Shown: positions 1 through 64,000 of the stretch, in pieces
Layout: every line of letters begins with the position of its first letter
Position numbering within the stretch: position 1 is the stretch's first letter
Program-made: the position numbers and the translations under genes
Source of the DNA: a virus
Length of the DNA stretch: 64,000 nt
Reading direction: 5' to 3' (one strand)
IMG/VR virus record: IMGVR_UViG_3300020473_002209
Coordinates: 1 to 64,000 of that record
The notes under the pieces: generated by a model
Database searches by the model: none
Told to the model about the DNA's origin: nothing
The model's input: the letters and a program-made list of their open reading frames with translations, nothing else

Positions 1-405
1 AATGATACAAGCTCAGATGTTGCTCAGGTCATGTTACAGTTTACAGGTAGTGCAGAGATAATTCCCAGCACTGGTGGCTTTGCATCAGGGTCGATTGGGG
101 CAAATAACATGATTCATGTTGACGTTAAGATACCGGGGAAGACTGCCTGGCTTGATTTAGCAAAAGCAGGTTCTGGTGCGGGAACATTTAATGTGGACTT
201 AAATGGATGCTTAAAGGGTACGCCAGGACAGACGATTAATTCTAACGGTGCACAAACGCTGTGCTCATTTCAAGGTGAGACTGCAAATGGGACTGGTGGA
301 GCCTCGGTCCCTGCTGCGGCATCCGATTTTGTACTAATTAGAATAAATGCGGACGATGATTGGACAGGCAATCTCGACACCATCCGCGTTCAATGGAGCA
401 CATAA
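1..405 (+). CDS. C-terminal part of a virion structural/appendage protein (5' truncated by window)
   Basis: Frame is open from base 1 (AAT GAT ACA...) to TAA at 403-405. Gly/Ser/Thr-rich beta-type sequence with TGS/SGS motifs; next gene starts 3 nt later. Confidence 0.7.
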   Translation, partial: NDTSSDVAQVMLQFTGSAEIIPSTGGFASGSIGANNMIHVDVKIPGKTAWLDLAKAGSGAGTFNVDLNGCLKGTPGQTINSNGAQTLCSFQGETANGTGGASVPAAASDFVLIRINADDDWTGNLDTIRVQWST

Positions 406-408
406 GAA

Positions 409-2220
409 ATGGCTGGAAAGAGTCTTACTACTGCTACATTATTTGCTCAGAAAAAGCTTCTGAACAAAGCACAGACTAGTGTTTTAAAGTCTGATGCACA
501 AGAGGTAATCGGCTCGAATATCCAGCCAGCAGCTGAAACTACATTCGGCCAAAAGATACCCACATCGCCCTCACAGACTTTGTACCTTATGCAAAGTGGA
601 AGCCTTGGTGCTCCAGCGACAGTAGAATATGTTCAGTTTGATATTGAAGCGATAAGCGGTACAAGTTATGATGCGAATTCTGTCGACACAGGTGCTGGGC
701 CTGAACCATCAACTACTGGCCCTCACGGCTACAAGCTGATATTGACTGGAAACTACGAAAGTCTTTCTTCCAATCCAAAGAGGGGGAACGGTATATTCGA
801 CAACAGCATGGACGTTTATACTACAATCGGTGGTCTTCAGATAATCCCTCCTGTATTTTCAAATGACAGTCCCAATCCGTATACAATCAAACTATATAAG
901 GGTGACCCAGCAGACCCCACAAAAGAGATCTCACTAGAAAGTGAAATTGATTGGCAGCTTGATACTTTCAATGGTATCTTGTTTGTGCAAGACTATGATG
1001 TCTCGAATGTACCTCTTTTCGCTAGGGCGTTTATCTATGTAGGTGATATGATTGATACAGTCATCACCAATACTGGTGGCGCTGATTCTGCCGCAGAGTA
1101 TCTTGTGTTGACGCCAACGGGGTCTCTTACGAATGAAAGGGCTTTTACTCCAGGTACTGGATTGTCTGCGACTGACGGTGGCGCCGGTGGCGCCTATACC
1201 GTGAAAGTGCTTGATTCCGTTTTCGCAGCTCTTACGGGCTCTGTGTTTTCAGGAACGGTTTCTTCCCCAGCATTCTCTGGATCATTGACGAAGTTACAAG
1301 ATGGAAGTAGCTATTTGATCGCTGGAAGCAATACAACGATAACAACGGGCTCTTCAGGAGCCATCACAATTTCTTCGACTGGAGGTATTGATGGTTCTGG
1401 GGCTACGAATAGAATCGCGACTTGGGCAGATACAGATACGTTGACGTCCGATGCTGACTTCACTTGGGATGGCACGACTTTATACGTATCTAGCGCTGGC
1501 ACGACCGTGAACGTCCAAGGAGATACCAACCTTAACGGAACCGTAGTGGTGAACCAAAGTGGCGCCGATAAAGACTTTAGGGTAGAAACCCAAAATAAAA
1601 GTAGCGCCTTACACGTAGATGGCGCAACAGACCAAGTGCTTCTATTTTCCGGAAGTCTTTCGGATGCTTCCGGCCATGGCTCCTCCCCAGCGGACCCTGA
1701 CCCAAGAGCGTTCACTGACACTAATTTCTTTGTGTCAGGCTCTATTGGTTCTCTAGACACTTCAAGAAGAGGTTCATCTGTTTTCGGGGGTGATGTACTT
1801 TCATCCGGTTCACTAGTTGTTAAGAACGGTATAACAGGCTCTCTAACGCAGCTTTCAGATGGTACTTCATACCTAAGGGCTGGCTCGAATATAACAATCA
1901 CATCTGGATCAGATGGTTCCGTTTCAATCGCTAGTTCAGCAACCAGTGGTGACACAAGATCAAAAGATGTTTACTTTATAAATTCTGACTATGATGCAGG
2001 TTCTGCAATCACTGTTGGTTCATCTGATTTTTCTGCCGCGTCTTATGATCCTAATAAGATCGATATATTTTTGAATGGCCAGCTTGTTCATTCTGGGTCT
2101 GTTTCGCAAGTAAACGCTGGTGATAGAGATTATTATGTGAGTTCTTCCACATCACTAAAATTCGCATTCAAGGTACAAATCGATGATATTCTTGATGTTG
2201 TCGTCTTTTCCGCAAGCTGA
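409..2220 (+). CDS. Tail fibre / virion appendage protein
   Basis: 603 aa, Gly/Ser/Thr-rich. Duplicated module GSLTxLxDG[ST]SYLxAGSNxTIT[ST]GSxG; fibre-like segment GATNRIATWADTDTL; C-terminal domain IDIFLNGQL...DY...LKFAF...DDILDVV. Confidence 0.7.
   Translation: MAGKSLTTATLFAQKKLLNKAQTSVLKSDAQEVIGSNIQPAAETTFGQKIPTSPSQTLYLMQSGSLGAPATVEYVQFDIEAISGTSYDANSVDTGAGPEPSTTGPHGYKLILTGNYESLSSNPKRGNGIFDNSMDVYTTIGGLQIIPPVFSNDSPNPYTIKLYKGDPADPTKEISLESEIDWQLDTFNGILFVQDYDVSNVPLFARAFIYVGDMIDTVITNTGGADSAAEYLVLTPTGSLTNERAFTPGTGLSATDGGAGGAYTVKVLDSVFAALTGSVFSGTVSSPAFSGSLTKLQDGSSYLIAGSNTTITTGSSGAITISSTGGIDGSGATNRIATWADTDTLTSDADFTWDGTTLYVSSAGTTVNVQGDTNLNGTVVVNQSGADKDFRVETQNKSSALHVDGATDQVLLFSGSLSDASGHGSSPADPDPRAFTDTNFFVSGSIGSLDTSRRGSSVFGGDVLSSGSLVVKNGITGSLTQLSDGTSYLRAGSNITITSGSDGSVSIASSATSGDTRSKDVYFINSDYDAGSAITVGSSDFSAASYDPNKIDIFLNGQLVHSGSVSQVNAGDRDYYVSSSTSLKFAFKVQIDDILDVVVFSAS
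1273..1938 (+). repeat. Two diverged copies (~35 aa; ~1273-1380 and ~1831-1938) of a fibre module
   Basis: SGSLTKLQDGSSYLIAGSNTTITTGSSGAITISS vs TGSLTQLSDGTSYLRAGSNITITSGSDGSVSIAS. Confidence 0.8.
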
Positions 2221-2241
2221 GTTTATTTCTAGATAATCTCC

Positions 2242-2258
2242 ATAGTTACATGTATAAT
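2242..2258 (+). promoter_or_regulatory. ATAGTTA late-type motif plus TGTATAAT (-10-like)
   Basis: catagttacatgtataat lies ~20-35 nt upstream of ATG 2278. Confidence 0.5.
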
Positions 2259-2277
2259 TGCTGAAGCGTGGATTTCA

Positions 2278-2502
2278 ATGAAAGATAACCAAAACGACCT
2301 GTATGAGACGTCAGACCTTGGTATTGCTGCATATCTCATTATTAAGGGACGGCAGCTTATACTGGCAGAAAAAAGGCCTGGCAGATATTCTTTCACTTTT
2401 TTAGGCAAGGATGAGTGTCAAAAGTTGGCTGTAGAGTATGTCAACACTGAATTTTCACGCTTCGACGCCGCACTAAAAAATCTGAAAAGCGTTATAAAAT
2501 AA
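2278..2502 (+). CDS. Small protein, DUF5659-like (possible DNA-binding)
   Basis: 74 aa with YETSDLGIAAYL...G..L...RYSFTF pattern recalled from DUF5659-type phage proteins. Confidence 0.5.
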   Translation: MKDNQNDLYETSDLGIAAYLIIKGRQLILAEKRPGRYSFTFLGKDECQKLAVEYVNTEFSRFDAALKNLKSVIK

Positions 2503-2513
2503 AGATGCGCTTC

Positions 2514-2520
2514 ATATTTA
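2514..2520 (+). promoter_or_regulatory. Putative phage late promoter (ATATTTA)
   Basis: Intergenic. Context tcATATTTAagtgtgttag closely matches tcATACTTAagtgttag at 35513-35529. Confidence 0.6.
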
Positions 2521-2609
2521 AGTGTGTTAGTCATTAGTTTCGTTTGTCACTTTGTTTGTATGTAATGTTTCTTAGTTTTTAACAACTATAAAACAAGGAA
2601 AAATATTTT

Positions 2610-4760
2610 ATGGCTTCTTTTACACAATTAAGAGTGCTCAATGCAACCGGTTCATTCGGTGTCGCAGAGGGCCAAATTAATGATGACACATCTCAGCTTG
2701 CCCAAACCGGCTCAATCGGCGCGGACAACTTAGGTGAATCATTATCTTACATGGCGGCCGCAATCCGCCGTATTCACGGTGGTGACTGGTTCTCGAACCA
2801 AGCTGTCGGTGTTTTCTCAACTACAATCAAACCAAACGCTGCGAACAAAGATATCGGTGCTACTGACGCAGAATGGGGTGATATCTTCATTGGCGATGGA
2901 AAGTCACTCAAGCTAGGTAATGGTCAAGAGTCTTTCGTCTCTGATGCTGGCCCTGGTCTTCAAATCGGCTCATCCGAAGTAATCAAGATTGGTGTTGACG
3001 CAAACACGGCAAATATCGATATTGGTGCTGTTGCACAAGCTAAAACAATCACAATCGGTGACGACGCCTCAACAAAAGTTGATGTCAACGCTCTAGCGAT
3101 TGAACTTGATGCTGGTTCAAACGGATACACGATTGACGGTGCTGGAAACTCAACACTCTCAACCAGTAACAACGGAACACTCACTATCGATTCTGCTGGT
3201 GCGTTAGTTATCGATACTGACGGTACTGATAGCATTGATATCGGTGTTGAGGCTGTTGCCAAGACAATCACGATTGGTAATGATGCTTCAACGAAAGTTG
3301 ATGTCAACGCTCTCGCGATTGAACTTGATTCTGCTGGAACACTCGTTGGTACTTCGACAACTTCAACTTCTCTGACAGCAACAACCACAATGACCGTTAC
3401 CGGTGGTGGTGTTTCCAAGTTCGGTGATGATACTGCAACACTCGATTTTGACGGCGCAGGTGCTGTTACTGAAACTGCTATGGCTTCATTTGAAATCACT
3501 CCTTCTGGCGCTTTGACAATGAAAGGTGGTGGTGCTTCCAAGTACGGTGACGATACTGCAACTCTCGATTTCGATGGTGACGGTGCTGTTACTGAAACTG
3601 GAATGACTTCATTCGTTATTAGCCCTTCTGGCGTTACTACGCTCGGTGGTGGCGGTCTCGTTACACTAGACTCTTCTGGTGCAGCAAATGACATCAATAT
3701 TGGTGTCGAAGCTGCTGCTAAGGATATTGTTATCGGTAATGCTGCTTCTGCGCTTGTTGACATTAACGCTCTTGCTGTTGATATTGACGGAGTAAATAGT
3801 GTTTCAATGGTCGGAGCAGGCGGCGCTACTTTTGGCGACGATACTAAGACTCTCATATACGACGGTTCTGGTAATCTTGATCTCACCGCTGGTACTCTGG
3901 ATATTGATGCTTCTGGTTTAACCACAATTGATGTTACCGGGAATTTGTCAATAGACTCTAGTGATAACTCCAACCTCTCTGTTACTGGAGCTGCTAAGTC
4001 TCTGGTCGTTAACGCTGCCGGCGGTGGCGCACAAACGCTCCAATTACTGTCGAGTGGTTCTGGTCCTACTGCTGTTCAAGTTAAGGGTGAAGGTGGTGTT
4101 GCGATACAAGCTGGTAACACAAAGTCGATCTCTATTGGTAGCGGCGGAACAGCTGAGGTTATGGTTACCCCAGACTCTACTGCTGCTGACTCTAAGATCA
4201 AGGTATTCGCTGAGAACGGTACCGCTGCTAACACAAGAACAGCTAACACTAATGCTCTCTCGCTACAAGCTCCTGCTGGTGGCGTGCACATTAGTGGTGA
4301 CGCTGTTATCTTGTCAGGTTCTGGTGCTCAAGGGGTTACTGTCTATGGTGATGGATCTATGACTTCTGGTAAGGGTGGTGCTGGTATGCTTTTCGGAGCT
4401 GTTGCTGATTACGGTACTTTCCGTGGTAAGTCTCTTTTCTCAGCTGGAACAACTGTTATCGGTGCTCTGAACACTCTCGCTGACAACATTACTGGTGCGA
4501 CTGCTACGATCTTCACAGGTTCTATCGCGACTAATATAGCTGCCGGTGGAAACGCCACAGTTAAGAAGCAGGCTGGTGATAACGCTGCGTTGGCTCCAGA
4601 TTGCGGAATCGAGAAAGCACAGGTATACGTCAATGGTCAGTTGCTTGTTTCGTCTTCAATCGGCGCAACAAACGATTACCGGATTTCTGCTAATGACACG
4701 ATCATATTCGAATTCGATCTACGCGTTGGTGATATGATCATGGTTGTTGACCGTTCCTGA
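2610..4760 (+). CDS. Repeat-rich fibre/appendage protein, probably high copy
   Basis: 716 aa Gly/Ala/Thr/Asp-rich with internal repeats; AAGGA RBS; strong GCT/GGT/ACT codon bias like the capsid gene; C-terminal VYVNGQLL...DY...IIFEFDLRVGDMIMV domain; followed by a terminator. Confidence 0.7.
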   Translation: MASFTQLRVLNATGSFGVAEGQINDDTSQLAQTGSIGADNLGESLSYMAAAIRRIHGGDWFSNQAVGVFSTTIKPNAANKDIGATDAEWGDIFIGDGKSLKLGNGQESFVSDAGPGLQIGSSEVIKIGVDANTANIDIGAVAQAKTITIGDDASTKVDVNALAIELDAGSNGYTIDGAGNSTLSTSNNGTLTIDSAGALVIDTDGTDSIDIGVEAVAKTITIGNDASTKVDVNALAIELDSAGTLVGTSTTSTSLTATTTMTVTGGGVSKFGDDTATLDFDGAGAVTETAMASFEITPSGALTMKGGGASKYGDDTATLDFDGDGAVTETGMTSFVISPSGVTTLGGGGLVTLDSSGAANDINIGVEAAAKDIVIGNAASALVDINALAVDIDGVNSVSMVGAGGATFGDDTKTLIYDGSGNLDLTAGTLDIDASGLTTIDVTGNLSIDSSDNSNLSVTGAAKSLVVNAAGGGAQTLQLLSSGSGPTAVQVKGEGGVAIQAGNTKSISIGSGGTAEVMVTPDSTAADSKIKVFAENGTAANTRTANTNALSLQAPAGGVHISGDAVILSGSGAQGVTVYGDGSMTSGKGGAGMLFGAVADYGTFRGKSLFSAGTTVIGALNTLADNITGATATIFTGSIATNIAAGGNATVKKQAGDNAALAPDCGIEKAQVYVNGQLLVSSSIGATNDYRISANDTIIFEFDLRVGDMIMVVDRS
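3013..3860 (+). repeat. Two interleaved repeat families inside the 2610 gene
   Basis: Type A: IDIG..A.AKTITIG.DASTKVDVNALAIELD twice plus a diverged third copy. Type B: GGG.SK[FY]GDDTATLDFDG.GAVTET.M.SF.I.PSG twice plus a partial copy. DNA-level identity is visible (e.g. aaagttgatgtcaacgctct). Confidence 0.85.
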
Positions 4761-4804
4761 GGTCCTGGTTGCTCATGAGTTTCATGGGCCTTGACCCATT
4801 TTCT

Positions 4805-4834
4805 GAGGGCCGTCGAAAGACGGCCCTCTTTTTT
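4805..4834 (+). terminator. Rho-independent terminator
   Basis: GAGGGCCGTC-GAAA-GACGGCCCTC perfect 10-bp stem with GNRA loop, followed by T6. Confidence 0.92.
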
Positions 4835-4859
4835 ATTTCTTAAAAAACGTATGTATAAT
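4832..4859 (+). promoter_or_regulatory. Sigma70-like promoter
   Basis: TTTATT-16-TATAAT directly after the terminator; GGAGG RBS before ATG 4893. Confidence 0.5.
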
Positions 4860-4892
4860 ATTGTTGTCTAGACAGTTTTTGGAGGGATAAAG

Positions 4893-5456
4893 ATGGAAGA
4901 AAACGAGTTTATCTTTATGCTGGATGAAAAGATAGAGTCTCTGATTCAGCAAAGACAACAAATAACGAAAAATCTTTTGGACAGTAATTGGCACGCTAAT
5001 GTTGTTAAAGAAAGCATTGATGATGGCTTAAGCCGACTAGAAGAATTAGCGCAAACGCAAGAGATAAATGTTGAGCAAGAATTGCTTTCGATACTAGACC
5101 AAGTTCCCTCTCTTGTAAAGAGTGTTTGGTCGAACGCAACCGCGCAAACAAGGGCGTATGATAATGAAATCGCCCGCTGGAAAGAAATGGCAGCGTATTA
5201 TTCGCAATTTTTAGAAAATAAGAAAAAAGAAGAAGAGAGTAAGAAAAAAGAAGAAGAGAGTAAGAAACAAGAAGAAATTGAGGCTAAACAGCAGCGATCT
5301 GAAATTGCTTCTGGAAAGATCTCTGAGCCCACCAGGATGGATGCAATAAGGCGCCAGCCCGGTGAAGCACCATCAATGCGGCTTTCTAGATTTAGAAAAT
5401 TATCTACTGAAATTGCTAATGAGGAAACAAGCGACCCAGATGATTCAAGAGGGTAA
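4893..5456 (+). CDS. Hypothetical coiled-coil protein
   Basis: 187 aa, helical and charged; GGAGG RBS. Confidence 0.75.
   Translation: MEENEFIFMLDEKIESLIQQRQQITKNLLDSNWHANVVKESIDDGLSRLEELAQTQEINVEQELLSILDQVPSLVKSVWSNATAQTRAYDNEIARWKEMAAYYSQFLENKKKEEESKKKEEESKKQEEIEAKQQRSEIASGKISEPTRMDAIRRQPGEAPSMRLSRFRKLSTEIANEETSDPDDSRG
5220..5276 (+). repeat. 21-nt tandem repeat (2 exact copies + partial) encoding KKKEEES
   Basis: aagaaaaaagaagaagagagt twice, then aagaaacaagaagaa. Confidence 0.85.
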
Positions 5457-5462
5457 TACTTA
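5456..5462 (+). promoter_or_regulatory. Putative late promoter (ATACTTA); possibly a leaderless transcript
   Basis: Motif ends 5 nt before ATG 5468, with no SD between. Confidence 0.5.
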
Positions 5463-5467
5463 TACCC

Positions 5468-6409
5468 ATGGCTGGCATATTAGATAAAAAGACACGCTTT
5501 ATGGACACGTTCTTGACGCAGACTGGTCGAGAGCAGATGGCAAAAGGCGAACTAAATTTTGCATTCGCAATATTCTCGGATTACGCTACGTTTTACGAAT
5601 CTTCTTTAGAGGACCCCAATGTGGCGGAAGATGCAATTAATCGCATTTTCTTTGAAGCAGCAAATAGGCCTCAAGACTTAGTCATTCCTGAATTTGATGA
5701 GGATGGTGGGATAATTTTTCCTGCTGGTGATTTTGATCTAGTGAATGGCCAACTAAAGGTTTTAACAGGCTCTTCAGCAGCAAGCCTAACTGGAGAATCT
5801 TTAGTGGTGTCAGCGTCAGCCGCGATTAGCGACTGCATTGAATCATTTGCAGCTATGAGACCGCTAAGGAGTGAGGAGGCCCTTACAAATACGACCGGGT
5901 TTCGATTAAGTCAAAATACGGGAGAATTTTTAGTTACTACTGATCTACCTATTTCTCCCGGAGTTCCAACACAGATAAGTCTTTCTAATATAGAGAGCCT
6001 GTGGCAAGACAAGCGATTAACTCACGTTCCAAACTATCAATTTAAACCACCAGTCAACAGAATATCAGGTAAGCAATTAAAAACGTACCCCAAGCTACAG
6101 CAGCCCACTCCTATGACCTTTACAGATCTCGCAAATGAACTTGGTGCAAATGATCCAAGCGGAGAAACGGGTGTCGGTCCACCGATTAGCTTAACATTTC
6201 CAGCCACTAGCAATGATAATAATCTTGTGTGTCAAGTATGGGAAGTTTGCAGTGGCAGTATAAATAAATTACGCATGATTGATTTCGGGGAGTTTGAGGA
6301 TGGAGATCCATATAGCCCTGGTAAGCATGTATTCTTTGTAGGAAAGCTGTTTACTGATGACGGCGGCGAATCGACTTTCTTAAATCTTTTCACAGTGGTT
6401 TTTGATTAA
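5468..6409 (+). CDS. Virion structural protein; N-terminus paralogous to 14581 (tail-collar-like N-half)
   Basis: MAGILDKKTRFMDTFLTQTGREQMAKGELNFAFAIFSD aligns with MGFLDNSTNNIIVDAVLTDYGRELLSRNDGSFSIVKFAFGD. Confidence 0.6.
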   Translation: MAGILDKKTRFMDTFLTQTGREQMAKGELNFAFAIFSDYATFYESSLEDPNVAEDAINRIFFEAANRPQDLVIPEFDEDGGIIFPAGDFDLVNGQLKVLTGSSAASLTGESLVVSASAAISDCIESFAAMRPLRSEEALTNTTGFRLSQNTGEFLVTTDLPISPGVPTQISLSNIESLWQDKRLTHVPNYQFKPPVNRISGKQLKTYPKLQQPTPMTFTDLANELGANDPSGETGVGPPISLTFPATSNDNNLVCQVWEVCSGSINKLRMIDFGEFEDGDPYSPGKHVFFVGKLFTDDGGESTFLNLFTVVFD

Positions 6410-8941
6410 ATGATCTTCAATCTTCCAACTCTAAAAGATACGCTACTATTTCCATCATTCCCTGCTCGCCTTCGCGCAGTCAGGGGAGATCCTGGTAGTC
6501 GTGAATTTTTGTATGAAATAACGATGGAAGTAGATGTAGAAAAGGCACTTTATAATGATTGCTTAACTCTTGAGGTTGATGTTCTACCGAAAAAACCCAC
6601 TCCTGTGATGCAAAGAAAACCCGCCAGGGTTGGAAGCGCAAGATCATTTACACGATCTACCAAGACTATGGAGAGGAGCCTGCGGAAGAAAAGAAAGAAA
6701 AAAGAAGAGAAAGTAATAAAGAAAAGGTGGGTCGATCTTACGAAGTACATCAGCAATTCTCTAGCTAAGCTGATAAAAAGGCGAAAAGCAATTTCTGATG
6801 CCAGATTGAGTGCAGCAAAGAAGACCAGCGTATCTTCGGTCCGCGGTGTATCTTCAGGAAAGAATATATCAATTTCAACCAATCCTCTTGCAGCCTCTAG
6901 TATCATGCGGTCTTCATCTCCTTTATTTTCTGCTCTGGCTAGCCAGCCTGTTCCTACGTCGATACCGCAAAGAACGAATATGTCTCTTAGAAGTATATCG
7001 AGATCTTTTCTGTCTTCTAAAAAAGACCCAGGGCAGATTACGAAGGTTTCAGTTAAGAGCCTACCGTCTGCGATAGGGCAACGAGCTCAGAGTCTTCGCT
7101 TTACACCCCAGCTTAAAATTCAGCCACCTAGAACATATAGGATATTTACGAAAAAGCGGAAGATAAGGTTCAGGATCATTATTCAAGAGGAGCGTTTGAA
7201 ATCTCTCTCGACATATTACTTAAGGGCTCGTTTAAGAAATAACAAGAATGTCAAGCTAGAAGAAGTCGGTGCGGTCATTCAACATTCAAAATTATTAAAT
7301 GACTACCTTACACCGATTAGGGAACCGCTAATCGAAGCTTCTATAATCAGGGCCGGTGAGATATCAATAGGTGTTAAGCAAGTTGATAAAAAAGCTAAGT
7401 CTGTAAGAGTTTTTCGAAGAACAGCTCCAGCGGAAACCGGCGGGTCTGATGCAGGCTCATCCTGGAAAGAGATCATAGAGACGCCCCTTTTATCACAGGA
7501 TGATGAGCTTCGGTTTAAAGATGAATTTGCCACAAGCAGAACCGTGTTATATAGAGCTGTTGCTTTAGGCGAGAACTTGAGGTCAGCAGAAGATTTTGGG
7601 TCAACAGTGCTATTACCCATAAAAGAATTGAAGGTTGATCAGACAACAGCTTTAAGTGCTGTCGCACAGTCTGCGAAAAGTGGTAAGATTGTAAAGATAA
7701 CAGTTTCAGATATTCCTACCGACGCTGTGTGCGTGATGGTTAGAAAGTATGACCTAACGATTAATTCATATGCAAGTTTCAAGTCTGGAAAAGACTCTGG
7801 TTTTACGTATGTCGGTTCCACACCAGAGCAACAATCAAAATTTGTCGTAGGTGATGAAGACGCAATCGTTAATTTTTATGATAAAAAAGTAATCCTCGGA
7901 AGAGAGTACCGGTATGTTCCCGTCGCAGTAATGAAGAGAGGTAAAGAGATCATAGGAACAGACGCAATTTTAGAGCTTCCACATTCATTAGATGATGATG
8001 ATAAGATTTCTTTAAAGACACCAACACCCGTGGTGCTGGTAAAGAACCAATTACCCTCTGTTTCGTTTAGTCTGGAGGCTTCATTTACTGATTTCGGTTT
8101 TGGAGAAGTAAAGCAAGCACTTAACGCAGGCAACCAGGGTGTGCTTTTTGATAAAGATATTTTATCGGAGAGGAGTAATTTCGCTGAGCTCATTAATTTT
8201 CTAGTTGAGAGAGAAAATTTTGTTACTGGAGAGGTTGAATCATTTGGTGTGTATCCAGCTGGTGATTTTGAAGATAACGTAGATACGCAAGAAGAAAAAA
8301 ACGTTAAGCCGCTAATGCCAAGTGTTAGGTACGGTTATAGGATAACTGCTCTTGTAAGATCTGCAGAATCGTTATTTCCAAAACTCGTATCAACAGATCA
8401 AGACTTGGCATCGCTGGCTTCATTTCAAAAAATGGTCGGGAAATTTCGGAACCCTCTTTCGTTACGTAGAGCTACATTGCAATCAACAGTCCGGCAGGTG
8501 AACATCTCGGCCCCAAGCAGGATTGAACCTGTCGACCCATTCTTGCAGGGCCGTACAAATGTACAGGTAAGAATTGAAGTCAATATGCCAGTGCCAAAAA
8601 AGCAGGGGTATGCTGTAAAGAGCGAGAATCGTGGTGACAATAGATTAGTAACCTGGACGTATTACGGCGATCTAAGCCAAGTGGACCATTTTCAGGTATT
8701 CGCTACTAGCGATGGTGGGAGAAATTTACTTGGTACGGTTCATGCTGATCCTTCTTCTGCCAATTTTATGTTTAGGCATTTCACCACTGGATATTCTGTT
8801 CCTTATCGTTATGAGGTACACGCTATTCAATTAAATTATAAAGTTAGAAATAGGTACAAGTCAGCGATCGTAAAGCCTAAGCAGTTTGATAAAAAATTAA
8901 AGAGAGGGTCCAGATCCTCAAAGAAGATAGTGAGATTATAG
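6410..8941 (+). CDS. Large protein with basic N-terminal region and FN3/Ig-like domains
   Basis: 843 aa; FN3-like strands (RVFRR...YRAVAL; YRYVPVAV; YGYRITAL; VTWTY..VDHFQVF..YRYEVHAI); starts immediately after the previous stop. Confidence 0.6.
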   Translation: MIFNLPTLKDTLLFPSFPARLRAVRGDPGSREFLYEITMEVDVEKALYNDCLTLEVDVLPKKPTPVMQRKPARVGSARSFTRSTKTMERSLRKKRKKKEEKVIKKRWVDLTKYISNSLAKLIKRRKAISDARLSAAKKTSVSSVRGVSSGKNISISTNPLAASSIMRSSSPLFSALASQPVPTSIPQRTNMSLRSISRSFLSSKKDPGQITKVSVKSLPSAIGQRAQSLRFTPQLKIQPPRTYRIFTKKRKIRFRIIIQEERLKSLSTYYLRARLRNNKNVKLEEVGAVIQHSKLLNDYLTPIREPLIEASIIRAGEISIGVKQVDKKAKSVRVFRRTAPAETGGSDAGSSWKEIIETPLLSQDDELRFKDEFATSRTVLYRAVALGENLRSAEDFGSTVLLPIKELKVDQTTALSAVAQSAKSGKIVKITVSDIPTDAVCVMVRKYDLTINSYASFKSGKDSGFTYVGSTPEQQSKFVVGDEDAIVNFYDKKVILGREYRYVPVAVMKRGKEIIGTDAILELPHSLDDDDKISLKTPTPVVLVKNQLPSVSFSLEASFTDFGFGEVKQALNAGNQGVLFDKDILSERSNFAELINFLVERENFVTGEVESFGVYPAGDFEDNVDTQEEKNVKPLMPSVRYGYRITALVRSAESLFPKLVSTDQDLASLASFQKMVGKFRNPLSLRRATLQSTVRQVNISAPSRIEPVDPFLQGRTNVQVRIEVNMPVPKKQGYAVKSENRGDNRLVTWTYYGDLSQVDHFQVFATSDGGRNLLGTVHADPSSANFMFRHFTTGYSVPYRYEVHAIQLNYKVRNRYKSAIVKPKQFDKKLKRGSRSSKKIVRL

Positions 8942-8942
8942 A

Positions 8943-11900
8943 ATGCCAGATTTACTTTCAGATATGAAGCTAGACTCTCTAGTAAACGTTGAAAAGGAAG
9001 AGGTAGTATCTCTAGTTGAGCTTTTATTAGGCGAGCAAGCCGCAATCTACAATAAAGAAAAAGAGCGTGCAAAGAATACAAGCACTCCGGGTGTCAAAGT
9101 AAAAAGCCGCCGCCAGCGTCGAAAATCCGGTCGTTCTGCGAAAACAAAAAACAAGCAAAAGTCGAAGACAGGTTCCTCAGTACAAAAAATGGAACAGCTA
9201 AGAGTAGCAAAGCAGCGACAGGAACGTCGGAAGCAGGCTTTATTAGCATACCAACTTCAATCAGGACAAAGAAGGATCGGCGATCCGGTCGGCCGATCAG
9301 GCGATGCCACGGCGTCTAAAAGAGTGGCTAAAAAAGATGCTGAGAAAGCAGCAAACTCTATTGAAATAAATGCCGCCTTAAGACCTGTAATATTGGGCTT
9401 AATAGACTTTCAACCAATCTTTGACTCAGATAAGAACGTTACGTCTGTTGGAAACTGCATAAAAGCAAAGCGCGCCGCAAGAGCAATGCATGTTGAAAAT
9501 CTTTTGGACATTGACACATCTGAAGAAATGATAGGAGAGCTTGATTGGCTAGCGGCGCATATTAAAAATCTTACGCAGCAACAAGAGTTTTTCTCTTCAT
9601 TAGACGCTAATAATATCGAGATGTATGAAGAAGCGCTATCTGCATTTGAGTTTGATTCCACTTCAGTTTCATCAGCGTCTAACACAGAGGTCTTATACAC
9701 TTTCATAAGGGACTACTGTTACTCTTTATCTGCATGCACCCCAAGACTTCTAGAGATGTCCGATAGAGAATTTGAAGCAGGAGCTAGATTACCGAGTTAT
9801 CCAAATAGCCCTAATCGCTTGAGGAAGCAATTGAAAACATCTCGTGCTTGCATGAGCACGATGTATTCCATAATGTCAGAAGATAATGAAATAGCGCTTA
9901 AGCATTTGCTGGCGACAATTTCAAGAGAGTATTTAGTGTCATTCAATAAAAAGAATGGTAACATTCCTGATGATGATGAGAGCATTTACCCTAGAAGTGG
10001 AGCCGCGTACAAGGGGTGGGGCTTTTGTTCTGCCCTAAACATCCGCCCTGCCGTCTCAAGAATGAGAGAAAACAATAACGGGGTTTCATCATCGAATATA
10101 TTTGGCAAATTTAATCTAAATGGAATTCTATATCCTTCAACTTTAAACCGCAAAAGAACGGCGGTCTATCCTTTCGAAAAATCTGAGCTTATAACAAATA
10201 GCAGACGATACGCTGCGGTGGATTCTGCTCCAGATCAAATTAAGAAATTATACAAGTCGGAAGAGCCATCAATCGCTGATGGTCCATATTCTGAGATATC
10301 GACACGCTGGGCAGAAACCGAGGAGTTCGTTAATAGTCTTTTAACAAATGAAACTTTGGAGCTTGGCTCATCACCTGGTTCTGAAGTGCTAGAATTGATC
10401 CTTAGGAACGTCGTGTTGGAGTGTTTAGAAAAGCTTCCCCAGTCCTCCTCTTCTACTGCGAGTATTTCAGATGCGATACAAATCGCATGGCTATGTGCAG
10501 CAGGTAGAGATAATTCTGCATGGAAGTGGCTGTTTTTGTTTTTAGCGTTTCTGCAAGACCAGTTTAGCGGTGCTGCAATAACTGGCGACACATCTGATAT
10601 CTCTGCGCTGGCTCATGTTGTAAAAAAAGATTCTTCCCTGATAAACATGCTTGGGAAACCCTCATCAAGTGGAACAAAGACGCAATTTTTTAGTGTTCCT
10701 GAATCATCTGTTCGTGTCTCTCCAAAGCCTGAAGACTGGGAAAACCCAACAACAATAGAGCCAATGGAAGTGACGCAAAAAACAGACATCGCTGAGGGTG
10801 AAAGTAGCGAGAACACATCACTTCAGTCTTATTTCGGGCTAAGCTGGGAAGAGGTTTGTGATAAGGTCACCATGGGTATTCGTGATAAGCTTTCAACTAG
10901 TACTAAATCGACTTCCAGCGAGTTGTCTGGAGAGACGTCTGTTAAGCTTGATGATATAAAAGACTCGCTAATGGCTCTTTCGACATCGGGTGATTCAATA
11001 TTCGCGAACCTTTTAGGACTGCTAGATGATGTAAATTACTTGTTTCTGAATGGGTCAATAGATGAGCTTGAGCTGACGACATTCACACAGATCCCATCCA
11101 ACCGCATGCATGGTGCTATAATACTTGCTGCTGCAAAGGTGTCATCTTTTTATATAGATGATTTAACGAATACAAGCGGAACAACTTCTGCTGTTTATGA
11201 GACAGAAGCTTCAAGCGTGTCTTCTCTTACAGGGAAGGCATCTATTGCAACATTGGCTGGTGGATCAACTGCAAAATTAATAGGTCCAAGAATGGCAGCA
11301 TCCTGGACTTCGCCCTCTGCAGGAGACAAGATTGCTCCAGCTGGCTTAAGTATGACATTTAGCTATGCTGGAGTGACTGATCGTATCGATGCTCTTTCTA
11401 CTTTTCTTGACTCTGAAGAGCAGAATTCTTCTACTTTAGAAGAAAGCTCTTCTGCTATTGCTCGAATCTTTACTGCGCTTGATGAAGACCATGAATTTGC
11501 AATAGGGTTTATTTCTTCTTTGTCAAAGTATTTTTCAAATGTAAGCGACAATTACACTGCGGTCGTCGATTCTTTGTCTTCTGATATCGATGATGAAACA
11601 GAGGGGACACAGAGTCTAAGAGAAAGAATAGAGGGTGGCTTGCCGATGTCGACAGATATGTGCAAGATGCTATTAAATTATATTCGGGTGTACGATTCAT
11701 CTGATGCGACTTACCGTGAGATACGTACAAGAGATAAGCTGCTTGCATGCTCGAATATGACGTTTATGTCAACCACGTTACAAGAAGAAGATTTCTGTGA
11801 AGCAAACAAACTAAAATACGCTGTTGTTGGAATACCTGCCGGCTTATTAGATATGACAAAAGAAGAGCCGATAGATCTTGATGATGTGGATCGAGAATTA

Positions 11901-12731
11901 TCAACTACTTCAAATGAAAATTTCTTGGTCTCTATTGAAAAAGTTGACCTGACCAGACCTGAGCTAGAGTACGTTGATAAAGAGTATTCATTTTCTAGAA
12001 ATTTATTTATTAACAGAGTAGATGATTCCACCGAGGGAGAGCTGATTGTAAATTTCGATTCCATCGATGGTGATTTTTCTGTAACAGAAGAGACAGAGTC
12101 AGGATTGTCAGAAGAGAAATATACGGATGAGCAAATAAACAATCTTAAGAATGATTTTGCTCTCAAGCTTTACTCCGATATCTTTTTAGATTTAGACTTC
12201 TTTCCTGATGCTTACCCTAATGGCACTCGACAGCGTAGGGGCGTCTTGACCGGATCTATTTCGATGCCAGCATTGGACGCCGTTAATAAAGATGAATCTT
12301 CGTTTTTGTCTGGAAGCAATATAGCATTTGACACAGACGATAGGAAGGTTGAGGCGTTTACATTCTACAATGAAAATGGTGAAACTCTTGACATGAATTT
12401 ATTCAAGGGTTTAGATCCCGTAGCGTTTTCTGTTTATTCTTATTTGAATTCTTATGGAGCCGTCGCATCAGCGGCTGATAAGAAAGAGTCTCTAAAATAT
12501 GGCACGATATTTGAAAGAGTACTTGCTATCCCATTTGATCCTTCATCATTTGAGGTAGAGATTTCAACTGATGAAGAAGACTCTGCATCTGTGAACGCAA
12601 AAAACAATAAGTTAACAGAGTCAGAAGCAGAAGTAGGAGTCGGGCTAGAAACATCTCAGGGCGTTGAGCTAGCTAATTACAGGGTGTATGTGACCATTCC
12701 AGAAACTGAATCAGAGGAGTCGACACAATGA
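8943..12731 (+). CDS. Large hypothetical protein (probably virion-associated)
   Basis: 1262 aa ORF tightly coupled to its neighbours; basic N-terminal region, acidic C-terminal region; no family recognised. Confidence 0.7.
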   Translation: MPDLLSDMKLDSLVNVEKEEVVSLVELLLGEQAAIYNKEKERAKNTSTPGVKVKSRRQRRKSGRSAKTKNKQKSKTGSSVQKMEQLRVAKQRQERRKQALLAYQLQSGQRRIGDPVGRSGDATASKRVAKKDAEKAANSIEINAALRPVILGLIDFQPIFDSDKNVTSVGNCIKAKRAARAMHVENLLDIDTSEEMIGELDWLAAHIKNLTQQQEFFSSLDANNIEMYEEALSAFEFDSTSVSSASNTEVLYTFIRDYCYSLSACTPRLLEMSDREFEAGARLPSYPNSPNRLRKQLKTSRACMSTMYSIMSEDNEIALKHLLATISREYLVSFNKKNGNIPDDDESIYPRSGAAYKGWGFCSALNIRPAVSRMRENNNGVSSSNIFGKFNLNGILYPSTLNRKRTAVYPFEKSELITNSRRYAAVDSAPDQIKKLYKSEEPSIADGPYSEISTRWAETEEFVNSLLTNETLELGSSPGSEVLELILRNVVLECLEKLPQSSSSTASISDAIQIAWLCAAGRDNSAWKWLFLFLAFLQDQFSGAAITGDTSDISALAHVVKKDSSLINMLGKPSSSGTKTQFFSVPESSVRVSPKPEDWENPTTIEPMEVTQKTDIAEGESSENTSLQSYFGLSWEEVCDKVTMGIRDKLSTSTKSTSSELSGETSVKLDDIKDSLMALSTSGDSIFANLLGLLDDVNYLFLNGSIDELELTTFTQIPSNRMHGAIILAAAKVSSFYIDDLTNTSGTTSAVYETEASSVSSLTGKASIATLAGGSTAKLIGPRMAASWTSPSAGDKIAPAGLSMTFSYAGVTDRIDALSTFLDSEEQNSSTLEESSSAIARIFTALDEDHEFAIGFISSLSKYFSNVSDNYTAVVDSLSSDIDDETEGTQSLRERIEGGLPMSTDMCKMLLNYIRVYDSSDATYREIRTRDKLLACSNMTFMSTTLQEEDFCEANKLKYAVVGIPAGLLDMTKEEPIDLDDVDRELSTTSNENFLVSIEKVDLTRPELEYVDKEYSFSRNLFINRVDDSTEGELIVNFDSIDGDFSVTEETESGLSEEKYTDEQINNLKNDFALKLYSDIFLDLDFFPDAYPNGTRQRRGVLTGSISMPALDAVNKDESSFLSGSNIAFDTDDRKVEAFTFYNENGETLDMNLFKGLDPVAFSVYSYLNSYGAVASAADKKESLKYGTIFERVLAIPFDPSSFEVEISTDEEDSASVNAKNNKLTESEAEVGVGLETSQGVELANYRVYVTIPETESEESTQ

Positions 12732-14524
12732 GCGTAGAATCTATACCAAGCCAGCCTCTTCCTGTTTTTGATGTACCAGAAATGATAGACATAAAAGCAG
12801 AATTTAGATACAACTTTTTTGTTGCAGATGAAACAATAGATGAAAGTGGCAATCGTGCAGTGAACGGTAATCTATCTCGCAGATTTAAGAATAAGGGCAC
12901 AGTTGATGAAACTAATCTTGACGCCCGTCAGTCTCGATACGCTACACTAACTTTTGGGCTTAAAGATACAAAGAAAAGTATGTTGGCTACAAAGAATTCA
13001 TCACTGAGATCCACACGAAGGGAAATCCGTCGATCCCTACGTAGGGGAAAGATTTTTACCGAAGACGAAGCTGCTGGCTTAAATTTCTCCGCGCTTTGCG
13101 CAGGCAACCTGCAACTACCACAGAATATAGAAAACATGGTAAGAATGCGGCTTAATTCGCTTGGCACTGATGAAGCTACCCCGCTTGAGCTACTTACAAC
13201 AATCGCAGAAACCAGCGAAATAGACTCAAATTTATTAGAGAGCCTGTTACCCCCCTCATTGAATGAAGAGCCCGAAAGCGCTGCTTATACAGATTTCTTT
13301 GTTAACGAATCAAAGGCTTCAACGTTAATGCAGCTTAATTCCACTTATGCACCCTATATGCGAAGAACATCAGCACAAAGGGGGACGTCTATTGGGATGT
13401 CTCAAATTGTTGAAGACTATTTGGCTTCATTAAAGAAGTCAAAAGCTATCTCAAATAACCCGAGTCTGCTTAGCAATGATGAATACTTGTTTGACATTCC
13501 CTACATAGATTTAGAGCAGGTAGACACAGATGACTTTGTTGCAGAGGCAGATGTCGTGGGGTTTGTAATCCAAAAGAAGCGGGTTTATAAGGGAGTACGT
13601 TACCCGATGCCTCCGATTATTGCGATGGGGCAAAAGGTGAGAACAGTATATGATTCTCAGATAGCTTATGGTCAAACCTACGAATATACAGGACACACTA
13701 TAGCAAAGTTTAGAGTGCCAGCTACAGACACTGAGGGAAATATGTTTATTAAAACATTCCTGGTGTCTTCTAAACCAGCTCCCGTGGTGACTCTAGTTGC
13801 AAAAGAAACGCGGCGCCCCGATCCGCCGGCAGATGTTAATTACTATTTTGAATATGATAGTGAGAACCTTGTTATAACATGGGCACCCCCTGTGAATCCT
13901 CAAAGAGACGTAAAGTATATCCAGGTATTTCGGAGAAAATCTATTGATGATGCTTTCACGCTTATTAAGCATTTTGATTTTGACGACTCTGTAGTTAGAT
14001 CAGACCCTAAAGAGCATATCGACCCAGGTTTAGATAAGTCTGTGGTAACGATGCCGACGTATTTCATAGACAGTGAATTTGATAAGACGAAATCTTATAT
14101 TTATGCCATAGTTGCGATTGATGCGAGACAGATCAGCTCAAGATACTCTACTCAAATAAAAGTGAGCTTTGACAAGTCTAAGAATAAGATAAAGAAAGAG
14201 TTTATTTCTTACGCAGGTGCTCCAAAGCAGTACCCTAATTGGTTCTTAAAGCAAAACTTTTTTGTAGACACCATGAAAGATAGCGCTCATAAGGCCGTAC
14301 AGATTTACTTTAACCCAGAAGCTTATACACTTCTTAAGAATGGAAGGGAAGTAATTCCGGCTTTTTGTACAACATCACAAGACCCTCTTTCAAAATACGT
14401 TTTTCAGTTTATAAATACTGACAGGTTATTAGATCAGAAGTTAGAAGTTACGATTGATGATTCGATTTTGGTAGAGGCACCAGTTAAGCAAAAAACCACA
14501 CTAGAGCAAGATATAAGTGAGTGA
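12728..14524 (+). CDS. FN3-domain structural protein
   Basis: PDPPADVNYYF...LVITWAPP...YIQVFRR...YIYAIVAIDARQISSRYS is a typical FN3 pattern; ATGA overlap with the upstream gene. Confidence 0.7.
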   Translation: MSVESIPSQPLPVFDVPEMIDIKAEFRYNFFVADETIDESGNRAVNGNLSRRFKNKGTVDETNLDARQSRYATLTFGLKDTKKSMLATKNSSLRSTRREIRRSLRRGKIFTEDEAAGLNFSALCAGNLQLPQNIENMVRMRLNSLGTDEATPLELLTTIAETSEIDSNLLESLLPPSLNEEPESAAYTDFFVNESKASTLMQLNSTYAPYMRRTSAQRGTSIGMSQIVEDYLASLKKSKAISNNPSLLSNDEYLFDIPYIDLEQVDTDDFVAEADVVGFVIQKKRVYKGVRYPMPPIIAMGQKVRTVYDSQIAYGQTYEYTGHTIAKFRVPATDTEGNMFIKTFLVSSKPAPVVTLVAKETRRPDPPADVNYYFEYDSENLVITWAPPVNPQRDVKYIQVFRRKSIDDAFTLIKHFDFDDSVVRSDPKEHIDPGLDKSVVTMPTYFIDSEFDKTKSYIYAIVAIDARQISSRYSTQIKVSFDKSKNKIKKEFISYAGAPKQYPNWFLKQNFFVDTMKDSAHKAVQIYFNPEAYTLLKNGREVIPAFCTTSQDPLSKYVFQFINTDRLLDQKLEVTIDDSILVEAPVKQKTTLEQDISE

Positions 14525-14526
14525 AT

Positions 14527-14556
14527 GTTTACTACGTTTTTAGAGATGTATAATTA
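14527..14556 (+). promoter_or_regulatory. Overlapping sigma70-like (GTTTAC-16-TATAAT) and late-type (ATAATTA) promoter elements
   Basis: gtttactacgtttttagagatgtataattaaa, followed by GAGGAG/GGAGG RBS. Confidence 0.55.
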
Positions 14557-14580
14557 AACCCTGAGGAGTGGAGGAAGCAC

Positions 14581-15291
14581 ATGGGCTTTTTAGACAATAG
14601 CACGAACAACATTATAGTAGATGCGGTTCTCACCGACTATGGTAGGGAATTATTGTCAAGAAATGATGGCAGCTTTTCGATTGTTAAGTTTGCTTTTGGA
14701 GATGATGAGGTAGATTATACTACGGTACAGAAGTTCGGAAGAACGGTTGGTAAAGAAAAGATAGAAAAAAATACACCGGTTTTTGAAGCGCAGACAAACC
14801 AGAATTATGCGCTGAAAAACAAGCTTATAAGTCTTTCAAACCCAACGCTGGTTAAGCTACCGGGCGTGACTCTTACTGGGGACGGCTTAAGCGGCAATAC
14901 ACTGTCCTTCAAGCGAACAGGTGCCAGCGCGCAACGTTCTGTCACCTTCACGCAATCTGTTACAGATGAAAATACGTTGGATCCAGAGTTAAGAGACCAG
15001 ACATTCTTGGTGAAGCTGCCGTATCGCTTTTTGGAGCTAGTAGGTTCAGACAACACTCCTGACTCAATAGATTCTAATGACATAGCAACATATATCGTTA
15101 CAAGAGATAGCTCCACTACCGCAATCGGGGGCTCAAAGTTAACTCTCAATATTAAGACTCGATCGATTTCTGACAGCGTCTTCACCTATTACGGCGATGC
15201 CGACAACAAGTCTCAGATTTCTAGCACTCTTCGAGTAATCGGCGTGCAGTCAGGTGTTGTTTCAGAGTTGACCGTTTCGGTACAGAAGTGA
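14581..15291 (+). CDS. Baseplate/fibre-attachment structural protein (tail-collar-like N-half)
   Basis: IVDAVLTDYGRELLS...FSIVKFAFGDDEVDY motif, common in large myovirus baseplate regions. Confidence 0.6.
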   Translation: MGFLDNSTNNIIVDAVLTDYGRELLSRNDGSFSIVKFAFGDDEVDYTTVQKFGRTVGKEKIEKNTPVFEAQTNQNYALKNKLISLSNPTLVKLPGVTLTGDGLSGNTLSFKRTGASAQRSVTFTQSVTDENTLDPELRDQTFLVKLPYRFLELVGSDNTPDSIDSNDIATYIVTRDSSTTAIGGSKLTLNIKTRSISDSVFTYYGDADNKSQISSTLRVIGVQSGVVSELTVSVQK

Positions 15292-15301
15292 GGAAAGATT
15301 A

Positions 15302-16627
15302 GTGGCTACATTTAAAGAAATCTCAGCAGCAGACGTTAAGACATCGCGCTCTGTGCTAAATCAGCTTGTAGATGTTATTCAAGAAGATATTTCTGGGTCT
15401 GCGACTAGACGAACATACCAGATGTGGGTAACTGGTGGTATTGGTCCCGGTGTTACGTCTTCGCTGTACCAGACAGTATATGATCAAGATTTTTCGCTTC
15501 AAACCGCTAACCCCATTATGGATATGACAGCAGGTTTGTGGGTTTCCGGGTCGACAGTGCTGAGCTGCTCATCGGGGCTGGATGCCAATGGAAAAATGCT
15601 GTTTCCTTCTAGCTCATTAATGATGAGAGAAAAAGTAGACATCTATAAGCAATATGCAGCTAGTTTACTTGGGAATGCTGAATCAGCTTTTACGACCCCG
15701 TTCGGTAGCGCAACAGCTACAGACCAAGTTGACGCAGCCGTATTTCTTTCTTTCAAGAGATTATTTTCCCGTGACAAAGTAAAAAGAGAGACGTTTGCTC
15801 TTAAGATGTACGCGTCTGCTTCGGAAGTACAATTCCCAGAAGATGGTGGCCAGAACAAATTTACAGTACCAGGTGGCTCTGCTTGGGGTGGAGACAGTGG
15901 CGATACAATGTGGTTCGGAATTCCGAACCTTGATAAGACGTCTACAGGCTCTGTAAGAATTTATACAGATTTCGGAGCATCTCAAAATAGGCGCAGAACG
16001 TTTGGCGGAGAAGTTGGTGATTTGGTTGATTCATCTGATACGACAAAGAAGATTGGATTGATTTTCTACGATCAAGGTACGGTTGTGCTAAACGTCGATA
16101 GAGCCATTAACTCTAAGCAGTACGCTAGCGGAACCATCGATGGAATGACTGCGACTGCGAACAAGGATGTTCCTCGAGGAAAAGCACTCTTGGGATTTGG
16201 TAACGGTACAATAACACGTAACAATGGAAGCGAATGTCTTGGTAGTAAAGCGCAGTTTGTTCCTGACTTCTTTACATCTGGCTCCATTGACGATATCGTT
16301 ACACACTTCGCTACAACAAGATTTAGCTCTGGCTCATTGACGGCATGTACGTTCCAGAACAATACGAATATTAATTCAACCCTGATTTTCTGTAGAGCAA
16401 CAGCGGATGAGTTCAACTATTCATCAAACCCGACCTACACAGACACGAATAATAGAATTAGAGTTATCGATGAAGGGCAAGAAGACGTACAACGGTCATT
16501 CAGTTTTATAACGACTGTTGGTCTATATGACGTAAATGACAACCTATTGGCGGTTGCTAAGCTTTCAAGACCCATCGAAAAGAATGACGAAAAGGATTTG
16601 ACTGTTAGGGTAAGGCTGGACTTCTAG
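15302..16627 (+). CDS. Baseplate/fibre-attachment structural protein (tail-collar-like C-half)
   Basis: GTG start after GAGGA. C-terminus EFNYSSNPTY...FITTVGLYDVNDNLLAVAKLSRPIEK...VRVRLDF. Confidence 0.65.
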   Translation: MATFKEISAADVKTSRSVLNQLVDVIQEDISGSATRRTYQMWVTGGIGPGVTSSLYQTVYDQDFSLQTANPIMDMTAGLWVSGSTVLSCSSGLDANGKMLFPSSSLMMREKVDIYKQYAASLLGNAESAFTTPFGSATATDQVDAAVFLSFKRLFSRDKVKRETFALKMYASASEVQFPEDGGQNKFTVPGGSAWGGDSGDTMWFGIPNLDKTSTGSVRIYTDFGASQNRRRTFGGEVGDLVDSSDTTKKIGLIFYDQGTVVLNVDRAINSKQYASGTIDGMTATANKDVPRGKALLGFGNGTITRNNGSECLGSKAQFVPDFFTSGSIDDIVTHFATTRFSSGSLTACTFQNNTNINSTLIFCRATADEFNYSSNPTYTDTNNRIRVIDEGQEDVQRSFSFITTVGLYDVNDNLLAVAKLSRPIEKNDEKDLTVRVRLDF

Positions 16628-16638
16628 TGGGGGTATAG

Positions 16639-19230
16639 ATGTCCCTTTTTAGGCTTGACAAAAATTACTTTGACAGTTTTAAGATTCTTACGAAGCCTAT
16701 TCGGACTTTTGTTTCAGCATCAGGTGCAAATCCTGGTGCGGGCGGGGAGTCTGAGCTAGCTGGAGCTGTAAAAGTATTCCCGCTAGCTGCGATGGGAATG
16801 AAAGAGGTGCCAAAAGAGGCACCACCTGATTCTCCTCCGTTAGCAGATTCTTTAGAAGAGTATCGACTCTCTGTTTTAGCAATAACAGCGTCAGCCGACA
16901 CCACATCTATTTCGTACGATGAAATAGACCAATATATGCTTATGGTAAATTCTGCCAGCGTATCTGCTAAGCGACAAAAAGAAGTTGAGATACTACGGTT
17001 CGAGCCATCGTTTAAGTTTACCAGTGACACGTTAAGAAAAAGAGTCATCCAAGAAGTTTTATTCCCCTTTTATAGACCACAATATGGGTCAACATGTAAT
17101 TGGGCTTTTTCGAATTATCATACGTTAAATTTCTTTTATACAGATGAACCAGAAAGAACGGCTTGGGAAGAGCGCTGTGTCCCCATGGGCCCTGCACTTG
17201 CTCGAATTCCCTCTAGCTCTGTGTTGATATACCCTGCAATGTCGGCAAGCTCAGCCGGGATTGTTCGCTCTGCGAACAGTCAGCTTAACGGCTTGACGCC
17301 ATACCGCCCAACAGGCTCTTTCTCTTTTGAGTTCTATATAAACCCTCGATATACAACTTTCGAGCGAGGCGGAGAGTTCAGGGCTGGAACATTGTTTCAC
17401 ATGTCAAGCTCTTTCGCTCTTTCTTTGGTCGCGGGTGATTCGAAAGACGACAACGGGTACCTGGATGGATATCGCTTATTACTGCAATTGTCCCACAGCG
17501 CAGACATTCCGCCTTCTAAGATTGCGATGGATACCCTGGCAGCACCTTCAGCAGGTCATCTTGTGTATTCTTCATCCAACAATTCTTTGAAAAGAAATCA
17601 TTGGCACTATTGCTGCGTTCGGTGGGGTTGGCATGATCAGAACTCAACTGGATCGTTCTTTATTGACGGTGAAGAGAGGGGCACATTCTTAATTAGAGAT
17701 ATGTTCTTGACAGCCAGCGGGTTGACTCAGTCTGGAAGTTGGCTTCAAGCAACAAGGTTGGATACGGTTCGTGATTCCGGAAGAGAGCGAGGCGCTCCGG
17801 ATGCGCTCTTTGTGGGTAACTATTATGATGGTCCCAACGATGATTCACCAACTTGGGGCGGCGCTGGAACCGACTCTTATATTGCACAATTCTTTAATCC
17901 TACCGCAGCGTACAAGGATGGCATAAAAAACTTTTATCCAACAATCGATAAAGACTCTGTTGATTCTCCCACTGAACCGACGATCTATAATTTCAGTCAT
18001 CCTCTTCAAGCAGAAGTGCATGAGCTAAAGATTTACAGCCGATATCGTGATGATGGTGAGATATTAACTTCTAGCGTTGATGGGATAGAAAACCTTTATA
18101 GCGCGTCTTCGGACGGTCTTGAATTTTATGTTCCACCATTTTTCATGAAAGATACTAAGACTAGAGATATTTTTCAAACACCATTCCAGACTGTACGTGG
18201 CTCCACTGATGATCCATTCAACGTGCCATTGTCTTTTGGCGTTGGTGGTCATTATTTGAATCTAGAGAATTTCACCAAAGAGCTAGTACAAAAGCAATGG
18301 CCCCGGCTTTTTAGATTAACCGGAAGCACCATAGATACAGATACTGGGTGGCAAAGCTGTAATTACTTCTTAAATACAACGGGTAGTGTAAGAAAAAGAA
18401 ATTTGACAATTCTTCCGTGTGATAACGGATTGTTCAACCAGAATTTTGGTCTCTTGGAACAAGTTGTCACTTCCTCTGATTCCTTAAGTTTATTTGTCGA
18501 TGATATGGGAACAAGAAGGCTGAGTTTGATTAGCTTGAACAATCTCTTACCGACTGGGTCAATTGGAGAAGGGCTGCTTGGTACCGAAACAGCTGGCTCG
18601 ATATCGCAAGCTTTGCAAGGCCCAACGCCAGATGATCCCTCTGTACCAGCTGGAGCCATCCTAACGATTTATAACAGAACACGTGATCCATCGTCTAATG
18701 AAGTTTCTTTCTTCGATGCTAGTAACCTGTTTTATGGAAACAAGATCGACCCTGGCTCGTATGTTTTGACAGACCCTCTTATAACTGGCTCTTCCGGGCG
18801 TGTTAAAATTACTCTTAAAGATAACGGCCGCGGAAATCTATACAGGGCAGATGCAACAGGTAGTCACCCATTGTGGTCTACTGTTGGCACTATAATGTAC
18901 GAAGAGGGTCTTGCTGTCGTAAAGACACCGGTTATACCAAGGTTCGGAAGAGATCGATTTGAGGTCAATCTGAAGGGACAGCAGAATATCTACAACCTAA
19001 GAATGAGTGTCCCGGCTGAGGAAGGGAATTTAGATCTTTCAGTGAATCCATCATTCAAGAATTTGGCGCCATCAGGCTTGACAGCTGATTCGTTATCTGA
19101 CTTTACTTACATAACGAATGTTAACTTTTTGGATGAAAACCTTAATGTTATACTTAAGTCTCACTTCTCTCAAGCGATTGTGAAGAGGGTTGATGATAGG
19201 TTTGTCGTAAGAGTTAAGCTGGATTTTTAG
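16639..19230 (+). CDS. LamG/ConA-like domain virion protein; C-terminus paralogous to 15302
   Basis: FSFEFYINP...WHYCCVRW...FFIDG...VHELKIYSRYR is a LamG pattern. C-terminus YITNVNFLDENLNVILKSHFSQAIVKR..DRFVVRVKLDF. Confidence 0.65.
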   Translation: MSLFRLDKNYFDSFKILTKPIRTFVSASGANPGAGGESELAGAVKVFPLAAMGMKEVPKEAPPDSPPLADSLEEYRLSVLAITASADTTSISYDEIDQYMLMVNSASVSAKRQKEVEILRFEPSFKFTSDTLRKRVIQEVLFPFYRPQYGSTCNWAFSNYHTLNFFYTDEPERTAWEERCVPMGPALARIPSSSVLIYPAMSASSAGIVRSANSQLNGLTPYRPTGSFSFEFYINPRYTTFERGGEFRAGTLFHMSSSFALSLVAGDSKDDNGYLDGYRLLLQLSHSADIPPSKIAMDTLAAPSAGHLVYSSSNNSLKRNHWHYCCVRWGWHDQNSTGSFFIDGEERGTFLIRDMFLTASGLTQSGSWLQATRLDTVRDSGRERGAPDALFVGNYYDGPNDDSPTWGGAGTDSYIAQFFNPTAAYKDGIKNFYPTIDKDSVDSPTEPTIYNFSHPLQAEVHELKIYSRYRDDGEILTSSVDGIENLYSASSDGLEFYVPPFFMKDTKTRDIFQTPFQTVRGSTDDPFNVPLSFGVGGHYLNLENFTKELVQKQWPRLFRLTGSTIDTDTGWQSCNYFLNTTGSVRKRNLTILPCDNGLFNQNFGLLEQVVTSSDSLSLFVDDMGTRRLSLISLNNLLPTGSIGEGLLGTETAGSISQALQGPTPDDPSVPAGAILTIYNRTRDPSSNEVSFFDASNLFYGNKIDPGSYVLTDPLITGSSGRVKITLKDNGRGNLYRADATGSHPLWSTVGTIMYEEGLAVVKTPVIPRFGRDRFEVNLKGQQNIYNLRMSVPAEEGNLDLSVNPSFKNLAPSGLTADSLSDFTYITNVNFLDENLNVILKSHFSQAIVKRVDDRFVVRVKLDF

Positions 19231-19778
19231 TGCACTATATTCTAGGTTTAGATATATCAACCTCAAATGTTGGGTGGTGTATCTTAGAAAAAAATACGGG
19301 TCGATTTGTGGATGCCAGTGCGGTATTACTGGGCAAGGTCCCTTGCGTATTTCAGAAAGCTGAGAATGTAAGGCAAGAATTGAAAAACATACAAGACCGC
19401 TATAATATTACTCATGTAGCTATAGAAGAAAATCTTCAGGCATTTCGGCCAGGATTTTCTAGCGCAAAAACTATCGTGACTCTCGCGCGGTTTAATGGGA
19501 TGGTTAGCTTAATGTCTTATGATGTGTTTGGTCTGTCCCCCTCTTTTATCAATGTGAACCATGCAAGAAAGAGGGTTGGCCTTAAGATAGATAGAAAGTC
19601 TGAAACTAGCACGAAAGACCAGGTTCTAAATTTCGCAAGAGGAAGAATATCAAGCTTTGAGTGGCCGATGCGCACGCTCAAGTCAGGCCCTAGAAAAGGT
19701 CTTGTACTCTTTGCTGATAGCTGTTATGATATATCAGATGCTTATGTTATAGCTTCTTCTTGTGTGAAAAATGAGTGA
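19230..19778 (+). CDS. ruvC: RuvC-like Holliday junction resolvase
   Basis: ILGLDIST..GW, VAIEE, and D.SDAYVIA catalytic acidic pattern of the RNase H/RuvC fold. Confidence 0.8.
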   Translation: MHYILGLDISTSNVGWCILEKNTGRFVDASAVLLGKVPCVFQKAENVRQELKNIQDRYNITHVAIEENLQAFRPGFSSAKTIVTLARFNGMVSLMSYDVFGLSPSFINVNHARKRVGLKIDRKSETSTKDQVLNFARGRISSFEWPMRTLKSGPRKGLVLFADSCYDISDAYVIASSCVKNE

Positions 19779-20745
19779 TGACCACCTTATAAGAAAAAGA
19801 GTAAATCTAGTCCAGCGAGCTTTCGGAACATCCATCTTAGATAGAGATGGCGTGAATGTTGCAGTAAGCTGCGTCAACTCGAAATGCTCTTCTTACGGAA
19901 ACCAAGCAAAGAAAAAACTAACTCTTCGTGTTGATAATGAGTTTTTTCACTGCTGGGTTTGCGGCTTGCGAGGAAAGGGTCTTGCATACTTTTTCAAACG
20001 CTATAAGCCGAATTATCATTGTACAGCGTCTGAGATTTTTGAAAAAAAGGTTACAGAAAAAAAAGAAGAGGAGTTACCTCCAGTTACGCTGCCCGAGAAT
20101 TTCTCTTTATTGGCAGCCCTGGCAAAGAGAGCAGACCCCGATTTGAAAGCATGTCGCAATTATCTTTATAATAGAGGGTTTTCCGATAGAGACCTATGGT
20201 ATTTCAGGTTGGGTGCTGTTTCTTCTGGGCGGTTTCGTAGAAGGATTATCATACCCTCTTTTGACGGTGATGGAACGCTTAATTACTTTACGGCACGCGC
20301 GATTGACGAAGACGTCGGCAGGAAGTATATGAACCCAAGAGTAAAAAGAAGCGAGATTATTTTTAATGAAATAAACATCGATTGGGATGATGAGCTTACA
20401 ATTGTCGAAGGACCATTTGATTTGATGAAAGCCAACCAAAACTGCACTTGCTTGCTGGGCAGCTCATTGAGCGAAAAGCACTTCTTGTTTCAGCGAATCG
20501 CAGCGAACAAGACACCGGTCCTGCTTTCGCTCGACCCAGATGCAAAAAAGAAGACTCAAGACATCGCCAAGCTGCTTAACTCTTTTGATGTTGATGTTAG
20601 GGTTGCAGATGTTAGACCCTACAGCGATGTAGGTGAGATGCCATTGGGCGAATTTGAGAAATATAGGAACGAAGCGAATCCATGGTCGGATATGGATAGG
20701 TTGAGAAGCATGATTGACTCTATCAAATCGGGTTCACTAATATGA
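19771..20745 (+). CDS. dnaG: DnaG-type primase (Zn finger + TOPRIM)
   Basis: CVNSKC...FHCWVC Zn site; YL..RG, RIIIPSFD, YFTAR, KY.NP; TOPRIM motifs IVEGPFD, LDPDA, DVGE. Confidence 0.85.
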   Translation: MSDDHLIRKRVNLVQRAFGTSILDRDGVNVAVSCVNSKCSSYGNQAKKKLTLRVDNEFFHCWVCGLRGKGLAYFFKRYKPNYHCTASEIFEKKVTEKKEEELPPVTLPENFSLLAALAKRADPDLKACRNYLYNRGFSDRDLWYFRLGAVSSGRFRRRIIIPSFDGDGTLNYFTARAIDEDVGRKYMNPRVKRSEIIFNEINIDWDDELTIVEGPFDLMKANQNCTCLLGSSLSEKHFLFQRIAANKTPVLLSLDPDAKKKTQDIAKLLNSFDVDVRVADVRPYSDVGEMPLGEFEKYRNEANPWSDMDRLRSMIDSIKSGSLI

Positions 20746-20757
20746 GGGGATTAAAGT

Positions 20758-23700
20758 TTGTCTTTTAAGTGCGCACATTTTGCAGATATACACTTCAGGG
20801 GTCTTACACGCCATGATGAGTACAGGAAGGTTTTTGAGCAAGCGTATGCTGAGCTGCGTATACTGAAACCTGATGTCATTTTCTTGGGCGGTGATATTGT
20901 ACATTCTAAAACGCAAGGCATCAGTCCTGAGCTTATTGAGATTTTAAGGTGGTGGTTGACATCTCTAGCAGAGATTGCTCCTGTTCATATTATTTTAGGT
21001 AATCATGACGGGTTGATGCTCAATGAAGATCGACTTGACGCCATTACCCCGATTGTTAAAACGCTGAACAATCCAGACATCTTGTTAATGAAGGGGACAG
21101 GTGTGTATCCGACTGGCGTTCCTGGATACAACTGGTGTACGTTCTGTTGCTTTGATGTTAAGTCCTGGCCGGATCTTGCCCCTCCTGCAGAGGGTGTCAA
21201 TCTAGCCCTGTATCATGGCCCAGTTAATGGGTCGCTTACAGACCAAGATTGGGAAATAAACGGTGATAGCGTCAAGGTTGACTTTTTCAAAGATTACGAC
21301 TTTGCTCTGCTTGGTGATATTCATAAGCGACAGTTTTTAACAGACACTGTCGCGTATCCAGGTTCAACCATTCAGCAAAATTATGGTGAGGATGTTGAGA
21401 AGGGTTTCTTGTTCTGGGATATTAAGGACAAGGAAGATTTTACCGTTAAGTTTATCCCACTTCATAATCAGCATGCTTTCAGGACCATTCAGTGGGCTGG
21501 TGATGTTGTTGAAACTATAGAGCAGATACCGGATGACTGGGTAGGGTCCCGGTTTCGAATAGCTCACAAGGGGATAAACCAGCTAGATTTTCGACAGCTC
21601 CAGTCTGCTTTAAAAGAAAAGTTTGATGCGTTTGAGGTCGTTTCTAAAAACGAATCTTCCGCGATGGCAGGGGGAGAGGTAGAGATAACAACCTCGATTG
21701 GAAAGATAAGTCGCAATGATCTGCGTAGCTTCTCGCAGCAAGACAAGCTGATGTCAGATTTTGTAGCAAAGATGGAACTTGAGGAAGATGATCGAGAAAG
21801 ATTGAGGAGCCTGCATAAAGACATTTTTAAGAGATGCGTTCAGCAAGCGACAAATAAGTCTCACCAGTGGAGATTACGAAAGCTTTCCTTTGATAACACT
21901 TTCGGCTATGGAGAGAGCAATGTCATCGATTTCGATGCGCTAAGTGGGATCACTGGAATCTTTGGTAAGAACAGATCAGGCAAATCTTCAATCCCTGGCA
22001 CGCTTGTTTACTCGCTCTTTAATTCTACAGATAGAGGAGTGCTTAAAAACGTACACGTAATCAACAACCGGAAAACTTTTTGTCGAGCTACAACGGATTT
22101 TTCCGTTGGCGGAGAAATGTACAGAGCTGATCGTCAAACGATAAAGAGGATCAGTAGAAAGGGCGTTGTGTCCGCACCTACGAACCTTAATCTTTTTAAG
22201 GTCGGCTCTGACGGCGAACCCATCGAAGACAACACAGGCGAACAGAGGCGTGAAACTGAGAAAGTTTTACGAACTCTTGTTGGTAGCGTGGATGATTTTC
22301 TAATGACATCGTTCGCGTCACAGGGCGAGATGAATGCATTTATTAGGGAGGGCTCAACTCGAAGAAAAGCAATACTCACCAGATTCTTAGACCTGCAGAT
22401 GTTTGATGACATGTTAAAAATAGCCAAGAACGAAATGTCTGAACTTCGAGGTGAGATGAAATCAGCTCCAGACAAGAACTGGAATTTGCTTGTTGAGGAG
22501 CAACAAGAGCTACTTTCATCATTCCATGAGGAGAGAAAAGAGGTAGAAGAAGAATTAGAAGAGCTAAAAGAAGAAAGGGATGAGTTGAAGATTAAGATGG
22601 CAGCGCTACCATCTGCTGGAAAATACACTAGAAACCAAGTCAACGCGCAACTACAGAAGCTTAATGGTCTAGAAGGAAAAGCAAATACACTGGAGAAAGA
22701 GATAATCCAATTCTCTACAGAGAGGGAAGGGGTTTCTAAAAGACTCGAAAAGATTGAAGCAATCAAAGAGCAATTTCCAATAGACGAGCTGCGGTCACAA
22801 TCATCACTCTTGACTGGGCTTAAGCAGCAGGGTGAATTGTCGGATGCAAATCTTAATCTAGAAATCCAGCGCCTTGAATCCAAAAAGAAGCTTAGCAAAA
22901 AGCTTAAGCCTTGTTCGTGCTTTGAGCATCTTCCAACATGTAGGTATGTCAAGGATTCCAAGAAGTGCGAAGGAGAAGTAGACGATCAGAAGGCCGTCGT
23001 TTCCACTGCACGAAAAGAACTCAGAGCGATTAGATCAAATTTGGAAAAGCTCGCTTCTGCTGGAATTTCTGAAAAACTAGCCAAATACGAAACGATACTT
23101 CAGCAAGAGCAAGATCTCAAGCTTGAGAATTCTGAAATGAAACTGCAGATGAAAGAACTAGAATCCAGCCACCAGGAGCTGCTAACATCTATAACATCAG
23201 GTAAAGACTTGCTTAGAGAGATGAGACTAAGATCAGTTGACGATGAGAAAGACAAGGAAGTCTTAAAGATGCAACAGGACTTGGCAAGAGTAGAGTCTCG
23301 TATATCCGAGCTTGATGGAAGTCGTCTGTATCTTGCAGAGCAGATTAGTGTCACAAAACAAAATTGCTCGAATCTTGTAGATGAAAAAGAGAAGTTCAGC
23401 GCAATCAAGTCAAGGTGGGAAACTTATAACACATTTTCTCAAGCTGTTGATAAAAAGGGCATTCCTCTAACGATTCTTTCTCTGCAGCTACCACAGATAA
23501 ATGCTGAATTAACAAAGATACTTCAGGGTGTTGTTAATTTTGATCTCTCACTTGAGGCAGACGGTGACTCAAATAATATGGACATCTTTATAGACTATGG
23601 AGATTCAAAACGGATAATAGAGTGCGGTTCTGGCATGGAAAAAATGATAGCTTCGCTTGCCCTAAGGGTCGCTCTTATCAATATCTGTAATGCACCAAGA

Positions 23701-23907
23701 AGTGATGTGCTTATAATCGATGAGGGTTTCGGCGCTTTGGATGATAAGAATATTGAGGCATGTTCTCGTCTACTAATATCTCTCAAAAAGTATTTTTCAA
23801 ATATCCTTATTATTTCTCATGTTGATGCAGTGAAAGATATCGTGGATAATGTTTTAGATATCCAGAAGGTGGGTAAGGATGCAAGAGTCACATATTCCGG
23901 AGCTTGA
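20758..23907 (+). CDS. Fused Mre11/SbcD nuclease - Rad50/SbcC ATPase (T4 gp47-gp46-like)
   Basis: TTG start. Phosphoesterase motifs ADIH, GGDIVH, GNHD, YHG, LGDIH; Walker A GKNRSGKSS; Q-loop ASQG; long coiled coil; signature GSGMEK; Walker B LIIDEG; H-loop ISH. Confidence 0.92.
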   Translation: MSFKCAHFADIHFRGLTRHDEYRKVFEQAYAELRILKPDVIFLGGDIVHSKTQGISPELIEILRWWLTSLAEIAPVHIILGNHDGLMLNEDRLDAITPIVKTLNNPDILLMKGTGVYPTGVPGYNWCTFCCFDVKSWPDLAPPAEGVNLALYHGPVNGSLTDQDWEINGDSVKVDFFKDYDFALLGDIHKRQFLTDTVAYPGSTIQQNYGEDVEKGFLFWDIKDKEDFTVKFIPLHNQHAFRTIQWAGDVVETIEQIPDDWVGSRFRIAHKGINQLDFRQLQSALKEKFDAFEVVSKNESSAMAGGEVEITTSIGKISRNDLRSFSQQDKLMSDFVAKMELEEDDRERLRSLHKDIFKRCVQQATNKSHQWRLRKLSFDNTFGYGESNVIDFDALSGITGIFGKNRSGKSSIPGTLVYSLFNSTDRGVLKNVHVINNRKTFCRATTDFSVGGEMYRADRQTIKRISRKGVVSAPTNLNLFKVGSDGEPIEDNTGEQRRETEKVLRTLVGSVDDFLMTSFASQGEMNAFIREGSTRRKAILTRFLDLQMFDDMLKIAKNEMSELRGEMKSAPDKNWNLLVEEQQELLSSFHEERKEVEEELEELKEERDELKIKMAALPSAGKYTRNQVNAQLQKLNGLEGKANTLEKEIIQFSTEREGVSKRLEKIEAIKEQFPIDELRSQSSLLTGLKQQGELSDANLNLEIQRLESKKKLSKKLKPCSCFEHLPTCRYVKDSKKCEGEVDDQKAVVSTARKELRAIRSNLEKLASAGISEKLAKYETILQQEQDLKLENSEMKLQMKELESSHQELLTSITSGKDLLREMRLRSVDDEKDKEVLKMQQDLARVESRISELDGSRLYLAEQISVTKQNCSNLVDEKEKFSAIKSRWETYNTFSQAVDKKGIPLTILSLQLPQINAELTKILQGVVNFDLSLEADGDSNNMDIFIDYGDSKRIIECGSGMEKMIASLALRVALINICNAPRSDVLIIDEGFGALDDKNIEACSRLLISLKKYFSNILIISHVDAVKDIVDNVLDIQKVGKDARVTYSGA

Positions 23908-24133
23908 TTTCTTCGTTCCCCTGGATTGTCCTGTATGCGGTCTTCTGATGCGAGACATGAGAGATTCTGTCCAATATTTAGAGACCAAGTGCTGCGTTCA
24001 GTGCTGGATATCGCTTGTAGAGCCTTTGAGAAAAATAAAAGAAGATGATGATTATTTCCCATCAGAAGAAGATATTTCAACCCATAGAGAAAAGTTAGCT
24101 CAATCCGAAATAATTAAAGACGAGGAGTTTTAG
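23879..24133 (+). CDS. Small Zn-finger protein
   Basis: CPVC...CCVQC; overlaps the end of the nuclease-ATPase gene. Confidence 0.6.
   Translation: MQESHIPELDFFVPLDCPVCGLLMRDMRDSVQYLETKCCVQCWISLVEPLRKIKEDDDYFPSEEDISTHREKLAQSEIIKDEEF
24110..24116 (+). promoter_or_regulatory. Putative late promoter (ATAATTA) opening the packaging/head operon
   Basis: Starts 27 nt upstream of ATG 24137, ahead of a GAGGAG RBS. Confidence 0.45.
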
Positions 24134-24136
24134 AAC

Positions 24137-24505
24137 ATGTTAACATTAGAAGAAGTAAGAGCGCTTGGTGAAGTCCTGAATACAACTTGGGGACGGTCTA
24201 GTAGCAATATGAAGGTTACGCATCGTTTAGAGGGTGATAACCTGGACTTACAAATACAGTCAATCGTTCACTTTGATGGCTCACGTTCATTGAACCCCCA
24301 AGTGCTTAGGGAAAGAGAGATTGCAAACGCTATTTTTACTGATGCGTTAAAGAAGGTGAAAGCAGACTTTAAAGATGCAACCGGTCGAGCACTAACCGTT
24401 AAAGAGATATCTCGTGATGATGATATTGAGTTGATTCAGGCGACTTCAGTTAGCCCAAGAAAAGTCGCGTATTTTCGGTGCCAGTTAAGACTACAAGTCA
24501 GTTGA
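24137..24505 (+). CDS. Hypothetical protein upstream of terminase
   Basis: 122 aa ORF with a good RBS. Confidence 0.75.
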   Translation: MLTLEEVRALGEVLNTTWGRSSSNMKVTHRLEGDNLDLQIQSIVHFDGSRSLNPQVLREREIANAIFTDALKKVKADFKDATGRALTVKEISRDDDIELIQATSVSPRKVAYFRCQLRLQVS

Positions 24506-24511
24506 GGTCTT

Positions 24512-26107
24512 ATGCCGCCTCTGAATAAGCAAAAGCAAGTTGCAGAGATTGTTAAGTGCGGTAAAGACCCTACTTATTTTATCAATCGCTATGTTCAGAT
24601 CCAGCATCCGATCCGCGGTAGGATACCATTTCATACCTTTGCGTTTCAAGATGACTGTCTTCAACATTTCAATGATCACCGTTTTAACGTTGTCGTAAAG
24701 TCACGCCAGCTTGGCCTTTCAACGCTGTCAGCAGCGTATGCTGTTTGGATGGCTCTTTTCAGAAAAGACAAGACGATTCTTGTTATCGCTACGAAGCTGG
24801 CGGTTGCTCAAAACTTTATTAAGAAGGTAAAGATTGCGTTGTCTGGTATCCCAAAGTGGATGTGGATTACAGAGATAACTGCAAAGAATACCCAGGCAAT
24901 TGAATTCTCAAATGGTTCAGCGATTAAAGCTGTTCCTACGTCTGATGATGCAGGCCGATCAGAGGCCTTGAGCCTCTTGATAGTTGACGAGGCTGCGTTC
25001 ATTAGAAACTTTGATGAGCTATGGAAGGGATTGTATCCTACCCTTTCAACCGGTGGCCGAGCAATAATCGTAAGCACCCCGAACGGAACGGGCGGCCAAT
25101 ATTATGACATCTACCACAACGCAGTTAACGGTGAGAATGAATTCAACGCCATTAAATTACCTTGGGATGTCCATCCAGAGCGAGGCGACGAGTGGTTCGA
25201 GAACGAGTCAAGAAACTTAAATAAGCAGCAGATCGCTCAAGAGCTGCTTTGCGATTTCCAGGCATCTGGAGAGACGTTTCTTTCGACAGATGATATTATG
25301 AAATTAAGGATGCAGATAAAGCAGCCTCTTGAGAAGTGGGGTCCAGAAAATGCAGTGTGGGTGTGGAAGTACTCGTTGGCAGACCACCAGTATATCATAT
25401 CTGCCGATGTTGCTAGAGGCGATGGCAACGATTATTCTACATTTCATGTTATAGACACAACCGAGTCAGAGGTCGTTGCAGAATTTAAGGGGAAAGTACC
25501 CCCTGACCAACTTGCGTTTCTCTTAATAGAGGCTTCCAAAAGATATTCTGAAGCGTTAATATGTCCTGAGAATAACACATACGGCTACGCTGTGTTAATG
25601 AAATTAAAAGAGCTCGGGTGTAGAAACATCTACTTCAAAAAAGAAAAAGACAAGTTTAACGCTCTGTATGGAGACGGGTCCATTGGAAAAGCCGGGTTCG
25701 CAACCCAGGGAAATAGTCGACCACAGATCTTAACTAAATTAGAAGAGGTAATACGGAATGATAAGATCCTTGTGTATTCTTCGAGGTTGGTGGATGAGCT
25801 TAAGACTTTCGTATGGACCAATAATAAAGCCCAAGCTCAAAGAGGGAAAAATGACGATTTAGTCATGTCACTCGCAATTGGAGTTTGGCTTTATGATGCG
25901 AAAGGAAAGAAGCAAGTTAAGAGTATCGATATGAATGCAGCTATGCTTGCTGGCTTCGCCCTGAACAAAAGAGAGGCCCCAAAACAGAAGGACATGTCTC
26001 GCTTTAATCAGCAGGTCGGTATACTTACTGCAAGGGGAATGCCTGTCTCTATGGGTGAAGACCACCCAGCATTGTCGGGCTCCGCAGATTTTAAGTGGCT
26101 TCTTTAA
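24512..26107 (+). CDS. terL: Terminase large subunit (T4 gp17-like)
   Basis: Walker A KSRQLGLST; Walker B LLIVDEAAF; VSTPNG; nuclease ADVARGDGNDYS and DDLVMSLAI. Confidence 0.95.
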   Translation: MPPLNKQKQVAEIVKCGKDPTYFINRYVQIQHPIRGRIPFHTFAFQDDCLQHFNDHRFNVVVKSRQLGLSTLSAAYAVWMALFRKDKTILVIATKLAVAQNFIKKVKIALSGIPKWMWITEITAKNTQAIEFSNGSAIKAVPTSDDAGRSEALSLLIVDEAAFIRNFDELWKGLYPTLSTGGRAIIVSTPNGTGGQYYDIYHNAVNGENEFNAIKLPWDVHPERGDEWFENESRNLNKQQIAQELLCDFQASGETFLSTDDIMKLRMQIKQPLEKWGPENAVWVWKYSLADHQYIISADVARGDGNDYSTFHVIDTTESEVVAEFKGKVPPDQLAFLLIEASKRYSEALICPENNTYGYAVLMKLKELGCRNIYFKKEKDKFNALYGDGSIGKAGFATQGNSRPQILTKLEEVIRNDKILVYSSRLVDELKTFVWTNNKAQAQRGKNDDLVMSLAIGVWLYDAKGKKQVKSIDMNAAMLAGFALNKREAPKQKDMSRFNQQVGILTARGMPVSMGEDHPALSGSADFKWLL

Positions 26108-26134
26108 CCTTTATAATGGTTGGTGAGGAATTAG

Positions 26135-28090
26135 ATGGCAAGTAAAGGAAATATCTTTCAACGATTAACGCAACTTTTTCGTTCTGGACCAGTGGTAAAG
26201 AGAAGAGTTAGGCAAAATGTTCCAGGACTCTCCACATCCGCAGCAGAAGTTTTTAAGCGCTCCCATAATGATGTCTATAGCAACACTTTAAGCGCCTATG
26301 GGTCGTTTGACAGAATGTCTAGATATTCTGATTTTGCTGAGATGGAGGCGACCCCAGAAATTGCATCAGCGCTAGACATTTATTCGGAAGAGACAGTTAG
26401 TCCTGATGAGCATGGTAAAGTGCTGCATATCTTTTGTGAAGACGAGCTAAAGAAAGAGCTTCTTGAGACGTTATTTTATGATACTCTAAACGTTGAATTT
26501 AATCTAGTAATGTGGGTAAGAAATCTCTGTAAGTACGGAGACTTTTTTCTTTTCAACGATGTTGATCCAAAGTTTGGGATTGTTAACGCATATCCCATAC
26601 CAATCTCTGAAATGGAAAGGGAAGAGGGGTTTGATCCCGACAATCCCGGTGCCGTACGTTTCAGGTGGATCACCCAGGGTAACACAGTTTTAGAAAATTG
26701 GCAGGTATCCCATTTCAGGCTTTTGGGGAACGATGCATTCTTACCGTACGGCTCATCAGTGCTTGAGTCAGCTCGCAGGATTTGGAGACAATTAATTTTG
26801 ATTGAAGATGCGATGCTCGTCTATCGCGTTATTAGAGCCCCAGAGCGCAGAGTGTTTTACATAGACGTAGGAAATGTCGCTCCTGAAGATGTTTCGGATT
26901 ATCTCGAACAAGCAACGTCTACGTTGAAAAGAGCTCCAGTCGTCGATAGACAAAACGGGAAAGTAGACCTTAGGTATAACCCACTTTCTGTTGATGAAGA
27001 CTACTTCATCCCTGTGAGAGGTGGTGATTCTGGAACAAAGATCGACACCCTTGCCGGTGGACAAAACACGGCAGCCATAGAAGATGTTGAGTATATTCAA
27101 AAGAAGCTCTTCGCTGCGCTAAAGATACCTCGTGCTTATCTTGGGTATGATGAAGAGATTGGTGCAAAGGCGACATTGGCTCAAGAAGACATCCGCTTTA
27201 GTAGGACGATTCAGCGCATTCAGAAAACCGTTATTGCAGAGTTAAATAAAATAGCAATGATTCATCTGTATGTTCATGGGTACGATGCCGAAGACCTTAT
27301 CGATTTTGAGCTTAAGCTATCCAATCCATCTTCGGTCGCCCAGATGCAGAAACTAGAGTTGATCTCTCAGAGGTTCGACATAGCTGGTAAGGTTCCGGAA
27401 GGCATGCTTGACAGACGCTGGGTACAGAAGAACGTTCTGGGTCTTACTGATAAGGTGATTGAAGAGATTCATGAAGGAAAGATGCAGGATAAGATTGCAG
27501 ATGCTGAAGTAGAAGGAGCTGGTGCTGAAGAAGGCGGCGAAGAAGGCGGGGGTGATGAAGGTGGCGGAGGCGGAGGTCTCTTTTCAGCAGACATCCCTGA
27601 AGATGGTCAGCTTCTGACAGCGCTTCCAGCAGATGGAGACAAAATCGGCCAGGACGACGATGACGATGACGATGATGATGATGTTATTGATATCGCAAAT
27701 CTTTCTATTGACGATCCTGAGGCCCCAATAAAGGCACAGTCAGCTGTTCAGCAAAGAAGTAAAAAGTCATCTGGTGGACCCTTGAAAACCCACATGCCAG
27801 ATTTCAGGACGATGGTAACGAATAAAAGGCCCCAGGACTCGATGAGAAAACCATTCGGTGATGATTATCTTCGAACTCAATTCGAGGGAACAGAATGGGA
27901 AGAGCAAGATAGTTATAGAAGAAAGACCGGTGTTCGACCGGTAATAACACCAGAATTAAGGGGTACATTCAGATCATTATCTTCAATCCTTACTCCTGAA
28001 GGCGGAGTGCTTCTATCTGAAGCGGATTTAAGTGAGGGAGACAATTTCGACCTCGATGAATACGATGCCGGAGAAATAGATGAAAGTTAA
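26135..28090 (+). CDS. gp20: Portal protein (T4 gp20-like) with long acidic C-terminal extension
   Basis: QLILIEDAMLVYRVIRAPERRVFYIDVGN; EDYFIPVRG...TKIDTLAGG; DVEYIQKKLFAALKIP. Confidence 0.95.
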   Translation: MASKGNIFQRLTQLFRSGPVVKRRVRQNVPGLSTSAAEVFKRSHNDVYSNTLSAYGSFDRMSRYSDFAEMEATPEIASALDIYSEETVSPDEHGKVLHIFCEDELKKELLETLFYDTLNVEFNLVMWVRNLCKYGDFFLFNDVDPKFGIVNAYPIPISEMEREEGFDPDNPGAVRFRWITQGNTVLENWQVSHFRLLGNDAFLPYGSSVLESARRIWRQLILIEDAMLVYRVIRAPERRVFYIDVGNVAPEDVSDYLEQATSTLKRAPVVDRQNGKVDLRYNPLSVDEDYFIPVRGGDSGTKIDTLAGGQNTAAIEDVEYIQKKLFAALKIPRAYLGYDEEIGAKATLAQEDIRFSRTIQRIQKTVIAELNKIAMIHLYVHGYDAEDLIDFELKLSNPSSVAQMQKLELISQRFDIAGKVPEGMLDRRWVQKNVLGLTDKVIEEIHEGKMQDKIADAEVEGAGAEEGGEEGGGDEGGGGGGLFSADIPEDGQLLTALPADGDKIGQDDDDDDDDDDVIDIANLSIDDPEAPIKAQSAVQQRSKKSSGGPLKTHMPDFRTMVTNKRPQDSMRKPFGDDYLRTQFEGTEWEEQDSYRRKTGVRPVITPELRGTFRSLSSILTPEGGVLLSEADLSEGDNFDLDEYDAGEIDES

Positions 28091-28937
28091 ACACAACAAA
28101 AAAAGAAATGTCGGGCTGATCTTTGCGCAACTATCTCAGTATATTTCCGAAGCTCTTGTAGAGGGAAAGGTCCAAAAATCGAAAAAAGCTATTGATATTC
28201 TTCAAAAGCATTTTGTACCCGGTACAGAGCTGTTTAAAGAATTTCGGTTATTTCGTGCTATGATGATAACAGAAGTACCCTCTTCATCTCTTGCTAGTTC
28301 GATTATAACAGAAGCAAAAGGCGCTGCTAGAAACTTGGACATTAAGGTCTTAACGCAGCAAAAGTCTGCGCTCATTAAAGACATCAATTACATTTTAGGC
28401 GAGAGTACCTTTTATAATAGACGTGTTGAAGACTACAAAGAGTTTGCGACAGTACAAACTCTTTTATCACAATGGCGCTCACCTAATCCTGACATAGTCG
28501 TGTCTAGTAGGTTTGAGGGAGAATTACATTCATACCTTCTAAAAGAAAAGAGTAATAAGGATCTCGTTGATTTGAAGACACCACAAGCGAATCGTCTTGT
28601 TGTAGAGATTATGCATAAGAAAATAGAAGAAAAATTTGGTGCCTCTTTTTCACAAGACCAGATTGACCTTTTAAGAGAATATGTTTTCTCAGAAAATGAC
28701 AGTGATGCATTCCGCTCTAAGCTGGTTTCAATTAAAAAGAACACGCTGAATTCTCTTAGCGAGTATTCCTTGATGTGCGAAAACAAAATATTGACGAACC
28801 AGCTGGATGAAGTTAAGCGCTCTGTGCAGTCTCTTGATGTAGATGACTTTAATGACGACTCTATATCAAAATATTTAACGTTAATGAAGCTTACTGAAGA
28901 GCTTACCACAGGAGATGAGTCAAATGGCCGACCTTAA
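28080..28937 (+). CDS. Conserved head-region protein of unknown function
   Basis: MKVKHNKKRNVGLIFAQL start; lies between portal and protease and overlaps both. Confidence 0.75.
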   Translation: MKVKHNKKRNVGLIFAQLSQYISEALVEGKVQKSKKAIDILQKHFVPGTELFKEFRLFRAMMITEVPSSSLASSIITEAKGAARNLDIKVLTQQKSALIKDINYILGESTFYNRRVEDYKEFATVQTLLSQWRSPNPDIVVSSRFEGELHSYLLKEKSNKDLVDLKTPQANRLVVEIMHKKIEEKFGASFSQDQIDLLREYVFSENDSDAFRSKLVSIKKNTLNSLSEYSLMCENKILTNQLDEVKRSVQSLDVDDFNDDSISKYLTLMKLTEELTTGDESNGRP

Positions 28938-29541
28938 GTTATTGACAGAATGGACTCCCTGGAATTATTCGAAAGAAATGATTGAAGAATCAAAAGCCCA
29001 AAATGGCGGCAAGCTTCTCATGAAGGGGGTATTGCAGAAATCTGATACTTTGAATCAAAACGGCAGAGTGTATCCAAGAGCTATTCTCGAAAGAGAAATC
29101 AGAAACTATCAGAAGTTTATTGCAGAGAATCGTGCTCTCGGTGAGTGCGATCATCCGGACAGCTCTGTAGTCGAGCTCAAGAATGCATCCCACATCGTTC
29201 GCGAGGCGTACATGGACGGCGATGTTTGTTACGGTGTTGTGGAGCTGCTAGACACCCCGTCTGGAAAGATACTACAGAGCCTTGTAGAATCCGGCGTCAC
29301 TCTTGGTATTTCATCTAGAGGTGTTGGATCAACGAAAAGACAGGGAGACACAGATGTCGTCCAAGATGATTTTCAGCTTATTTGTTGGGACTTTGTTTCT
29401 GAGCCCTCGACTCCCGGAGCATTTATGATGCGTGAAGGTAGAATTCGAGAGGGAGACCTTAATAAGGTCTTCAACAAGACAGACAGGATCCACAGATTAT
29501 TCAATGAAGTATTAGATTGGGAAGGAGAGCAAGATGAGTAA
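28924..29541 (+). CDS. gp21: Prohead protease (T4 gp21-like)
   Basis: NQNGRVYP, ALGECDHP, ASH, TPSGKI, GISSRGVGS, DFVSEPSTPGAF. ATG 28924 is better spaced from GGAG than 28915. Confidence 0.92.
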   Translation: MADLKLLTEWTPWNYSKEMIEESKAQNGGKLLMKGVLQKSDTLNQNGRVYPRAILEREIRNYQKFIAENRALGECDHPDSSVVELKNASHIVREAYMDGDVCYGVVELLDTPSGKILQSLVESGVTLGISSRGVGSTKRQGDTDVVQDDFQLICWDFVSEPSTPGAFMMREGRIREGDLNKVFNKTDRIHRLFNEVLDWEGEQDE

Positions 29542-30070
29542 CACATGGCCAAGACCCGGCCTCGGTATGGTCGGCGAGTATCAAAGAAGCGGTCTTCCCT
29601 TTGTAACGTCTTCAAACGGCGCTGAATTAAAGACCGCGACCAGCAACGTGGTGCAGATTTCTTTTCCTCGAGTAACTAGATGGTTCGAGGTGCGTGGTCT
29701 TGATGCAAGCAATTCCACCGCAGAAATTAGGATTGGGTTTACTGAAAACGGAGTAAAGGGCGAAGGCGCCGTCACTGGTTCCATACCAACTGGTGAATTT
29801 ACAGACACCACAGGAAATCAGAAATTTGTCAAAGTCGAACCTCTTCCAAGTACAGAAGCTCAGAAGGCTACTCATGCGAATTATTTCGTTATACCGAGCG
29901 CAGAAACTTCTGAAGCACCGGCAATGCGATATGAATTAATGTGTACTGACCTCTTCTTGACAATGCACTCTGCTCACAACAGCGGGTTTTGTGTCATTGC
30001 CGGCTTAACAGACATTCCAAGAAGCTCTTTAAATCTTACAGGGTCTGCTGGGTACCAAGGAGTAGGATAA
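29534..30070 (+). CDS. Head-region structural protein (decoration candidate)
   Basis: 178 aa beta-rich with TSS/TGS motifs; overlaps the protease stop. Confidence 0.65.
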   Translation: MSNTWPRPGLGMVGEYQRSGLPFVTSSNGAELKTATSNVVQISFPRVTRWFEVRGLDASNSTAEIRIGFTENGVKGEGAVTGSIPTGEFTDTTGNQKFVKVEPLPSTEAQKATHANYFVIPSAETSEAPAMRYELMCTDLFLTMHSAHNSGFCVIAGLTDIPRSSLNLTGSAGYQGVG

Positions 30071-30495
30071 TGGCGAAAATATCTCGTGATATGTTGAAAG
30101 CTGTAGTAAAGGAATGTCTTTTTGAGATTTTGCTGGAATCTACTGGTGAACCTAAAGGGTCTTTGATGGAGGCTCGTAAGCCTTCACCTAAGAAAAGAAG
30201 CTCAAGAGCAAGAACATCTCGTCCTGCTCTTGATTCAATATCTTTTAATAGCAAACCTTCGAAGCCAGAGGTTCGTCCACTCGACGTTAGTGGCATCACC
30301 TCAGACCCTGTAATGGCTTCAATATTTCAAGACACCGCGCAGACAACTTTGGTTGAACAAGCAGAAGCGGAGCGCGGTCGACCGGGTCAACCTACGGGTC
30401 CAGGAATTCCTCTTGACAGTGGAGTTGGAGCCGACGGATTAGGAGAAGCCTCAAAAAATTGGGCTTATCTCGCTTTTCATGATAAATCTGAGTAA
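30070..30495 (+). CDS. Small head-associated protein
   Basis: Real start is probably ATG 30070 (TAATG coupling, AGGA RBS), not 29989. N-terminus KISRDMLKAVVKECLFEILLE. Confidence 0.7.
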   Translation: MAKISRDMLKAVVKECLFEILLESTGEPKGSLMEARKPSPKKRSSRARTSRPALDSISFNSKPSKPEVRPLDVSGITSDPVMASIFQDTAQTTLVEQAEAERGRPGQPTGPGIPLDSGVGADGLGEASKNWAYLAFHDKSE

Positions 30496-30545
30496 AGAAA
30501 CAACTTGTTCGAAATACATAGAAGTATAGTCTGGAGGAAATCACA

Positions 30546-30818
30546 ATGGCTAAGAAAATCAAATTAACACCCGCTCTTTTGAGAAAGCTCGTTATGGAAG
30601 AAAAAAAGAAGATCCAAGAGTCACTAGAGCAGGGCGAAGAGAGTGTTGAAAAAGTAGATGCAGTAGAAGTAGAAGCGGGCGAGTACGCTGATTCTCTCGA
30701 AAAAGATATCGATCATATTGCAGCTCTAAAAATTCAAGAGCGTATACTTAAGAGAAAGTACGCAAAAGTTCAAGAAGCGAAAAAGCGTCTTGTTCGTAGA
30801 GTGAAAAAGAGTCGATAA
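30546..30818 (+). CDS. Small head-associated coiled-coil protein
   Basis: GGAGG RBS; KIKLTPALLRKLVMEE; ATACATA motif variant at 30514. Confidence 0.75.
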   Translation: MAKKIKLTPALLRKLVMEEKKKIQESLEQGEESVEKVDAVEVEAGEYADSLEKDIDHIAALKIQERILKRKYAKVQEAKKRLVRRVKKSR

Positions 30819-30847
30819 TCTTACCAATTTAATTTAGGAGTAAATAA

Positions 30848-31330
30848 ATGCCCACACATACACAAACAATCGTAGAAACGCTACCGACCGAACAAGGTAT
30901 GGGTACAACTGGTACCGCAACCGTTCAGGCTTGTTTCCCTGCATCACCTATGTATTCCGGTGATATAACTGATGATGAACGGAAAGCGCTTTTTACAGAG
31001 TTAGTTTTATCTCCAGTAGTGAATGATGGTGGTCATACATTCGGTGAATTTAACCGTGATTTTGTTGACGCTCCTAACATTGCTGATGTCGAGTGGGGTG
31101 GAGGCGGACTCCCGGGTAGCCCATACACTCCTAACCCTGTATCTCCTGGTCCAGGTAGCATTAATGCTTCTGACCAAGCTGATCCTCCAGATGGCTGGGG
31201 ACAAACCCCACCCGAACAATGGGGTACAGGTGTAGGCTCACAGTTACAGCCCAGCGAAAGCTCTGCTCAGCAGTCTGGCGGAACTCTTGGTGACTATGTC
31301 ATGGGTAAGGCTTGGGGTACTAATTCTTAA
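30848..31330 (+). CDS. Pro/Gly-rich hypothetical protein
   Basis: AGGAG RBS; 160 aa. Confidence 0.75.
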   Translation: MPTHTQTIVETLPTEQGMGTTGTATVQACFPASPMYSGDITDDERKALFTELVLSPVVNDGGHTFGEFNRDFVDAPNIADVEWGGGGLPGSPYTPNPVSPGPGSINASDQADPPDGWGQTPPEQWGTGVGSQLQPSESSAQQSGGTLGDYVMGKAWGTNS

Positions 31331-31932
31331 TGGGCGTAACGCCAGGTAATCCAGATAGTCCGATAAGCATCGGCCGTAGAAGGGGAAGTAATCTAGATCA
31401 TAGAGACGACCTCGGCTACGGCCGAGTTTCTTCTAAATTCCATGAGCCTCGAGTAAAGGGCTCTGTGTATCCTTACATCGATGAAGACGAATATGATGAA
31501 GAGATCGATTTAGGTTTAGAGATCGATATATTGGACAAAATTATAAACAAGTTTGCGACCCCTTACAAGAGCGATGATTCTTTAATAGGTCGATCCGCTG
31601 ACCACAATGCAAAGGTTGATGGAAATAAACCACTTGCCCCCGTGCAGCAAGAGATTGCTACCGCTAAAGGAATGGTCCCTTTTCCAGCGATGTATAAGAA
31701 AAGGATACAAGTGGGGGGCGGAGTAGCTGGTGGCGGCACACGATATGTCCGAGGTTCCGATAGGGTGAAGACCGGTACTTGGGATGGATATTCGCATGCT
31801 CCAGAAGAGCTCGGCGGGCCAGAAGGTGTGAATGTTACTTTCGATGAATATATTAACGATGAAGAAGATGCGAATATTGTAAAGCTACGCAAAGTAGTTC
31901 GAGGAATACTTGACCAACAAGAGGAAGCGTAG
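31330..31932 (+). CDS. Hypothetical head-region protein
   Basis: TAATG coupling; C-terminal KLRKVVRGILDQQEE. Confidence 0.7.
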   Translation: MGVTPGNPDSPISIGRRRGSNLDHRDDLGYGRVSSKFHEPRVKGSVYPYIDEDEYDEEIDLGLEIDILDKIINKFATPYKSDDSLIGRSADHNAKVDGNKPLAPVQQEIATAKGMVPFPAMYKKRIQVGGGVAGGGTRYVRGSDRVKTGTWDGYSHAPEELGGPEGVNVTFDEYINDEEDANIVKLRKVVRGILDQQEEA

Positions 31933-31967
31933 AAATTACAAATGTAGGAAATCTCGCTTTGTCCGCA

Positions 31968-31974
31968 ATACTTA
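31968..31974 (+). promoter_or_regulatory. Putative late promoter (ATACTTA) for the scaffold-capsid transcript
   Basis: Intergenic; starts 37 nt before ATG 32005. Confidence 0.65.
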
Positions 31975-32004
31975 ACTGTAAGTGCACACAACTAAGGTGG
32001 ATTC

Positions 32005-33495
32005 ATGTCGACAAATCTTTATAAAGAGGCGATAGCAGAAGCGCAGCAGCTAAAGCTGCTTGCTGAGCAAAATGCCAAAAATAAAATTATAGAGGCACTC
32101 ACACCGCGCATTCAAGCGATGGTGGAGTCCCAATTGTTATCAGAGCAGGAAGAAATCCAGCTAGTCGATGTCGAAGGACCGATAGCTGATGTGGTTTCTG
32201 ATGAACTAATAGATGATGAAGAGGGAGAAGTTGAATCTTCCATTCATATTGATAATGCCGACGGCGTTGTCAATCTTACTGTATCTGAAACATTTCAAAA
32301 GAATTTGGGAGAGTTAAAGGCCCAATATACAAACTCTACGTCTTCCGATCGTAATAAGCTAGCCGAAAGAATTGCAAGGCTTCGTGGGAAGGTTAGGAGA
32401 ATGGATGCATTGCTGAACGGTTTAAACGCAAATGCATTATCCGAACAGCAAAAGTCTGTAATTAAAAAGTCATACCAAAAATTGTTGGCAGAAGCCGTAA
32501 CTTTACGCTCAGAGGCAATAGTTAACTCTAGCAATAAGAGTCAGGGCAACCGTCTAGCAATATTCGAAACACTTAAGGAGATGAATATAATGACTAACAA
32601 ACGCAGCCGCGCCATCTTCAACCAACTTTTTGAAGCTGGACTCGGCGAATTAGATGAAATGGAATTGGTGCTCAGTGATGAGGACCTCGAAGCCCTTGGT
32701 GTTGAAGACGCTGAAGAGGCTGATGTTGATGCTCTAGACCTTGAGCTCGTCGCCGATGTCGGTGAGGACGAAGAAGTTGAAGGCGAGGAAGAGGAAGCTG
32801 AAGGTGAGGAAGAGGAAGCTGAGGGCGAGGAAGAGGAAGAAGTTGCTCTTGACCTTGGTGAGGTTTTCGAAATCGATCCCCGCATGCTGAAGATGGAGCT
32901 TCGTAAGCTTCGTAGAATGCGTGAAGCTACTGAAGGAAGTGTCGAAGCTACCGATATGGCTGACCAGTTTGGCGGCGGAGAAGTTGAGGACGAGTCTTTC
33001 ATCGATGTTGATGAAGATGATCTCTTGAACGCTCTTGCTGATGAGCTTGGTGATCCTGGTGTTCCCACCCCAACTGTAGAGTCTCGTCGCCGCCGCGCTA
33101 GAGCAAGCCGTCGTAGAAGAATGGCCGAAAGACGTTCAGGTCGCCGTGCAACAAACTCAACAACTCGTGAGAACCGCGCTCTTAAGCAGCAGCTCTCCGA
33201 AATGAACCTTTTTAACGCAAAACTGCTTTATGTGAATAAACTGATGCAAAATCGTAATGTAAGTTCTAAGCAACAGCGTGCCATAGTCGAGGCCCTTGAT
33301 AATGCCAAGACAATCCGTGAAGCTAAGCTAGTGTACGAAAGTATTACTCGCTCACTTAACAAGAAGTCCCTTTCAGAGGGCAAGAGAAGAGTTCTTGGAT
33401 CTTCTAGTAAGCCAACTCGCAGAGGCTCTGCCGCTGTAAATGAGTCTGGCCAGACAGATCGATGGGCACGACTCGCTGGTATTAAAAACAAATAG
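32005..33495 (+). CDS. Prohead scaffolding/core protein (gp22-like position)
   Basis: Directly upstream of the capsid gene. LYKEAIAEA..LK..A..NAK start, acidic middle, C-terminal LSEMNLFNAKLLYVNKL...RWARLAGI. Confidence 0.8.
   Translation: MSTNLYKEAIAEAQQLKLLAEQNAKNKIIEALTPRIQAMVESQLLSEQEEIQLVDVEGPIADVVSDELIDDEEGEVESSIHIDNADGVVNLTVSETFQKNLGELKAQYTNSTSSDRNKLAERIARLRGKVRRMDALLNGLNANALSEQQKSVIKKSYQKLLAEAVTLRSEAIVNSSNKSQGNRLAIFETLKEMNIMTNKRSRAIFNQLFEAGLGELDEMELVLSDEDLEALGVEDAEEADVDALDLELVADVGEDEEVEGEEEEAEGEEEEAEGEEEEEVALDLGEVFEIDPRMLKMELRKLRRMREATEGSVEATDMADQFGGGEVEDESFIDVDEDDLLNALADELGDPGVPTPTVESRRRRARASRRRRMAERRSGRRATNSTTRENRALKQQLSEMNLFNAKLLYVNKLMQNRNVSSKQQRAIVEALDNAKTIREAKLVYESITRSLNKKSLSEGKRRVLGSSSKPTRRGSAAVNESGQTDRWARLAGIKNK
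32779..32841 (+). repeat. Three 21-nt tandem units encoding EGEEEEA
   Basis: gaaggcgaggaagaggaagct / gaaggtgaggaagaggaagct / gagggcgaggaagaggaagaa. Confidence 0.85.
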
Positions 33496-33523
33496 ACGCT
33501 AATCTTTAAAGGAGAAAAAGAAA

Positions 33524-35431
33524 ATGTCAAAGAAGTTCACACTTGACACACTGACGGAAGGTATCCGTCAACGTCACCAAGGCGAATCTAACAAGCGCCT
33601 TACCGAAAAGTGGGCTCGGACTGGTCTTCTTAGGGGTCTCGAGAGCGTCCATCGTGAAAACATGGCAACGTTGCTCGAGAACCAAGCTGGTCAGATCCTT
33701 CGTGAGCAAAACACCCTTGGTGGTGGTGGTCTCACACCTGCTGCAGCTTCCGGAGATATCCGGGGCTTCACTAACATCGCTTTCCCAATCGTCCGTCGAG
33801 TCTTCGGTGGTTTGGTTGCTAACGAGTTAGTCTCAATCCAACCTATGAGCCTTCCTTCCGGACTGCTCTTCTATCTTGACTACACCTACGGCACAAACGT
33901 CGGTGGTACTGTCGACGGTTCAGCTGGCGCTGATACCAGAAACACGTACGACGCTGGTCAGTCAATTTATAATAACCCCGCGGGAATGGGCGTTCGCTCC
34001 GGTTCTCTTGGTACCGGTGGTCAGTATGACCTTGCTGGTTCTGGTTATTCTCGTGTCCACACTGGTTCAGACAGCGGTAACGCCGGTGCATCTTGGATCC
34101 TGAACGCATTCGTTCTTGGTACAAGCTCTGCTCAAAGTCGTTCATCCACCATTTCTGGTGGTGCTGGTTCAACCGGTGCAGACGGTCGTTTCCTTCAGTT
34201 TGACCCACAGGTTACACAGAAGATTGATGATGATAGCAACCCTTACTTCTTCGCTACCGTCCCGCTTGGTGCTCTTGGCTCCAACCTTGACGTAACAGCT
34301 GTTAAGGAAATTGCACTCTTCCATACTGGTACTGTACAAGGTGACCTCGCTACTTTTGGTGAGACATTCCAGGGCGGTCAGGGAGTTTACAACCTTCGTC
34401 GTCTCAACCAGCTCGTTAAGTCTGGTTCTTCAAACGGTACTATCGAACCTGATCCAATGGCGACAGCTCAGAAGGCTGGTTCTGCTATTCTGATGGTTCT
34501 GTCCGGTACTTCGGTTTCAAGCGATGTTGGTGGTTGGAGAATTACCTATCCTAAGACCAACTCACTGAATGTTGATTCTAGTGATGGTGACACTCTTGTC
34601 GTTCCCGTCTTCGAGTCCAACTTCAGCCAGACAAACGCACAGCCTCAGATTCCTGAGATTGACATCAAGATCGAAGCGATCTCGGTTGTCGCTCAGACTC
34701 GTAAGCTTCGCGCTCGTTGGTCACCAGAACTCGCACAGGACTTGAACGCTTACCACAGCCTTGACGCTGAGGTTGAGCTTACTCAAATCCTCTCTGAGCA
34801 GATTGCTCTTGAGATCGACCGCGAGATCCTCAACGACCTCCTTATGCAGGCCGATACGAACTACTACTGGAGCCGTAAGCCCGGCGACTTCGTCAACAAG
34901 AAGTCTGGTGCTGCTGCTGTCAAGGCATCTTCCCTCGCTGGTGGACCCGCCTTTACCGGTACTGTTCGCGAATGGTACGAGACTCTTGTCGAGACCATTA
35001 TCGATGTTGCTAACGAGATTCACCGTAAGACCCTTCGTGGTTCTGCAAACTTCATCGTTGTTTCCCCTGATGTTGCTACTGTCCTTGAAGCCTCCGTGCT
35101 TTACAAGCCAGTCTACAGCATCGACGGCGACGGTCAAGTTGCTCCCGGTATGAGTCTTGGAGCCGAGAAGGTTGGTACACTGAGCAACCGCTTCACAGTC
35201 TACAAGGACCCCTACTTCCCACGCAACAAGATTCTTGTTGGGTACAAGGGTGGTAGCTACCTCGAGACTGGGTATGTATACGCTCCTTACGTGCCACTGA
35301 TCGTTACTCCTACTATCTTCGCTCCCGAAGACTTCACTCCTCGCAAGGGTGTGATGACTCGGTACGGTAAGAAGATGGTGCGTTCCGACTTCTACGGAAC
35401 AGTAACATGCCTTGGTATGGACGTCATCTAA
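33524..35431 (+). CDS. gp23: Major capsid protein (T4 gp23-like)
   Basis: MATLLENQ, FPIVRRVF, VSIQPMSLPSGLLFYLD, TRKLRARWSPELAQDLNAYH.LDAEVELT.ILSEQIALEIDREIL, YAPYVPL, F.PRKGVMTRY; strong codon bias; AAAGGAG RBS. Confidence 0.97.
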   Translation: MSKKFTLDTLTEGIRQRHQGESNKRLTEKWARTGLLRGLESVHRENMATLLENQAGQILREQNTLGGGGLTPAAASGDIRGFTNIAFPIVRRVFGGLVANELVSIQPMSLPSGLLFYLDYTYGTNVGGTVDGSAGADTRNTYDAGQSIYNNPAGMGVRSGSLGTGGQYDLAGSGYSRVHTGSDSGNAGASWILNAFVLGTSSAQSRSSTISGGAGSTGADGRFLQFDPQVTQKIDDDSNPYFFATVPLGALGSNLDVTAVKEIALFHTGTVQGDLATFGETFQGGQGVYNLRRLNQLVKSGSSNGTIEPDPMATAQKAGSAILMVLSGTSVSSDVGGWRITYPKTNSLNVDSSDGDTLVVPVFESNFSQTNAQPQIPEIDIKIEAISVVAQTRKLRARWSPELAQDLNAYHSLDAEVELTQILSEQIALEIDREILNDLLMQADTNYYWSRKPGDFVNKKSGAAAVKASSLAGGPAFTGTVREWYETLVETIIDVANEIHRKTLRGSANFIVVSPDVATVLEASVLYKPVYSIDGDGQVAPGMSLGAEKVGTLSNRFTVYKDPYFPRNKILVGYKGGSYLETGYVYAPYVPLIVTPTIFAPEDFTPRKGVMTRYGKKMVRSDFYGTVTCLGMDVI

Positions 35432-35457
35432 TCTGATTAGACGAAGTCAAAATATTC

Positions 35458-35490
35458 AGGGGCGGTCCTTTCGGGGTCCGCCCCTTTTAT
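35458..35490 (+). terminator. Rho-independent terminator after the capsid gene
   Basis: AGGGGCGG...TTCG...CCGCCCCT followed by TTT. Confidence 0.88.
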
Positions 35491-35514
35491 TATGTCAAAT
35501 CTGAAGCTCACATC

Positions 35515-35521
35515 ATACTTA
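35515..35521 (+). promoter_or_regulatory. Putative late promoter (ATACTTA)
   Basis: Lies just downstream of the capsid terminator and upstream of a structured leader. Confidence 0.65.
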
Positions 35522-35588
35522 AGTGTTAGCACGGTGCATGCATAATGACTGACCCCACCGGTCGCATCGACGTCTGTGGACTAACATT
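35522..35588 (+). ncRNA. Candidate structured RNA (nested stem-loop 5' leader)
   Basis: AGTGTTAG/CTAACATT, CACGG/CTGTG, ATGC/GCAT and GACTG/CGGTC pair in nested order around loop ACCCCAC. Confidence 0.5.
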
Positions 35589-35609
35589 CCAACTTAAAGG
35601 AGAAAAATT

Positions 35610-36056
35610 ATGCCTTCAATTAAAGTAACCCCTACGAAGGGTTTATTTCAGAGAGGTGGGACAACTACTATTCCCAACGGCACCCTCTCTGGACACAAGC
35701 AAGTTTGCTTGGCGAAGTCATCTGCTTATACTTTGACACAAGCTGATTGCGGATCAGTGATTACAGTCACAGGTACTACGACGATTACGCTACCTGCCGC
35801 TAGCACCAGCAAGGGATTCCACTTCCTGCTTTTCTCTGGTGATACAGGCACGCACACATATGAATCCGCAGGGTCAAGTGATATAAGCGCTTATAACGCA
35901 CACTCGACTGCCGACAGTGGCGCGTATGTCACAAGAGCGCATGCAATTGACAGCATAGCGGTTACTGGTGACATCGGTAACAGAGTAGAATTATGGTGCA
36001 ACGGCACCTGGTGGATTGCAACAGTAATTTCCGATGCAGTCGCAACAATGTCATAA
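35610..36056 (+). CDS. Small virion protein (head decoration/fibre-like)
   Basis: AAAGGAG RBS; YTLTQADCGSVITVTGTTTITLPAA...VELWCNGTWW is a module typical of fibre tips. Confidence 0.6.
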   Translation: MPSIKVTPTKGLFQRGGTTTIPNGTLSGHKQVCLAKSSAYTLTQADCGSVITVTGTTTITLPAASTSKGFHFLLFSGDTGTHTYESAGSSDISAYNAHSTADSGAYVTRAHAIDSIAVTGDIGNRVELWCNGTWWIATVISDAVATMS

Positions 36057-36093
36057 AACATAAAAGCATAAAAAATAATAAGGAGATATAAAA

Positions 36094-36486
36094 ATGCCAA
36101 AGATTCATTTAGACCCCACTTTAAAGGGGATTGAAATTAAAGAAAAGAACGCTGGAGTGGATGCAAAATTCGTCCAGGGTGATACAAGGGTCAGAAGCTC
36201 GCTGCAAACCTTAAGTGGTAATGGCGAGACAATTACTGTTTTAGATAAGGGTATGGTCATCCGCATTGATGCTGGAGGCGGTGCGCGCACAGGCACGATC
36301 CTGCAACAGGGTTCTGTTGACGGCCAGATCATAATTCTTGTTAATGTCGGGGGTGAAAAAATCACCATGGCTGCCGCAGGAACTTCTAATGTCGCATCCG
36401 GAACAGGGTGTGCTATAGACACTGGTACATCTTACCTTTGTGTTTACGACTCAACAGTCGGTGATTGGTTCCCTGCAGAGACTTGA
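36094..36486 (+). CDS. Small virion protein (fibre-like)
   Basis: AAGGAG RBS; GSVDGQIIILVNVG...LCVYDSTVGDW; N-terminus MPKIHLDPTLKG resembles MPSIKVTPTKG of 35610. Confidence 0.6.
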   Translation: MPKIHLDPTLKGIEIKEKNAGVDAKFVQGDTRVRSSLQTLSGNGETITVLDKGMVIRIDAGGGARTGTILQQGSVDGQIIILVNVGGEKITMAAAGTSNVASGTGCAIDTGTSYLCVYDSTVGDWFPAET

Positions 36487-36512
36487 TATTTAAGCCTTTG
36501 TATCCAATATTC

Positions 36513-36543
36513 AAATGCCACCTTTCGGGGTGGCATTTTTTTT
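36513..36543 (+). terminator. Rho-independent terminator
   Basis: AAATGCCACC-TTTCGG-GGTGGCATTT followed by a T run. Confidence 0.9.
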
Positions 36544-36545
36544 AC

Positions 36546-36573
36546 TTTACTGTTTGAATTGTTGTGTTATATT
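36546..36573 (+). promoter_or_regulatory. Sigma70-like promoter
   Basis: TTTACT-16-TATATT with a TG extended -10, directly after the terminator. Confidence 0.45.
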
Positions 36574-36598
36574 GTAATTCCTTGGAGGATAGAACAAC

Positions 36599-36886
36599 AT
36601 GGCAACCACTAGCAAGGCAGCAACGCCAAAGCGAACTACTAAGACAAAGTCGACAACTACAACTACTGATACGACCGCGCTTCAGGCTCAGGTTACGACT
36701 CTCCAGTCACAGGTAGAAACTTTGACTTCTCAAGTCACAAACCTAACAGCAGCGCTTGAGGGTAGAGATATTGATGGAGACGGAATTCCAGATGTCGCTG
36801 GTCTTAAGGCTCGCGTTGATAATATTGTGAATTTTTTAAAGCGTAAGTGGGGCCAAGGTCCCATGGAACAAAACGGCATTCACTAG
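36599..36886 (+). CDS. Small coiled-coil protein with DxDGDG motif
   Basis: GGAGG RBS; heptads LQAQVTTLQSQVETLTSQVTNL; DIDGDGIPD. Confidence 0.75.
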   Translation: MATTSKAATPKRTTKTKSTTTTTDTTALQAQVTTLQSQVETLTSQVTNLTAALEGRDIDGDGIPDVAGLKARVDNIVNFLKRKWGQGPMEQNGIH

Positions 36887-36940
36887 CCAAAACCGCCGTT
36901 TTTTGAAAAAAGTTCGAGAAGACATTTGTCGCCCTACATA

Positions 36941-36947
36941 ATAGTTA
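36941..36947 (+). promoter_or_regulatory. Putative late promoter (ATAGTTA)
   Basis: Starts 22 nt before the neck gene ATG. Confidence 0.65.
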
Positions 36948-36962
36948 TCAGTAGGGTGATTA

Positions 36963-38138
36963 ATGTCTTCTTTTGCTTATACTAAAAATCCAACTCCGTT
37001 TAGCTTTTTTGATACCGATACTGAGTTTCAAACAGAAGCAAATGCTATAGTTTCGTTTGTCAAGAGAAAGCTTGGTGACGATATTCTAAGCGTTGAGTTA
37101 ACAAAAAAACAAATGTGGGCCTGCTTTGAAGAGTCATTTTTAGAGTACGGCCGTATAATCAATGAAGCAGACGCAAAGTCGCAGTTGACAAATCTTCTTG
37201 GATATTCAACCGGAAGTAACAAGACGGGATTATTTCCTAAGCAGAACCTGGAATTCCTCTTACGGATGGCTGAGCCGTATTCAATGGAGGCTGGTATTGG
37301 TGGCTCATACAACGAGGTTTCTGGTTCAATCCAGCTAGAATATAAGCGGCAAGACTATAACATCTATGACGAGTTAAAAGACGGGAACGGAACCCTCATT
37401 GTATCGAGTAGCCGAAATTCGCCCCGTACTAAGATGCGCATAAAAGAAGTTTTTCACTTCAGCCCACAGGCTGCGTATAGATTTTTTGACACAACATCAG
37501 CGGTTAATTATCTTAATAATGAATTTAGCTTTGAGTCATTTACACCAGAAACTATTTTTTACGTTTTACCTGTTTTTGAAGATGTCCTGCGAGCAGGCCA
37601 AATGGACATATCAAATCGAGTGAGAAAATCAAATTATTCTTACAGAATTATTGGCGAGAAAATTAGGATTTATCCTATGCCCACCGAGCTAACTGGGTCT
37701 AGTAATCCAATGAAGCTTTGGATTCGCGTCGCATTCGCTCCTGATCCATACGATCCAGACATTCAAGATGATACGATCTATGGTACGTCCAATTTATCAA
37801 ACGTACCTTTTGGGAGGATGAGTTATAAGCATACAAATTCTGTGGGTAGACAATGGGTACGTGAATATACATTGGCGCTATGTAAAGAATTATTAGGGCA
37901 GGTCCGTTCCAAGTTTGCATCGGTACCGATTCCATCTGGGGACCTAAACCTTAATGGTACAGACTTGGTTTCGCAAGGACGCGAAGACCAGACAAGACTA
38001 AGAGACCAGTTGGTAGAATTATTAGACAGTCTTACCTATAGTAAGTTGTTAGAAGGACAAGCTACAGATGCAGAAAACATTATGAGAGCTTTAAAGGCAA
38101 TGCCGATGCCTTTGGGCAAATCCATTATCATCAAGTGA
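36963..38138 (+). CDS. Neck protein (T4 gp13-like)
   Basis: FVKRKLG...VELT..Q...CFEE; WVREYTLALCKELLGQVRSKF..VP.P...LNLNG..L. Confidence 0.85.
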   Translation: MSSFAYTKNPTPFSFFDTDTEFQTEANAIVSFVKRKLGDDILSVELTKKQMWACFEESFLEYGRIINEADAKSQLTNLLGYSTGSNKTGLFPKQNLEFLLRMAEPYSMEAGIGGSYNEVSGSIQLEYKRQDYNIYDELKDGNGTLIVSSSRNSPRTKMRIKEVFHFSPQAAYRFFDTTSAVNYLNNEFSFESFTPETIFYVLPVFEDVLRAGQMDISNRVRKSNYSYRIIGEKIRIYPMPTELTGSSNPMKLWIRVAFAPDPYDPDIQDDTIYGTSNLSNVPFGRMSYKHTNSVGRQWVREYTLALCKELLGQVRSKFASVPIPSGDLNLNGTDLVSQGREDQTRLRDQLVELLDSLTYSKLLEGQATDAENIMRALKAMPMPLGKSIIIK

Positions 38139-38149
38139 GGTTTTAGAAT

Positions 38150-38824
38150 ATGGCGAGACTTTTCATAACCCCACGCGAACAGGACTTAATTTCTGATCTC
38201 ACTAAAGAGATAATGAAAGATGTAGTAGGTCAAAAGATTTACTATTACGCTGTTCGTACTGATGTGACACACATTCATGATGTTTATGAAGAGGCCATCG
38301 ACAAATATTTCGACCCGCCCCTTGAGATTGAAGCCCAAGTTTTGTGGTCACCGCAGACTGTTATCACGAATCGTTTCGGTTCTGAGCAACTTTATACTAT
38401 CGAAGTGTATCTTCACTACAAAGACTTAATAGATAGAGATATAGACGTTCAAGAAGGAGACTATTTTTCTTACGGTGAAACGTTTTTTGAGATTACATCA
38501 TTAACATGGCAGTCTAATATCTATGGAGAAATTGAGTATATGACAGGAGTTAAGCTTCTTGGCAAGCAAGCAAGGAAAGGACTTATCGATAAGCCACCAA
38601 TCGGTCCAACTGATGAAGCATACTATCCTGGCGACCCTGACGCAATTCAACGTACGTTTATTCAGCAACGAGGTTTCGCTGAAAACGCGGAAGGCCCGAC
38701 GGGTGATAAGAGGGCCCTAATAGAGCAAGGAAAATTACAACTGCCACCTGAGCCGGCACCGGCAGAAGTATCACCAGAAGGTTCACCCGGCGAAATAAGC
38801 TCTGCTTTCTACGACGAGAGTTAA
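38150..38824 (+). CDS. Head closure/neck protein (gp14-like)
   Basis: GQKIYYY...DVYEEA..KYF; DIDVQEGDYFSYGETFFEI; position after the gp13-like gene. Confidence 0.7.
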   Translation: MARLFITPREQDLISDLTKEIMKDVVGQKIYYYAVRTDVTHIHDVYEEAIDKYFDPPLEIEAQVLWSPQTVITNRFGSEQLYTIEVYLHYKDLIDRDIDVQEGDYFSYGETFFEITSLTWQSNIYGEIEYMTGVKLLGKQARKGLIDKPPIGPTDEAYYPGDPDAIQRTFIQQRGFAENAEGPTGDKRALIEQGKLQLPPEPAPAEVSPEGSPGEISSAFYDES

Positions 38825-38825
38825 T

Positions 38826-40154
38826 ATGGCAACAAGATATTCATTAACAAAAGGTAAGTACCAGACAGTTGATACTGGTTATGACAGCGGAGACGTCGTT
38901 GATGACTTCACTATACCCTCTTGTACGATAGAAGATGTTGATAGAGGAGTATTTGATTTATTCAACAAAGAGCTACCATTATTTTATAAGCGTAAAGATC
39001 AGCAGAAGCGTGTGCCTGTAATATTCGCAACAGGTGAGCGCTTCGCGATCTTGGCTAGAAACAAACCTTTGAGAGACAAGTCTAACGCATTAATTCTACC
39101 CTTAATTTCCGTTATAAGAACCGGCATAGACCAAGAAGGTGCAAAAGGCGCAGGACAATTTCAGGGCGGACCTATTACTATTAAAGCTCGACTAAGCGAA
39201 GATGACTTAAGATATCAAAGACTTCAGAACAATAATGGGTTCAAGAATTCAGACGAAAATGCTATAGCTGCATTTGACAAATTGAATAATGGTGACGGAG
39301 GCGGAACAACAAACGGCCGCCTTGCAACTCGCAGAGGTATGCCAGTGATACCAACGTCAAGCAGACGAGGCACAATTTTAATACCAAGCGTAAAGAAAAA
39401 CTTGATGGAAATGATTCAAATTCCCCCAATTAAGCAGTATACTGCGACCTATGAGATTACTTTTTGGACGCAATACACTCAAGAAATGAATTCGATGCTC
39501 AATGTTTTGATGGGCGGTTATGTAGAAAATAGAAGGCGTACTTTCGTTATTGAGACTGAGAGCGGATACAGGTTTTCTGCATTTGTTGATGCGGCACTAA
39601 CACCGCAGAATAATTTTGATGATTTTACAGATACAGAGAGACTAGTCAAATATAACCTAACAATGAGTGTTGCAGCATATATGGTCGCAGCTCAAGAGCC
39701 CGGGATGCCAGTGCCATTTAGAAAAACTGTTTCTTCACCTGATGTTGCTTTTGGCGTAAGTCAAACCATCGGTGGAGTACCGGCATCCCCACCACCCGCA
39801 GGAATCCCATCTGGTGATCCGATGGCATGGATTTTTGCCGGTACCACCCCAGCAGATGAAGGTGATCCACCCGGCGGGATAGGTTCACCGAGAGGTGCGA
39901 ACGCAATTGGCGGGTTCCCAGGAACCCCAACAGTAGAAGTCGGAGGGCAATCTGCAGCAAATCTTGCAGGTCCAGCGAGATTAACGAGTCCGACGACTAT
40001 AATTACAACTATCAACCCATTTACAGGAAAGAAAGAGCATCTCGAAATCATAATTTCAAGCGCGGATCCCAAGACGGGAGAAGCAGTTTTTAAGTTTAGT
40101 AAGAAGTCCCCCAGTGGCTTTGCACTCGATCTTGGGAAACTACTCAAAGATTGA
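38826..40154 (+). CDS. Tail terminator / sheath stabiliser (gp15-like)
   Basis: IEDVDRGV, VPVIFATGERF, LILPLISVIRT, YEITFWTQY.QEMN; Pro/Gly-rich tail; position before the sheath genes. Confidence 0.7.
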   Translation: MATRYSLTKGKYQTVDTGYDSGDVVDDFTIPSCTIEDVDRGVFDLFNKELPLFYKRKDQQKRVPVIFATGERFAILARNKPLRDKSNALILPLISVIRTGIDQEGAKGAGQFQGGPITIKARLSEDDLRYQRLQNNNGFKNSDENAIAAFDKLNNGDGGGTTNGRLATRRGMPVIPTSSRRGTILIPSVKKNLMEMIQIPPIKQYTATYEITFWTQYTQEMNSMLNVLMGGYVENRRRTFVIETESGYRFSAFVDAALTPQNNFDDFTDTERLVKYNLTMSVAAYMVAAQEPGMPVPFRKTVSSPDVAFGVSQTIGGVPASPPPAGIPSGDPMAWIFAGTTPADEGDPPGGIGSPRGANAIGGFPGTPTVEVGGQSAANLAGPARLTSPTTIITTINPFTGKKEHLEIIISSADPKTGEAVFKFSKKSPSGFALDLGKLLKD

Positions 40155-40188
40155 TAAAGCTATATGAGACATTTAGGCATCGTACGAA

Positions 40189-40195
40189 ATAGTTA
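40189..40195 (+). promoter_or_regulatory. Putative late promoter (ATAGTTA)
   Basis: Intergenic, before sheath 1. Confidence 0.65.
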
Positions 40196-40228
40196 TTTGT
40201 GATATAGAAGATCCAGGAGACCCGACTC

Positions 40229-43200
40229 ATGGCAGAGCAAACATTTAGATCCCCAGGTTTTTTTGAGCGTGAAATCGACGCGACAGCAAGAGAAACCTCA
40301 ATCGTAGGTACTCCAGCAGGTGTTGTTGGAACCGCACAAAAAGGTCCTGCGTTCGTACCGGTAACGGTCGGAAGCATGACAGACTTTATCAATAAGTTTG
40401 GCGATATTGATACAAACAGATTTGGTCCTTACGCTGTGCAAGCATTCCTGGCAAACAGGACTGCACTAACCTACATGAGAGTGCTAGGCGCCGGCGCAAA
40501 TGAGACCACAACAGATATTGAGAACACCCAAAACAAGGGTATCGTAAAAAACGCAGGGTTCAAAATAGTCCCCGCTACCTCACAGTGGAACATCGATACC
40601 GCTCTCGGCGCAAGCGTTGGAAAGTACGATGATAGCTGCGTCCAGTTTCTTGTTGCGAAGCACTACGTTTCAGGCGCGACAGACTATTCTCACCCAATGT
40701 TCGTTGATAACCCTTCTTTCGATAGTTCGGGCGGAGACAACGTAAACTTGGTCCGAGGTGTTATCTTTACTGCTTCGGGAAGTCGTATGCAGATCCTTGA
40801 TATTGGTGAAACTTGGACGAACATCCTAGACTCCAGAGCGAGTCTGCTTGAATCCAATTTATTCGCTCTGGCTGTGTCTTCATCAAGAGGTGGGGCTTAC
40901 ACTACTCAATATGGTGTAACAGATAAGTACGGCGCGAAAGTTGCTGGACCAGGTGTCAATATTATGACAGCGTCACTTGACCCGTCAAGCAACAATTACA
41001 TTTCTAAGGTACTCAATACTGATCCGCTTAAGTTTTACGAGCATCAGCACCTTTTATACCTCGACTTTGCTGTTGAGGCAGAGATCGCTGGATTGCTGGA
41101 AGGTTCAGCTGGCTGCATTGGACTCCTCTCAGGCTCACAAGACCAGCTAAACAATGCGATTGACGGAAAAGCACTCGGTAGCTTCGGTCGTTTTGATACA
41201 AGATATACGACTGCTCAAACCCCCATGATTTTCTCGCAACCTTATGGTGGCACTGAGTATGAGCTCTTTCACTTCGAGTCACTTTCTGATGGTGAGTATG
41301 CAAATGACAACGTAAAGATCACCATAGCTAATCTGCGGGCTTCTACCGATGGAAACTATCCGTACCCCGAGTTCGAAGTTCAAGTTAGAAAGTTCGATGA
41401 TTCAGATATGGACCCGAAAGTATTGGAGACATACCCTGCTTGTAACCTTGATCCTGGCTCTGAAAACTTTATTGCTAGAAAGATCGGTGATTACAAGGCA
41501 CGATACAACTTTGACGCAGACTCTGATGCAGAAAAGAGAATTATCGTTACCGGACGTTACGCAAACGTATCTAACTTCGTTCGCGTAGTAATGAAAGAGG
41601 CAGTGTATAACCGCCTTATTCCGAAAGATGCATGTCCGTTCGGCTTCGAGGGACTTCCGGTTCTTAAAACAACAGATTCTATGACAGACAACGCCGCGAA
41701 CCTTAAAGAGAATGGTGTTGTTTACGGAAATGTTGTTGATGATACCGACTCGCCAGGTGGGCGTATGTGGGGTGCAGGCGATTCGGATGAAGCTAATGCA
41801 GGCGCAGCGCTTCTTAGATCGATTGTACCGCCCCTTCCCTTCCGCTTTAAGATTACTCGAGGTAATGTAAAGAACAATTATTCAGGTATGGCAGGTGACC
41901 CGAGTTCAAGAGAGATTGTCGATAGACGCCTTAACTGGGGTGTTAAGTGGTCTCGCTGTCCTGAAACAGGTAGCATGGACAACGCGAACCTAAACGTTAA
42001 CGCTTCTAACATTGCGAATCCGCTTATTAAGGCATACGCTAAAATGAACGGAATCTCTCTTCTAGATACAGTCGTTACCGGTTCTGGTAAGAATGCTTTT
42101 AACGCCAACAAATTCACTCTTGCTAGAGTTGCTCTAGTCGGAACTGGTAGCGGTGGATCAGCTAAGACGCTTTACTGGCTAACAGGAAGCGGTGAAGAAG
42201 TCATGAAGGAAGCTTGCTATATCAGAAATGGTGTACCCGACTCCCAGAATTACGTTATTATGGATCCTGATAAGACCAACCAGGGTCGTGTAACGCTGGC
42301 TACGCTTGTGCAGTCAAGCTCTGTTAAGTTCAACCGCTTTACAGCATACACTGCCTTCAACATTCCGATGTACGGTGGTTTTGATGGCGTAAACATTCTT
42401 AATAAAGAAATGTACTATATGACTGATAGGGCTGCTTCGACGGATGCCACAACTGGAGGGTTCACAGGATACGCTTCTGATGAGTTCGACCAGGGAACGA
42501 TTGGTCTTTCACCATCGTATAGCGATGGTTCCTTGGCTAACCAGTCTGGACAAGGAAGACTCAATAACAGCATCGCGGCATATCGAAAAGCTGCTGAGAT
42601 CATGACAGATGCGATGACTACAAGAATTAACATTCTAGCTATCCCTGGTATTCGTGATGCATACGTTACTGATCATGCTGCTCTTAAGACGAAAGAGTAC
42701 TCAATGGCCATGTACGTGATGGACATCCCATCCTGGACCGAAAGCGAAACACGCTTATTCGGCGGTGAAGATAGCTCTAAGATCGCTAGTGCATCCTACT
42801 CATTACCAGATGTCAGAGAAACAGCTGAACAGTTTGAGTCAAGAGTATTTGATAATAACTACACAGCAGCTTACTTCCCAGATGTGTACATCACAGACTC
42901 TACCACGATGAACAAGGTTCAGGTTCCAGCATCCGTCGCAGTAATGTCTGCCTTAGGATATAATGATAAGGTCGCGTATCCCTGGTTCGCACCAGCAGGA
43001 TTCAATCGCGGTGGATTAGGGATTGTAAGTAACACAGCTGTTCGATTAACAGCGGGTGACAGAGACGATCTATACGATGCCCGTATTAACCCAATCGCGA
43101 ACTTCTCAGATGGAAGCTTCGTGATATTCGGTCAGAAGACTTGCCAGCTTGCTAAGTCTGCTCTAGATAGAGTCAACGTTCGTAGAATGTTATTGGAAGT

Positions 43201-43480
43201 CAAGAGACAAGTTGTTGCAGTCGCTGACAAGATTCTGTTCGAGCCCAACAACGACGCTACCCGCGCTCGTTTCATCGGTCAGGTCACACCGCTTCTCGCG
43301 ACGATTCAGTCCCAGCAGGGTATTGAGTCTTTCAAGGTCGTGATGGATGGTAGCAACAATACAACAGAAGATGTTGAGAACAACAGACTAAACGGACGCA
43401 TTGTTGTCGTACCCACTAGAGCAATCGAATTTATTGCTATAGATTTTATCATAACAAACAGTGGCGTAGATTTTGCGTAG
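40229..43480 (+). CDS. gp18: Tail sheath protein 1
   Basis: FRSPGFFEREID, GTAQKGPAFVP, PWFAPAGFNRG, LYDARINPI, FGQKT, SALDRVNVRRML, FEPN, PTRAIEFIAIDF. Confidence 0.95.
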   Translation: MAEQTFRSPGFFEREIDATARETSIVGTPAGVVGTAQKGPAFVPVTVGSMTDFINKFGDIDTNRFGPYAVQAFLANRTALTYMRVLGAGANETTTDIENTQNKGIVKNAGFKIVPATSQWNIDTALGASVGKYDDSCVQFLVAKHYVSGATDYSHPMFVDNPSFDSSGGDNVNLVRGVIFTASGSRMQILDIGETWTNILDSRASLLESNLFALAVSSSRGGAYTTQYGVTDKYGAKVAGPGVNIMTASLDPSSNNYISKVLNTDPLKFYEHQHLLYLDFAVEAEIAGLLEGSAGCIGLLSGSQDQLNNAIDGKALGSFGRFDTRYTTAQTPMIFSQPYGGTEYELFHFESLSDGEYANDNVKITIANLRASTDGNYPYPEFEVQVRKFDDSDMDPKVLETYPACNLDPGSENFIARKIGDYKARYNFDADSDAEKRIIVTGRYANVSNFVRVVMKEAVYNRLIPKDACPFGFEGLPVLKTTDSMTDNAANLKENGVVYGNVVDDTDSPGGRMWGAGDSDEANAGAALLRSIVPPLPFRFKITRGNVKNNYSGMAGDPSSREIVDRRLNWGVKWSRCPETGSMDNANLNVNASNIANPLIKAYAKMNGISLLDTVVTGSGKNAFNANKFTLARVALVGTGSGGSAKTLYWLTGSGEEVMKEACYIRNGVPDSQNYVIMDPDKTNQGRVTLATLVQSSSVKFNRFTAYTAFNIPMYGGFDGVNILNKEMYYMTDRAASTDATTGGFTGYASDEFDQGTIGLSPSYSDGSLANQSGQGRLNNSIAAYRKAAEIMTDAMTTRINILAIPGIRDAYVTDHAALKTKEYSMAMYVMDIPSWTESETRLFGGEDSSKIASASYSLPDVRETAEQFESRVFDNNYTAAYFPDVYITDSTTMNKVQVPASVAVMSALGYNDKVAYPWFAPAGFNRGGLGIVSNTAVRLTAGDRDDLYDARINPIANFSDGSFVIFGQKTCQLAKSALDRVNVRRMLLEVKRQVVAVADKILFEPNNDATRARFIGQVTPLLATIQSQQGIESFKVVMDGSNNTTEDVENNRLNGRIVVVPTRAIEFIAIDFIITNSGVDFA

Positions 43481-43481
43481 T

Positions 43482-43488
43482 ATAGTTA
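43482..43488 (+). promoter_or_regulatory. Putative late promoter (ATAGTTA)
   Basis: Sits in the 35-nt gap between the two sheath genes. Confidence 0.65.
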
Positions 43489-43515
43489 AAAAGAGATTAC
43501 AGGAGATTATTTCAA

Positions 43516-46500
43516 ATGGCTGAACTTACATTTAAGAGCCCGGGTGTTTCTACCAAAGAAATAGACCTTTCGGGTCCGACAGTAACCGGACCGAGCGGAG
43601 TACCAGCTGGAGTTATCGGAACAGCAGATCAAGGACGAGCATTTGTTCCCATAACAATGGCGACTTTCTCTGATTTTGTGGCTGAATTTGGTAACACCGA
43701 TGGCACGAAATTCGGTCCAATGGCAATGAGGCAGTGGTTGCAATATACCCAGGCGGGAACCTATCTTAGGGTTCTGGGCGCTGGTGACGGCAAGAAGAGA
43801 GCAGCATCAGGTGCTGTAACAAATGCTGGCTTTATTGTCGGTGAGCAACTCCCCAAAGGAAACGGAATCTTGGGTAGGAATACCTACGCTGGTGCAGGCA
43901 CATCGGGCGGCGGTGCTCTTGGTCGTGCTTCGTTTCTGGCAGTTTGTATGTCTGCCCCTGATGGTACTACTCTCCCAAATACATCGAACACTTATCTTAC
44001 AGAAGCCGGCCTCCAGGCAAGCCAGCCAATTCTTAGAGGAGTTATTCTCGCTGCGTCTGGTGTTTTACCAGCGCTGAGTGCTTCTAGAGCTGCAACTGCA
44101 ACTGCTTCCACCGGTAGTCGTGGCGAAGCTGGATACGGCGGTGGTCTTTTCTCTGGGAATAATATTCCTCTCGGGGCCCCAACAGCTCAGAACCTCTGTG
44201 CAGCCACATCGTTTGGTACTGCTGCGACTAAGAACGCTGGTTCTACACTCGGGGCTGTTGATATCGCTGGTGGAAAGCAAGAATTCGTCCTTTTATTAAA
44301 TGGCCACACGCATACAGACTCATTCCCCACAGTTATTACTGCATCATTCGATCCGCAGGCACCGAATTACCTTGCTAATGTTCTTAATACTGACCCTATG
44401 GACCTTCAGAAGGCGGGCCACTATCTTTACACTCACTATCCTGTATACAGCAGCTTTGCGGTTCCAACCGGCTCTGGTTTGATGAACTACAATTATGAGC
44501 CTGCCGTAGACGGACTAGTGGGGTCAACGCAAAAGAAGATGGAAGACATCGCGTTCTTGGTTACTTCTTCGCTTGGAAGAAATGCTGGCAGCGCTACGAT
44601 CCCCAACTTTGAAGGATTCCGTGATCGGTTCCGCACTGCTGCGGCACCAAAAGTTATATCTCAAAATTACGGTGGTTCACCAAAGGACCTATTCCGTATC
44701 TGGTGTTTGGACGATGGCGCTATTGGGAACCACCGTGTTAAGATTTCTATCGACAACATCGTGAAATCGACAAATGTTAACAACAAGTATTGTGTATTCG
44801 ATCTTGCAGTTAGAGACTTTGAAGATACTGATGACCTTCCCGTAGTTATCGAGAAATTCCCCAAGCTTTCTCTCAATCCTCTCGATGAAAGATACATCGC
44901 CAGAGTAATCGGTGACTATCACCTGTATTATGACTTTGACAAGAGGGTAGGCTCTCAGAAGCTTGTTGTTGAGGGAAGCTATCCTAACCGTTCGAACTAT
45001 ATCCGCGTCGAACCGGTAGACGCTCTTGATAAGGGCGAAATCCCCGCTGATGCAGTACCTTGCGGTTTCCGCGGTATTGATCACCTCGTGACTTCTGGTT
45101 CGAGCATCTTTAAGATGCAATCGGCCGACTTCGCGGGAGACATTGGTCTTGGTGCATTTGCAAGTGCAGACATAGTTCAACCACCTGTTCCACTGCGTTC
45201 AACGGTTGCTAGAGGGCTGTCACCACGCAAAGTCCTTGCATCTCAACTCTACTGGGGTATCCAGTTTGAGAAGAAGCAAAACAGGAAAGAGCCGAATAAG
45301 AGCACTGTTTACGACGGTTCTATGGAGCAGTGGGGCACGTATTTCCCAAATTACGCACAGACTACACAGGCTGCCTTAGTGGGAGATAACGCTGGTGTTG
45401 CCGACGCGGGTGGTACGATTCTTGACTGTGACCGCTTTAACAATAACAAGTTCTCGCTTGAGAATATTCAGGTTATCGTAACCTCTGCCGATAAAGCAGA
45501 TTCGAGCCAGTGGGCAGCCGCGACGTATCGTCGGAACGGCGCAGCAGAAAGTATGGAAGACGTTGATGGTACTACAAAGACAACAGCGTCAGGGCTTACG
45601 AGACTTCTTAGCGTAGAAAAAGACTTCGGCCTTTCCTCGGCAAGAAAATTCCTCAAGTTCTCATTCCTTGCGCAAGGTGGCTTTGACGGATTAAACATCT
45701 TTGATAGAAATAAGTTCGAAATGACTTCTACTGCCTGTAAGAGAGAGATGGATGATTCGGAACAGGGCGAGACAAACGGTCCCACTGTTGCTAGTTACCG
45801 AAAGGCGCTAGACATTCTTGAGCAAAGAGCAGACGTAAATATCCAACTCCTCGCGATTCCCGGAATACGTCATGAGTCTGTAACTGACTACGCAATCACG
45901 ACTGTTGAAGATCGCTTCGATGCGCTCTACATCATGGATATTGAGCAAACTGATACTCTTGGAAAAGTAGTGACAGGCTCAGCTTCCATCGTCAGTGTTA
46001 CGAATACAGTGGCAGATTTCCAAAGTCGAAATCTTGACTCTTCATTCGCAGCTGCATACTTCCCTGACGTTATCATGGAAGAAGTGAATACAGGCGGAAA
46101 TGTTGTGGCGCCAGCTAGTGTTGCGGTCCTTGGGGCATTTGGTCTAAATGATAAGATCGCATATCCCTGGTTCGCTCCAGCCGGTTTCACACGTGGCGCT
46201 CTTAAGCATGTTAGAGAAGCTAGCGTGAAGCTGAACAGAGACAACCTCGATGCACTGTACGATGTGGATATCAATCCAATCACTGCATTCCCTCAATCGA
46301 AGGAAGTTGTTGTCTTTGGTCAGAAAACACTTCTTGCAGCTCAGAGCGCTCTCGATCGAGTCAATGTTCGTCGCCTGCTAATCGATATTCGACGCCAGGT
46401 ACGTGCTATCGGAGATACATTCCTCTTCGAGCCAAACAGAGAAGCAACGCTTGCAAGATTCTCTGCCGCGGTTAACCCGATCCTCGCAAGAATACAGCAA

Positions 46501-46665
46501 CAGCAGGGTCTTGAGAGATTCAAGGTTCAGATTGATGCAACAACTACAACACAGGCTGATATTGAGAATAATACAGTAAGAGGAAAGATATTCTTACAGC
46601 CTGTCCGTTCGGTCGAATTTATATCACTAGATTTCGTGGTAACTAATGCCGGCATGGACATTTAA
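43516..46665 (+). CDS. gp18: Tail sheath protein 2
   Basis: FKSPGVSTKEID, PWFAPAGFTRG, FGQKTL...SALDRVNVRRLL, FEPN, PVRSVEFISLDF. Confidence 0.95.
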   Translation: MAELTFKSPGVSTKEIDLSGPTVTGPSGVPAGVIGTADQGRAFVPITMATFSDFVAEFGNTDGTKFGPMAMRQWLQYTQAGTYLRVLGAGDGKKRAASGAVTNAGFIVGEQLPKGNGILGRNTYAGAGTSGGGALGRASFLAVCMSAPDGTTLPNTSNTYLTEAGLQASQPILRGVILAASGVLPALSASRAATATASTGSRGEAGYGGGLFSGNNIPLGAPTAQNLCAATSFGTAATKNAGSTLGAVDIAGGKQEFVLLLNGHTHTDSFPTVITASFDPQAPNYLANVLNTDPMDLQKAGHYLYTHYPVYSSFAVPTGSGLMNYNYEPAVDGLVGSTQKKMEDIAFLVTSSLGRNAGSATIPNFEGFRDRFRTAAAPKVISQNYGGSPKDLFRIWCLDDGAIGNHRVKISIDNIVKSTNVNNKYCVFDLAVRDFEDTDDLPVVIEKFPKLSLNPLDERYIARVIGDYHLYYDFDKRVGSQKLVVEGSYPNRSNYIRVEPVDALDKGEIPADAVPCGFRGIDHLVTSGSSIFKMQSADFAGDIGLGAFASADIVQPPVPLRSTVARGLSPRKVLASQLYWGIQFEKKQNRKEPNKSTVYDGSMEQWGTYFPNYAQTTQAALVGDNAGVADAGGTILDCDRFNNNKFSLENIQVIVTSADKADSSQWAAATYRRNGAAESMEDVDGTTKTTASGLTRLLSVEKDFGLSSARKFLKFSFLAQGGFDGLNIFDRNKFEMTSTACKREMDDSEQGETNGPTVASYRKALDILEQRADVNIQLLAIPGIRHESVTDYAITTVEDRFDALYIMDIEQTDTLGKVVTGSASIVSVTNTVADFQSRNLDSSFAAAYFPDVIMEEVNTGGNVVAPASVAVLGAFGLNDKIAYPWFAPAGFTRGALKHVREASVKLNRDNLDALYDVDINPITAFPQSKEVVVFGQKTLLAAQSALDRVNVRRLLIDIRRQVRAIGDTFLFEPNREATLARFSAAVNPILARIQQQQGLERFKVQIDATTTTQADIENNTVRGKIFLQPVRSVEFISLDFVVTNAGMDI

Positions 46666-46677
46666 TTCAAGAACTAT

Positions 46678-46684
46678 ATAGTTA
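46678..46684 (+). promoter_or_regulatory. Putative late promoter (ATAGTTA)
   Basis: Intergenic, before the tube gene. Confidence 0.65.
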
Positions 46685-46708
46685 AATAAGAACAAGGAGT
46701 AAATCAAA

Positions 46709-47197
46709 ATGCCAGAAACATTATCAGTTACCGATATGTTGCCGAACAAGTTCGAGCCGAAAAGAAAATTTAGGTGGGTGTTCGCAATTGAAGGTATTGA
46801 CGCATTTTTGATCAAGACGGCTGCTCGCCCTACAATGAACACCGCTGAGGTTGAAATTCCCTTTATTAACTCTACCCGCTTTATTGCTGGTAAGACGAAG
46901 TTCGACGCTTTATCAGTCACACTTCACGATCCGATTGCTCCTTCAGGTGCACAGCAGGTTATGGAATGGGTTCGTACCCACTATGAATCTGTCTCTGGTC
47001 GCGGTGGTTATGCTGACTTCTATAAGCGCGATTGCCAGCTTAAGCTGCTTGACCCCGTAGGTACGGTGGTTGAACTTTGGGATATGAAAGGATGCTTCCT
47101 AACCTCAGCCGCTTTCGGTGACCTGGACTATGGTTCAGAAGATCCGGCAGAAATCTCATTGTCGATTCGTTTTGATAACTGTGTACTTCAATACTGA
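46709..47197 (+). CDS. gp19: Tail tube protein (T4 gp19-like)
   Basis: FEPKRKFRW, RP, VTLHDPI, VMEW, YKRD..LKLLDPVG.VVE.W..KGCF...FGDLDY...ISLSIRFD. Confidence 0.9.
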   Translation: MPETLSVTDMLPNKFEPKRKFRWVFAIEGIDAFLIKTAARPTMNTAEVEIPFINSTRFIAGKTKFDALSVTLHDPIAPSGAQQVMEWVRTHYESVSGRGGYADFYKRDCQLKLLDPVGTVVELWDMKGCFLTSAAFGDLDYGSEDPAEISLSIRFDNCVLQY

Positions 47198-47222
47198 TTA
47201 TCGAAAACAATCTATCCTAAAG

Positions 47223-47249
47223 AGAGCGTGTTATCACGCTCTTTTTTTT
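47223..47249 (+). terminator. Rho-independent terminator
   Basis: AGAGCGTG-TTAT-CACGCTCT followed by T7. Confidence 0.88.
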
Positions 47250-47310
47250 GTTTACAGTGAAGTATCGAAGTTTAAGATAATCATAATGTTGTTAAGCATG
47301 AGGTGTATTT

Positions 47311-48171
47311 ATGTCAACTGAACAAGGCGGCGGCCCCGGCGGCCCAGAGAGAAGCGAAATTTTCGGATCCATGAAGGGACACATGCCCTCCCGAAATGTT
47401 ATGAAGGATGATTTCGGGTTTGAGATTCCTGTTGAAGTTGTTCCTCTCCCATCTGGTGGTAAGTGTTATGATGCCGAGCATCCGCTTTATGGTCAACAGA
47501 CCGTTGAAATAAGAGCCATGACAGCCCGTGAAGAAGATATTCTTACTTCAAAAGCTCTCATTAAGAAGGGTACCGTTATTAGTCATCTTCTAAAGTCATG
47601 TATGATTGATAAGCGTGTTAATCCTGATACAATGTTGGCTGGTGACAGAAACGCAATCATGGTCGCGATGCGCGTGACAGGTTATGGCGCAGCCTATAAT
47701 GTGGAAGTTGATTGCCCTGCATGCGGTGAGCGCTCTAAGCAGTCATTTAATCTTGGTGAATTACCAATTAAGCGATTAGATATTGAGCCTGCTGTTGAAG
47801 GAACGAATCTGTTTGAAGTACAGCTTCCTGTTACTAAGGCGAAATGTCGTTATAAGCTCCTCACTGGTACTGATGAGCAAGACATTATGATCGCTTCCGA
47901 AAGAAGAAAGAAGCAAGGTCAAAGAAGCGAAAACCTTATTACTTCACGCTTACGTTCTTCAATCGTTTCCGTAAACGGCGTTAGCGATCGTACTAAGCTT
48001 GACATGTTTGTATCGAGTCTACCGGCAAGAGACTCGTTGTTCCTAAGAAAGCATATTGATAAAAATGAACCTGGTATTGATATGACGTCCTGGATGGATT
48101 GTCCTTCCTGCTTGGAACACTCGGAGGTTAGACTGCCCCTGGGGGCGGCGTTTTTTTGGCCTGACGAATAG
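47311..48171 (+). CDS. Baseplate hub / tail assembly chaperone (T4 gp26-like, Zn-binding)
   Basis: VPLPSGG..Y, IRAMTAREEDIL, GDRNAIMVAMR, CPAC, CPSC; ends FFWP; lies between tube and tape measure. Confidence 0.8.
   Translation: MSTEQGGGPGGPERSEIFGSMKGHMPSRNVMKDDFGFEIPVEVVPLPSGGKCYDAEHPLYGQQTVEIRAMTAREEDILTSKALIKKGTVISHLLKSCMIDKRVNPDTMLAGDRNAIMVAMRVTGYGAAYNVEVDCPACGERSKQSFNLGELPIKRLDIEPAVEGTNLFEVQLPVTKAKCRYKLLTGTDEQDIMIASERRKKQGQRSENLITSRLRSSIVSVNGVSDRTKLDMFVSSLPARDSLFLRKHIDKNEPGIDMTSWMDCPSCLEHSEVRLPLGAAFFWPDE
48148..48160 (+). other. Putative programmed frameshift site GCG TTT TTT TGG
   Basis: T7 run (48151-48157) four codons before the stop. The +1 frame is open and reads FFGLTNSTKEIFLEQIFLLMYY. 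Confidence 0.65.
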
Positions 48172-48415
48172 CACCAAAGAAATATTCCTCGAGCAGATTT
48201 TCTTGTTGATGTACTACATGGGGTTTTCCTATGTGGAAGGCTACAATTGCCCAATATGGATGCGCCATTGGTTTATCAAGCGGCTTAACGATGAGATAAA
48301 GAAGTCCAATGGTAAGCAGTCATCTCATGCTGCCCACCAAAACAGTCCTGACGCTAGAGCGATGATGGGAAGATATCGTTCCCAAGTACCAGCAAAATTG
48401 CGTAGATTTACATAG
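48152..48415 (+). CDS. gp51-like chaperone extension, probably expressed by frameshift from 47311
   Basis: EQIFLLMYYMGFSYVEGYNCPIWMRHWFIKRL resembles the gp51/chaperone C-terminal motif; no SD before TTG 48203 or ATG 48209. Confidence 0.6.
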   Translation, partial: FFGLTNSTKEIFLEQIFLLMYYMGFSYVEGYNCPIWMRHWFIKRLNDEIKKSNGKQSSHAAHQNSPDARAMMGRYRSQVPAKLRRFT

Positions 48416-48426
48416 TTATTGTAGAG

Positions 48427-48684
48427 GTGGTAAAAATGGATCCAGTTAAACGACAGTTTCTAAAAGATTGCGCAAGATACATTCGAGGTGAAATAACCGA
48501 AATTAGGCTTAATGGCCCAAAGAAGACCATAAAGTTGTTCGCAGAAGCGTTGAGAGAGTCAAGGAACCTCTATACTGCTCTACACGGTAACAAGAAGATT
48601 TCAGATGTAATGCCGATTTTGGAATCCAAGAAATTTGCAACATCCAAGCTACGAAAAGCTACCGGGTTTGTGTGGCCTTTTTAA
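48427..48684 (+). CDS. Small hypothetical protein
   Basis: 85 aa (GTG 48427 or ATG 48436 after GAGGTG); ATAGTTA at 48412. Confidence 0.65.
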   Translation: MVKMDPVKRQFLKDCARYIRGEITEIRLNGPKKTIKLFAEALRESRNLYTALHGNKKISDVMPILESKKFATSKLRKATGFVWPF

Positions 48685-48720
48685 TGGTTGTTTTTTATGG
48701 TGCGTAGATTTCTATTTACC

Positions 48721-48727
48721 ATACTTA
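48721..48727 (+). promoter_or_regulatory. Putative late promoter (ATACTTA)
   Basis: Intergenic, before the tape measure gene. Confidence 0.65.
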
Positions 48728-48761
48728 TAGCAAGGTATTAGGCTTACTTAGAGTGGTTTAG

Positions 48762-51700
48762 ATGGCAGATGACACAAAAGAAGCACAAGCGCAATTAGAT
48801 ATACAGAATCAGATCAACCAGGTTCTTGCTGAACGTGCTGGAATTCTTGATGCGCAAGCCAAACAACTGTCAGGACAAGTCCAGCTTGCAGCTGAATTGT
48901 GCAAAGCTTTAGAGTGCAAAGATCTAGAGCAAGTCTCATCAAGACTTGAAGAGATAAATTCAGGCTTGAAAGATGCCGCTAACAACGCGAGTAGTTTTTC
49001 CTCAGCTGGTGGCGCGATTCAGCAGTCAATGGACCAGGGCGGCGTTGCAACACAATCCGCGATGAGTAAAGTAAGCGACTTTGTAAACGAGCTTGACACC
49101 ACCAAAGTCGCTGCCGCTGGAGCAGCTGTAGGAATTAGTAAGGGTATGAAGAGCGCCGGCGCCTCTATTCAGATGGCCGCCGCGAGCGCCATTCAGATGG
49201 CTAAGAATTTAGCTGCTGTCGGTAAGTCTATTATATCAATGCCATTTAAGATGCTTGGCGGTCTAACAGATATGGCTGCAGCTGGTGGCGGAGGTGTGTC
49301 TGCTTTAAGACAAGAGATGGAAAAGGTTCGTGGGGAATTTGGCGACCTCGCAACCGGTGAAGGTAAGGCCGTCATGGATGGCTTTAGTGATCTTACTTCT
49401 GCTAGTGGTGCTCTGGCTCAGAGCGGACTTAACGTTTCCCAAGTGTTCGGTCGCGGATCTGCTGGAATGGCAGCAGCGCTAGCAGCTGTGTCTGAGATTG
49501 CGCAAGAAGCAGGCAGCTCTTTCCACATGCTCAGTGAATCAATAGCTGCTAACGCAGGTCAGATGGTGATGATGCAAAAGGGCCTTGGTATGACCAACGC
49601 TTCTTTGGTAGAAATGACCAGACAGGCTCAGCTTGCTGGAAAAGATGTCGGCGAAATGCTGACAGAGACCGCGTCTATGGCAATCAAGATGGGAGACAAG
49701 TTTGGCATCTCTGCAAAGACGATGGGTAAGAACATGGCGTCTCTTACAGAAAACTTTGAGTCGTTAGGTAAGATGAGCACTAAACAGCTTGGTGCGACAG
49801 CTGCGTACATGGCGAAGTTGGGTCTTGAAGCTAAGGATCTCCAGGGAATTGTTGATGGATTTGATAACTTTGAAGACGCCGCCGCCTCAGCTGGTCAGTT
49901 AAATCAAGCATTCGGTATGCAGATCGACGCCATGGAAATGATGAATGAGCAAGATCCTGCTGCTCGGATGGATATGATGCGCGACGCGTTCCATCAGACA
50001 GGAAAATCTGTTGAAGATATGACTCGTCAAGAAAAGGCTCTGCTTGCAGAACAGATGAACTTGTCTGTCTCTGCTATGGAAAATGCTTTAGCAGCTGAAA
50101 ACCAGGGTGTCTCTTATTCCGAATTGTCTGAGGGCGCTGAAGACGCTGAAGAAGAAGCGTTGACTCAAGAGCAAGCCATGTCAAAGCTTGCTGATTCTAT
50201 CGAAAAGATGACAGAGGGAGGGGGTCAAGGCGTTCAGGGATTCTTTGATGCATTTTCCAAGGGCTTCATGAAAGGCCTCAAAGACTCAAAAGCATTCCAA
50301 GACGTCCTTAAGGCAATACGAAAAGCCCTAAAGATTGTTTTCCAGTTTGGTAAGCAAGTAGGTAAGATGTTTGCCGACCTTATGGGCGAGATGGGGGTCT
50401 GGGAAGGGATCAAAGACCTCTTTGACCCCAAAGACTTAAGGAACCTGCTGGGTATCAACGAAAAAGGCGGATTAACAGGAACAGGCTTATTAGGGATTTT
50501 CAAGAAGTTTAAAGACGCTCTGTCTGGAAAGGGAACATACAGCCCTCAGCAGATGGCTGAAGACATGGGCAAAGAATTCTCTAATTTCTTCAGCGCTAAA
50601 GGTCCAGCATTTTCTAAATTAAAGGAAGCTTTTGCAAAAGGTATTCAGATGATTGGTGCAGTAATCGCTGGACTGATTCCGTTTGTCCTTGGTAAGTTGA
50701 CTGATATGATGAATGGCATGGCTGATGCCCTTAGAAACCCATCCGGTCTTGGAGATGCAGCTTCATCTGGTATTGGCGGTGCGATAATCGGTGCGTTAAT
50801 GCAGATTGGTGACGCTCTCATGGCAGCGCTTCCATCCCTCATCGCCGGAATCCTGAATCTCCTATCTGCTGCCGCAATGAACCCGACTGTCTGGAAGGTT
50901 GCTGGTGCATATTTTGGGTTCATGATTATGAAATCACTTCTGATGGGCGCAATTATGGCTGCAAAAGCTGCGCTGTTTCAAGTGGTTGTCGGAAAGATAT
51001 CATCATTAATGACAGGCGCAACAGACAAGGCTGCTGCAGGTGCAGAGAAGGGTGGTAAGAGCGGACAGAAAATGGGTAAAGCATTCAAGAAGGGAATGTC
51101 TAATATGGCTAAGGGCCTGAAGTCATTTGTTCAAAAGATTGCTGAGATTAAGCCCGGTGACATTATGAAAGCAATGATTAACATGACGTTAATGGCTCTT
51201 TCATTCCTCCCCGCGATGGTGGTTTTTGCACTTGGCCTTGTTGCAGTTGCAGCTGTCCTATCTTTAGTTAAATTTAGCACGCTCGTGAAGGGCTTGGTTG
51301 GTATCGCCATGGGAGCAGTGGCTTTGCAGTTCGTTGCAAATGCGGCGATGCTAATACAGCCATCTTTGATTCTACCTGCTATCGTTGGATTACTTGCTGG
51401 CTCTCTTTTACTTGTCGTCGGTGGTGTTGCGTTTACTCTTGCGATGGGAGTAATCGGAATGGCAGTACAGACTGTAGGCGTAGGTACCATTATGGCGGGT
51501 GCACTCGGCTTAGCATCGCTGGCGATTGGGTCTATTGCTGTTGCCTTGGCTCTTATTCCGTTTTCTATTCTTGGTCTTCTCGCTCCCCTTGCAATTCTAG
51601 CTGCTCACGGTCTCCAGATCGGAGCTTGGATGTTAGCTGTAGGTGGTGTCGCCTTCACAGAAGCCGTCGGTGCAATTGGTAACGCCGTTAAAAGTGTTGG

Positions 51701-54320
51701 AATTGGAACGATGATGATGGCCGCTCTCGGTCTTGGTGTCCTCGCGATAGGAGCGTTTGCAGCGTCTCTTGCTGCGAAGGCTTTTGCTTTCGGTCTATCA
51801 TTCTTCGGACCCGGTATGGGTGGCGCACTTCTTGGTAGCATCTTCTTGCTTATTGGCGGTGTCCCGTTTATGTTCGCCGTGCAGGCCTTTAGCGAAGCTA
51901 TTGCCGGTATAAAATTTAAGCCTGTGGCTAAGGCAATGCTCTCGCTGGTCATTCTGGCGGGAGCTGCGGTTTTGGTCGCGTGGATCTTCTCCGCAGGCAT
52001 TGGCGCATTTGCAGTAGGTATTGCAGGCGCCCTCATCGGCATGATTTTTATGAAAGTGCTAGGTGGTCATTTCATGCCTGCGTTAAAAGCAGCCTCAGAA
52101 GAAATTCCTGATGACATGAAAGGTCTAGCGATGAATTTCTTACAGCTGGCGGTCATGTTGCTACCAGCTATTGCTTCTGCGTGGCTACTCGGTGCAGGCA
52201 TCTCGGCATTCATAATGGGTACAATCGGTGCAATCACTGCGATGGCATTCTTTTGGTCGCTGGCTCTTTTTGCAATGCCTGCGATAAAAAGCGCTGCTGA
52301 AACATTCCCTGAAAATATGCAGCAGTCTACAATAGACATGGGTCTACTTGCGATTATGCTCGGTGCAGCAGCTCTTGCTGCGTTGGCTTTTTCATACGGC
52401 GCAGTATTTTTTGTAATAGGAGCACTTGGCGCAGTTACGTCGGTACTATTCTTCGCAGCTTTATCTAAGACGTTCTTGCCAGCGTTTAATAAGTTTATGA
52501 GTAAAGCTGACACTGGCACTATTCTTGAAGGTGCGAAGGTTATGGTCGCGCTAGCGACGGTGATGGTCGCAGCAGCTCTAATGGCTACGCTATCATTGGT
52601 CATGCTAATTTTCGCTAACCCAATCGTTCTATGGCTAGCAAAGAAGGGTCTAAAAGGAACAGCAAAATTTCTTAATGCGCTTGTAGAGCACTTAGGACCA
52701 GCTATTACAAAATTGTCTGCTATGAAAGTAGGTGACCCGTCGCAGCTGAAGAAGCTTGTAGAAGCTATTGCATTAATCCTTGAAGCACTAGGCAAAAATG
52801 TTGATATTGTTATAAAAGTCGCAATGATCCAGGGGTTCTCAAACATGTCCGGTAGCGAGCAGAATATTTTAGCAGATGCTGAAAGTTTTATGACAGCTAT
52901 GTTCGAGGGAATGAAGGGCCTACTTAACACGCTTAGGGCTATGGTCGCCGGTATGAAGGCTGAAGATATTGAGAAGATGGAAGCCATTGGTGGATTGCTT
53001 GGAGCTATTGGTACCCTAATGGAGGCTCTCCAACCCCCACCCGCGCTGATCGACGCGATGGCTGACATGGGCAAAGGCGGTTTCTTTAAGAAAGCGAACC
53101 CGAAAGGCGCAGCAGACATGATGAAGCAATACGGCGCTACAATGTCTATGATTCTTGAGTCAGTGAAAGCTAATATTCCACCAATGATTAAAGAGATCTT
53201 GGCCATTGATATTGGAGATGACCCCAAGCTAGCTGAGGCAAAAGCCAAGGTTGTTGGTGAAGCGATGGGTGGAGCCGCTAAGCTTGTAGAGGCAATCGGT
53301 GGTATCGCCCAGCTCTTCATGGAGCAGAACCAGAGTGAGCAGAGCGGGTTCTTTAGAAAATCCGGTCCAACGATGGCAGACACCCTTGCTTCTATGAGTC
53401 CAGTATTTGATTATATTTTTAAAGCGATCAAAGGTAACCTACCAGGTATTGTCACAGCAGTTATAGAAGCTGTGCCTGAAGGTATCGATGCAAAAGCCGC
53501 GGAAGCCAAGATCGCAATTGTTGCAGGAGCCATGGAAGCTGTTTCAAACTTTGCTTCTGCCATCGGTACTGTCGCTGAGCTAATGCCTCCCGCCGGTGGG
53601 AGCTTCTTTAAGAAGGGTAAGACGATGGCGGAGCGCTCTCAAGAGATGATGATGATCGTTAAGAGCGTTGTGAACGCAGTCCGTGCGTACTTGCCGCCCT
53701 TGATCAAAGCAGTGCTAGATATCCCGATTGAGGGTGATCCAAAAGCGAATATGGCGAAGCTTGAAGTGATTGGAAAAGCCATGGGTATTGTTGCAGACTT
53801 CGCTAATGTTGTCGGCCAGTTAGCCGGAATGTCAGCGCCTGAAGATATATCCTCAATGATGGGTGGGTGGATCACAGCGATCCAGGATGCGCTTGTTGGT
53901 GGTGATGCAAACATGAATACGTTCTTCACAACACTTGGTACATTCAACTACGATGAAGCTGCGGTAGGAAAGCTTGACGGTGCAATCTGTACCATAAATA
54001 AAATGGCTGAATTTGCGACTGCGCTTGGAAACCTCCAGGTAATCGGCGCGGAAGGCGGCGGACTCGGAGCCGGTGTTGCAGCTATGGTTGCAGAAGTTAA
54101 TGCTGCGCTAGTCGCATTAAGTACTCTTGAGGCCATCGACGCTAACGTGGCATTAGAGAACTTTGCTGGTGCAATTGGTAATGGTGGTGGAGAATTTACG
54201 ATTACGAATGAGCCTGTTCAGATTACAATCAATATGAACGTTACAATGGATGCGAACAAGGTTGGTAAAGTCCTGGTTGATAAGTCAGTTATGACGTCGC
54301 CACTGGCTGCAGCTGAGTAG
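48762..54320 (+). CDS. Tape measure protein
   Basis: 1852 aa Ala/Gly/Met-rich helical protein after tube and chaperone; FDNFEDA...GQLN motif; long hydrophobic central region. Confidence 0.88.
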   Translation: MADDTKEAQAQLDIQNQINQVLAERAGILDAQAKQLSGQVQLAAELCKALECKDLEQVSSRLEEINSGLKDAANNASSFSSAGGAIQQSMDQGGVATQSAMSKVSDFVNELDTTKVAAAGAAVGISKGMKSAGASIQMAAASAIQMAKNLAAVGKSIISMPFKMLGGLTDMAAAGGGGVSALRQEMEKVRGEFGDLATGEGKAVMDGFSDLTSASGALAQSGLNVSQVFGRGSAGMAAALAAVSEIAQEAGSSFHMLSESIAANAGQMVMMQKGLGMTNASLVEMTRQAQLAGKDVGEMLTETASMAIKMGDKFGISAKTMGKNMASLTENFESLGKMSTKQLGATAAYMAKLGLEAKDLQGIVDGFDNFEDAAASAGQLNQAFGMQIDAMEMMNEQDPAARMDMMRDAFHQTGKSVEDMTRQEKALLAEQMNLSVSAMENALAAENQGVSYSELSEGAEDAEEEALTQEQAMSKLADSIEKMTEGGGQGVQGFFDAFSKGFMKGLKDSKAFQDVLKAIRKALKIVFQFGKQVGKMFADLMGEMGVWEGIKDLFDPKDLRNLLGINEKGGLTGTGLLGIFKKFKDALSGKGTYSPQQMAEDMGKEFSNFFSAKGPAFSKLKEAFAKGIQMIGAVIAGLIPFVLGKLTDMMNGMADALRNPSGLGDAASSGIGGAIIGALMQIGDALMAALPSLIAGILNLLSAAAMNPTVWKVAGAYFGFMIMKSLLMGAIMAAKAALFQVVVGKISSLMTGATDKAAAGAEKGGKSGQKMGKAFKKGMSNMAKGLKSFVQKIAEIKPGDIMKAMINMTLMALSFLPAMVVFALGLVAVAAVLSLVKFSTLVKGLVGIAMGAVALQFVANAAMLIQPSLILPAIVGLLAGSLLLVVGGVAFTLAMGVIGMAVQTVGVGTIMAGALGLASLAIGSIAVALALIPFSILGLLAPLAILAAHGLQIGAWMLAVGGVAFTEAVGAIGNAVKSVGIGTMMMAALGLGVLAIGAFAASLAAKAFAFGLSFFGPGMGGALLGSIFLLIGGVPFMFAVQAFSEAIAGIKFKPVAKAMLSLVILAGAAVLVAWIFSAGIGAFAVGIAGALIGMIFMKVLGGHFMPALKAASEEIPDDMKGLAMNFLQLAVMLLPAIASAWLLGAGISAFIMGTIGAITAMAFFWSLALFAMPAIKSAAETFPENMQQSTIDMGLLAIMLGAAALAALAFSYGAVFFVIGALGAVTSVLFFAALSKTFLPAFNKFMSKADTGTILEGAKVMVALATVMVAAALMATLSLVMLIFANPIVLWLAKKGLKGTAKFLNALVEHLGPAITKLSAMKVGDPSQLKKLVEAIALILEALGKNVDIVIKVAMIQGFSNMSGSEQNILADAESFMTAMFEGMKGLLNTLRAMVAGMKAEDIEKMEAIGGLLGAIGTLMEALQPPPALIDAMADMGKGGFFKKANPKGAADMMKQYGATMSMILESVKANIPPMIKEILAIDIGDDPKLAEAKAKVVGEAMGGAAKLVEAIGGIAQLFMEQNQSEQSGFFRKSGPTMADTLASMSPVFDYIFKAIKGNLPGIVTAVIEAVPEGIDAKAAEAKIAIVAGAMEAVSNFASAIGTVAELMPPAGGSFFKKGKTMAERSQEMMMIVKSVVNAVRAYLPPLIKAVLDIPIEGDPKANMAKLEVIGKAMGIVADFANVVGQLAGMSAPEDISSMMGGWITAIQDALVGGDANMNTFFTTLGTFNYDEAAVGKLDGAICTINKMAEFATALGNLQVIGAEGGGLGAGVAAMVAEVNAALVALSTLEAIDANVALENFAGAIGNGGGEFTITNEPVQITINMNVTMDANKVGKVLVDKSVMTSPLAAAE

Positions 54321-54328
54321 GAGTCAAG

Positions 54329-54574
54329 ATGAGTGATGAAAAGAAAATAGAGATTGATCTAGAAACCGAAGAGCCAGAAGAAGATGAAGAAGAAATCAAT
54401 CTAGAAGACTTCAGCGAAGATGAGCTAAAGGCAGCTAATGAGCAAATGCGAGAGTATTGGGAAAACGCTTTTACGCCAGATGTTGCAGATCTTGAAAAAA
54501 AGATTCACGCTCTTGCCTCCGATAATGCGTTTATGAGTAAATTTATCACCAGAATACTTAAAGAAGTGGAGTAG
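54329..54574 (+). CDS. Small acidic protein
   Basis: AGGAG RBS; 81 aa. Confidence 0.7.
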   Translation: MSDEKKIEIDLETEEPEEDEEEINLEDFSEDELKAANEQMREYWENAFTPDVADLEKKIHALASDNAFMSKFITRILKEVE

Positions 54575-54580
54575 CTTTAG

Positions 54581-57500
54581 ATGAGTACCGATGACATAAA
54601 TGGCGAAACCTATACCCCCGAAGGAACGGGGCCAGATGGTCAAGTTGTCATTGGTGATGACCTCAAGGAGGAAGCTCGCGAAACGCTGGCGTCCTATTTG
54701 AGCTCTCTTACAACAGACCCCCAAAATCGAAATGCGTTTCCTGTAGACCCAGCTACTCCCCTCAATGAATTCTCTCTTCGTCAAGCAGATGGTACCCCTT
54801 CAGAATTTACCACAGGGGGAAATGACGGGACAGAAGGGTTCACAGACACGATGCCAGAGGGAGATACTTCATCTGCTGCAGCTGTCGCAGTTTTTGAGAC
54901 CCTTAGTAATTCTGGGAAATTTAATCCGGGTATCGGAGATTGGTTAGATAAAAATACTCAAGAAGACGGTCATAATTTGCTTCGTGATGTTGCATCGACT
55001 TTTGAGAACAATGAGCCCGGAGTAGGCGATTCGTCAGGACAGTCATCATTCCCAAACCCGTCAGGCGCAACCCCGATGCAAGCGAAGATATCTCAAGTCT
55101 TGCAGGACACAAACCGCTTTGATCCCATGCCGACGACACCGTACATAAAGGATAATGAATTCTCTGAGCCTGGTATTCCCGTTGAGCAAGGTGCGTATGG
55201 TATCTATGATAAAGATGCAGATAGAACCAGTATTAAAAACATGCAAAGGATCGCGTACTCTGCGCTTATGAGACAGACCGGTCACAATATGGGCACGGCT
55301 CAATCTCCAATCAGCGCCGCTGCACAAACCGCCGCGTTGCTCCCCAACGGTGTACAGGTTGGTAGAAAGAAGGTTAGTACGTACAAGCTTAGACCAGTAT
55401 CAGCGTATGCTGCACCAGACCGCCCGCATGTGGTTGATGGTCACCTCGAATATAGTGATATTGATGGTTCGCCTCTTTCTTCTCAAAAGAGTTTTGGCGT
55501 ACTTAATAACCCATTTGAGCCTTTTGCATCTGCACGCCCTGGTGCAGCATTGTCTCAAATGACTACTGCTGCCATGGCATTCGCAGAAATATTAGTGGCT
55601 GCAGCCGTATTCGGTGCAATAATGACGGTTATTCAGACAGCAGCAGCCTCTACTTCAATTGAGAAAAAGCCGAGCCAAATGAAAAAAGGGCAATACAGGA
55701 TTGCGTCCGGTACTGCAAAGCTGCTTAAATTAATGGGGGTACCAGAGACGAACCAACCTATGTGGCGCTGCGTGTGTTATGGAATATTGGCATTTTTCAA
55801 GATAGCTCCTTCATCTGTTCCATCTATCCCCTCCGGCGGCGGCGGCGGTCCAGGACCAATTGCTCTGTGGTGGTCTGCTGTTCTTTTAGGTTCTGGTGGA
55901 AACATTTATACTCTTTTCACTTCTGCGATGAAGAGTCATGGTTATTATGCTACGATTCTGAGAAGCGTAAGAAGAGACTTGGAGCAGCTGTTGAGCGATT
56001 TATCGCCGACAGACCCTCCATCGATGTTTAATACCATCATGCATCTCAATGACTATTCTTCATGGAGGTTCATGTGCGCTTTAGCCGTGATGGGTGATCG
56101 GTTCTTAGATGCGAAGACCAAGAGGTTCGCTATCGTTCCCTCGATATCGGGTATGCCAATGAACGGACAAACTCGTCAGGGAAAGAGCAGAGCGTTTGGT
56201 GGTCAAATGAGGTTAGCTTGGCGCCACCGTGGTGTACCTTCATTGGTCTTGCTTCCACAGAAATATGCAAATGCTTATTCGCTATACGGCTTTATGCCGG
56301 GATACGCTAGAAAGAATATGCACGTGATAGGTGATAAGACAAATTCTCCTGGACAATATTTTAATAATCATGGGCCCGAAGAGATGGGACTCCCTCCAGG
56401 AACGCCAAGCCAGCGTAGGCGAAAGGTAATCCAGCGCGACACCCACCGGTTGACGACGGAGGATGTAACACAAATAGAGAATGAATTAGACTCCGAATAC
56501 ATGCCGTTTTATTTTCACGATTTGAGAACGAACGAAGTCATCGCATTCCAGGCATTTATAGAAGATGTAAAAGATTCATATTCTGTTAGTTATGCAGAGT
56601 CCTCTGGTTACGGTCGAATTGATCCGGTTCGTATATATCAAAACACTTCTAGAACTATTTCCGTTTCATGGGTGATGGTAGCAACAGGGCCAAAAGACTT
56701 CGATTCGATGTGGTGGAGTATCAATAAATTGGTCTCAATGTGTTATCCACAGTTTTCGATGGGTAAGCCAGTGAAGGCGGGTTCGAAAAAGTTCGTTATG
56801 CCATTCTCTCAAATTCCAACTGCTTCCCCGCTCATCCGTCTCCGCGTCGGTGATGTAGTACGAAGTAATTACAGCAGATTTAACCTCGCTAGAATTTTTG
56901 GTATGTCTGAAGCGATACCTGCTGCGTCAGCTTACGCGTCTCCGAGCGGCACGACAATCGATGATACCAATAGGGCAGAGTGGGAAGGCGCTCCATTCGA
57001 CTTAACATACATGGAAGAAGCCGAAGCAGCAGTTGAGATGGCAGAAGCCGCCGCCGAAGCAGCAGGTGCATCAGTAGAGTTATCCATAGATTTACACGTA
57101 CTCTTTGAACCAACCGAGCATGCCGACATGGATGCTGGTTACATCCCATGGGATACTAGTGGGTTAGGCCTCGGCGTCGCAATGCTGCAGGCTAATTCTG
57201 AGGGTTATACAACATACGATATGGACGAAAGCTGGACTCACCCTGGTACACCATACCCTGTTGGTGATTGGGCAACATTTTTCCCGCCACCCACTGCTAC
57301 GTCGGGGATCAATATTGAAGATACCCCATTTCTTTCTAGAACGCACGCTGACATGAAAGTACAGATTCTTGCTAGAAGAGTTTCAGATGAGTTCGGTGAT
57401 TTCGTTGATGGTTCTCCATGGGGAGATGGCGATGATCCGATGAATACTGAGACTAGCGTAAATGAAGACCTCGTCGAAGCCGGCCAATACGCAGAGTACC

Positions 57501-58123
57501 TTGTAACTCCGGTAGATATTGACGATCCTGGTGATCCATGGGGCCCTGTAAGCGCAAAGATGCATACTCATGCGTATGTTGTAACGTCTGTAGACATGTA
57601 TCCAATTTATCCAGACCCACCCGAACCAACAGTGCCGCCTGTAAATGTTACTCTCGAAGAACAGGTGTTTGATATATATGACTTCTTCCGGCCTGATAAA
57701 AACGCTGTTGTAAGATCTTTTGAATCAGCAGGGGGTCGAGGTCTCGCAGGAGTTATAACAAGCTTCGATATGGACTGGAAAGATTCAATGTGGGACATGA
57801 GAGATATTAGCAGAAGAGCGCCCACGATGATCAGGTGTAGTATTAATTTTAGTCCAATCCACGATATCGTTCCAGGCCTCGACAACAACGGCGCAATGCG
57901 CGCGTACAACTATCCTGTTGGAAAAATCAACAGCGGTATGGCAGAAGACTTCTACAGTCCCGGCGCGGGTCGGACAGTGCCTGGTGGCCGCATGAGCGTT
58001 CATCGTGGTACGTATGTCGATGATGATGCTAACATTGATACAGTCGAAGGGTTCAAGGATACCGTTACAGACGGTTACGGCGCTGGTGGCGCCGGTAGTG
58101 ATCCGACGGGCGGTACCCCATAA
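54581..58123 (+). CDS. Baseplate tube-initiator-like protein (gp48/gp54-type domain) with large extensions
   Basis: YMPFYFHDLR...FQAFIEDVKDSYS..Y....YGRIDPVRIYQNTSRTISVSW...PLIRLRVGD...GVITSF..DW...P....SINFSPIH. Confidence 0.65.
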   Translation: MSTDDINGETYTPEGTGPDGQVVIGDDLKEEARETLASYLSSLTTDPQNRNAFPVDPATPLNEFSLRQADGTPSEFTTGGNDGTEGFTDTMPEGDTSSAAAVAVFETLSNSGKFNPGIGDWLDKNTQEDGHNLLRDVASTFENNEPGVGDSSGQSSFPNPSGATPMQAKISQVLQDTNRFDPMPTTPYIKDNEFSEPGIPVEQGAYGIYDKDADRTSIKNMQRIAYSALMRQTGHNMGTAQSPISAAAQTAALLPNGVQVGRKKVSTYKLRPVSAYAAPDRPHVVDGHLEYSDIDGSPLSSQKSFGVLNNPFEPFASARPGAALSQMTTAAMAFAEILVAAAVFGAIMTVIQTAAASTSIEKKPSQMKKGQYRIASGTAKLLKLMGVPETNQPMWRCVCYGILAFFKIAPSSVPSIPSGGGGGPGPIALWWSAVLLGSGGNIYTLFTSAMKSHGYYATILRSVRRDLEQLLSDLSPTDPPSMFNTIMHLNDYSSWRFMCALAVMGDRFLDAKTKRFAIVPSISGMPMNGQTRQGKSRAFGGQMRLAWRHRGVPSLVLLPQKYANAYSLYGFMPGYARKNMHVIGDKTNSPGQYFNNHGPEEMGLPPGTPSQRRRKVIQRDTHRLTTEDVTQIENELDSEYMPFYFHDLRTNEVIAFQAFIEDVKDSYSVSYAESSGYGRIDPVRIYQNTSRTISVSWVMVATGPKDFDSMWWSINKLVSMCYPQFSMGKPVKAGSKKFVMPFSQIPTASPLIRLRVGDVVRSNYSRFNLARIFGMSEAIPAASAYASPSGTTIDDTNRAEWEGAPFDLTYMEEAEAAVEMAEAAAEAAGASVELSIDLHVLFEPTEHADMDAGYIPWDTSGLGLGVAMLQANSEGYTTYDMDESWTHPGTPYPVGDWATFFPPPTATSGINIEDTPFLSRTHADMKVQILARRVSDEFGDFVDGSPWGDGDDPMNTETSVNEDLVEAGQYAEYLVTPVDIDDPGDPWGPVSAKMHTHAYVVTSVDMYPIYPDPPEPTVPPVNVTLEEQVFDIYDFFRPDKNAVVRSFESAGGRGLAGVITSFDMDWKDSMWDMRDISRRAPTMIRCSINFSPIHDIVPGLDNNGAMRAYNYPVGKINSGMAEDFYSPGAGRTVPGGRMSVHRGTYVDDDANIDTVEGFKDTVTDGYGAGGAGSDPTGGTP

Positions 58124-58140
58124 TGAGGAGAAATTAGCAT

Positions 58141-58437
58141 ATGCCGATAAATCGATACCAGAGAGCTCCGAAATTAAGGCTCGGAAAATTTTACGGGACG
58201 TGGGATGCTTGCTACATAATATCTGTTGCAGTCGCTTCTGGCAAAATATCCTGGAAGGGCCACGTAACTGTAGAGGCTGAGCGTCTAGACATTATTGCTG
58301 GCGATATGTACGGTGATGGTACACTGTGGTGGGTGATCGCAGGTGCAAGCGGTATTGGGTGGGGATTGCAGGTTCCACCAGGCATCTACCTTAAGATTCC
58401 TACAGACATAGGCCAGATTCAAGCGTTATTAGGATGA
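58141..58437 (+). CDS. Baseplate wedge LysM/gp53/tail-X-like protein
   Basis: ERLDIIAGDMYGDGTLWWVIA.ASGI......PPG..LKIP. Confidence 0.85.
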   Translation: MPINRYQRAPKLRLGKFYGTWDACYIISVAVASGKISWKGHVTVEAERLDIIAGDMYGDGTLWWVIAGASGIGWGLQVPPGIYLKIPTDIGQIQALLG

Positions 58438-58440
58438 TAA

Positions 58441-61400
58441 ATGGCTGTTTACGATGATAAATTAGCAGACATTGTAGATAAGCTGGGAAGATACTGGTCT
58501 ATCGTTTCAAAAGAAGACTTTATGGCTTTGCTTGCCTTTGGTGGAGACGATGCAGTGGGCTCTTTTGGGACAGTTGATCTTGATCCCACTCCTGAAATGC
58601 ATAAGGTAATCCGCGCGTTCACTAATTCCACAGAGGGTGGGGTCACAATGATGCAAGCAATGCAAGCGCTCATCGATGCAATGAGCGGAGCAACTGCTGG
58701 AGAAGTCTCTGATATGGTAGACCTTGCGAAGCGCCTTTATCGGATAGTCGGTGAACCAGAAGCTTTCGACACGCTATTACTACCAACGGGCGTGGGATCA
58801 CCGACATGGCCGTCTTTTATTGGTTCGACATATTCTGCAAAAAAATGTATGAAGATTGACGAGGATGGAGAGGGAAAAATTAACGGCGCCTTTGCATCCC
58901 CAACGAAATACACTCCCAATGTTACAGCGCTCCAGGTCTTCAATCCAAAATTAACACCTGCAAAAAGAGATACTGGCGCCGCAGCGCTATGGATGAATTG
59001 TATACCCTCACTTGAATTAAGCAGGTGTCAACCATATCTTGATGTAACTGTTATTTCTCCCAAGAGCGGTGTCGCAGAAGACGGTAGAATTCAAACGATG
59101 GGCATGATGCAATTTTTATTGGGAACATCTCATCCTGTTGATAACACTGCAGATTTCTATATGGCAACTGCGCTCGATGGTTCTGCATTACATGACTTTG
59201 AGCAAGCGCAACAGACGATTGATGCTCAAGCAGACGCTCTCCCACCATCCGACCCGAACTCTGTTGATCCTGACTTTGAAGAACCTGAGATTGCAACTGC
59301 TGGTATGGAGATGTTTACCGCACCCCAGACAATGGTGCCGGTAATCGGAGACGGCCCGAATGCTAGAATGGAAAGGTATGAAGACTATGAAGCGTTTTCT
59401 CAAACACCGGGCTCTGCTCCAGAAGATCAGCCTGAAGTAGGTGGTCGCCGCGGCGCTGGAATAATCGATCCATTTCGACCAATGATGACAATCGAAGATT
59501 TCAGCGTGTCTGTTACACCCTCAAAGGGCTTTATGTCTCATGAGACAGCTGAAATATCTATGATCATGCACGATCGATCACGGCTAACAGAGATATCTGA
59601 GTTCGTGAAGCCTGATCTTTACGGTCACACAGAGCTGTTAATAACGTATGGGTGGTCTCACCCCGACCCGTCAGGTCATACCGACGCGTCTGGGAATGTA
59701 CAGGGAAACTTCTTTGGTACGTTTATAGATCTTAATAAGGTCAAGAAGAAATATATGGTTGTAAACAGCTCTTTTTCATTCGACGAAGTTGGACAAGTTA
59801 AGATCAAGTTAAAGCTTTCCATGAAGGGTTCTGGTAATATTGATACTGCAAACCTTAGCCAGGGAGAGGGCGTCGACAACATAATGCAGGCCCTGAAAGA
59901 CCTTCAAGACGCGATTAAAGTTATTAAAGAGCAGATTATGGCAGATGCAGAAGCTACAGGAGATTCTCAGTCTGCGAAAGATATGTTCGGAAACTCTTTT
60001 ATGTCAGCCGCTTCAGACACCAGTAAAGCAATGACTATGGATCAAGAGACCGCCGATGCTATTAAGTCATTTATTTCAGAGAACAGAAATTCTTCTAATC
60101 CTGCTCAAGAAGAGTTAGCAGACACGCTCACTGACATGTTTGGTAGCGACGGCCAGGGTGGTGTCGTTGCAGAAGCCAAAGCAACAATCGCTGATGCAGT
60201 AGCAGCAAAAATTCAGCACCTCGGTAATATGAGGGGAAGCAACAAAGATCCATTCGCTCGGACTGTTCGTGGCGCAGCAGGTAGCACCCAGTACGTTAAC
60301 GCAAGGTACAATGACGGCAAGTTTGTATCCTTCGGCGCGATGCTAATGTACATGATCGGCAAGCCGCTGGCTTCAACACGAAGATTTGATGAGATCCAAT
60401 TTTGCTTTTATCCAGTGAATGATAAGGCAAGCTATCTTTCAAACCTGACGGTCGCCGACATCCCTATCAGACTTGAAGACTTTAAGAAGAAGTTTGAGGA
60501 AGCTACAAAGACGACAGTCAATATGCCTTTGGGACGGTTCTTAAATTTCGTATCTAAAGAGTTCATTCAAAATCAAGCATCTTATGTGTATGGTCTTTGC
60601 GACCTGTTTGAAACAGACGAAGAAGGCAAGACCGAGATGAAGGAAGAATTCAAAGAAGATGCGACGAAATTAAACGATGAGAAAAAGAAGAGACTTGAAG
60701 ATGCGTATGGTGAGGGTGCAGATATAGCATTTAAGATGCCACGAATTAAGTTCGAGATGCAGGCTGTCCCGTGTAAGCCAGGTACTCACCCTAACGGTAA
60801 GAAGGGTACCATATTAAGGATCCACATATACGATACAGTATGTACTCCCTATACTGCGCTGCACAAGATGATGGGTGCCGCAAGAAGCGATTCTATTGGT
60901 TTAATGTCATCTGCAGCCGGCGGCGTCCCGGGTGAAGTAGAAGCTGCAGCGGGCTCATCGGACGGATGGGACTGCACACATCAGGAAGAATTTATCGAGG
61001 GCCTGGTCGCCGCAATCGAAGCAGGCCTATTAGAATGCGTTCCTCAAGCCAACTACGACGATTTTGAGTCTGGCGCCATAGACATAGAAGACTTTGTGGA
61101 ATCGCAATTTCGTGTCAAGGGCGGCTTCCCTGCGCTCAAAGATTTTATGATGAAGAGTATGCCTTCGATAATCTATGGTAGCTCAAATTCAGCTGTGCTT
61201 TCCGCAGATCTTTCTTCTATGAATAACCCAAAGCTGGCTTCTGTTAACATGCTTCGAGGTGGTATGGGCGGTGGCGACGGTCCTCAGGGGTCAAGAGACG
61301 CAGGGTTACCTCTCCAGACTGCTCCTGTATCGCTTTCACTTACAACTTACGGTTGCCCATTAATCGCGTATGGTCAGCAATTTTTCGTGGATTTTGGGAC

Positions 61401-61572
61401 GGGAACCACAATAGACAACACTTTCGTTGTGACAGGTATCGATCATTCGCTATCTCAAGGAAAATTTGAAACGAAGTTAAAAATGACGCAGATCGATGCA
61501 TTCGGTAAATACATCAGCATGATGGATAGCGTAAAGACTGCGTTGACAGCGATGTCAGATTCGTCATCTTGA
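58441..61572 (+). CDS. Baseplate hub protein (gp27/late-control D-like)
   Basis: LLITYGWSH, VVNSSFSFD..GQV.I.L.L; C-terminal SLTTYGCP.I.YGQQFFVDF.T.T.IDN.FVVTGIDHSLSQGKFETKL. Confidence 0.7.
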   Translation: MAVYDDKLADIVDKLGRYWSIVSKEDFMALLAFGGDDAVGSFGTVDLDPTPEMHKVIRAFTNSTEGGVTMMQAMQALIDAMSGATAGEVSDMVDLAKRLYRIVGEPEAFDTLLLPTGVGSPTWPSFIGSTYSAKKCMKIDEDGEGKINGAFASPTKYTPNVTALQVFNPKLTPAKRDTGAAALWMNCIPSLELSRCQPYLDVTVISPKSGVAEDGRIQTMGMMQFLLGTSHPVDNTADFYMATALDGSALHDFEQAQQTIDAQADALPPSDPNSVDPDFEEPEIATAGMEMFTAPQTMVPVIGDGPNARMERYEDYEAFSQTPGSAPEDQPEVGGRRGAGIIDPFRPMMTIEDFSVSVTPSKGFMSHETAEISMIMHDRSRLTEISEFVKPDLYGHTELLITYGWSHPDPSGHTDASGNVQGNFFGTFIDLNKVKKKYMVVNSSFSFDEVGQVKIKLKLSMKGSGNIDTANLSQGEGVDNIMQALKDLQDAIKVIKEQIMADAEATGDSQSAKDMFGNSFMSAASDTSKAMTMDQETADAIKSFISENRNSSNPAQEELADTLTDMFGSDGQGGVVAEAKATIADAVAAKIQHLGNMRGSNKDPFARTVRGAAGSTQYVNARYNDGKFVSFGAMLMYMIGKPLASTRRFDEIQFCFYPVNDKASYLSNLTVADIPIRLEDFKKKFEEATKTTVNMPLGRFLNFVSKEFIQNQASYVYGLCDLFETDEEGKTEMKEEFKEDATKLNDEKKKRLEDAYGEGADIAFKMPRIKFEMQAVPCKPGTHPNGKKGTILRIHIYDTVCTPYTALHKMMGAARSDSIGLMSSAAGGVPGEVEAAAGSSDGWDCTHQEEFIEGLVAAIEAGLLECVPQANYDDFESGAIDIEDFVESQFRVKGGFPALKDFMMKSMPSIIYGSSNSAVLSADLSSMNNPKLASVNMLRGGMGGGDGPQGSRDAGLPLQTAPVSLSLTTYGCPLIAYGQQFFVDFGTGTTIDNTFVVTGIDHSLSQGKFETKLKMTQIDAFGKYISMMDSVKTALTAMSDSSS

Positions 61573-61597
61573 ACATCTGTCATATTCCTATTAAATT
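61569..61597 (+). promoter_or_regulatory. Sigma70-like promoter
   Basis: TTGAAC-17-TAAATT ending 5 nt before ATG 61603. Confidence 0.4.
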
Positions 61598-61602
61598 GAC
61601 AG

Positions 61603-62799
61603 ATGCCCATCTTACTTCATAAGAATTACATTGGTACAGAGAACCACATGATTATAAGTGGCGGCTTAATAAGATGGTCTAGTGAAATATCGGATAAGTC
61701 TTATTTTGTTATAGGCTGCCCTGGTCGCCCTGACTCTCTGGAGCCTTTGTTAAAATTATATGATATAGATATTCCTGATTTTGTACCAGAAAGATTTAGG
61801 AAGAGCTTCTCTGATATACGAACCGCTATTTCGGTTCCGTGGCGCTACGTTCTCCCGCGAAAAGTGTTTAAGGAAAATTTCAAGAAGTATGTAGAAGACC
61901 TTTGTAAGATTGAAGAGTTGCTATCAGAAAGCGATTACCCTAACTTCTTTATCGACTCGAATGAGCTGTTCAGTAATTTACGCCAATCCAAGATCGATAC
62001 AACGCTAACAATCAAGCTATTAAAGCATAATGATTCGCACGTTTTGAGGAAGCTATTATCGGGTTCTTCTGGTTCTTTTTTAGATGTACCGCGCTATGAT
62101 CGAGTGTCCACAAAGACTGGTCGACTTACAATTAAAAAGGGTCCGCAGGTCTTGACTCTAAAGAAGGAATTTCGGTCAGTGTTTACGCCGGAAAAATCTA
62201 ATACATCCCTTTATGAAATTGACTTTGTTTCTCTTGAGCCGAGGGTAGCTCTTAATCTAGCAAATGTGCACGCGTCGAGTGACGTGTACCTTTCATTTAT
62301 AGAGTCAACGAATATTGATATTTCCAGAGACACGGCAAAGCTAGCAGTGTTATGCTCGCTGTATGGAGCAGGAAATTTACGACTTGAACAGTTGCTGAGA
62401 AAAGACAAATCAGAAGTGACCGCGTCATATTTGATGAGAGCAGTTTCTGATTATTTCAAGCTGAATGATCTCAAGCGAGAGCTACGATATCAGGCAAAGA
62501 GTGGGATGATACAAAACTTCTTTGGTCGCCCAATTGAAATAGACGGCGCAAGAGAAAGTATTCTCGTGAATAATTACTTACAATCTACAGCATCAGATGT
62601 GGCTATAGCTGGGTTTAACGAATTCACGAAGTTGTTTTCTAGTAAGTGCAAACCCTTGTTTGTAATTCACGATGCATTGATTATAGATGCTTCTACTGAG
62701 CATTTAGACGCTATAACAAAATATGTAAATACAGGGTTTAACGTTCCAAAGCTTGGAAATTTCCCGCTTAAGATAAAAGAGTTTAACGATCATGAATGA
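61603..62799 (+). CDS. polA: Minimal family-A DNA polymerase (no exonuclease domains)
   Basis: TKTGRLT; motif A YEIDFVSLEPRV; motif B RDTAK..V...LYG; FFGR; NNYLQSTASD; motif C IHDAL. Confidence 0.8.
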   Translation: MPILLHKNYIGTENHMIISGGLIRWSSEISDKSYFVIGCPGRPDSLEPLLKLYDIDIPDFVPERFRKSFSDIRTAISVPWRYVLPRKVFKENFKKYVEDLCKIEELLSESDYPNFFIDSNELFSNLRQSKIDTTLTIKLLKHNDSHVLRKLLSGSSGSFLDVPRYDRVSTKTGRLTIKKGPQVLTLKKEFRSVFTPEKSNTSLYEIDFVSLEPRVALNLANVHASSDVYLSFIESTNIDISRDTAKLAVLCSLYGAGNLRLEQLLRKDKSEVTASYLMRAVSDYFKLNDLKRELRYQAKSGMIQNFFGRPIEIDGARESILVNNYLQSTASDVAIAGFNEFTKLFSSKCKPLFVIHDALIIDASTEHLDAITKYVNTGFNVPKLGNFPLKIKEFNDHE

Positions 62800-63277
62800 A
62801 CAAAAAGTCAGAAACTATATCAGAGAAATCCTCAATGAGGAAGAAAAGAAAAAGAAAAAAGGTAAAGCGATTAAACCAGGCGAAATTGGATTATCAGTTG
62901 GTCGTGGTGGGTTCACAAAAGTTGTTGCCGAAACCGGAGCGCTTGCAAAGAAAAACCCGGGCCAGCTTATGAAAAACTTGGGGATCAAGGGTGGAGGAAA
63001 CGGCTTGGAGGGTGTGCTCGCTGTCTGGAAGCAAGCTGTAAAGCAAGACACAATGGCGCAAGCTTACGGCGGTGTTGGAGTTGTAACGAAAGGAAGTAGG
63101 AAAGGATTGTCCATTGGCCTTGGAGAGCTCGATGCTCGAAATGGCGCTAAATTTCTTCATCACACGCTGATGGGAGCCATGACATCCGGTATTTTGGTTT
63201 CAGATGTACCGCTACAGATCCAGGTTGATGGGGATGATGTAATCGTTCATACCGGCTCTGAAAAGGGAGATTGGTAG
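62792..63277 (+). CDS. Hypothetical protein with head-protein-like N-terminal motif
   Basis: MNEQKVRNYIREILNEEE; 161 aa. Confidence 0.7.
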   Translation: MNEQKVRNYIREILNEEEKKKKKGKAIKPGEIGLSVGRGGFTKVVAETGALAKKNPGQLMKNLGIKGGGNGLEGVLAVWKQAVKQDTMAQAYGGVGVVTKGSRKGLSIGLGELDARNGAKFLHHTLMGAMTSGILVSDVPLQIQVDGDDVIVHTGSEKGDW

Positions 63278-63339
63278 TAATTTCTGTAAACATTGCTTCT
63301 TCGTTATACTATTAATTTGATCGTATTTTTGGAGAAGTG

Positions 63340-64000
63340 ATGAAGCATTTAGAGATAGATGGGCAAGTAATCCTCAATAAATTAACTGACTTAAGCCCGC
63401 CTGATAGAGACCCAGCAGATGGTGACGTTGTCGCTGCCGTTATTGATGTAGAGACTACCGGATTGAACCATCTGAAAGATGAGATTATCCAAATTGCTAT
63501 CCGGCCGTTCTTTGTAAATCCAACGACAGGCGAAGTGTCTGGATTAAGAAATACAATCGTCGCCCTCCAACAACCTTCATCACCGTTACCCAGGATTATT
63601 ACGGATATAACCGGTTTTACAGATGAAGATCTAGAAGGCAAGAGCATCCCATGGGATAAGGTGTCGCGTGTTCTTCAAAAGTGTCAATTTATTATTGCGC
63701 ATAACGCTTCGTTCGATAGAAAATGGATCGATGCTGCTCTCCGCAAGAATAACCAGCTAGCACCTGAGAATGCTATCTGGGGATGCTCTATGACGCAAGT
63801 TGATTGGACACCTATCGTTCGATGCTCAAAGGCTCTAGAAGTGCTTTGTGCTTGGCATGGCTACTTTTACGATTCGCATAATGCAGTTGCTGATGTAGAC
63901 GCAACGCTCCATCTTCTGAGAAAGAATAAGTACATGCAAGAACTTCTCCAGAATGCAGCAGAGCCAGACTATCACGTATTTGCCGCAAATTCACTGAGAG
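63340..64000 (+). CDS. DnaQ/epsilon-like DEDDh 3'-5' exonuclease (3' truncated; absent from the ORF track)
   Basis: Manual translation from ATG 63340 (GGAG RBS; TATACT at 63305): IDVETTGL, IIQIA, ITDITG.TDE, IIAHNASFDR, WGCSM, HNAVADVDAT. Confidence 0.88.
   Translation, partial: MKHLEIDGQVILNKLTDLSPPDRDPADGDVVAAVIDVETTGLNHLKDEIIQIAIRPFFVNPTTGEVSGLRNTIVALQQPSSPLPRIITDITGFTDEDLEGKSIPWDKVSRVLQKCQFIIAHNASFDRKWIDAALRKNNQLAPENAIWGCSMTQVDWTPIVRCSKALEVLCAWHGYFYDSHNAVADVDATLHLLRKNKYMQELLQNAAEPDYHVFAANSLR

Follow-up and report, generated by a model that had tools for sequence, protein, structure and literature searches.

The tripeptide [ST]-G-S occurs more often than composition predicts in the outer virion proteins of this uncultured T4-like myovirus. 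The signal is real, order-specific and present at the protein level. Only virion proteins that face outwards show it, and within these only the non-core parts; the excess is lineage-specific. The best reading of the motif is, in our view, a modification sequon, Φ-[ST]-G-S-Φ (Φ, hydrophobic), which may serve as an acceptor tag for a phage-encoded modification system. Judging from the sequences, we place this reading a little short of an even chance.

The window analysed is the whole stretch of 64,000 nucleotides. A sequence-only reading of it had proposed that a broader class of tripeptides, [S/T]-[G/A/S]-S, is the recognition site of an enzyme that modifies the virion surface. In the following, 'wide' denotes the motif [ST][GAS]S and 'narrow' denotes [ST]GS.

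The tripeptide excess in the window

In an unbiased scan of 40 window proteins, TGS ranked first among about 8000 tripeptides (32 seen versus 9.7 expected) and SGS ranked twelfth (28 versus 12.0). The remaining four members of the proposed class were not enriched in these proteins (seen/expected: TAS 14/9.7, SAS 13/12.5, TSS 10/10.9, SSS 19/14.9). Bulk enrichment in the window is limited to [ST]-G-S: glycine in the middle position stands as proposed, whereas Ala or Ser there holds up solely as an alternative residue at individual alignment columns in the family of the 863-aa protein. The reordered forms SGT, GST, GTS, STG and TSG all occurred at about expectation in the same 40 proteins.

The window contains 60 [ST]GS tripeptides, compared with 25.6 ± 4.8 in 10-residue block shuffles. 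With blocks of 10, 20 or 40 residues, z was 7.2 to 8.0, and the highest shuffled count was at most 43 in 1000 shuffles at each of the three block sizes. The excess thus survives both composition-preserving and local block shuffles, the check that had been proposed for it. Together with the expected frequency of the reordered tripeptides, this rules out plain clustering of Ser, Thr and Gly in loops. Serine codons of both families, TCN and AGY, with all third positions, are used at the sites; the motif is therefore not a DNA word, and an origin at the DNA level is ruled out.

In the 11 enriched proteins, a post hoc selection, Ser is strongly preferred over Thr at the third position ([ST]G-S 51/10.6, [ST]G-T 6/9.8 seen/expected), and xGS begins with Thr (29/5.0) or Ser (22/5.5). 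Among 50 sites, Leu stands at −3 in 15, and hydrophobic residues occupy −2 in 58% and +1 in 52%; hydrophobic residues at −2 and −1 also mark 495 sites of sheath representatives. The motif is ordered beyond composition, and neither local composition nor DNA words account for it, as would be expected of a sequon.

Carriers of the excess are the fibre, the 441-aa protein, the 863-aa protein, the neck and both sheaths (Table 1). The tape measure, the hub, the portal and all non-virion genes show no [ST]GS excess, and the second half of the contig (ORF 64191 onwards) has 11 [ST]GS versus about 10 expected from summed table rows. Internal proteins gave 1/5.58 (seen/expected) in this phage and 5/6.03 in the related genome G005. 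These values indicate absence of excess only, and the suggestion of depletion was dropped.

Table 1. Proteins and protein segments of the window that carry the motif.
Feature	Coordinates	Strand	Sites
Fibre-like protein, 603 aa	409..2220	+	11 [ST]GS versus 2.3 expected, often [ST]GS[LIV]
Gly/Ala/Thr-rich fibre-like protein, 716 aa	2610..4760	+	5 versus 2.0 expected; weak alone
Virion protein of no known family, 441 aa	15302..16627	+	5 [ST]GS versus 0.8 expected; 8 wide
863-aa protein, concanavalin-A/pentraxin-like jelly roll	16639..19230	+	8 [ST]GS, 19 wide; large family
Major capsid protein segment, about residues 150–310 of ORF 33524–35431	33971..34453	+	all 4 wide sites, 3 narrow
Neck or head-tail adaptor protein, 391 aa	36963..38138	+	3 [ST]GS versus 0.34 expected
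Tail sheath paralogue 1, 1083 aa	40229..43480	+	6 [ST]GS, all before residue 860
Tail sheath paralogue 2, 1049 aa	43516..46665	+	4 [ST]GS, none at paralogue 1 site columns

The site counts made by hand in the sequence-only reading were right or within one wherever checked. It had given about 19 wide sites for the 863-aa protein, about eight for the 441-aa protein and about 10 for each sheath; we found 19, 8, 11 and 10. The 'many' of the fibre are 13 wide sites. The nuclease-ATPase, the portal and the tube have none, and the near-absence from the tape measure (three found, about two claimed) and the hub (one) was likewise confirmed. The proteins named there are not all enriched when taken singly. 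For the fibre, none of 2000 block shuffles reached the 11 narrow sites, and for both the 441-aa protein and sheath 1 the narrow count was reached in 3 of 2000. Sheath 2 (53 of 2000), ORF 2610 (5 sites reached in 128 of 2000 10-residue block shuffles) and the capsid protein (3 sites reached in 358 of 2000 such shuffles, not significant) are weak alone. For wide sites, z was 8.3 in the 863-aa protein (3.7 ± 1.9 in whole-protein shuffles), 3.8 in the 441-aa protein, and 4.5 and 4.3 in sheaths 1 and 2.

At the level of BLASTP, no single shared domain family carries the motif. Among the virion proteins of the window, the two sheaths matched each other, and the only further hits were two short ones at C-termini; ORFs 409 and 2610 have a 49-aa C-terminal stretch in common.

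Position and conservation of the sites

The two sheath paralogues are 35% identical to each other. The sites of paralogue 1 all lie outside the conserved core, as their positions indicate. Among 150 sheath representatives, the conserved inner core contains one site versus 12.1 expected, and the outer parts contain 416 versus 125.3. The excess recurs in sheath parts that cannot be aligned to the query (78/47.0 seen/expected). The site columns of the two paralogues do not coincide, and the sheaths of the huge phage LR756508 have other residues or gaps at the site columns of the query, which indicates that the fold does not require the motif. The sites are found in accessible parts, accessibility being read from outer or core position, and they shift between homologues while their density is kept, a pattern that a sequon would produce.

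In the capsid protein, the sites had been claimed to avoid the conserved core, and all four wide sites (RSGSL, HTGSD, GTSSA and KSGSS at residues 159, 180, 200 and 300) indeed precede the long stretch of its Gp23 match (residues 367–625). Site 159 is kept in 87% of 15 sequences. The four wide sites listed earlier for the neck protein are present (STGSN, VSGSI, VSSSR and LTGSS at residues 83, 120, 148 and 244). Of 23 sequences, 96% retain site 83 and 87% retain site 120, and 35 relatives contain 90 sites versus 11.2 expected. In the 441-aa protein, four of the five narrow sites are kept in all four distinct aligned sequences. The fibre contains an internal duplication (residues 201–390 versus 391–603, score 140; shuffles 57 ± 9.9), which aligns sites 290/476 and 313/499; three of its 11 narrow sites are copies that arose in this way.

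The family of the 863-aa protein contains 1060 sites versus 136.4 expected in 113 sequences, a 7.8-fold excess, with 4 to 14 sites per sequence spread across many partly occupied columns. Its wide sites are kept moderately better than average tripeptides (0.53 versus 0.39). Near-invariant site residues (at least 90%) are G338, S339, T716, G717 and S718. Site 337, inside the Laminin_G_3 match, is kept in 97% of the 113 sequences; in the AlphaFold model, the second strand of a β-hairpin starts there. Sequence search found no solved structure for this family, and the fold search for the 863-aa protein returned only concanavalin-A/pentraxin-like jelly rolls. In two AlphaFold models, the 14 narrow sites are distributed over a hairpin loop, strand ends or starts, helix N-caps and loops. 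Just one of them, sheath site 183, is a tight loop between antiparallel strands. These mixed contexts rule out a uniform tight-hairpin explanation (a two-residue β-hairpin turn of Gly followed by Ser/Thr).

The main rival to the sequon is a structural habit of this lineage, in which [ST]-G-S ends strands, makes tight turns or caps helices and is inherited with outer domains and fibre repeats and maintained by normal constraints of folding, without being read by anything. Turns and helix caps commonly contain Gly, Ser and Thr, and the hydrophobic flanks, the placement of sites at the termini of structural elements in the two models, site 337 with its hairpin position and high conservation, and the near-invariant residues of the 863-aa family all fit this explanation, as do the duplicated fibre sites and the tandem hexapeptides of phage immuto (see below). 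We nevertheless consider it less likely than the sequon. The sites have no single local structure, and the preference for Ser over Thr at the third position and the lack of excess in reordered forms are not predicted by turn propensities alone. The differences between sheath paralogues, and with LR756508, at the same columns also speak against it, as do the excess in non-aligning sheath parts, the lack, in BLASTP, of a domain family common to the enriched proteins beyond the sheath pair and two short C-terminal stretches, and the virion proteins of T4 and P-HM1, which show no excess.

Lineage distribution and candidate enzymes

When tripeptides expected at least three times were ranked genome-wide, TGS came first in this phage, and TGS and SGS came first and second in G005, where the excess amounts to 189/79.3 (seen/expected). 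[ST]GS is among the top five in two further genomes. The nearest cultured relatives infect Flavobacterium and Rhodothermus. Flavobacterium phage immuto has SGS at 64/24.2 and TGS at 53/23.8, and Rhodothermus phage RM378 shows 53/19.6. Tandem [ST]GS-Φ-x-x hexapeptides occur in immuto. No excess was found in T4 (9/13.1, 32 proteins), in P-HM1 (9/8.3, 15 proteins) or in the huge phages LR756511 and LR756508. For Microcystis phage Mel-JY01 the excess is weak in the stretch of 30 kb that was analysed (9/6.7), and a single repeat protein confounds the signal over the whole genome.

The modifying enzyme had been suggested to lie outside the window, and none was found within it. All three relatives that cover the relevant region (G005, G006 and G007) have a glycan locus among their virion genes. 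It contains an adjacent pair of GT4-type glycosyltransferases (GT-A and GT-B) beside soluble sugar-nucleotide enzymes, GT2, GT10 and GT11 transferases and sulfotransferases. In G005, which was scanned from 36.8 to 55.1 kb, the locus occupies 36.8–53.7 kb. None of the 21 ORFs of the scanned stretch has a membrane-like segment (maximum 19-residue hydropathy 1.29), and those submitted to Pfam gave no match to a lipid-carrier transferase or flippase. Soluble glycosyltransferases without membrane or lipid-carrier machinery are encoded in G005, G006 and G007. They are absent from the present contig, which is partial and begins downstream of the position of the locus in G005. By extrapolation from synteny with G005 (shared proteins are on average 58% identical), this genome would also contain the locus and the GT4 pair. 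Among close relatives, the region is missing from the contigs of G001, G008 and G009, of which G001 is 119 kb long and rated 37% complete, and G002, G003 and G004 are small fragments, so that all six are uninformative on co-occurrence. G005 also encodes PrkA.

Among 50,697 phage records, GT-A had nine matches and GT-B five; T4 and P-HM1 were not among them. The two genes are adjacent in immuto and Mel-JY01. RM378 has GT-A with a weak GT-B-like neighbour, LR756508 has GT-A only, and LR756511 has neither. Pair and excess occur together in G005, immuto and RM378 (GT-B weak), and in Mel-JY01 with its weak or confounded signal. The genomes without the full pair (LR756508, LR756511, T4 and P-HM1) show no excess. 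This apparent co-variation comes from about nine genomes, which are also related to each other. Actinophage TJE1 has no excess (4/3.5, 17 proteins) despite a distant GT-A homologue. The conserved neighbours of the pair are nucleases, PD-(D/E)XK in G005 and LR756508 and a 5'-3' exonuclease in RM378, and its target may therefore be something other than virion proteins.

The search for glycosyltransferases elsewhere in the genome, also proposed in the sequence-only reading, yielded a single one on this contig. It resembles T4 beta-glucosyltransferase and is located in a DNA-metabolism block; almost every one of 28 viral loci (two of which are truncated by contig ends) has it beside PolIII-alpha, ThyA-like, kinase-like and epimerase genes. 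This enzyme looks like a DNA glycosyltransferase, and its resemblance and neighbours make it an unlikely candidate for protein modification.

For the motif statistics any reader would suffice, not specifically a glycosyltransferase. Another modifying enzyme, for example a kinase, could take this role, and so could a partner that binds the tag non-covalently, be it a decoration protein, a chaperone of assembly or some component of the host surface. The contig encodes an FkbM-type methyltransferase, a sulfotransferase and a zeta-toxin/AAA_33-like kinase fold, which, with the PrkA of G005, supply candidates. However, no feature other than the GT4 pair was seen to accompany the excess, and we regard a different reader as improbable. 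An artefact of composition, repeats or post hoc motif choice is highly improbable: although the motif was picked after inspection of the data, four of the six tripeptides in its class are unenriched, three proteins are weak alone and some fibre sites are duplicates, TGS heads the unbiased ranking in two genomes with [ST]GS in the top five of two more, local shuffles give z of at least 7.2 with at most 43 sites against the 60 seen, and the 113 homologues of the 863-aa protein show a 7.8-fold excess.

Proposed mechanism and known systems

The original proposal of an enzyme recognition site is partly supported, by a real and ordered motif, its outer location, its restriction to a lineage and a glycosyltransferase locus in relatives. 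For the sequon we propose the following scheme. The tag on outward-facing virion proteins would be Φ-[ST]-G-S-Φ, with Gly at times replaced by Ala or Ser, and its most likely reader would be the conserved adjacent GT4-type pair. Modification of the tag, its glycan nature and the role of this pair in it are inferences. The pair would attach the first sugar to a hydroxyl of the tag in the cytoplasm, the third-position Ser being the most specific residue. The remaining transferases would then lengthen and tailor the glycan, and after assembly a sugar coat would lie on the fibres, the periphery of the baseplate, the neck, the outer domains of the sheath and the capsid insertion. A wider version concerns a whole clade of aquatic and thermophilic T4-like phages, among them this phage, G005, immuto and RM378. 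They would share a dedicated sequon across the exposed domains of most outer virion proteins and a conserved two-gene GT4 module that reads it and starts a variable, phage-made and partly sulfated or fucosylated coat. This would amount to a general system of protein O-glycosylation, viral in origin and located in the bacterial cytoplasm; we hold this version to be somewhat less likely than the sequon reading itself.

Freeman et al. (2023, Cell Host Microbe, PMC10527164) described glycosylation of mycobacteriophage virions by glycosyltransferases that the phages encode. As far as the available part of that work goes, the likeness lies in phage-encoded soluble glycosyltransferases (here in relatives) with virion proteins as proposed acceptors. 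The mycobacteriophage system belongs to siphoviruses of Actinobacteria, and the same part reports no dispersed tripeptide tag, whereas the present case concerns a T4-like myovirus with many candidate acceptor proteins, a short ordered motif and a candidate GT4 pair.

GtfA and GtfB are the O-GlcNAc transferase pair that acts on serine-rich-repeat adhesins of streptococci and staphylococci. They too are an adjacent GT4-type pair of GT-B fold, cytoplasmic, with Ser-x-Ser-like acceptors modified before export or, as proposed here, assembly; the analogy concerns mechanism only. Phmmer searches of solved-structure sequences with both phage glycosyltransferases listed no GtfA or GtfB chain at E up to 1; the matches were generic GT4 enzymes (TreT, B736L, BshA-like). 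Unlike the long serine-rich dipeptide repeats of the adhesins, the phage sites are isolated tripeptides with hydrophobic flanks. General O-glycosylation in Bacteroidota uses the sequon D-[ST]-[ALIVMT] and acts outside the cytoplasm on exported proteins. A three-residue Ser/Thr sequon across many proteins would be common to both, but the enriched word here is [ST]-G-S and phage particles assemble in the cytoplasm.

Chlorovirus capsids are glycosylated by virus-encoded cytoplasmic glycosyltransferases (PMC9614988, PMC5408694). As proposed here, their virus-encoded sugar machinery acts without the membrane pathways of the host. The solved structures that GT-A matched include the PBCV-1 glycosyltransferase B736L (E 4.6e-6). 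Chloroviruses are eukaryotic giant viruses with atypical N-linked sequons, and, unlike here, the capsid protein is the sole known acceptor. The portions available of the literature on phage virion glycosylation describe no such tripeptide tag, and glycans are unmentioned in the corresponding part of the Jabs preprint.

If [ST]-G-S is merely a structural habit, its usefulness would be confined to marking exposed domains in this clade. If the sequon reading is true, sugars made by the phages themselves cover the fibres, baseplate, neck, sheath and capsid in an abundant environmental group of T4-like phages. Such a coat would affect adsorption and virion stability, how readily particles stick to marine polymers, and how hosts and grazers recognise them. 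Tag and enzyme pair would also offer a compact, portable module for glycoengineering. Carriers are in culture (immuto, RM378 and Mel-JY01), which makes the proposal directly testable.

The contig and its virion genes

The viral contig measures 126,620 bases, of which the window is the first 64 kb. A 119-kb close relative is rated only 37% complete, so the genome is probably near 300 kb and the contig partial. All large ORFs of the window lie on the + strand. PHROGs and Pfam matches identify a T4-type large terminase, portal, prohead protease, Gp23-type capsid protein, neck adaptor, two tandem sheath paralogues, tube, baseplate hub and a fused SbcD-SbcC nuclease-ATPase. By capsid protein, the nearest cultured phages are Flavobacterium phage immuto, Microcystis phage Mel-JY01 and Rhodothermus phage RM378. 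The family-A DNA polymerase and RNase_T exonuclease ORFs are separate, with a 161-aa ORF between them, and a PolIII alpha subunit is encoded further along the contig.

The sheath paralogues are 35% identical and each longer than 1000 aa; solved sheath cores are matched by only about their last 220 residues. The same tandem arrangement is found in G005 (a syntenic relative, 280.9 kb, 92% complete) and in the huge phage LR756508. Part of the fibre-like protein is duplicated internally (residues 201–390 against 391–603 score 140; shuffles 57 ± 9.9). Two pairs of neighbouring virion proteins, ORFs 15302/16639 and 409/2610, are alike only over a C-terminal stretch of 42 to 49 residues (identity 38% and 33%), which may be a common attachment or chaperone-recognition module.

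Coordinates of the features, with motif counts where given (Wide, [ST][GAS]S seen; Narrow, [ST]GS seen/expected)
Genome	Position	Feature	Wide	Narrow
This contig	409–2220	Fibre-like protein	13	11/2.3
This contig	2610–4760	ORF 2610, virion protein		
This contig	15302–16627	441-aa virion protein	8	5/0.8
This contig	16639–19230	863-aa virion protein	19	8/1.2
This contig	20758–23907	1049-aa ORF, SbcD-like phosphoesterase fused to SbcC/Rad50-like ATPase	0	
This contig	40229–43480	Sheath 1	11	6/1.0
This contig	43516–46665	Sheath 2	10	4/1.0
This contig		Neck	4	3/0.34
This contig		Capsid	4	
This contig		Portal	0	
This contig		Tube	0	
This contig		Tape measure	3	1/1.25
This contig		Hub	1	0/1.07
This contig		ORF 54581		0/1.40
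This contig	61603–62799	Family-A DNA polymerase domain		
This contig	63337–64179	3'-5' exonuclease RNase_T		
This contig	78173–81829	PolIII alpha subunit		
This contig	81874–87085	Block: ThyA-like (343 aa), UDP-galactopyranose mutase, glycosyltransferase, dNMP-kinase-like, GalE-like epimerase, cupin		
This contig	84048–85103	Glycosyltransferase-like gene of this block		
This contig	120908–124598	FkbM-type methyltransferase, Sulfotransfer_2 sulfotransferase, 618-aa protein with N-terminal DUF192, side by side		
G005	21163–24408	Adjacent SpoVR-like and PrkA-like genes, upstream of fibre genes		
G005	51284–52549	GT4-type pair, first gene		
G005	52552–53727	GT4-type pair, second gene		
Mel-JY01	635–3052	805-aa low-complexity Ser/Gly/Thr repeat protein		
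immuto	135031–136152	373-aa protein		12 seen

An ordered tripeptide on outer virion proteins

The sequence-only reading had proposed six tripeptides, [ST][GAS]S, as a virion-wide modification sequon. The observation is confirmed and narrowed to Φ-[ST]-G-S-Φ (Φ, hydrophobic residue) on outer virion proteins of a single phage lineage. The hand counts of that reading were reproduced, that of the tape measure being off by one, and all four capsid sites precede the long Gp23-matching stretch.

As the motif had been picked post hoc, every tripeptide was ranked against each protein's own composition in 40 window proteins. TGS ranked first (32 seen, 9.7 expected) and SGS 12th (28 against 12.0), behind mostly rare-residue triplets with one to five occurrences. 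The claimed excess held for these two but not in bulk for TAS, SAS, TSS and SSS, nor was any excess found for the reorderings SGT, GST, GTS, STG and TSG. Since other-middle and reordered tripeptides sit at expectation, the bulk signal is the ordered word [ST]-G-S. Shuffling that preserves local composition, done inside blocks of 10, 20 or 40 residues, left 25.6, 24.3 and 23.4 occurrences against 60 seen (z 7.2 to 8.0). Serine codons at the sites belong to both families with all third positions, so the signal lies in the protein and not in the DNA. The whole contig has 71 [ST]GS against 32.2 expected, its non-virion second half (rows from ORF 64191 onward, summed) 11 against about 10.

Enrichment is seen in the fibre, ORFs 15302 and 16639, neck and both sheaths; the tape measure, hub, portal and ORFs 54581, 6410 and 12728 show none. 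Specificity was tallied in 11 enriched proteins, selected post hoc (seen/expected). GS is preceded by T (29/5.0) or S (22/5.5); [ST]G is followed by S (51/10.6) rather than T (6/9.8); and the middle residue of [ST]-x-S is G (51/10.6) before A (17/9.2) and S (15/10.7). The flanks are hydrophobic: of 50 sites, 15 have L at -3, and a hydrophobic residue occupies -2 in 58% and +1 in 52%.

Conservation, structural context and lineage

The family of the 863-aa protein is large (536 matches). Its 113 full-length members, 40 to 96% identical, hold 1060 sites where 136.4 are expected, each sequence having 4 to 14. Columns 337 (97%), 716 (93%) and near 265 (94%) are almost fixed, and numerous others are partly occupied. 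At several columns TGS/SGS swaps with TAS, TSS, SAS or SSS (column 561: SGS 47, TAS 34, TGS 13, SAS 11), so that the G/A/S middle position, absent as bulk enrichment, is real at single columns. Conservation of wide sites, at 0.53, is only moderately above the 0.39 of average tripeptides. The excess persists in sheath and neck relatives taken from 74 viral loci (206/55.7, 153/53.5 and 90/11.2). Among 150 sheath representatives sharing at most 50% identity with one another, all three distance bins show an excess, 2.8 to 3.9-fold for TGS and 2.5 to 2.8-fold for SGS; the part aligned to solved sheath cores has one site against 12.1 expected, the outer part 416 against 125.3, and unaligned parts 78 against 47.0.

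Predicted structures of the 863-aa protein (pLDDT 78.4) and sheath 1 (pLDDT 83.6) contain 14 narrow sites: one in a tight hairpin loop (sheath 183), five at strand ends or starts (sheath 301 and 639; 863-aa protein 225, 337 and 561), three at helix N-caps (581, 617, 652) and five in longer or low-confidence loops (365, 580 and 639 of the 863-aa protein, 716, 740). Such mixed contexts, with a single hairpin, speak against structural necessity of one turn type. In these models the shared trait is the end of a secondary-structure element. This trait and the hydrophobic flanks would suit a structural habit specific to the lineage, the main rival to a modification tag and in our view somewhat unlikely. 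The sites of the two paralogues fall at different columns, where the homologous sheaths of LR756508 have gaps or other residues; thus the fold tolerates alternatives there, yet word density is kept on the outer parts.

The motif is not general to T4-like virions: T4 (9 against 13.1, 32 proteins; TGS 2 against 6.6) and cyanophage P-HM1 (9 against 8.3, 15 proteins) show no excess. Among genome-wide tripeptides with an expectation of at least 3, TGS and SGS rank 1st and 11th in this contig, 1st and 2nd in G005 (189 [ST]GS against 79.3), 4th and 1st in immuto, and 5th and 4th in RM378, where SGT and TGT are at expectation as in this contig. The ranks are 463rd and 593rd in the huge phage LR756511 and 576th and 180th in LR756508, with not one protein individually significant in either; the LR756508 capsid protein is 52% identical to that of this phage. 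The Mel-JY01 ranking is driven by one low-complexity protein (112 [ST]G[ST] against 31.8 expected), and its sheath has 4 against 0.95. Sites in the 373-aa immuto protein are partly tandem hexapeptides, [ST]-G-S-hydrophobic-x-x.

Glycosyltransferases and the proposed reading

The window holds no sugar enzyme, in line with the sequence-only reading, which placed the modifying enzyme outside it. Elsewhere on the contig one glycosyltransferase-like gene was found, flanked by UDP-galactopyranose mutase and kinase-like genes, with ThyA-like and GalE-like epimerase genes alongside. In the protein atlas its product, a GT-B protein, resembles T4 beta-glucosyltransferase. Of 28 viral loci, two of them clipped by contig ends, nearly all have the gene beside those for PolIII-alpha, a ThyA-like protein, a kinase-like protein and an epimerase; one lacks the kinase-like gene and yielded no glycosyltransferase ORF. 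The mutase is absent from the 10 loci where the enzyme is 48–60% identical. The block looks like a DNA hypermodification module, its product perhaps a hydroxymethyl-pyrimidine glycosylated with a galactose-derived sugar, and we consider this enzyme an unlikely virion-protein modifier. The genes at 120908–124598, distant from the position of the G005 glycan locus, may serve glycan tailoring.

All three relatives spanning the relevant region (G005, G006, G007) carry an adjacent Glycos_transf_1 (GT4-type) pair and several GT2 genes; G001, G008 and G009, without the flanking baseplate gene, are uninformative for the pair. In G005 the pair ends a 17-kb locus with four GT2 genes, GT10 and GT11 fucosyltransferase-like genes, two sulfotransferases, two DegT aminotransferases, a GDP-mannose dehydratase and an epimerase, bordered by a gp25-like baseplate gene and by fibre genes, one of which has an S74 chaperone domain. 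No membrane-like hydrophobic segment is present in the 21 ORFs at 36.8 to 55.1 kb, and locus ORFs searched against Pfam gave no lipid-carrier transferase or flippase. Our contig starts at a point corresponding to about 79 kb in G005, so the locus would fall beyond its end.

The two genes of the pair are named GT-A and GT-B. In 50,697 phage records, GT-A has nine matches (immuto four, TJE1 two, Mel-JY01, LR756508 and RM378 one each) and GT-B five (immuto four, Mel-JY01). The two are adjacent in immuto and Mel-JY01; in RM378, the 425-aa ORF that comes after GT-A is weakly but collinearly similar to GT-B (pair E 7e-4). Pair and motif excess co-occur in G005, immuto and RM378 (GT-B weak), and weakly in Mel-JY01, in a tally of few, mutually related genomes. 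LR756508 has GT-A only and no excess; actinophage TJE1 (GT-A 23% identical) has none either (4 against 3.5, 17 proteins). Neither enzyme nor excess is found in LR756511, T4 and P-HM1. Next to the pair, nuclease genes are conserved, so its target may be other than virion proteins. A tag read by another kind of reader is conceivable, though improbable. Least probable by far is an artefact: the motif was picked post hoc, block shuffles show a weak signal for capsid, ORF 2610 and sheath 2 taken singly, and three fibre sites are duplication copies, yet TGS heads the unbiased ranking and the block-shuffle excess is large.

We therefore favour, tentatively and from sequence comparison, a reading in which Φ-[ST]-G-S-Φ of outer virion proteins is an acceptor tag. 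A phage-encoded modification would act on it, most likely glycosylation started by the GT4 pair. Among the listings and selected passages covered by our literature search on phage virion glycosylation, the closest published case is the glycosylation of mycobacteriophage virions (cited in PMC12582341), and no publication on such a tripeptide tag was found. Three carriers are in culture, which makes the reading directly testable.
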